Shown here: one piece after another, positions 1-30,004 of the stretch | Layout of the letters: the number at the start of each line of letters is the position of its first letter | Position numbering within the stretch: the first letter of the stretch is position 1 | DNA from: a virus | Taxonomy: Duplodnaviria > Heunggongvirae > Uroviricota > Caudoviricetes | Virus record (IMG/VR): IMGVR_UViG_2872198387_000003 | Reading direction: 5' to 3' (one strand) | DNA: 30,004 bases | Program-made: the position numbers and the translations under genes | Notes under the pieces: model-generated | The model's database searches: none | What the model was told of the DNA's origin: nothing | What the model saw: only the letters and a program-made list of their open reading frames with translations

Positions 1-9883: not shown

Positions 9884-10159
9884 ATGATTACCAGTTATGA
9901 AGCCACTGTTGTAACTACTGATGACATTGTTCACGAGGTTAATCTGGAAGGAAAGCGTATTGGCTACGTGATTAAGACAGAAAATAAAGAAACCCCATTC
10001 ACTGTGGTTGATATCGACGGTCCATCAGGCAACGTTAAAACACTTAACGATGGTGTAAAAAAAATGTGTCTGGTGCACATAGGAAAGAATCTGCCCGCAG
10101 AAAAAAAAGCCGAATTTCTGGCAACTCTGATTGCAATGAAATTAAAAGGTGAAATCTGA
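9884..10159 (+). CDS. Hypothetical protein, 91 aa
   Basis: AAGGAG RBS 7 nt before ATG at 9884 (MITSYEATVV...). Confidence 0.5.
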   Translation: MITSYEATVVTTDDIVHEVNLEGKRIGYVIKTENKETPFTVVDIDGPSGNVKTLNDGVKKMCLVHIGKNLPAEKKAEFLATLIAMKLKGEI

Positions 10160-10169
10160 AAAAAAGAAA

Positions 10170-10188
10170 GCCTGCACACTGTGCAGGC
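10170..10188 (-). terminator. Hairpin GCCTGCACA-C-TGTGCAGGC with the T-tract on the minus strand only (intrinsic-terminator geometry for leftward transcription)
   Basis: Perfect inverted repeat; plus strand has an A-run before it and no T-run after. Confidence 0.3.
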
Positions 10189-10258
10189 CTGAATGAAGAA
10201 CCTGGGACATTTATTCATCACTCGCAGTAATTTTAATCTGAGTTGAGGTTAAAAAACA

Positions 10259-11683
10259 ATGAACACCGATAAACAAGTTTACCCACTGTATTACGAAGCA
10301 AAAAATGACAAAGTAAGAAAACGTCTCGGTATTAAAGGCGGTTTTTACTGGGCTGAAGCGAAAAAATTATCCATTGCCATCTCCCGTGGTGCTGTTGCGA
10401 TTGACGATGCAGGCTACGATGAAGATGACTTTAAAAAACCTGTTCGCGTCAATTTGCCCGTTGTTGATGACCTCCCGCCAGAAGGCGTATTTGATACGGA
10501 ATTCTGCAACCGTTACGAAAAAGGCGGGGAAGATGGCATCACAATGGTATTTATCGCATCTTCTCCCTCTGTTCAGGACAAACCGGCCAGCACTGACAAT
10601 ACCAACGTCAACGGCGAAGACATGACAGAAATTGAGGAGAACATGCTCCTGCCAGTTTCCGGTCAGGAACTGCCCATTCGCTGGCTTGCGCAACACGGCA
10701 GCGAAAAACCAGTAACGCACGTTTCACGCGACGAACTCCAGGCATTACACATTGCTCGGGATGAAGAACTACCAGCTGTTACTGCCCTGGCTGTTTCCCA
10801 CAAAACCAGCCTGCTCGATCCGCTGGAAATTCGCGATCTCCACAAACTGGTGCGTGATACTGACAGAGTTTTCCCTAATCCAGGCAATTCAAGCCTGGGG
10901 CTGATGACTGCTTTTTTCGAAGCATACATGGACGCAGACTACACCGATCGCGGTCTGCTGACAAAAGAGTGGATGAAAGGAAATCGTGTTTCACGCATCA
11001 CGCGCACGGCTTCCGGCGCTAATGCTGGCGGCGGGAACCTCACCGATCGCGGCGAAGGTTTCGTTCACGATCTGACGTCACTGGCGCGCGACGTAGCCAC
11101 TGGCGTACTGGCTCGTTCAATGGACGTGGACATTTATAACCTTCATCCGGCACACGCTAAACGTGTCGAGGAAATTATCGCTGAAAATAAACCGCCCTTT
11201 TCTGTTTTCCGCGACAAATTCATCACCATGCCTGGCGGGATGGATTATTCCCGCGCCATCGTGGTTGCGTCAGTGAAAGAAGCACCGATTGGTATCGAGG
11301 TCATCCCCGCTCACGTCACTGAATATCTGAACAAGGTACTGACTGAAACCGATCATGCCAACCCTGATCCGGAAATCGTGGATATTGCCTGCGGTCGCTC
11401 CTCTGCCCCGATGCCGCAACGTGTAACAGAAGAAGGAAAACAGGATGATGAAGAAAAAACGCAGCCATCTGGCGCAATGGCAGATGAACAGGCAACGGCT
11501 GAAACAATGGAACCGGATGCAACTGAACATCATCAGAACACGCAGCCGCTGGATGCTCAGTCACAGGTAAATTCTGTTGATGAGAAATATCAGGAACTAC
11601 GGGCAGAACTCCATGAAGCCCGGAAAAACATTCCGCCCAAAAATCCTGTCGATGCAGACAAATTACTGGCTGCCTTGAGGTAG
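10259..11683 (+). CDS. Hypothetical protein, 474 aa, acidic C-terminal region; no Walker motif or other family signature recognised
   Basis: Long uninterrupted ORF, same strand as the three small genes upstream. Confidence 0.6.
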
Positions 11684-11730
11684 CCTGTGAGGTGTACTGG
11701 CAATAGCGGACACTACCATTTGTTCTTTTT

Positions 11731-12549
11731 TTAAGCAGCCATCTGATGATATTTTTCCCTGAAGGCTGCCGGGGAGATATTCCCCAGACGAGAGTGACGA
11801 CGCTGACGATTGTAGAAAATCTCAATGTATTCCCGTATTACTGAGGTGGCTTCATCCCGGTTATTAAAACGATAGTGGCTCAGGCTCTCATTTTTCAGCG
11901 TTCCCCAGAAGCTTTCCATCGGAGCGTTGTCGTAACAGTTACCTTTACGCGACATTGATGTTTTCAGACCAGACTGCTCCTGTATGACCCGGTAATCGTA
12001 TGCGCAGTACTGTGAACCTCGATCAGAGTGGTGGATTAGCCCGGCAGGTGGGCGCTGGCTCCTGAGCGCCATAAACAGGGCTTTACCTGTCAGCTCTTTT
12101 GTCATGCGCTCTCCCATGGCGTAGCCGACAATTTCACACGTATAAACATCTTTGATGCCAGCGAGGTACAACCATCCCTCCTGTGTGGCAACATACGTCA
12201 GGTCCGCCACCCAGACCTGATTTGGTGCTGTAGGAGCGAACGTCTGGTTCAGCAGATTTGGCGCAACTGGCAGATTGTGGTTCGGGTTCGTAGTCGCTCT
12301 GAACTTGCGTTTCTGCTTACAGCGTAGCCTCAGCTCCTTACGAAGACGTGCCAGTCGGTCACGACCAACGATGATGCCATTCTCTGCCAGCTCCGTCTGG
12401 AGCCGCCGGGTTCCATATGTTTCGCGAGTGCGGATATGTGCCACCTTAATCTCCAGTTTTAGCCGCTCATCACTTTGTTTTCTGTCTGAGGGTTCATGCT
12501 GTACCCAGTTGTAATAACCGCTCCTGGATACACCAAATACCTGACACAT
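11731..12549 (-). CDS. IS600 OrfB (copy 2; one substitution, I to T, relative to the others)
   Basis: 272-aa ORF ...NRDEATSVIREY... versus ...NRDEAISVIREY... Confidence 0.9.
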   Translation of the reverse strand: MCQVFGVSRSGYYNWVQHEPSDRKQSDERLKLEIKVAHIRTRETYGTRRLQTELAENGIIVGRDRLARLRKELRLRCKQKRKFRATTNPNHNLPVAPNLLNQTFAPTAPNQVWVADLTYVATQEGWLYLAGIKDVYTCEIVGYAMGERMTKELTGKALFMALRSQRPPAGLIHHSDRGSQYCAYDYRVIQEQSGLKTSMSRKGNCYDNAPMESFWGTLKNESLSHYRFNNRDEATSVIREYIEIFYNRQRRHSRLGNISPAAFREKYHQMAA

Positions 12550-12584
12550 CGCTTCAATGGGAAATTGTTGTCGCCATTGTTCGA

Positions 12585-12887
12585 TTAACGCGTATTTTTC
12601 AGCGACTCCTGTGCAAAATACGCTGTTGCTTTTTTTAATATATCTCGCTCAAGGCGAGCTTCATTTAACGCCTTACGCAGTTGCAGAATTTCAGATTCCA
12701 GTTCAGCCACCGTGCGGGAACCAGGAGTACCGAGCCCTTTTCTGGCGGCGGTAACCCATTGTCCTAAAGTGCCTTCAGGAAGAGATAATCGGGAAGCGCC
12801 TTCACTGATCGAAAGTTGATTTTCAAGAACCGTTCTGACAGCTTCGGCTTTGAACTCTTTAGAGTAACGTTGGGTTTTTCTGCTCAT
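12585..12887 (-). CDS. IS600 OrfA (copy 2)
   Basis: Identical to the other OrfA copies. Confidence 0.9.
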   Translation of the reverse strand: MSRKTQRYSKEFKAEAVRTVLENQLSISEGASRLSLPEGTLGQWVTAARKGLGTPGSRTVAELESEILQLRKALNEARLERDILKKATAYFAQESLKNTR

Positions 12888-12962
12888 TATTAGCTCCTTC
12901 TGATGCCATTCTATTTCAGGAAGGAGTGTCCGTTAAACTCAGGCTACCTCAGTATTCCCTTA

Positions 12963-13096
12963 GAGTTAATCTTTAATTGGTCTTTAATTAAATCTTTTAT
13001 TTAATACTTAAAGTTAATCTCTAATTGTGTCTTTAAGTTAACTTTAAGTAATACTATAAGTTAATCTTTAATTGTGTCTTTAAGTTAACTTTAAGT
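12963..13096. repeat. About three tandem copies of a ~47-bp unit (AAGTTAATCTYTAATTGTGTCTTTAAGTTAACTTTAAGT), AT-rich with TTAAAG motifs
   Basis: Units at 13011-13049 and 13058-13096 are 38/39 identical; a third degenerate copy at 12964-12987. Confidence 0.7.
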
Positions 13097-13293
13097 TAAG
13101 CCCCTGTAGGGACTAGAGACCATAATTAAGATGATTGTGTCTTATTGCTATTCACTTATCGACTGACCCAGAGCACACAGGAAGCATTCACTTTAAGTAG
13201 AACGCTTGGTGTCTGTAATTGGTCATCCCGCCCCTGAAAGGATGCGATAAGTTACGGTTAGTTGTCCTAGAAGAGAAAACTTTTTGTGTCCCT

Positions 13294-13316
13294 TCTCCCT
13301 ATAGTGAGTCGTATTA
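13294..13316 (-). promoter_or_regulatory. Perfect phage T7 RNA polymerase class III promoter consensus (TAATACGACTCACTATAGGGAGA) reading toward lower coordinates
   Basis: Reverse complement of 13294-13316 is an exact 23/23 match to the T7 consensus -17 to +6; flanking sequence is not a cloning-vector polylinker. Confidence 0.7.
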
Positions 13317-13665
13317 ATTATCCCTTGATAAGTAGAGAAAACTATGAGTCAAAAACATGACCACACAGGTCTGTAGTAAGTGTCATCCTAGACTATGGTC
13401 TCCTCTAGGTCTCCTTATAAACATCAGCCATCACATTGACCAGCCTATCAACCTCGACCTCTTTAGCATAACGGTCGTACGTAATAGACCCTGAACTATG
13501 CCCCATGATCGCCTGTGCATACGCCAACTCGACCCCATGTTGTTTTAACTGGGTCGCAACTGTATGTCTAAACGAGTGAAACGCTATGTAAGTATCCCGC
13601 ATAATCGTGCCATTCACATTTAGAGATCCTCCGGCATACTCAATCTGCCAATTAAGGAGATCGCT

Positions 13666-13932
13666 ATGCGTAAAGCCCGTTTTACTGAGCATCAGATCAT
13701 CGCCGTGATTAAGTCGGTTGAAGCCGGACGAACTGTTAAAGATGTCTGCCGGGAGGCCGGTATCTCTGAAGCCACCTACTACAACTGGAAGTCCAGATAC
13801 GGTGGCATGGAGGCTTCTGATATTAAAAAGATTAAAGAGCTTGAGGACGAGAACCGCCGTCTCAAACAGATGTTTGCCGACCTGAGCCTGGAGAACCGGG
13901 CGCTGAAGGACGTTATCGAAAAAAAGCTTTAA
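13666..13932 (+). CDS. IS3-family OrfA (HTH)
   Basis: MRKARFTEHQIIAVIKSVEAGRTVKDVCREAGISEATYYNWKSRYGGM... ; AAGGAG RBS. Confidence 0.8.
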   Translation: MRKARFTEHQIIAVIKSVEAGRTVKDVCREAGISEATYYNWKSRYGGMEASDIKKIKELEDENRRLKQMFADLSLENRALKDVIEKKL

Positions 13933-14078
13933 AACCAGCCTGTAAGCGTGAGCTGGTCACTCATCTGATAACGACATTCGGACTCAGTATCCGTCAGGCC
14001 TGCCGGAGTCTGAACCTGAGCAGAACGGTTTACCATTACCGCCCGGATACCACGCGTGATGAACCCGTTATTGTCGCG

Positions 14079-14777
14079 TTGCAGGCAGTGGCAGAGCGAT
14101 ACCCACGATACGGTTTTCCGAAACTCTTCCAGGTTCTGCGGCGACAGGGATACCCATGGAATCACAAAAGGATCCACCGTATTTACTGTCTGCTGAAGCT
14201 GAATTTTCGCCGTAAGGGCAAACAACGGTTGCCGGTGCGTAATCCCTCGCCACTGGCCACGTCGGAAGCGCTGAACCAGAGTTGGTCTGTCGATTTTATG
14301 CATGATGCCCTGGTCTGTGGCCGTCGTTTTCGTACGTTCAATGTCGTTGATGACTTTAACCGTGAGGCGTTGTCGATTGAAATCGACCTGAATCTGCCAG
14401 CTCTACGCGTGGTCCGTGTACTCGACAGGATCGCGGCAAACCGTGGCTATCCGGTCAAGCTGCGCATGGATAATGGTCCGGAATTTATCTCCCTGACACT
14501 GGCTGAATGGGCAGAGAAACATGCAGTAAAACTGGAGTTTATCCAGCCGGGTAAGCCGACGCAGAACGCTTTCATTGAGCGCTTTAACCGGACATACCGT
14601 ACAGAAATACTCGATTTTTATCTGTTCAGAACGCTGAATGAAGTGCGGGAAATCACGGAAAAATGGTTGTCAGAATATAACTGTGAACGCCCGCATGAAT
14701 CACTGAACAATATGACGCCAGAGGAATATCGACAACACCATTATTTGGCCGGGATCTCAAAAAATGCCTGGAACTAA
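14079..14777 (+). CDS. IS3-family OrfB (DDE transposase; probably made as an OrfAB fusion by -1 frameshift)
   Basis: 232-aa ORF from the first Met with DDE-core features (...FMHDALVCGRRF..., DNGPEFIS..., FNRTYRTE...). Confidence 0.8.
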   Translation: MQAVAERYPRYGFPKLFQVLRRQGYPWNHKRIHRIYCLLKLNFRRKGKQRLPVRNPSPLATSEALNQSWSVDFMHDALVCGRRFRTFNVVDDFNREALSIEIDLNLPALRVVRVLDRIAANRGYPVKLRMDNGPEFISLTLAEWAEKHAVKLEFIQPGKPTQNAFIERFNRTYRTEILDFYLFRTLNEVREITEKWLSEYNCERPHESLNNMTPEEYRQHHYLAGISKNAWN

Positions 14778-15107
14778 AACGGGTCTATTTACAGCTAAGC
14801 CGCTACGGTCTACGAGGACTTTAGGCAACAACGTCCGATTAAACCATTTACTCACCTGCTCACCGTAACCGTTCTTCATGAGACGCAGACCATCGAACAC
14901 CATAGCGTCATCACCGTCAGCGCCTCTACGGGTCTCTACAAGCGCCATAAAGTCAGCCAATATAAAACCATAGGCCCCATCGACCAGAGGCACACAGCGG
15001 TCACTATGAGCGTTCTTGATGCTCTTACCGGGTAGTGAAGTGGCACACTGAATTTGGCCACCTGAACAGAGGTGATATGCTCACCTCAGAACAACACAGG
15101 TGCTCCA

Positions 15108-16276
<1,169 letters not shown>

Positions 16277-16471
16277 CCACTTCAAGTAGTAGACGCCGTT
16301 ACGCTGGTAGAGATAGTAGACTGCTGGAAGTTTGTGACTACTGGATAGCTGAATCATATGTCTGTATGCCCTGAGAGGGTTACACAGTGGGTTACAGTAA
16401 GTAACTCTGCAAGGAGGCTTAAAGCCGTATCCCTTAGGATTCAGTAGGTTGGAGTACTTTAAGAAAGGTCA

Positions 16472-16546
<75 letters not shown>

Positions 16547-16549
16547 ATA

Positions 16550-16625
<76 letters not shown>

Positions 16626-16627
16626 GC

Positions 16628-16704
16628 TGGCCCACCACCGAGGACTCGAACCTCGCACCGTCAACTTAGAAGGTTGATGCTCTATCCGGATGAGCTAGTG
16701 GTGG
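16628..16704 (-). tRNA. tRNA-Arg (anticodon UCU)
   Basis: Hand-folded: acceptor CCACCAC/GTGGTGG, anticodon loop CUUCUAA, T-loop GGTTCGAGTCC, encoded CCA. Confidence 0.75.
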
Positions 16705-16705
16705 T

Positions 16706-16782
16706 TGGTGGCCCTTGCTGGACTTGAACCAGCGACCTGGCGATTATGAGTCGCTCGCTCTGACCAACTGAGCTAAAGGGCC
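16706..16782 (-). tRNA. tRNA with anticodon CAU (ileX/ileZ-like tRNA-Ile2 or tRNA-Met)
   Basis: GGCCCUU acceptor, anticodon loop CUCAUAA; closely resembles my memory of E. coli ileX. Confidence 0.75.
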
Positions 16783-16791
16783 GGAGGCAGA

Positions 16792-16820
16792 ATAATAACC
16801 ATATGTCATCACATCTGCAA
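16792..16820 (-). promoter_or_regulatory. Predicted sigma70 promoter for the tRNA cluster (-35 TTGCAG, 17-bp spacer, -10 TATTAT)
   Basis: Hexamers read on the minus strand, ending 9 nt before the first tRNA. Confidence 0.4.
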
Positions 16821-16869
16821 ACTCATCTGACCACCAGCGCGTTTAACGCCCTGTGCCATTTTTCAGGCA

Positions 16870-16893
16870 CAAAAAAACCCGCATAAAGCGGGT
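16870..16893 (-). terminator. Intrinsic terminator (hairpin ACCCGC-ATAAA-GCGGGT followed by TTTTTTT on the minus strand) after the ORF6N gene
   Basis: 6-bp GC-rich stem and 7-nt U-tract. Confidence 0.55.
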
Positions 16894-17543
16894 TCTTTCA
16901 AGTGTCCATGTCTGCTATTCGCCTCGCGATACAGCTTTGCGAAGCTTACCGGAATTGAAGCAGTTTATGTGCAAAAATGCAAGAACTTTTTTAAAGCTGC
17001 ATCAACCTTTCCACCAGTTTATCTCTGCGAACAACAAACCAACCATTGGCTCTCGCCAGTTCCAGCCATGACTCAAGGGAAATAACAATATCATCATCCC
17101 GTAACTGAATTGTGGAAACAGTGACACCGCCTCTCTGATAACAGAGAACTCGCGTGTCGTAACTTTTCTGGCATGAAACTGGCGTTGACGGATCCCTTTG
17201 ACTGAAATAGCAGTCTTCCAGTTTTTCGAACACATCCCACGCCTGATCGGTTTCGAGCATTTTGCCGTGGCGTGCTGCGCCTCGTTCTGTCCAGAGGATG
17301 AGGGAGCGGGCTTTGGGTGAAACTGGATTTTGTGAGTAGTTTAAAGCGACCCGCAATTCTTTAAGGTCATTACCAACAACTTTGAAAAAGTGTTTCCCTT
17401 CAACGAAGCGTACTTTGTTCTCATGATGATTCTGGCGAATACGCACCGGCTCAGTGCCGTAAAGCTGCGCCAAAAGTTCGGTGGTAATAACAGGAATCTG
17501 TGAGGTGTACTGGCAATAGCGGACACTACCATTTGTTCTTTTT

Positions 17544-18362
17544 TTAAGCAGCCATCTGATGATATTTTTCCCTGAAGGCTGCCGGGGAGATATTCCCCAG
17601 ACGAGAGTGACGACGCTGACGATTGTAGAAAATCTCAATGTATTCCCGTATTACTGAGATGGCTTCATCCCGGTTATTAAAACGATAGTGGCTCAGGCTC
17701 TCATTTTTCAGCGTTCCCCAGAAGCTTTCCATCGGAGCGTTGTCGTAACAGTTACCTTTACGCGACATTGATGTTTTCAGACCAGACTGCTCCTGTATGA
17801 CCCGGTAATCGTATGCGCAGTACTGTGAACCTCGATCAGAGTGGTGGATTAGCCCGGCAGGTGGGCGCTGGCTCCTGAGCGCCATAAACAGGGCTTTACC
17901 TGTCAGCTCTTTTGTCATGCGCTCTCCCATGGCGTAGCCGACAATTTCACACGTATAAACATCTTTGATGCCAGCGAGGTACAACCATCCCTCCTGTGTG
18001 GCAACATACGTCAGGTCCGCCACCCAGACCTGATTTGGTGCTGTAGGAGCGAACGTCTGGTTCAGCAGATTTGGCGCAACTGGCAGATTGTGGTTCGGGT
18101 TCGTAGTCGCTCTGAACTTGCGTTTCTGCTTACAGCGTAGCCTTAGCTCCTTACGAAGACGTGCCAGTCGGTCACGACCAACGATGATGCCATTCTCTGC
18201 CAGCTCCGTCTGGAGCCGCCGGGTTCCATATGTTTCGCGAGTGCGGATATGTGCCACCTTAATCTCCAGTTTTAGCCGCTCATCACTTTGTTTTCTGTCT
18301 GAGGGTTCATGCTGTACCCAGTTGTAATAACCGCTCCTGGATACACCAAATACCTGACACAT
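17544..18362 (-). CDS. IS600 OrfB (copy 3)
   Basis: Identical to copy 1. Confidence 0.9.
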   Translation of the reverse strand: MCQVFGVSRSGYYNWVQHEPSDRKQSDERLKLEIKVAHIRTRETYGTRRLQTELAENGIIVGRDRLARLRKELRLRCKQKRKFRATTNPNHNLPVAPNLLNQTFAPTAPNQVWVADLTYVATQEGWLYLAGIKDVYTCEIVGYAMGERMTKELTGKALFMALRSQRPPAGLIHHSDRGSQYCAYDYRVIQEQSGLKTSMSRKGNCYDNAPMESFWGTLKNESLSHYRFNNRDEAISVIREYIEIFYNRQRRHSRLGNISPAAFREKYHQMAA

Positions 18363-18397
18363 CGCTTCAATGGGAAATTGTTGTCGCCATTGTTCGA

Positions 18398-18700
18398 TTA
18401 ACGCGTATTTTTCAGCGACTCCTGTGCAAAATACGCTGTTGCTTTTTTTAATATATCTCGCTCAAGGCGAGCTTCATTTAACGCCTTACGCAGTTGCAGA
18501 ATTTCAGATTCCAGTTCAGCCACCGTGCGGGAACCAGGAGTACCGAGCCCTTTTCTGGCGGCGGTAACCCATTGTCCTAAAGTGCCTTCAGGAAGAGATA
18601 ATCGGGAAGCGCCTTCACTGATCGAAAGTTGATTTTCAAGAACCGTTCTGACAGCTTCGGCTTTGAACTCTTTAGAGTAACGTTGGGTTTTTCTGCTCAT
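18398..18700 (-). CDS. IS600 OrfA (copy 3)
   Basis: Identical to the other copies. Confidence 0.9.
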   Translation of the reverse strand: MSRKTQRYSKEFKAEAVRTVLENQLSISEGASRLSLPEGTLGQWVTAARKGLGTPGSRTVAELESEILQLRKALNEARLERDILKKATAYFAQESLKNTR

Positions 18701-18978
18701 TATTAGCTCCTTCTGATGCCATTCTATTTCAGGAAGGAGTGTCCGTTAAACTCAGGCTACCTCACTGGTTATGGGTGATCGGGGAGAGAGTTTCAACAGA
18801 GATTTGAGTGGTCATAACGATAACTCCGTACATTTGGAAATTATCGCCACCGACGACGCCAATCGAACTGGTGGCGAACTGTGCAGGGTTGGCGTAACCG
18901 GGTACGGAAACCGGCGAGCCTTTCGGCTCCCCCACACAGCCCGCCATAAATCGCGAATGTGACTGTGCAAACGATATG

Positions 18979-18999
18979 AAAAAAGACGCGGGCGCGTCT
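18979..18999 (-). terminator. tR'-like intrinsic terminator about 90 bp downstream of the Q-like gene (hairpin AGACGCG...CGCGTCT then TTTTTT on the minus strand)
   Basis: Inverted repeat plus U-tract on the minus strand, in the position where lambdoid phages carry pR'/qut/tR'. Confidence 0.45.
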
Positions 19000-19087
19000 C
19001 ATATCGCTCCGTAAACATCCGGGACGCCAATCCCGACGCCAGATTTTGCTGGCGCGTGAGGAATATAGCCCCGGATAACAGATTGAG

Positions 19088-19642
19088 TCAACAAACGGTT
19101 TTTAGATCCCCGGAAGAGAATGCATCACGCATCGGTAGATAGAGCATATATTCAGCAAGATTTAGCCATACATCTACCCGACTGCAGCACGTCCGGAAAC
19201 ACCACTCAGGGTGTGCGTCATTCAGCAATTCAGCCATTTTACGCTTAGTCATCCCCCGCCCTTCATACCGTTGCCGGAGGACACTAATCAATCCAGGATG
19301 CTCTGCCAGCACCTCACTTATGACTCTATCAATACATAACGCCTCTGCATCAGTACAATGCGCCAGCCAGGTCTTTTGCTTGCCATTGATCATCTCTCGC
19401 AAAAACGCTTCCAGCTCAGGTTTCTCTATTCCCGCTTTTTTCATCCTGCGCAGGGCTTCATTGACGGCTGTTTTCGTCAATTTTTTGGATGCCAGCAACT
19501 GGTTAAACATATTTCCCGTCTTACCGCCGCCAATATACGACCAGCGCCCCCACATGCGCAGTTTTCCCTGAATCCAGACACTTTCCAGCGTGGTGAGACG
19601 AAGGTGTTCCCCGCTTTTGCCTGTATTTGTTGGGTAAATCAT
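19088..19642 (-). CDS. Putative late-gene antiterminator (Q-like) protein, 184 aa from the ATG at 19642
   Basis: Position between the nin-like genes and a downstream terminator; start overlaps the upstream stop (ATGA); Cys-rich C-terminus; the name is contextual only. Confidence 0.45.
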   Translation of the reverse strand: MIYPTNTGKSGEHLRLTTLESVWIQGKLRMWGRWSYIGGGKTGNMFNQLLASKKLTKTAVNEALRRMKKAGIEKPELEAFLREMINGKQKTWLAHCTDAEALCIDRVISEVLAEHPGLISVLRQRYEGRGMTKRKMAELLNDAHPEWCFRTCCSRVDVWLNLAEYMLYLPMRDAFSSGDLKTVC

Positions 19643-19929
19643 AAATAACCTTCCTTTCTCCAGATTTCTTGTGTGCGAAAAACACCTTCTGCATGCATCA
19701 GGCGTAATTCTTCTTTGGTGTAATCGCTGGTTTTTACCCGCCCGTCGATTAAATCGTGGCATGAGCTACAGGCAATCGCTGCCTGCATATCGTGTGGTTT
19801 TGTCGCTGTTCCGCACGTCCCCGCCAGCCTGTAATGCGCCAGCACAGAAGTTTCGGGATTGTGATTGCAGTAGCCAGGAATTCTGACGGTGCACATCTGC
19901 CCCCGCGCCGCTTTACGTAAATCCACCAT
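19639..19929 (-). CDS. Small Cys-rich phage protein (YbcO/DUF1364-like), 96 aa
   Basis: MVDLRKAARGQMCTVRIPGYCNHNPETSVLAHYRL...CSSCHD; start overlaps the upstream stop (TAATG). Confidence 0.4.
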   Translation of the reverse strand: MVDLRKAARGQMCTVRIPGYCNHNPETSVLAHYRLAGTCGTATKPHDMQAAIACSSCHDLIDGRVKTSDYTKEELRLMHAEGVFRTQEIWRKEGYL

Positions 19930-20528
19930 TACGCAAACTCCAGTAACTGCGCGGCCACATTTTCGACTTCCTCCGGAGAGGAAAATTTACGGAACAGGAT
20001 CCAGTTCCACAGCACATTCAGTACAGATTTATAAACCTGCTGAAACTCGGTTTCGTCCATGTTCGCAAATGCGATAGATTTTGCCCTGCGCCCACGACTA
20101 CCATCAGGATAAATATGCTCGGTGTAAAATCCGGCCTGAATGGTTACCCACTCGCGGAAAGCGTCAAACGACTTTAGCAATGCCGTATCCCGGGTTCTGC
20201 ATGTCGCAACTGTATTAAGGTATTGCTCTGCGGCATCACTCAGGGCTGGAGTGTGTTCCCGACCTACTGATTCGCACAGGTAATCAACGAAGCCTGATAC
20301 CAGTTTTCGTTCGCGAGGCGTGATCGCCCCACCGACCGGAGTCCAGTAATCAAATCCCAGTTGCAGGAGTTTGAAAAAACGCTTGTGGAATGCGTAGTTA
20401 CGCACACGCTTAAAGTCTGCGTGTATCCACTCACCTATTTTGATTTGATGCAAAAAATCGCAACTCTCCGGCGTCGCCGGGAGAAGTAATCCGGAAGAGG
20501 TTTGTTTGACCAGTTGTATATGCGCCAT
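19929..20528 (-). CDS. Hypothetical prophage (nin-region) protein, 199 aa
   Basis: Uninterrupted ORF coupled to the downstream gene. Confidence 0.5.
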   Translation of the reverse strand: MAHIQLVKQTSSGLLLPATPESCDFLHQIKIGEWIHADFKRVRNYAFHKRFFKLLQLGFDYWTPVGGAITPRERKLVSGFVDYLCESVGREHTPALSDAAEQYLNTVATCRTRDTALLKSFDAFREWVTIQAGFYTEHIYPDGSRGRRAKSIAFANMDETEFQQVYKSVLNVLWNWILFRKFSSPEEVENVAAQLLEFA

Positions 20529-20661
20529 CGTAGTTCTCCGCTGGCGCAGTAGAATGGGTGTTCAGCCCGTTATGTAGTATACCAGAATTAATGCCAATAC
20601 TAACAGGGTAATGCTGCCAACTTACTGATTTAGTGTATGATGGTGATTTTAAGGTGCTTGC

Positions 20662-20937
20662 GTGGCTTCCATTTCCATCAGATGTCCTTCCTGCTCCGCT
20701 ACTGAAGGCGTGGTGCGTAACGGCAAAAGCACTGCCGGACATCAGCGCTATCTCTGCTCTCATTGCCGTAAAACATGGCAACTACAGTTCACTTACACCG
20801 CCTCTCAGCCCGGTACGCACCAGAAAATCATTGATATGGCCATGAATGGCGTCGGATGTCGCGCCAGTGCACGCATTATGGGCGTTGGCCTCAACACGGT
20901 TTTACGTCACTTAAAAAACTCAGGCCGCAGTCGGTAA
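20662..20937 (+). CDS. insA: IS1 InsA
   Basis: [43 protein letters not shown]... Confidence 0.9.
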
Positions 20938-21359
20938 CCTCGCGCATACAACCGGGCAGTGATGTGATTGTCTGCGCTGAAATGGACGAACATTGGGGCT
21001 ACGTCGGTGCTAAATCACGTCAGCGCTGGCTGTTTTACGCGTATGACAGGATACGGAGGACGGTTGTGGCGCACGTCTTCGGTGAACGCACTCTGGCCAC
21101 ACTGGAGCGTCTTCTGAGCCTGCTGTCGGCCTTTGAGGTCGTGGTATGGATGACGGATGGCTGTCCGCTGTATGAATCACGCCTGAAGGGAAAGCTGCAC
21201 GTTATCAGCAAGCGTTACACTCAGCGCATTGAGCGACATAATCTGAATCTGAGACAACATCTGGCAAGGCTGGTACGGAAGTCACTGTCGTTCTCAAAAT
21301 CGGTGGAGCTGCATGACAAGGTCATCGGGCATTATCTGAACATAAAACACTATCAGTAA
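20856..21359 (+). CDS. insB: IS1 InsB frame (expressed as an InsAB' fusion by frameshift)
   Basis: ORF ...[18 protein letters not shown]...[15 protein letters not shown]. Confidence 0.85.
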
Positions 21360-21376
21360 GTTGGAGTCATTACCTA

Positions 21377-21628
21377 CTAACAGGATGCTCTGACTCGCAA
21401 TTCATCCAGCAGTTTATCATTTCCCATAATGTCACTTACCCTCATCGGTAAAAAAATTGCCTTTCGACCATTACGATACATTATTGATTTTGGGGTTTCA
21501 GGGAAGTAATCCATTTCGACTATAACTGACAGGTCATCACGACGTATGACTGCGTATTTGCTACTAAATAGTTTCTTTATTTTTTCCACGATGCCCCCAG
21601 GTTTATAAGTACAAACGGTTATATCCAC
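21377..21628 (-). CDS. Hypothetical small prophage protein, 83 aa (possibly Rem-like); its stop codon lies inside the IS1 target duplication
   Basis: ORF MDITVCTYKPGGIVEKIKKLF...; the Rem name is a guess from size and the adjacent hok. Confidence 0.4.
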   Translation of the reverse strand: MDITVCTYKPGGIVEKIKKLFSSKYAVIRRDDLSVIVEMDYFPETPKSIMYRNGRKAIFLPMRVSDIMGNDKLLDELRVRASC

Positions 21629-21864
21629 ATAGAGACAAAAATATTAATCTGATAAATATTTATTTCACGCCGTATATTTGATTGTTTAATGTGCAAGTAC
21701 AATGACTTTTATTTTTTGTTGTGTATATAATCAAATATATGGTTATTTTTCACCCTGCGTATTCAGCACGCAACAAAAAACCCGCCGAAGCGGGTTTAGT
21801 GCGGGTGCGTTGAGGATGCCTGACACATGAGAGGTGGCGAGGGATTTCTCCCCCGCCTGGTCTC

Positions 21865-22020
21865 TTACTCCTCAGGTTCGTAAGCTGTGAAGACAGCGAC
21901 CTCCGTCTGGCCGGTTCGGATTCGTACCTCGCAGAGGTCTTTCCTCGTTACCAGTGCCGTCACTATGACGGTTAAACAGATGACGATCAGGGCGATTAAC
22001 ATCGCCTTTTGCTGCTTCAT
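21865..22020 (-). CDS. hok: Hok/Gef-family type I toxin (HokD/RelF-like), 51 aa; the in-frame upstream extension to 22077 is the mok-like reading frame
   Basis: MKQQKAMLIALIVICLTVIVTALVTRKDLCEVRIRTGQTEVAVFTAYEPEE matches my recollection of the Hok family. Confidence 0.8.
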   Translation of the reverse strand: MKQQKAMLIALIVICLTVIVTALVTRKDLCEVRIRTGQTEVAVFTAYEPEE

Positions 22021-22358
22021 AGCCTGCTTCTCCTTGCCTTTCGGCACGTAAGAGGCTAACCTACATTTGTGAGACATAGATTGGGCCTCAGATTAATGTT
22101 AAGCGTCTTGCAGGACGCGTAATGTTAACTGGGGCTTTTCTCTGTCTGCCTTACAGTGGCATGCCCGAGGCAGACAGCCTCAAGCACCCGCAGCAATCTT
22201 ACCGATACCGATAAGAAAACGCTATTTTTTATTGCCAGCACCTTCTATCCAGGCTAATTTATCTGCGTCAGAACGGCGCAATGCGCTCGCCTGAGATACG
22301 TTTACTTGCCATGGTAACAACAGGTAACGGCAATTGCTGTTTCTGTTTTGTTTCCTTC

Positions 22359-22392
22359 AAAAACCCCGGACCATCAATCCGGGGTTTTTGTT
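22359..22392. terminator. Bidirectional intrinsic terminator (CCCCGGA-ccatcaa-TCCGGGG flanked by an A-run and a T-run)
   Basis: 7-bp GC stem with poly-A upstream and TTTTTGTTTG downstream. Confidence 0.6.
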
Positions 22393-22474
22393 TGTTAACC
22401 CCAACGGCAAATCGAATACACCACCAGCGCCACCGCCATCGCAATTCCTACCGTGGTGAATGCCTCAGGCCAGG

Positions 22475-22840
22475 TCATTGATTCACCTCCTGCGGTGGTT
22501 CCGGTAGCGGCATCCAGTGAGTTGAGCTCTCTACTTCAACGCCGTCTTTGTCCACAAAAGCCATCTTATTCCCGCCACGAGTGGGGCAAAAAACCTTATC
22601 CCAGGAACCGGGGAATACATTCCCGAGATCATCGAGAAGAATCACATCGCAATATTCAGCAGGAACTGCATCACTACAGCTTATCCAGCCAGCCAGAGTT
22701 ACCGGAGAGTTGCCAGCCTTACGCATGGCCATTTCCACGATTTCAACCATATCTCCTGGTGGAATTTTACAAAGTTGCCCAATACATTTCTGCTGCCTGG
22801 CATATTCGAGAATGTGCTCCAGTTTGGTTCGATTAATCAT
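22475..22840 (-). CDS. Hypothetical prophage protein, 121 aa (DUF551-like)
   Basis: ORF coupled to the upstream gene (start at 22840). Confidence 0.45.
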   Translation of the reverse strand: MINRTKLEHILEYARQQKCIGQLCKIPPGDMVEIVEMAMRKAGNSPVTLAGWISCSDAVPAEYCDVILLDDLGNVFPGSWDKVFCPTRGGNKMAFVDKDGVEVESSTHWMPLPEPPQEVNQ

Positions 22841-23505
22841 TATTTATCTCCCTTAAGCATGGCAGCGCGGCAGGCGTTCCAGCCATCAACATAATCAAAC
22901 GTATTACTATCGTTTGGCCCGATTTCATCCGGCACTATCGGCTCTGGTTGGATAGTGACGTTGGCAAAGGCAGCACGCAAACCGGTTTTAATTTCTTCGA
23001 TTTCATCAGAGCCAAGCGATGAATCTGACAGTGCGTGATGGAATGCGTAAGCCATGTCGTCGTTTACTGCAACCGGCACTGCCGGCGCTGCGTAAAGCGG
23101 TGTTATATCTGCCCGAAAATCACATGCTTTATGCAGTCGTACCCAACGCTCAACTTCCGCTTTGTAAAAATATATAGCAGTGAACGTATTAGATTCCTGG
23201 TCAACTTGAGTAAACGTCACCTTCCACGCTACAGCTACGGCTTTCCATCCATCAGGTTGTCGCATTCGCGGGGCAGCATAAAGCTCATGCATTCCATCAG
23301 GCAGCGAGTGACCCACATACTCACCGAACCCGTCAATACACATGCCCCCATCTTCAACAATGCATTCCGCTACAGGCTCTGCTTCCAGTGATGCCAGAGC
23401 GATAAGCGCCAGTTCACGAATTTCACCGCCGTCTATATCGTCAATATCATCGCGGCCAGAAATGTTAGCCAGCCATTGCAGTCGCTCTTTGGTAATAGTA
23501 GTCAT
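22840..23505 (-). CDS. Hypothetical prophage protein, 221 aa, acidic N-terminal region
   Basis: Uninterrupted ORF overlapping its neighbours' stop/start codons. Confidence 0.5.
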   Translation of the reverse strand: MTTITKERLQWLANISGRDDIDDIDGGEIRELALIALASLEAEPVAECIVEDGGMCIDGFGEYVGHSLPDGMHELYAAPRMRQPDGWKAVAVAWKVTFTQVDQESNTFTAIYFYKAEVERWVRLHKACDFRADITPLYAAPAVPVAVNDDMAYAFHHALSDSSLGSDEIEEIKTGLRAAFANVTIQPEPIVPDEIGPNDSNTFDYVDGWNACRAAMLKGDK

Positions 23506-23867
23506 GCCGTAGCCCCTTCTTGATATTTTTCAAACCAGAACACAACCGGGTCAGATTTCATTTCAACCAATCCCATACGAACCAGCGCTTTGCCTTTCCC
23601 GGACGCAAGGAATTCACGACGACCATCACTGATAATTCGTCGATAATCTTCCAGGCTACTGCAATGCTTGTGCAGATTGCATGGGTGGCATTCTGGTACC
23701 ATGTTGGATATATCGTCACGTTCCTGGTGAAGCATATTTCCATCAAAACGAATGACCGGTTTTACATGGTCTGCATGCCACTTTTCGCCAAGTTCGCAGC
23801 CGCAATAAGCGCAGCGACCACCGAACTTCATGCGCAGTTCTGCACGTTGTTTTTTCGTCAGTGCCAT
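23502..23867 (-). CDS. HNH endonuclease, 121 aa from ATG 23867
   Basis: CAYCGCELGEKWHADHVKPV...NMVPECHPCNLHK (HNH with two CxxC pairs); AAGGA RBS. Confidence 0.7.
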   Translation of the reverse strand: MALTKKQRAELRMKFGGRCAYCGCELGEKWHADHVKPVIRFDGNMLHQERDDISNMVPECHPCNLHKHCSSLEDYRRIISDGRREFLASGKGKALVRMGLVEMKSDPVVFWFEKYQEGATA

Positions 23868-24179
23868 ATCAGCTTTCCTTATACGGATTAATTTTATTGT
23901 GCAGTGTGTTGAATGACGCCCATACCACGTCGTTATACAATTCAATAACTGGCTCAATTATTTTTCCGATTATCCAGACAAAAATTTGCGGGGATATCGG
24001 TGTCATCAACACGATAAACAGAATGAGAAACAGGAATTCTGTTGTTCTACTCTTTCGCGGATATTTTTTTCTAAATAATGTAACCATTCATTACCGCCCT
24101 TTCGGGCGGTCTCCTGATGATTTGAGGGTGCAGAAATCCCTCCGGTTAAGGATTAAATTTTTAACAGTGCTAAATTTAA

Positions 24180-24536
24180 TTATTCAGTTCTGGATTTTGT
24201 CGCCCTGCGTATCCGCGCTTTCGCGTTACGCTCAATCTGTATCAGCTTTTCTATATTTCTCCGCCTTTCCTGTTCCTCCTGGCGCAATAGCCTTACATCA
24301 TCTGCCAGTCTGGTTTCTCTTTTTGCCACAGAGAGCATCCAGTCAAACGGCTCCACAACCGCACCGCAGATTTTACAGCGGACCTGACGCTCTTTTTCGT
24401 CAACCCGTACAGAGGCGTGATGGCAATATGGTCTTTCCGATGGCTTATAAAGAAAATTAACCTGATTACGAGGGTCATCCTCTTTTATCGGAAATAAAAC
24501 GATATTGCTTAACTCATCTTCTGGTTTTATTTCCAT
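24180..24536 (-). CDS. Hypothetical zinc-ribbon protein, 118 aa
   Basis: GGAGAGGA RBS before ATG 24536; CHH...CKIC motif; basic C-terminus. Confidence 0.45.
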   Translation of the reverse strand: MEIKPEDELSNIVLFPIKEDDPRNQVNFLYKPSERPYCHHASVRVDEKERQVRCKICGAVVEPFDWMLSVAKRETRLADDVRLLRQEEQERRRNIEKLIQIERNAKARIRRATKSRTE

Positions 24537-24593
24537 GCTCCTCTCCTTTGATGCGAATGCCAGCGGTAATTGAAGCCTGATAGCTAATTTCAT

Positions 24594-25016
24594 TCACAGT
24601 ATCGCCTCCTGAAAATTACCCTGATAGAAAGCCAGTACACGCTGCATAGCTTCGCTCTTCCGGCACTCGCGACAGATTATATTCAGGCGCCTGTCGTAGC
24701 GGCGTATTTCTCCGTCAGGTAATGACCAGATAAGGTCCGGATCAACAACAACCGGTTTCCTCACCTTTACTCTCGAGAGTTTTTTGCGGGCGCTTTGCCA
24801 GTCCTTGCGAGCCTGTTCAGACGGGAATAAGCCGTAGCCAGAATTATATACATCACCACTTGCGACCAGTTCTATGCATAAGCGACCGACAGACGCACGA
24901 CTGATACCTGTTTCATCGGACAACTGCCGAATCGTGACCCGACCGTCCTGATGCACGAGTTCCACAATTCGCGTCTTCAGTTCTTCCCGCTGTTCGGGAG
25001 TAAAAGGTTTCGCCAT
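24594..25016 (-). CDS. Hypothetical winged-helix/HTH protein, 140 aa
   Basis: AGGAGG RBS; HTH-like segment VTIRQLSDETGISRASVGRL. Confidence 0.5.
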   Translation of the reverse strand: MAKPFTPEQREELKTRIVELVHQDGRVTIRQLSDETGISRASVGRLCIELVASGDVYNSGYGLFPSEQARKDWQSARKKLSRVKVRKPVVVDPDLIWSLPDGEIRRYDRRLNIICRECRKSEAMQRVLAFYQGNFQEAIL

Positions 25017-25030
25017 AAATCCTCCTGAAA

Positions 25031-25774
25031 CTACTTAACAACCCTCGAATGGCTAACATTCGGACGCCAGCTCTCCCAGTTAAAATTAACCCAGCGCCCG
25101 CCGTTCATGACCATGCGATCCATCACCCGCTCGCCGAGAAGTGTATTCATCGCTGCATGGTTAATATTTGTCAGCATCCCCACACCGCGTAACGATGCCG
25201 TCCGGCGATCAACAATCTGGTTCAGTACCACCTGCTCGTTTTTCGTATCCCGCTGCATGCCAATTTCATCCAGGACCAGCAGGTCAACACCACAAAGCTC
25301 CTGTAAAAATTTTTCACCGGATTTGCCGTTGTCGTAGCTCTCATGCAACACGCTCATGACATCGGACACGGTGACGATAATCACGCTACGCCCCTTCGCC
25401 ATCAGCCGGTTGCCAATCGCGGCTGCAAGATGATTTTTTCCGGTGCCGGGCTTACCGCTGAACACAAAATTCGTACAGCCTGTCATCAGTTCGTCAGCTA
25501 TGGATTTCGCCTGACTCAGTGCATGTCGCTGACCGTCGTTCTGCGCCCGGTAATTCGCAAACGAACACTTCCGGTGCAACGGCTGGATGCCGGAGCGGAG
25601 GATTTTTTCCACCCGCAACTGACGATTCAGGCGGTTGATCTCCTCGCAACGTTTCTGGCCTTCAGCAAGTTGCCACTCGCGCCACTCCGCAACCGTTCTG
25701 AATGGGGCGGTTACATGTGGTGGGGTCAGTCTGCGGATACGCTCCAGAACGCCTCCTGTCGCAATATTTTTCAT
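25031..25774 (-). CDS. DnaC-like replicative helicase loader (AAA+ ATPase), prophage-encoded
   Basis: Walker A GKPGTGKNHLAAAIG and Walker B LLVLDEIG; strong resemblance to my memory of E. coli DnaC (...MLTNINHAAMNTLLGERVMDRM...). Confidence 0.85.
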   Translation of the reverse strand: MKNIATGGVLERIRRLTPPHVTAPFRTVAEWREWQLAEGQKRCEEINRLNRQLRVEKILRSGIQPLHRKCSFANYRAQNDGQRHALSQAKSIADELMTGCTNFVFSGKPGTGKNHLAAAIGNRLMAKGRSVIIVTVSDVMSVLHESYDNGKSGEKFLQELCGVDLLVLDEIGMQRDTKNEQVVLNQIVDRRTASLRGVGMLTNINHAAMNTLLGERVMDRMVMNGGRWVNFNWESWRPNVSHSRVVK

Positions 25775-26612
25775 GGTCTGTTACCCCCTGAAGCCTAGCG
25801 GGATCGCACTGTCCGGCAACGAGACGGTGTTAACCTGTCGGAGCAACGTCTCAGGCCGAACACCTTTCGGCGCGAACAGACCCTGGTATTCATTGGCGAT
25901 GCTGTGTCGAATCACCTGCTCAGGTGTAAAACCCTGCTGACGGAATTTTTCCAGTTCCCGTATCGCCCCGTTAGCGCCCAGCTCCGTTCGAATCGGTTTT
26001 CGCAATGCCTGCCTGAACTGGACCCACTCATGCCAGAGTGTTTCTGGCAACCAGTCGGGCAGATCAACTGACAACGGGTCAAATTTTTTCTGGCGAACAG
26101 CCCCACCGATAACCAGAATTCCCTGCTCGGTGTGCCTTGCGATATCACTGCGCCGCAAGACACATATCCCGGTTTCAACAGCACCGATTTTGAGCAGTGA
26201 TTTCTGTCGCGGAGAATTTCGGTCAAGCTCGATCCCACACCGGACACCGTTCCTGTCAGTCACGACGATATCAATCCGCCCTCCGCAACCGTCACCACGC
26301 TCTGGCACCGGATACTCACGACAGACATCCAGGCCAGCAGCCTGCAACGCAACCACCGCAGAATTACAAAATTCCGCTGCAGTACCGCCAGATAATCTCC
26401 CCTCAAGCACTCCAGCCACAAAATCCCGAAACTCCCTTCCGGAAGGGAAGGGTTTGGGATGGGTTAGATCTGTTTTTAGATCTTTATCTGTATCTTTATT
26501 AGTTGCCTTTGTGTTGGCATCTAGACTGGCCCCCTGAATCTCCAGACAACCAGTATCACTTATTTAAGTGATAGTCTTAATACTAGTTTTTAGACTAGTC
26601 ATTGGAGAACAG

Positions 26613-26978
26613 ATGATTGATGTCTTAGGACCGGAGAAACGCAGACGGCGTACCACACAGGAAAAGATCGCAATTGTTCAGCAGAGCTTTGAACCGGGGA
26701 TGACGGTCTCCCTCGTTGCCCGGCAACATGGTGTAGCAGCCAGCCAGTTATTTCTCTGGCGTAAGCAATACCAGGAAGGAAGTCTTACTGCTGTGGCCGC
26801 CGGAGAACAGGTTGTTCCTGCCTCTGAACTTGCTGCCGCCATGAAGCAGATTAAAGAACTCCAGCGCCTGCTCGGCAAGAAAACGATGAAAAATGAACTC
26901 CTCAAAGAAGCCGTTGAATATGGACGGGCAAAAAAGTGGATAGCGCACGCGCCCTTATTGCCCGGGGATGGGGAGTAA
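26613..26978 (+). CDS. insC: IS2 InsC (copy 2)
   Basis: Identical protein to copy 1. Confidence 0.9.
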
Positions 26979-27841
26979 GCTTAGTCAGCCGTTGTCTCCG
27001 GGTGTCGCGTGCGCAGTTGCACGTCATTCTCAGACGAACCGATGACTGGATGGATGGCCGCCGCAGTCGTCACACTGATGATACGGATGTGCTTCTCCGT
27101 ATACACCATGTTATCGGAGAGCTGCCCACGTATGGTTATCGTCGGGTATGGGCGCTGCTTCGCAGACAGGCAGAACTTGATGGTATGCCTGCGATCAATG
27201 CCAAACGTGTTTACCGGCTCATGCGCCAGAATGCGCTGTTGCTTGAGCGAAAACCTGCTGTACCGCCATCGAAACGGGCACATACAGGCAGAGTGGCCGT
27301 GAAAGAAAGCAATCAGCGATGGTGCTCTGACGGGTTCGAGTTCTGCTGTGATAACGGAGAGAGACTGCGTGTCACGTTCGCGCTGGACTGCTGTGATCGT
27401 GAGGCACTGCACTGGGCGGTGACTACCGGCGGCTTCAACAGTGAAACAGTACAGGACGTCATGCTGGGAGCAGTGGAACGCCGCTTCGGCAACGATCTTC
27501 CGTCGTCTCCAGTGGAGTGGCTGACGGATAATGGTTCATGCTACCGGGCTAATGAAACACGCCAGTTCGCCCGGATGTTGGGACTTGAACCGAAGAACAC
27601 GGCGGTGCGGAGTCCGGAGAGTAACGGAATAGCAGAGAGCTTCGTGAAAACGATAAAGCGTGACTACATCAGTATCATGCCCAAACCAGACGGGTTAACG
27701 GCAGCAAAGAACCTTGCAGAGGCGTTCGAGCATTATAACGAATGGCATCCGCATAGTGCGCTGGGTTATCGCTCGCCACGGGAATATCTGCGGCAGCGGG
27801 CTTGTAATGGGTTAAGTGATAACAGATGTCTGGAAATATAG
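26936..27841 (+). CDS. insD: IS2 InsD (copy 2)
   Basis: Identical protein to copy 1. Confidence 0.9.
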
Positions 27842-28368
27842 GGGCAAATCCAGCATCATGTTCGAACACCACTCCAACATCTGTTTGAACACCTGTTAAA
27901 TTTCTCTCTTGTTTTGTTTGAACATCTGCTTCCTTTCTGCTTCTTCTGGCCTGAACAGATGCTTTTCCTGCGGCTGATTTTTTGGTTAATTTTTCTCTGA
28001 CAGATGCCAGATCTTCCTCAATCCGAAGATGCATCCATTCGTCGCCGTTATCACAAAAAAACTCCCGCAAGGATGGTTCAACATCAACCCATCGCTCGTT
28101 AGTCAGACGGGCAATTTTTGCCAACCTGTTTTTGGGTATTGGCTTTCCTGTTTGCCAGTAATTGAACATCAGCAACAAATACGCGCCGTGCTCCTCTGCT
28201 GACAAATGCATGGTGTCAGCCAGGTAATCAGCTATGTACAGTTGCATGTATGGTAATGCGGCCATAATTGCCCCGTATGATGCTACCCGGTTGCTTAGAA
28301 TAAGTGAGGTAGCCTGAGTTTAACGGACACTCCTTCCTGAAATAGAATGGCATCAGAAGGAGCTAATA

Positions 28369-28671
28369 ATGAGCAGAAAAACCCAACGTTACTCTAAAGA
28401 GTTCAAAGCCGAAGCTGTCAGAACGGTTCTTGAAAATCAACTTTCGATCAGTGAAGGCGCTTCCCGATTATCCCTTCCTGAAGGCACTTTAGGACAATGG
28501 GTTACCGCCGCCAGAAAAGGGCTCGGTACTCCTGGTTCCCGCACGGTGGCTGAACTGGAATCTGAAATTCTGCAACTGCGTAAGGCGTTAAATGAAGCTC
28601 GCCTTGAGCGAGATATATTAAAAAAAGCAACAGCGTATTTTGCACAGGAGTCGCTGAAAAATACGCGTTAA
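28369..28671 (+). CDS. IS600 OrfA (copy 4)
   Basis: Identical to the other copies. Confidence 0.9.
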   Translation: MSRKTQRYSKEFKAEAVRTVLENQLSISEGASRLSLPEGTLGQWVTAARKGLGTPGSRTVAELESEILQLRKALNEARLERDILKKATAYFAQESLKNTR

Positions 28672-28706
28672 TCGAACAATGGCGACAACAATTTCCTATT
28701 GAAGCG

Positions 28707-29525
28707 ATGTGTCAGGTATTTGGTGTATCCAGGAGCGGTTATTACAACTGGGTACAGCATGAACCCTCAGACAGAAAACAAAGTGATGAGCGGCTAAAAC
28801 TGGAGATTAAGGTGGCACATATCCGCACTCGCGAAACATATGGAACCCGGCGGCTCCAGACGGAGCTGGCAGAGAATGGCATCATCGTTGGTCGTGACCG
28901 ACTGGCACGTCTTCGTAAGGAGCTGAGGCTACGCTGTAAGCAGAAACGCAAGTTCAGAGCGACTACGAACCCGAACCACAATCTGCCAGTTGCGCCAAAT
29001 CTGCTGAACCAGACGTTCGCTCCTACAGCACCAAATCAGGTCTGGGTGGCGGACCTGACGTATGTTGCCACACAGGAGGGATGGTTGTACCTCGCTGGCA
29101 TCAAAGATGTTTATACGTGTGAAATTGTCGGCTACGCCATGGGAGAGCGCATGACAAAAGAGCTGACAGGTAAAGCCCTGTTTATGGCGCTCAGGAGCCA
29201 GCGCCCACCTGCCGGGCTAATCCACCACTCTGATCGAGGTTCACAGTACTGCGCATACGATTACCGGGTCATACAGGAGCAGTCTGGTCTGAAAACATCA
29301 ATGTCGCGTAAAGGTAACTGTTACGACAACGCTCCGATGGAAAGCTTCTGGGGAACGCTGAAAAATGAGAGCCTGAGCCACTATCGTTTTAATAACCGGG
29401 ATGAAGCCATCTCAGTAATACGGGAATACATTGAGATTTTCTACAATCGTCAGCGTCGTCACTCTCGTCTGGGGAATATCTCCCCGGCAGCCTTCAGGGA
29501 AAAATATCATCAGATGGCTGCTTAA
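28707..29525 (+). CDS. IS600 OrfB (copy 4)
   Basis: Identical to copy 1. Confidence 0.9.
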   Translation: MCQVFGVSRSGYYNWVQHEPSDRKQSDERLKLEIKVAHIRTRETYGTRRLQTELAENGIIVGRDRLARLRKELRLRCKQKRKFRATTNPNHNLPVAPNLLNQTFAPTAPNQVWVADLTYVATQEGWLYLAGIKDVYTCEIVGYAMGERMTKELTGKALFMALRSQRPPAGLIHHSDRGSQYCAYDYRVIQEQSGLKTSMSRKGNCYDNAPMESFWGTLKNESLSHYRFNNRDEAISVIREYIEIFYNRQRRHSRLGNISPAAFREKYHQMAA

Positions 29526-29568
29526 AAAAAGAACAAATGGTAGTGTCCGCTATTGCCAGTACACCTCA

Positions 29569-30004: not shown

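Follow-up and report, generated by a model that had tools for sequence, protein, structure and literature searches.

IS600 copies with unlike flanks as probable junctions of an inversion and of successive deletions in a Shigella flexneri-type chromosome

Results

IS600 copies and their target sites

The stretch of DNA analysed here, 30,004 nucleotides of IMG/VR record IMGVR_UViG_2872198387_000003 (hereafter, the window), begins in chromosomal yebW-pphA, ends in chromosomal pgrR, and carries prophage genes, an integrative-element remnant, and several insertion sequences in between (Table 1). Its source assembly, CP026776.1, is a finished 4.5-Mb chromosome that groups with S. flexneri assemblies and is 100% identical to positions 3666-23932.

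Four copies of IS600 lie in the window. Each is full-length (1264 bp), and they differ pairwise by 1 to 4 SNPs; the transposase is encoded on the minus strand in copies 1, 2, and 3 and on the plus strand in copy 4, which is inverted. All four read TGAGGTGTAC...CTACCTCA, with 5'-TG...CA-3' termini that form imperfect inverted repeats, and each holds the overlapping frames orfA (100 aa, HTH_Tnp_1) and orfB (272 aa, rve). The Pfam matches to identical IS600 products are HTH_Tnp_1, HTH_21, rve, and rve_3. The identity to E. coli RefSeq copies annotated as 'IS3-like element IS600 family transposase' is 99.4-99.8%. A 'programmed frameshift' appears in the RefSeq annotation of copies that are 99.5-99.8% identical, and a frameshift fusion is only predicted here.

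Table 1. Features of the window. Flanking triplets of IS600 are given on the plus strand, left/right.
Feature	Position	Strand	Remarks
yebW and 3' part of pphA	1-489		chromosomal, K-12 orientation; attL side of the prophage array
IS600 copy 1	490-1753	-	in pphA; simple insertion; AAC/AAC, 3-bp target duplication
IS2	8022-9352	+	intact 5-bp duplication GCTGC; control for ordinary insertion
Truncated recE (474-aa ORF)	10259-11683	+	Pfam Exonuc_VIII; homology ends at 11675
12-bp remnant TGAGGTAGCCTG	11676-11687	+	orfA-proximal inverted-repeat tip from an older IS600 in opposite orientation to copy 2
IS600 copy 2	11688-12951	-	CTG/GTA, target duplication absent; left junction lineage-wide
Integrative-element remnant	12952-16471		attached to prophage tRNA-Gly; integrase split by two IS elements
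T7 promoter 23-mer	13294-13316	-	perfect; in the tRNA-Gly-associated remnant
IS3-family element	about 13587-14793		splits the integrase
IS911-like element	15036-16283		splits the integrase
IS600 copy 3	17501-18764	-	in ORF6N-domain prophage gene; simple insertion; CTG/CTG, target duplication
IS1 (768 bp)	20607-21374		intact 9-bp duplication TACTAACAG; control
IS2 in ydaU	26522-27852	+	intact 5-bp duplication GCATC; control
ydaU (DUF1376), 5' portion	27853-28304	-	prophage replication gene; copy 4 cuts 12 bp inside the reference-annotated gene
IS600 copy 4	28305-29568	+	recombinant; AAG (ydaU side)/GGA (pgrR side); read as inversion endpoint
pgrR (LysR-family regulator), first 436 nt	29569-30004	-	chromosomal; reversed relative to K-12

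An IS600 in EHEC recE has likewise a 3-bp duplication (CTA), and two flanking triplets would match by chance in 1/64 of cases. The original prediction held that copies 1 and 3 carry perfect 3-bp repeats and that copies 2 and 4 do not, and re-deriving the flanks returned exactly these triplets. For copy 1, pphA is intact in EIEC RMDEC465, and the K-12 alignment overlaps at the target. For copy 3, FDAARGOS_944 carries an uninterrupted ORF6N gene, on which the two flanks share the 3 bp CTG; a lookup of the interrupted ORF6N frame matched short metagenome scaffolds only. Because of the matching flanks and the empty target sites in relatives, copies 1 and 3 are untouched copy-out/paste-in insertions. 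The flank pairs of copies 2 and 4, by comparison, are contiguous in no reference examined. Thus, the missing duplications are real rearrangement signatures and not errors of boundary placement. Inverting the segment between copies 2 and 4 would yield CTG/CTT and TAC/GGA, and hence does not reconcile the flanks, as had been argued before.

The left junction of copy 2

Copy 2 had been described as joining an unknown cassette to a T7-like remnant. The join is there, but neither label holds: what was called the cassette is the early region (rha-kil-ydaE-recE') of a lambdoid prophage, and the remnant belongs to a tRNA-Gly-associated integrative element that has a perfect T7 promoter 23-mer and no T7 genes. 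An integrase-fragment ORF in it (13405-13692) was not on record in the database lookup.

The truncated recE aligns with E. coli prophage recE up to 11675, and its exact protein occurs in many S. flexneri chromosomes. The 12 bp that follow, TGAGGTAGCCTG, are not recE sequence, the native sequence there being CTCGCGGAGAAT; they match, base for base, the 12 nt with which all four IS600 copies begin at their orfA-proximal end, and they supply the stop codon of the truncated gene. This IS600 tip had been overlooked, and its last 3 bp are the CTG that was read as the left flank. An exchange between copies 2 and 3, starting from their common left CTG, was considered and rejected, since the flanks of copy 3 make up one intact site and the CTG beside copy 2 belongs to the tip.

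The junction running from recE' through the 12-bp remnant into copy 2 is identical in 11 chromosomes. Ten of the 11 continue from copy 2 into GAG-gam (L004, position 29418), which means that 504 bp of recE are missing. Two or more distinct events have left their mark on copy 2; the 11 chromosomes have the old one in common, and the later one is seen in this strain alone.

The right junction of copy 2

Among the chromosomes compared, the right junction of copy 2 is seen in the source assembly only. Its right flank, GTATTCCC..., equals an uninterrupted site (...CTTAAGGTATTCCC...) at eight of the comparison loci (L024, L026, L027, L028, L030, L017, L018, and L005), and in CP034931.1 and CP044152.1 this GTA site is colinear with the end of copy 2 and lies 14,892 bp away. 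In the window, one IS is left between flanks that are colinear in relatives, and the DNA that separates those flanks elsewhere is gone from it, which is the signature of a deletion between direct IS copies. Similar products of IS600 x IS600 deletion lie nearby in other strains, with the flanks TAC/CTG (L023, L029, and L032). None of the genomes examined had an IS600 with GTA on each side. The sequence of copy 2 matches the LR213452.1 copy at 100% identity, so an internal trace of a hybrid is absent. A pairing of the GTA with the TAC to the left of an IS600 in other strains was rejected, as the surrounding sequences are unrelated.

The junctions of copy 4 and a partner locus

The truncated LysR gene and the prophage replication genes that copy 4 was said to join are the 5' part of pgrR and ydaU, respectively. 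The left flank follows ydaU of the FDAARGOS_944 prophage up to position 22686 of that locus (L003), where the native continuation is CACAAACAGC. As noted earlier, the immunity region is missing: ydaT and the cro-like and cI-like genes (L003, 22687-25005) are unmatched in the window. Positions 1-489 and 1754-2365 correspond to K-12 yebW-pphA at 1.922 Mb, and pgrR lies at 1.392 Mb; the two ends of the window are therefore 530 kb apart in K-12. Both junctions of copy 4 were seen again in seven other chromosome loci (L023, L024, and L026-L030), and positions 18865-30004, copy 4 and pgrR included, are colinear with one IMG/VR contig (L045).

A partner locus was found in CP178302.1 (labelled E. coli), in the order mppA-pgrR3'-GGA-IS600-GAT-xis-int-yebY-copD. 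Its pgrR part and that of the window overlap by exactly 3 bp (K-12 1,392,424-1,392,426). Its right side follows K-12 from yebY onward and has 31 bp of att in common with the window's attL side. At the pgrR site, the signature is that of a reciprocal inversion: GGA is present on both products, the orientations are as expected, and attL lies in one locus and attR in the other. At the prophage site, it is not clean (AAG versus GAT), and the two products come from different genomes. Since the GAT flank upstream of xis is not the AAG-ydaU continuation expected from a single clean inversion, at least one further IS600-associated loss must be assumed. A Shigella search with full-length PgrR for a C-terminal fragment gave only full-length proteins among the matches listed.

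The original prediction had implied deletions or recombination with partners outside the window. The comparisons support this: the pgrR-side partner of copy 4 exists in another genome with the same triplet, and the right flank of copy 2 maps, in other S. flexneri chromosomes, to an unbroken site lying 14,892 bp downstream.

A scan of JGI metagenomes for the right junction of copy 2 gave no match. Exact-pattern scans for the predicted partner junctions on the ydaU, recE, and gam sides, and in viral contigs for the one on the pgrR side, gave none either; by the control scan, just two contigs of the viral collection are relevant, and these negatives carry correspondingly little weight.

Discussion

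The junction sequences, the empty sites, the partner junction, and the colinearity with other chromosomes are direct observations, from which we infer the order of events and the route of joining, homologous or transposase-mediated. We consider it quite likely that copy 4 marks an inversion and that copy 2 has a history of two events, both involving ordinary IS600 copies in an S. flexneri-type chromosome.

In the first event at copy 2, in an ancestor of the lineage, its orfB-proximal end would have been joined to the terminal repeat of an older IS600, at position 12/13. The older element would have sat in recE in the orientation opposite to copy 2, and the event would have cost about 504 bp of the recE 3' end as well as the remainder of the older IS, leaving recE'-12 bp-IS600-gam. 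In the second event, confined to this strain, the other end of copy 2 would have been joined to the GTA site 14,892 bp downstream, most likely through insertion of a daughter IS600 at GTA and subsequent recombination between the two direct copies. The lost segment would have carried three other IS copies along with gam, a gene for an AAA ATPase, xis, a fragment of int, and tail-fibre genes. Transporter genes, which appear sitABCD-like by their Pfam families, would have been removed as well.

Alternatively, both junctions of copy 2 may have been made by transposase, a single IS600 end attacking a nearby target (first the terminal repeat of another IS600, then the GTA site) with loss of the intervening DNA. 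The joins lie precisely at the IS tip and within the terminal repeat of another copy, and the GTA/GTA-flanked intermediate of the recombination route is lacking among the genomes examined. Furthermore, targeted insertion beside IS ends and host processing of branched products are described for IS911, as named in PMC7986276 and in the reference list of PMC2909936. However, copy-out/paste-in leaves the donor in place, so a new insertion and then RecA-dependent recombination would account for the deletions more simply. The two routes are not distinguished by sequence alone, and we regard the transposase route as possible but rather unlikely.

The older junction deserves separate mention here. The recE'-TGAGGTAGCCTG-IS600 junction of the 11 S. 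flexneri-type chromosomes might be a natural footprint of self-targeted transposition, which we put forward only tentatively. An IS600 end would have been transferred to a point 12 bp from the tip of another IS600, within its terminal repeat, and the remainder would have been removed by host processing. If true, this would extend the targeted insertion seen in IS911 plasmid assays to IS600 in a chromosome. For IS911, also of the IS3 family, targeted insertion next to IS ends is named in PMC7986276. In both cases, the end of an IS3-family element is linked to a second copy, at its terminal repeat or within it, and the normal duplication is absent. They differ in that IS911 was followed in plasmid assays, whereas IS600 here offers a static chromosomal footprint, one that nested insertion and later deletion would explain equally well.

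For copy 4, we favor homologous recombination between two IS600 copies in inverted orientation: the first lay in chromosomal pgrR (target GGA), the second in ydaU of a prophage integrated at the pphA-yebY site, and copy 4 is the presumed hybrid. The exchange would have inverted about 0.53 Mb across the replication terminus, and the window would accordingly start in yebW-pphA, cross prophage remnants, and end in the 5' part of pgrR. The partner locus fits one endpoint of such a terminus-spanning inversion. The further IS600-associated loss would have taken ydaT and the immunity genes, together with any DNA between these and xis.

Our first reading of copy 4, drawn from the EIEC layout, was a simple deletion of about 30 kb, in which a prophage at the Rac site (ttcA) lost its ydaT-immunity-recE-int arm along with the chromosomal segment from ttcA through mppA and the 3' part of pgrR. 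EIEC FDAARGOS_944 has a 96-99.6% identical prophage at ttcA, and the breakpoint in its ydaU is colinear with the one in pgrR, at a distance of 29,891 bp and with the orientation that a deletion requires. However, the left end of the window is the attL side of the pphA-yebY site and not the Rac site, and the reciprocal junction exists, retaining pgrR3'-mppA joined to xis-int-yebY. On these grounds, we downgraded the deletion and now consider it improbable. Besides, fnr, which we take to be present and functional in S. flexneri, lies inside the interval that would have been lost.

It is still less probable that the right junction of copy 2 is an assembly artefact, that is, a mis-join through collapsed near-identical IS600 copies. 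This junction is known from the source assembly alone, and the IS600 copies are >99.6% identical and 1.26 kb long. Yet the junctions of copies 1, 3, and 4 and the left junction of copy 2 recur in independent complete assemblies, and comparable IS600-bounded deletions are real in neighboring strains. The join also lies exactly at the IS end, its flank starts at a plausible 3-bp target, and the source is a finished chromosome. Lastly, that copies 2 and 4 are ordinary insertions without duplication, or with duplications decayed by point mutation, would account for the unlike triplets but is already refuted, to near certainty, by the comparative alignments, in which their two sides are never neighbors (recE versus the tRNA-Gly island for copy 2, prophage ydaU versus pgrR for copy 4).

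Recombination between homologous IS copies is known to produce terC-including inversions and deletions in Shigella, and a large share of IS sites is common to S. flexneri lineages (Sf301/Sf8401 comparisons; Hawkey et al. 2020; PMC1550401, PMC7373316). IS600 itself has been named there as the mediator of one S. flexneri inversion. In this literature on Shigella IS rearrangements (PMC1550401, PMC7373316), we found no description of the pgrR-ydaU junction, the recE-12-bp tip junction, or the junction of the 14.9-kb sit-like loss. The phenomenon as such, the ordinary reshaping of Shigella genomes by IS elements, is already known, and the current understanding of IS-driven genome reduction in Shigella stays unchanged. 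IS copies without duplications reliably flag structural breakpoints, the value of which is mainly bookkeeping. One of these breakpoints, in this strain, falls where an iron/manganese transporter locus has apparently been lost, and the conserved pgrR-prophage junction of S. flexneri can be tied to a probable terminus-spanning inversion.

The elements in the window match IS600 of Shigella (IS3 family, IS3 group) in length, termini, orfA/orfB organization, and 3-bp duplication. The element itself is no different; what is unusual is confined to the flanks of copies 2 and 4. With respect to the Sf301/Sf8401 comparisons and to Hawkey et al. 2020, the mode of change, IS-mediated inversion plus deletion, is alike.

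IS600 copies and their flanks

Repeat finding and direct inspection of the window revealed four full-length IS600 elements of 1264 bp each, reading TGAGGTGTAC...CTACCTCA, which differ pairwise by 1 to 4 SNPs and are >99% identical to RefSeq-annotated IS600 elements. Every copy carries orfA (100 aa) and orfB (272 aa), whose products contain HTH_Tnp_1 and rve domains. The four pairs of flanking triplets reported in the original prediction were read again and found correct. Two IS2 elements and one IS1, serving as controls, have intact duplications. A protein look-up followed by alignment showed that window 3666-23932 equals 885392-905658 of the source assembly CP026776.1, every base being identical; with small differences, this region is also present in many other complete chromosomes of its lineage. 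Judging by their accession series, CP026776.1 and the related chromosomes are probably Shigella flexneri.

Mobile elements and associated features in the window
Feature	Position	Orientation	Flanks, duplication or sequence
IS600 copy 1	490-1753	same as copies 2, 3	AAC/AAC
31-bp attL overlap	2335-2365
IS2 (control)	8022-9352		GCTGC, intact
9 bp missing at VL40 recE IS600	10470-10478		ACCTCCCGC
12-bp IS600 tip	11676-11687		TGAGGTAGCCTG
IS600 copy 2	11688-12951	same as copies 1, 3	CTG/GTA
T7 class III promoter consensus	13294-13316	- strand	TAATACGACTCACTATAGGGAGA
IS911-like element	15036-16283		TAG/AGT, no duplication
tRNA cluster Gly(tcc)-Thr(tgt)-Arg(tct)-CAT anticodon	16472-16782
IS600 copy 3	17501-18764	same as copies 1, 2	CTG/CTG
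IS1 (control)	20607-21374		TACTAACAG, intact
IS2 (control)	26522-27852		GCATC, intact
IS600 copy 4	28305-29568	opposite to copies 1-3	AAG/GGA

Copies 1 and 3, previously proposed to be simple transpositions, have matching empty sites and are indeed simple insertions. Copy 1 interrupts pphA, which is intact in EIEC RMDEC465 with both flanks contiguous, and its flanks overlap at the target when aligned to K-12. Copy 3 lies within a prophage gene encoding an ORF6N domain, and its flanks overlap by exactly CTG on the FDAARGOS_944 prophage.

Copy 4 and a probable terminus inversion

The left flank of copy 4 is the prophage replication gene ydaU, matching the FDAARGOS_944 (EIEC) prophage locus L003 up to 22686, beyond which native ydaU reads CACAAACAGC. 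On the right, copy 4 borders nt 1-436 of chromosomal pgrR, which encodes a LysR-family regulator; this piece is reversed relative to K-12. The left end of the window holds yebW-pphA in K-12 orientation, then ipaH3 and tail-fibre genes; it is the attL side of a prophage array located between pphA and yebY. The K-12 positions of pphA and pgrR are 1.922 and 1.392 Mb, respectively. When the predicted partner junction was searched for as a sequence pattern, one locus matched, L033 of CP178302.1, with the order mppA-pgrR3′-GGA-IS600-GAT-xis-int-yebY-copD; this partner belongs to another genome. The pgrR pieces of the window and L033 share exactly 3 bp on K-12 (1,392,424-1,392,426), and the right part of L033 begins at K-12 1,923,104, overlapping the attL side of the window by 31 bp. 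This overlap (L033 5994-6024; K-12 1,923,104-1,923,134) falls within the sdsR/ryeA small-RNA locus and is therefore probably the att core of the prophage. The partner IS600 is itself interrupted by a ~1.29-kb insert (L033 2281-3569), presumably another IS.

The attL end, the partner locus, and the K-12 overlaps point to copy 4 being the product of an inversion rather than a deletion, and all four arms are oriented as recombination between oppositely oriented IS600 copies, one in pgrR and one in the prophage, would leave them. Such recombination would have inverted ~0.53 Mb across the terminus. The fit is imperfect, as the partner resides in a different genome and carries GAT upstream of xis on its other flank in place of the AAG-ydaU continuation. 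Therefore, a further step would have removed the ydaT-immunity stretch and the DNA between it and xis. The immunity region had been noted as missing, and L003 22687-25005 is without a match in the window. A deletion at copy 4 could be argued from the EIEC reference, where a highly similar prophage occupies ttcA, with the ydaU and pgrR breakpoints colinear, 29,891 bp apart; however, the attL side at the window's left end, the L033 order of pgrR3′ beside IS600 followed by xis-int-yebY, and the exact 3-bp and 31-bp overlaps make this reading improbable.

Seven other chromosome loci have the two junctions of copy 4, and one IMG/VR contig is colinear with window 18865-30004, a stretch that includes copy 4 and pgrR. 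Thus, the arrangement is ancestral to the lineage and not the assembly artefact that the original prediction had named as its possible refutation. In L025 (CAJFAY010000003.1), the ydaU-side junction is kept and the other side is a holin gene and pmrD, not pgrR, a further strain-specific exchange at this IS. According to published comparisons, inversions at terC are carried by all sequenced Shigella chromosomes, and two S. flexneri strains are distinguished by an IS600-mediated inversion (PMC1550401).

Copy 2: an old junction and a probable later loss

Homology to recE stops at 11675, where the native gene continues CTCGCGGAGAAT. The 12 bp between this point and copy 2 are the tip of the orfA-proximal IS600 terminal repeat, read inward (chance of such a match at a fixed position, ~6e-8), so an older, oppositely oriented IS600 once lay in recE. 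The CTG taken as the left flank is therefore correct as a triplet, but it forms the final 3 bp of this remnant. Eleven chromosomes share the junction without any difference; in the 10 besides the source, copy 2 is bordered on its other side by GAG and then gam, corresponding to 29418 of the EIEC VL40 recE-gam locus L004, so that recE lacks 504 bp at its 3′ end. Already in the ancestor of these chromosomes, copy 2 had no duplication. Two routes fit this junction alike: a deletion after a nested insertion, or an IS end transferred into the resident copy's repeat.

recE is a repeatedly hit insertion target. VL40 carries an independent IS600 there (L004 26453-27716; flanks ATG/CAG, no duplication, 9 bp missing), EHEC strain 20.1 yet another with a normal CTA duplication, and FDAARGOS_944 an ISEc60.

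On the right, copy 2 is followed by GTATTCCCTTAGAG.... This site is uninterrupted (...CTTAAGGTATTCCC...) in E. coli FT130, in two metagenome scaffolds, and at five loci of related chromosomes. The GTA is colinear with the copy 2 end in CP034931.1 and CP044152.1, where 14,892 bp separate the two, so the window junction is of the deletion type. The missing block comprises gam, an AAA_24 ATPase gene, xis, an integrase fragment, four transporter genes (ZnuA-like, ABC_tran, and two ABC-3; presumably sitABCD), tail-fibre genes, an IS600 (X), an IS1, a rha fragment, and an IS911-like element. Copy 2 and its counterpart in LR213452.1 do not differ at any base, so copy 2 gives no internal sign of a hybrid. 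Misassembly, suggested by the occurrence of this junction in the source assembly only, is very unlikely given analogous IS600-bounded deletions in neighbouring strains (L023, L029, L032). There, the copy 3 position is occupied by an IS600 with TAC of X on its left and CTG of copy 3 on its right, an X × copy 3 recombinant that deleted the island, tRNAs, and ORF6N′.

Segments joined by copy 2

The segment formerly called an unknown cassette corresponds to a lambdoid prophage's early region, rha-IS2-kil-ydaE-recE′. Its supposed T7-like neighbour contains no T7 genes; it is the remnant of an integrative element at the prophage tRNA-Gly. The T7 likeness persists in a perfect 23-nt promoter consensus, located in non-coding DNA, and a 59-bp match (81% identity) to the T7-like Salmonella phage Vi06. 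Relatives have 1 to 3 consensus copies, ~120 bp apart (three each in L024, L027, L028, and L030; two each in L005 and L017; one each in L018 and L026), with none expected by chance. In the window, two IS elements split the integrase of this integrative element (534 aa where intact). E. coli FT130 carries the same integrative element at chromosomal glyU. The IS911-like element stands in place of 1,111 bp of the island integrase intact in L024, which carries the same IS elsewhere in opposite orientation. The tRNA-Gly of the tRNA cluster adjoins the integrative element; the CAT-anticodon tRNA is Met by ARAGORN, whereas its RefSeq homologue is Ile.

Relation to known systems

The original observation is confirmed, and its interpretation, that copies 2 and 4 mark rearrangements, is supported and sharpened. 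IS-mediated recombination in Shigella chromosomes is already documented (PMC1550401; PMC7373316). IS copies without duplications at Shigella recombination junctions are a textbook phenomenon, and the finding is therefore ordinary; only the conserved 12-bp footprint of the IS tip is mildly unusual. The proposed transfer of an IS600 end into a resident IS600 repeat at recE resembles the targeted insertion of IS911 (PMC7986276).

Follow-up and report, generated by a model that had tools for sequence, protein, structure and literature searches.

The window (the whole stretch of 30,004 nucleotides which was analysed) holds what is probably a non-functional remnant, shattered by IS elements, of a small integrative element, one member of an undescribed family which would parasitise phages of the T7 group (Studiervirinae). 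The model hypothesizes that an intact element uses its own tyrosine integrase to insert at the 3' end of a tRNA-Gly gene and that it carries three mimics in cis. These would be one to four promoters for the single-subunit RNA polymerase of the helper, an AT-rich array directly after the promoters which is similar to the T7 origins of replication, themselves a promoter with an AT-rich region, and near attR a copy of the sequence across the genome-end (concatemer-junction) cut site of the helper. When a matching phage infects, the phage polymerase would transcribe the element genes, the phage replisome would amplify the element from the promoter-primed origin, and the phage terminase would cut and package it at the mimic site, possibly in smaller capsids built or resized by a capsid-like protein of the element. 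A satellite is the most likely reading because the element copies the promoters, the origin region and the genome-end cut site of the T7-type phage of its host. Full-text searches of the literature returned no description of such an element, as the initial annotation, made from the letters alone, had supposed. The features of the window copy are the following.

11700..12951, minus strand: IS600, which truncates the array (99.8% identity to IS600)
12952..13099, minus strand: TTAAAG/TAAAGAC AT-rich tandem array, candidate T7-type replication-origin region, distal end removed by IS600
13100..13293, minus strand: predicted transcribed spacer from promoter to array, with a hairpin common to several genera
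13294..13316, minus strand: T7 class III consensus promoter, -17 to +6 (exact 23-mer, 0 mismatches, single match)
13405..13586, minus strand: 3' fragment of the integrase gene with its stop codon (98.9% identical in DNA to the integrase gene of E. coli FT130)
13587..14793, plus strand: unnamed IS3-family element which splits the integrase gene (99.8% identity to copies annotated 'IS3 family transposase')
14794..15035, minus strand: middle fragment of the integrase gene, about codons 402-482 (95.9% identity to FT130 integrase DNA)
15036..16290, plus strand: IS911 (99% identity to copies annotated 'IS3-like element IS911')
16291..16471, minus strand: attL-side sequence and the first ~22 codons of an integrase gene of this family, ATG at 16357 (80% identity to FT130)
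16472..16546, minus strand: tRNA-Gly(UCC), the integration target (ARAGORN)

The promoter that first drew attention to the region is confirmed: TAATACGACTCACTATAGGGAGA, the T7 class III consensus 23-mer, occurs once in the window, on the minus strand at 13294-13316, without a mismatch and identical to 6 promoters in the T7 genome. Its +1 G is position 13299 and the predicted direction of transcription is towards lower coordinates. Such a 23-mer is in use in laboratory vectors, and the identity could be taken to mean contamination by a vector or an engineered cassette, or a chance match. We consider an artefact of this kind practically negligible, given that the same natural context is found in 91 complete E. 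coli chromosomes with natural variation around the 23-mer, that relatives in other genera carry K11-, KP32- and K1F-type promoters which are not vector sequences, and that none of 100 dinucleotide-preserving shuffles of the window matched the 23-mer even with 3 mismatches tolerated (expected by chance 0). Across 10 distinct element contexts the pairwise identity is 99% for the 23-mer and 31-51% for its flanks, which argues for selection on the promoter.

Downstream of the promoter the spacer contains a hairpin in which CATCC (13240-13244) pairs with GGATG (13224-13228); in the alignment the Klebsiella, Proteus and Citrobacter elements retain it with different bases in the stem. When the promoter-proximal transcript and spacer of the window were folded, the structure as a whole was not significant (z = -1.69). 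The array follows, and Tandem Repeats Finder agrees with the earlier observation of ~47-bp TTAAAG repeats at this place, giving a unit of 47 bp in 2.8 copies at 12964-13096 with 87% matches. These repeats had been likened to the CCTAAAG arrays at the ends of the T7 genome; their closest T7 counterparts turned out to lie elsewhere. In the whole T7 genome the best local alignment of the window array is with 5952-6026 and that of the intact array of FT130 with 414-495, and for both the orientation with respect to the promoter is the same. T7 414-495 is the AT-rich stretch just downstream of phiOL, and about 5950-6026 is the corresponding stretch of phi1.1A/B; these are the two replication origins of T7. 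The alignment scores of 39-48 should be compared with 25.4 +/- 2.1 (maximum 30) for shuffles which kept only the composition of the query, and the similarity is partly owed to the common AT-richness. The layout of a T7-type origin is present, in that the AT-rich region comes directly after a phage promoter on the side towards which transcription runs, and we predict that it serves as an origin.

On the other side of the promoter the same strand carries the 3' end of a tyrosine integrase gene, as had been noticed, with its stop codon at 13405-13407 directly upstream of the promoter. The two integrase flanks of the IS3-family element share 4 bp in the intact gene, as predicted for a target-site duplication, and at IS911 the gene lacks about 1.1 kb, roughly codons 23-401. 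That the copy was cut by insertion sequences is correct; the names given to them had been swapped, IS600 being the one at the array (boundary 12951/12952), the unnamed IS3-family element the one in the integrase gene at 13587, and IS911 the one at 15036-16290. The extent first proposed, 12952-15035, was too short since the element runs on to the tRNA-Gly(UCC) gene at 16472-16546. This gene is the last of a lambdoid-prophage tRNA cluster Met-Arg-Thr-Gly (16472-16782) which matches the clusters of prophages and Stx phages. The attL-side piece is only 80% identical to FT130, and may therefore stem from another lineage or copy than the promoter-bearing piece. No further piece of the FT130 element was found anywhere in the 30-kb window. 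The parts which lie distal to IS600 in intact copies are missing from it: the regulator gene, the membrane-protein gene, the packaging-site mimic and attR. What the window retains is one promoter, a truncated array and pieces of a broken integrase gene. It is a dead fragment which cannot be excised or packaged; the most that could still happen is initiation by T7 RNA polymerase at 13299, with transcription into IS600.

An uninterrupted version in related strains was looked for and found. Intact relatives of 4.3-6.5 kb, or 4.3-7.6 kb between att repeats, are bounded by direct repeats of the tRNA-Gly 3' end and occur in 20 enterobacterial species and in 91 of 5,426 complete E. coli genomes. The order in E. 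coli FT130 is tRNA-Gly, integrase gene, repeats, two perfect T7 promoters, array, KilA-N gene, membrane-protein gene and a 23-bp repeat of the tRNA 3' end; at eight further loci att repeats of 17-27 bp flank elements of 5.5-7.6 kb. The site used by the relatives is the chromosomal tRNA-Gly(CCC) gene glyU, the window copy being found in the prophage tRNA-Gly(UCC) gene instead. The intact integrase has 543 amino acids and matches Pfam Phage_integrase (E = 1.7e-18). Besides it the intact elements encode a DNA-binding protein (KilA-N or Rha-type) and 1-4 small or unknown genes; full-size members have two small proteins and an HK97-fold capsid-like protein, and the variant to which the window and FT130 belong has a 105-amino-acid multi-pass membrane protein and no capsid-like gene. 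All distal genes are located downstream of the phage-type promoters. Pfam and PHROGs scans of all ORFs of the FT130 and Klebsiella elements did not reveal an excisionase, a replication initiator or a small terminase subunit, and an Rfam search of the Klebsiella element found the tRNA alone. The spread over many genera, the presence of a Klebsiella-type promoter array in one E. coli strain and the different tRNA-Gly gene of the window copy suggest that the family is mobile.

These intact copies bear on the proposal that the region is the right end of a temperate T7-like phage, the rest having been removed by IS elements. It would suit this proposal that one strand carries a perfect T7 promoter together with T7-like AT-rich repeats and an integrase gene, and that T7-like phages which are temperate or have an integrase are found in other hosts, LUZ100 being an example. 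The uninterrupted copies in 20 species are complete att-bounded units of about 4.3-7.6 kb with no gene for RNA polymerase, DNA polymerase, portal, terminase or tail, which refutes the proposal in its original form; their capsid-like protein is unlike T7 gp10, and BLAST against a phage database matched just 59 bp around the promoter. So short a match means that the region is not a fragment of phage DNA, and we hold a T7-like prophage end to be very improbable. The intact elements have instead what is expected of a satellite: their own integrase with tRNA-Gly repeats of 17-27 bp, and at most one capsid-like gene.

The copied sequences follow the phages of the host. Phage-type promoters were found downstream of the integrase gene on the same strand in 17 of the 20 species loci, and two of the other three are contigs which end too soon after the integrase gene. 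Promoter specificity varies with the host between T7, K11, KP32-like and K1F-like. In the Klebsiella element K11-type, T7-type and KP32-type promoters are present, with 100% identity both to a promoter annotated in K11 and to a sequence which occurs 6-7 times per Przondovirus genome; the promoter type of Citrobacter, Enterobacter and E. coli-L015 matches Kayfunavirus promoters. In the E. coli copies a near-promoter, AATCAATACGACTTACTAATAGGAGACAC, stands after the array. It was rejected as a phage promoter, being only ~85% similar to T7 promoters and used by no phage group.

The sequence near attR, the tail, behaves in the same way. For FT130 the best match in the whole T7 genome is 39743-39820, a stretch which contains the start of the terminal repeat at 39778 (score 64 against 34.2 +/- 2.7). 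For the tail of the Klebsiella element the match is K11 40900-41081, with the repeat from 41001 (score 63 against 35.8 +/- 2.9), and the tails of elements with K1F-type promoters match K1F 39472-39588, with the repeat from 39527 (scores 66-75), giving only background scores with T7 and K11. The core motif of the tail occurs once per element and in the tail every time, and the type of tail match co-varies with the promoter type (T7, K11, K1F). The tail is a predicted mimic of the genome-end (concatemer-junction) cut site of the helper, with the predicted cut in FT130 at ...CTA|TCTAATAG.... What is seen directly in the genomes is the features of the sequence, how far they are conserved and how they co-vary with the type of helper; it is from these that we infer transcription, replication, excision, packaging and transfer of the element.

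The HK97-fold capsid-like protein, F3, is conserved in 11 of the 20 species. Its structure was predicted again with AF2 using divergent homologues, and the model from the shallow alignment (pLDDT 43) was set aside. The model obtained has a pLDDT of 62 and TM-scores of 0.3-0.4, values which support only the class of fold and not a function, and we assign the HK97 fold with moderate confidence. F3 has no similarity to T7 gp10 and no matches among PDB sequences, Pfam and NCBIfam. UniRef labels one homologue 'DUF4043', a label which was not reproduced.

In at least 10 loci the gene adjoining the integrase gene is RAZR (PD-T7-4; E = 8e-99), coding for a protein with a zinc finger and DUF4145 (HEPN). 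RAZR is an anti-T7 abortive-infection RNase (PMC13017515; PMC9519451) which is activated by the portal proteins of T7 and T3 (PMC13017515). Vassallo et al. noted that the PD-T7-4 gene often overlaps an integrase gene (PMC9519451), and the words 'integrase', 'satellite' and 'mobile' are absent from the RAZR paper (PMC13017515). The published accounts thus cover the gene and not the element, in which the same gene is integrase-adjacent cargo of many family members. In the window and FT130 RAZR is absent and tandem repeats fill its position; a PADLOC scan of the other accessory proteins gave nothing convincing besides RAZR. With RAZR in many members the element is probably harmful to its helper too.

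A rival reading is that the element is a stationary defence island switched on by the phage polymerase. The promoters would then be infection sensors for toxic or abortive effectors (the KilA-N protein, the membrane protein), amplification would raise the dose of RAZR, and the origin-like and cut-site-like sequences would be decoys for replisome and terminase. A proven anti-T7 RNase beside the integrase gene at 10 or more loci, the position of every distal gene behind phage promoters, and the window/FT130-type variant with its multi-pass membrane protein and no capsid-like gene all speak for it. Triggering by the T7 and T3 portal fits pure defence at least as well (PMC13017515), and seems adverse to a satellite which needs late proteins of its helper. 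A decoy does not, however, need a cut-site mimic which tracks the genus of the helper so precisely, nor a shell protein conserved in 11 of 20 species, nor an integrase with intact att sites and spread across genera, and we find a stationary island rather unlikely. PLE, PICI and P4 are satellites which pair defence with transfer, so satellite and defence island are not exclusive readings. The initial annotation had mentioned as a second choice a satellite or defence element reliant on the polymerase of a T7-like phage, and it is this choice that the promoters, the origin-like array, the cut-site-like tail and RAZR favour on comparison.

The full form of the satellite model is that these are true satellite viruses of virulent T7-group phages, switched on by the helper RNA polymerase, replicated from a copied T7-type origin, cut at a copied end site, enclosed in capsids which their own HK97-fold protein builds or down-sizes and which receive the portal and tail of the helper, and spreading across genera with RAZR as cargo. 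We give it about an even chance. Metagenome contigs of 4-5 kb encoding the integrase were considered as free or packaged forms and rejected, being ordinary fragmentary gut assemblies, one with chromosomal flanks. A scan of IMG/VR with the capsid-like protein gave 4 matches, all prophage predictions from isolate genomes and none derived from viromes or particles.

The closest experimental parallel is found in the work of Chung and Hinkle of 1990 and of Rabkin and Richardson of 1988, in which plasmids with a T7 origin and the concatemer junction reportedly replicate and enter transducing particles during T7 infection. The same cis set is present in the element (T7 promoter, then AT-rich origin region, and genome-end or concatemer-junction sequence). 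The plasmids are laboratory constructs, whereas the element is natural, carries an integrase and genes of its own, targets a tRNA gene and has helper-matched variants in many genera, its packaging being a prediction.

Among natural satellites PLE of Vibrio cholerae, the satellite of ICP1, is alike in being a small chromosomal island which responds only to a virulent phage, draws on the phage's machinery for replication and packaging and is probably detrimental to the helper, as we predict for the element. The two do not share any homologous gene. PLE, ~18 kb in size, brings a replication initiator and further factors of its own, and we know of nothing in its description comparable to the hijacking of promoters for the helper RNA polymerase. 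Ccm of SaPIbov5 is an HK97-fold protein which redirects capsid size. The SaPI/PICI are larger than the element (10-15 kb against 4.3-6.5 kb) and have temperate siphophages as helpers, whereas the presumed helpers here are virulent T7-group podophages. Several SaPI/PICI features were not found with Pfam and PHROGs in the ORFs of the FT130 and Klebsiella elements: a Stl-type repressor, AlpA/Xis, a primase/replicase with an ori of its own, a small terminase subunit or cos, a portal and a protease. Capsid-forming PICI carry a complete capsid module, the element only one HK97-fold protein and two small proteins. The minimal marine satellites PICMI/VEIME (about 5-7 kb) are likewise very small integrative elements, maybe dependent on virulent phages and maybe packaged as multimers; they encode AlpA, Fis and primase-type genes. 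No sequence relationship of the element to them was seen, and the VEIME paper mentions neither phage-polymerase promoters nor capsid proteins (PMC9618062).

If the satellite reading is right these would be the first satellites for the best-studied group of phages, and a widespread chromosomal element which reads out the polymerase of the phage would represent a novel way of parasitising phages and of sensing infection. The novelty would be greater if the element also copies the origin and the genome-end site, in variants tuned to T7, K11, KP32-like and K1F-like phages. The T7 group comprises textbook virulent phages, workhorses of biotechnology and common in therapeutic cocktails against E. 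coli, Klebsiella and Shigella, and to our knowledge no satellite has been described for it so far. The reading bears on the reason why anti-T7 RAZR adjoins an integrase gene, on which strains blunt or exploit therapeutic T7-group phages, on the existence of a natural 4-6 kb chassis for phage-dependent gene delivery, and on the possible response of natural strains with perfect T7 promoters to expression systems based on T7 polymerase. A full-size copy is present in ATCC 13883, the type strain of K. pneumoniae, which makes the idea directly testable.

The T7 promoter TAATACGACTCACTATAGGGAGA is the exact reverse complement of 13294-13316 and thus lies on the minus strand. It is the sole match in the window even at ≤3 mismatches, and 100 dinucleotide-preserving shuffles of the window gave no match at that level. 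The initial annotation had noticed this 23-mer, a repeat array following it and the end of an integrase gene before it on the same strand, and all three were recovered:

13299, minus strand: transcription start (+1 G)
12964-13096, downstream of the promoter along transcription: AT-rich tandem array, 47-bp unit, 2.8 copies
13405, same strand as the promoter, upstream: stop codon at the 3' end of the tyrosine integrase gene

The block of promoter and array is present in 91 of 5,426 complete E. coli genomes, and a 709-bp region that takes in the integrase 3' end as well has partial matches in 1,088 genomes. An uninterrupted copy in E. coli FT130 (locus L001) is located between glyU (tRNA-Gly) and the ETT2 island. 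It is a discrete 4.3-kb unit with a 23-bp stretch of the tRNA 3' end directly repeated on either side, and its order is:

first part: tRNA-Gly, gene for a 543-aa integrase, 13-bp tandem repeat
middle: two perfect T7 promoters as a 119-bp duplication, then the TTAAAG array
last part: KilA-N gene, gene for a 105-aa membrane protein, non-coding tail, attR

Integrases of this family, more than 80% identical, occur in Escherichia, Shigella, Klebsiella, Serratia, Yersinia, Citrobacter, Raoultella and Plesiomonas. A scan with one genome per species gave 20 loci, 14 of them adjoining tRNA-Gly(CCC); elements of 5.5-7.6 kb are delimited by att repeats of 17-27 bp. Clustering of the ORFs revealed a core order in 11 of the 20 species: int, an optional DUF4145 gene, the promoter/array region, and then the distal genes for a variable DNA-binding protein (KilA-N or Rha-like), F1 (about 60 aa), F2 (DUF6971) and F3 (326-402 aa), followed by attR. 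No element examined encodes an RNA polymerase, a replication protein, a portal, a terminase or a tail protein. The proposal in the initial annotation that the window holds the right end of a T7-like prophage is therefore excluded by the intact copies.

In 17 of the 20 loci, int is followed at a distance of 0.3-1.3 kb by T7-group promoters on its own strand, and two of the other three are contigs which end too soon. The remaining locus, from Morganella psychrotolerans (L009), is the only complete one in which no such promoter was found; here more than 40 bp of the sequence that directly follows the tRNA recur, at 6904 and 12396 (5.5 kb apart), which suggests two elements in tandem. The promoters differ between hosts:

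K. pneumoniae ATCC 13883 element (L003, full-size): K11-type AATTAGGGCACACTATAGGGAGA, one exact copy and one with a single mismatch; one exact T7-type promoter; one AATTAGGTAGCACTATAGGGAGA
Citrobacter, Enterobacter and one E. coli / S. flexneri lineage: CTTAACTATCACTATAGGGAGA, Kayfunavirus type
Proteus and Kluyvera elements: ATTAACCCACACTATAGGGAGA, with seven occurrences in ICP3-type phages

An annotated K11 promoter has 100% identity to AATTAGGGCACACTATAGGGAGA, and a sequence found 6-7 times per KP32-like Przondovirus genome has 100% identity to AATTAGGTAGCACTATAGGGAGA; CTTAACTATCACTATAGGGAGA has a 100% match in SFPH2 and nine similar sites in K1F. The promoter type tracks the phages of the element's host. 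All sampled E. coli copies carry the T7 23-mer, perfect or with one mismatch, in otherwise different surroundings; the promoter-anchored pairwise identity is 99% for the 23-mer versus 37% upstream and 31-51% downstream, so that the promoter itself is under selection.

E. coli 22F46 (L040) has a Klebsiella-type promoter array (K11-like, T7, KP32-type, K11-type) at 190-780, which suggests a recent transfer between genera or an element responsive to several helper genera. The promoter variants of Pectobacterium elements differ in the initiation region: ATTAACTATCACTATTGGGAGA, which is present twice, and ATTAACGACTCACTATAAGAAGA, at 4376-4400 and 4951-4975 in Pectobacterium jejuense (L006) and at 8734 and 9317 in L008; these may match promoters of Pectobacterium Studiervirinae. 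A near-promoter, AATCAATACGACTTACTAATAGGAGACAC, preceded by three copies of AATCAATACG, lies at about 14770-14800 in FT130 and is conserved in L033, L034, L036 and L037. It occupies the place of the KP32-type promoter in the Klebsiella element and matched no phage group; its similarity to T7 promoters is only about 85%.

The origins of T7 replication consist of a phage promoter and an AT-rich region, the same succession as in the element, and cloned T7 origins reportedly replicate during infection (work of the Richardson laboratory). The arrays were aligned against the whole T7 genome, with shuffles as background. The best match of the FT130 array is T7 414-495, the AT-rich stretch directly after phiOL (secondary origin), and its second-best match is the AT-rich stretch around 5950-6026 after phi1.1A/B (primary origin), which is also the best match of the window array. 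The scores are 48, 45 and 39 versus 25.4 +/- 2.1 for the shuffles (maximum 30), and the orientation of array to promoter is that of T7 in all these matches. We infer that the array may work as a replication origin.

The non-coding tails before attR were likewise compared with whole phage genomes and with shuffles:

Best phage matches of the tails (score versus shuffles)
E. coli FT130: T7 39743-39820, terminal repeat starting at 39778; 64 versus 34.2 +/- 2.7
Klebsiella L003: K11 40900-41081, repeat starting at 41001; 63 versus 35.8 +/- 2.9
E. coli L015, Citrobacter L010, Enterobacter L017: K1F 39472-39588, repeat starting at 39527; 66-75 versus about 37

The FT130 match in T7 reaches from 35 nt before the mature left end to 43 nt into the repeat. 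Each of these matches spans the genome-end cut site of the phage concerned, of which the tail would be a mimic. It had been expected beforehand that elements with K1F promoters would match the K1F junction, and L015, L010 and L017 confirmed this; against T7 and K11 their tails gave background scores only (35-39). A core motif, ACAAAAATCT(G/C)AG, is present in the elements of E. coli, Klebsiella, Proteus and two Pectobacterium species as a single copy that invariably lies in the tail; T7 has it once, at the junction. The tail matches switch phage along with the promoter type, so that both co-vary with the presumed helper. This co-variation is the strongest argument that the element would be processed by phage packaging machinery.

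F3 had no match in sequence-family searches and no similarity to T7 gp10. An AlphaFold2 model from 24 divergent homologues (pLDDT 62, pTM 0.63) gave Foldseek matches (100 PDB and 127 viral at E <= 1e-3) to essentially only HK97-fold shell proteins. The model supports the assignment of F3 to this fold class, and the protein might form a capsid of its own or resize that of the helper. The DUF4145 gene adjoining int is a full-length match (E = 8e-99) to PD-T7-4, a gene recovered by selecting for resistance to T7 and described as one that will "often overlap an integrase gene" (PMC9519451). PD-T7-4 is now named RAZR; it is a HEPN RNase that acts by abortive infection and is switched on by ring-shaped proteins of phages, among them the portals of T7 and T3 (PMC13017515). 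The element is described in neither paper.

Directly upstream of the regulator gene's ribosome-binding site is an extended hairpin of ~80 nt, conserved across genera (L003 10254-10336; FT130 about 14570-14650, minus strand). It has 29 pairs, 6 of them changed on both sides, and 97.5% of cells paired versus 38-53% in slid controls; Rfam gave no match. Our guess is that it may serve to process or stabilise the transcript, much as RNase III sites do in T7 mRNAs. In the stretch from int to the promoters, where other copies have RAZR, FT130 also has about 13 copies of GATGACCATAGGC, and after the array about 3 of TCCTATGTGG and about 4 of CTGTATGGCC. These further tandem arrays (15605-15770 and about 14885-14925) might be protein-binding iterons.

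Taken at the level of sequence, a family of minimal satellites of T7-group phages best fits the data because of the helper-specific promoters, the origin-like array and the helper-specific cut-site mimic, and also because of the integrase with att sites, the capsid-fold gene, the anti-T7 cargo and the spread across genera. The chief competing explanation is a defence island that stays in place and is set off by the phage polymerase, with the mimics serving as decoys. Activation of RAZR by the portal fits awkwardly with dependence on a helper, no particle-derived copies were found among the metagenome contigs and IMG/VR matches examined, and neither an excisionase nor a replication initiator was recognised in the elements. 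These explanations are not mutually exclusive, since PLE, PICI and P4 combine defence with transfer. The family would count among phage satellites or phage-parasitic islands, with unusual mechanics; a full-text literature search, which most subscription journals lie outside, gave no earlier description.

The window locus is a mere wreck of this family:

11700-12951: IS600, truncating the array
13405-13586: 3' end piece of the integrase gene
13587-14793: unnamed IS3-family element, second split of the integrase gene
14794-15035: middle integrase piece
15036-16290: IS911, within the integrase gene
16291-16471: attL side and ~22 integrase codons
16472-16546: tRNA-Gly(UCC), the integration target
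16472-16782: tRNA cluster (Met-Arg-Thr-Gly) of a lambdoid prophage

The initial annotation had swapped the names of IS600 and IS911. The three insertion sequences break up or terminate the surviving pieces; distal to the integrase only one promoter and the truncated array survive, and the 30-kb window lacks ~1.1 kb of integrase sequence and all that follows the array, including the tail with the cut-site mimic. The 16291-16471 piece is only 80% identical to FT130 and therefore possibly comes from another lineage than the promoter-bearing part. The target is the last gene of the prophage tRNA cluster and not the chromosomal glyU (CCC). Integration of this family is therefore not confined to a single tRNA-Gly gene, and its members can be carried within prophages; the arrangement seen here is present in no E. 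coli genome of the searched collection.

This copy is a dead remnant, and the sole plausible leftover activity would be transcription by T7 polymerase from 13299 into IS600. The promoter reads through the truncated array into orfA/orfB in sense (12585-13299, minus strand), so that T7 infection could drive expression of the IS600 transposase in this strain.

To the left of IS600 lies a Rac-like prophage, which has genes of the KilR and YdaE families (about 9418-9809; Pfam matches, at the same positions in related chromosomes) and RecE (Exonuc_VIII, 474 aa, 10259-11683). A second IS600 copy lies at about 17544-18700; the ORFs of the two copies are near-identical, orfB differing by one residue, and an IS600-mediated rearrangement may therefore explain why the prophage abuts the element. 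The same RecE protein is found in several NCBI chromosome assemblies (CP026765, CP034931, CP026788, CP026871), where the surroundings to the right of IS600 differ.
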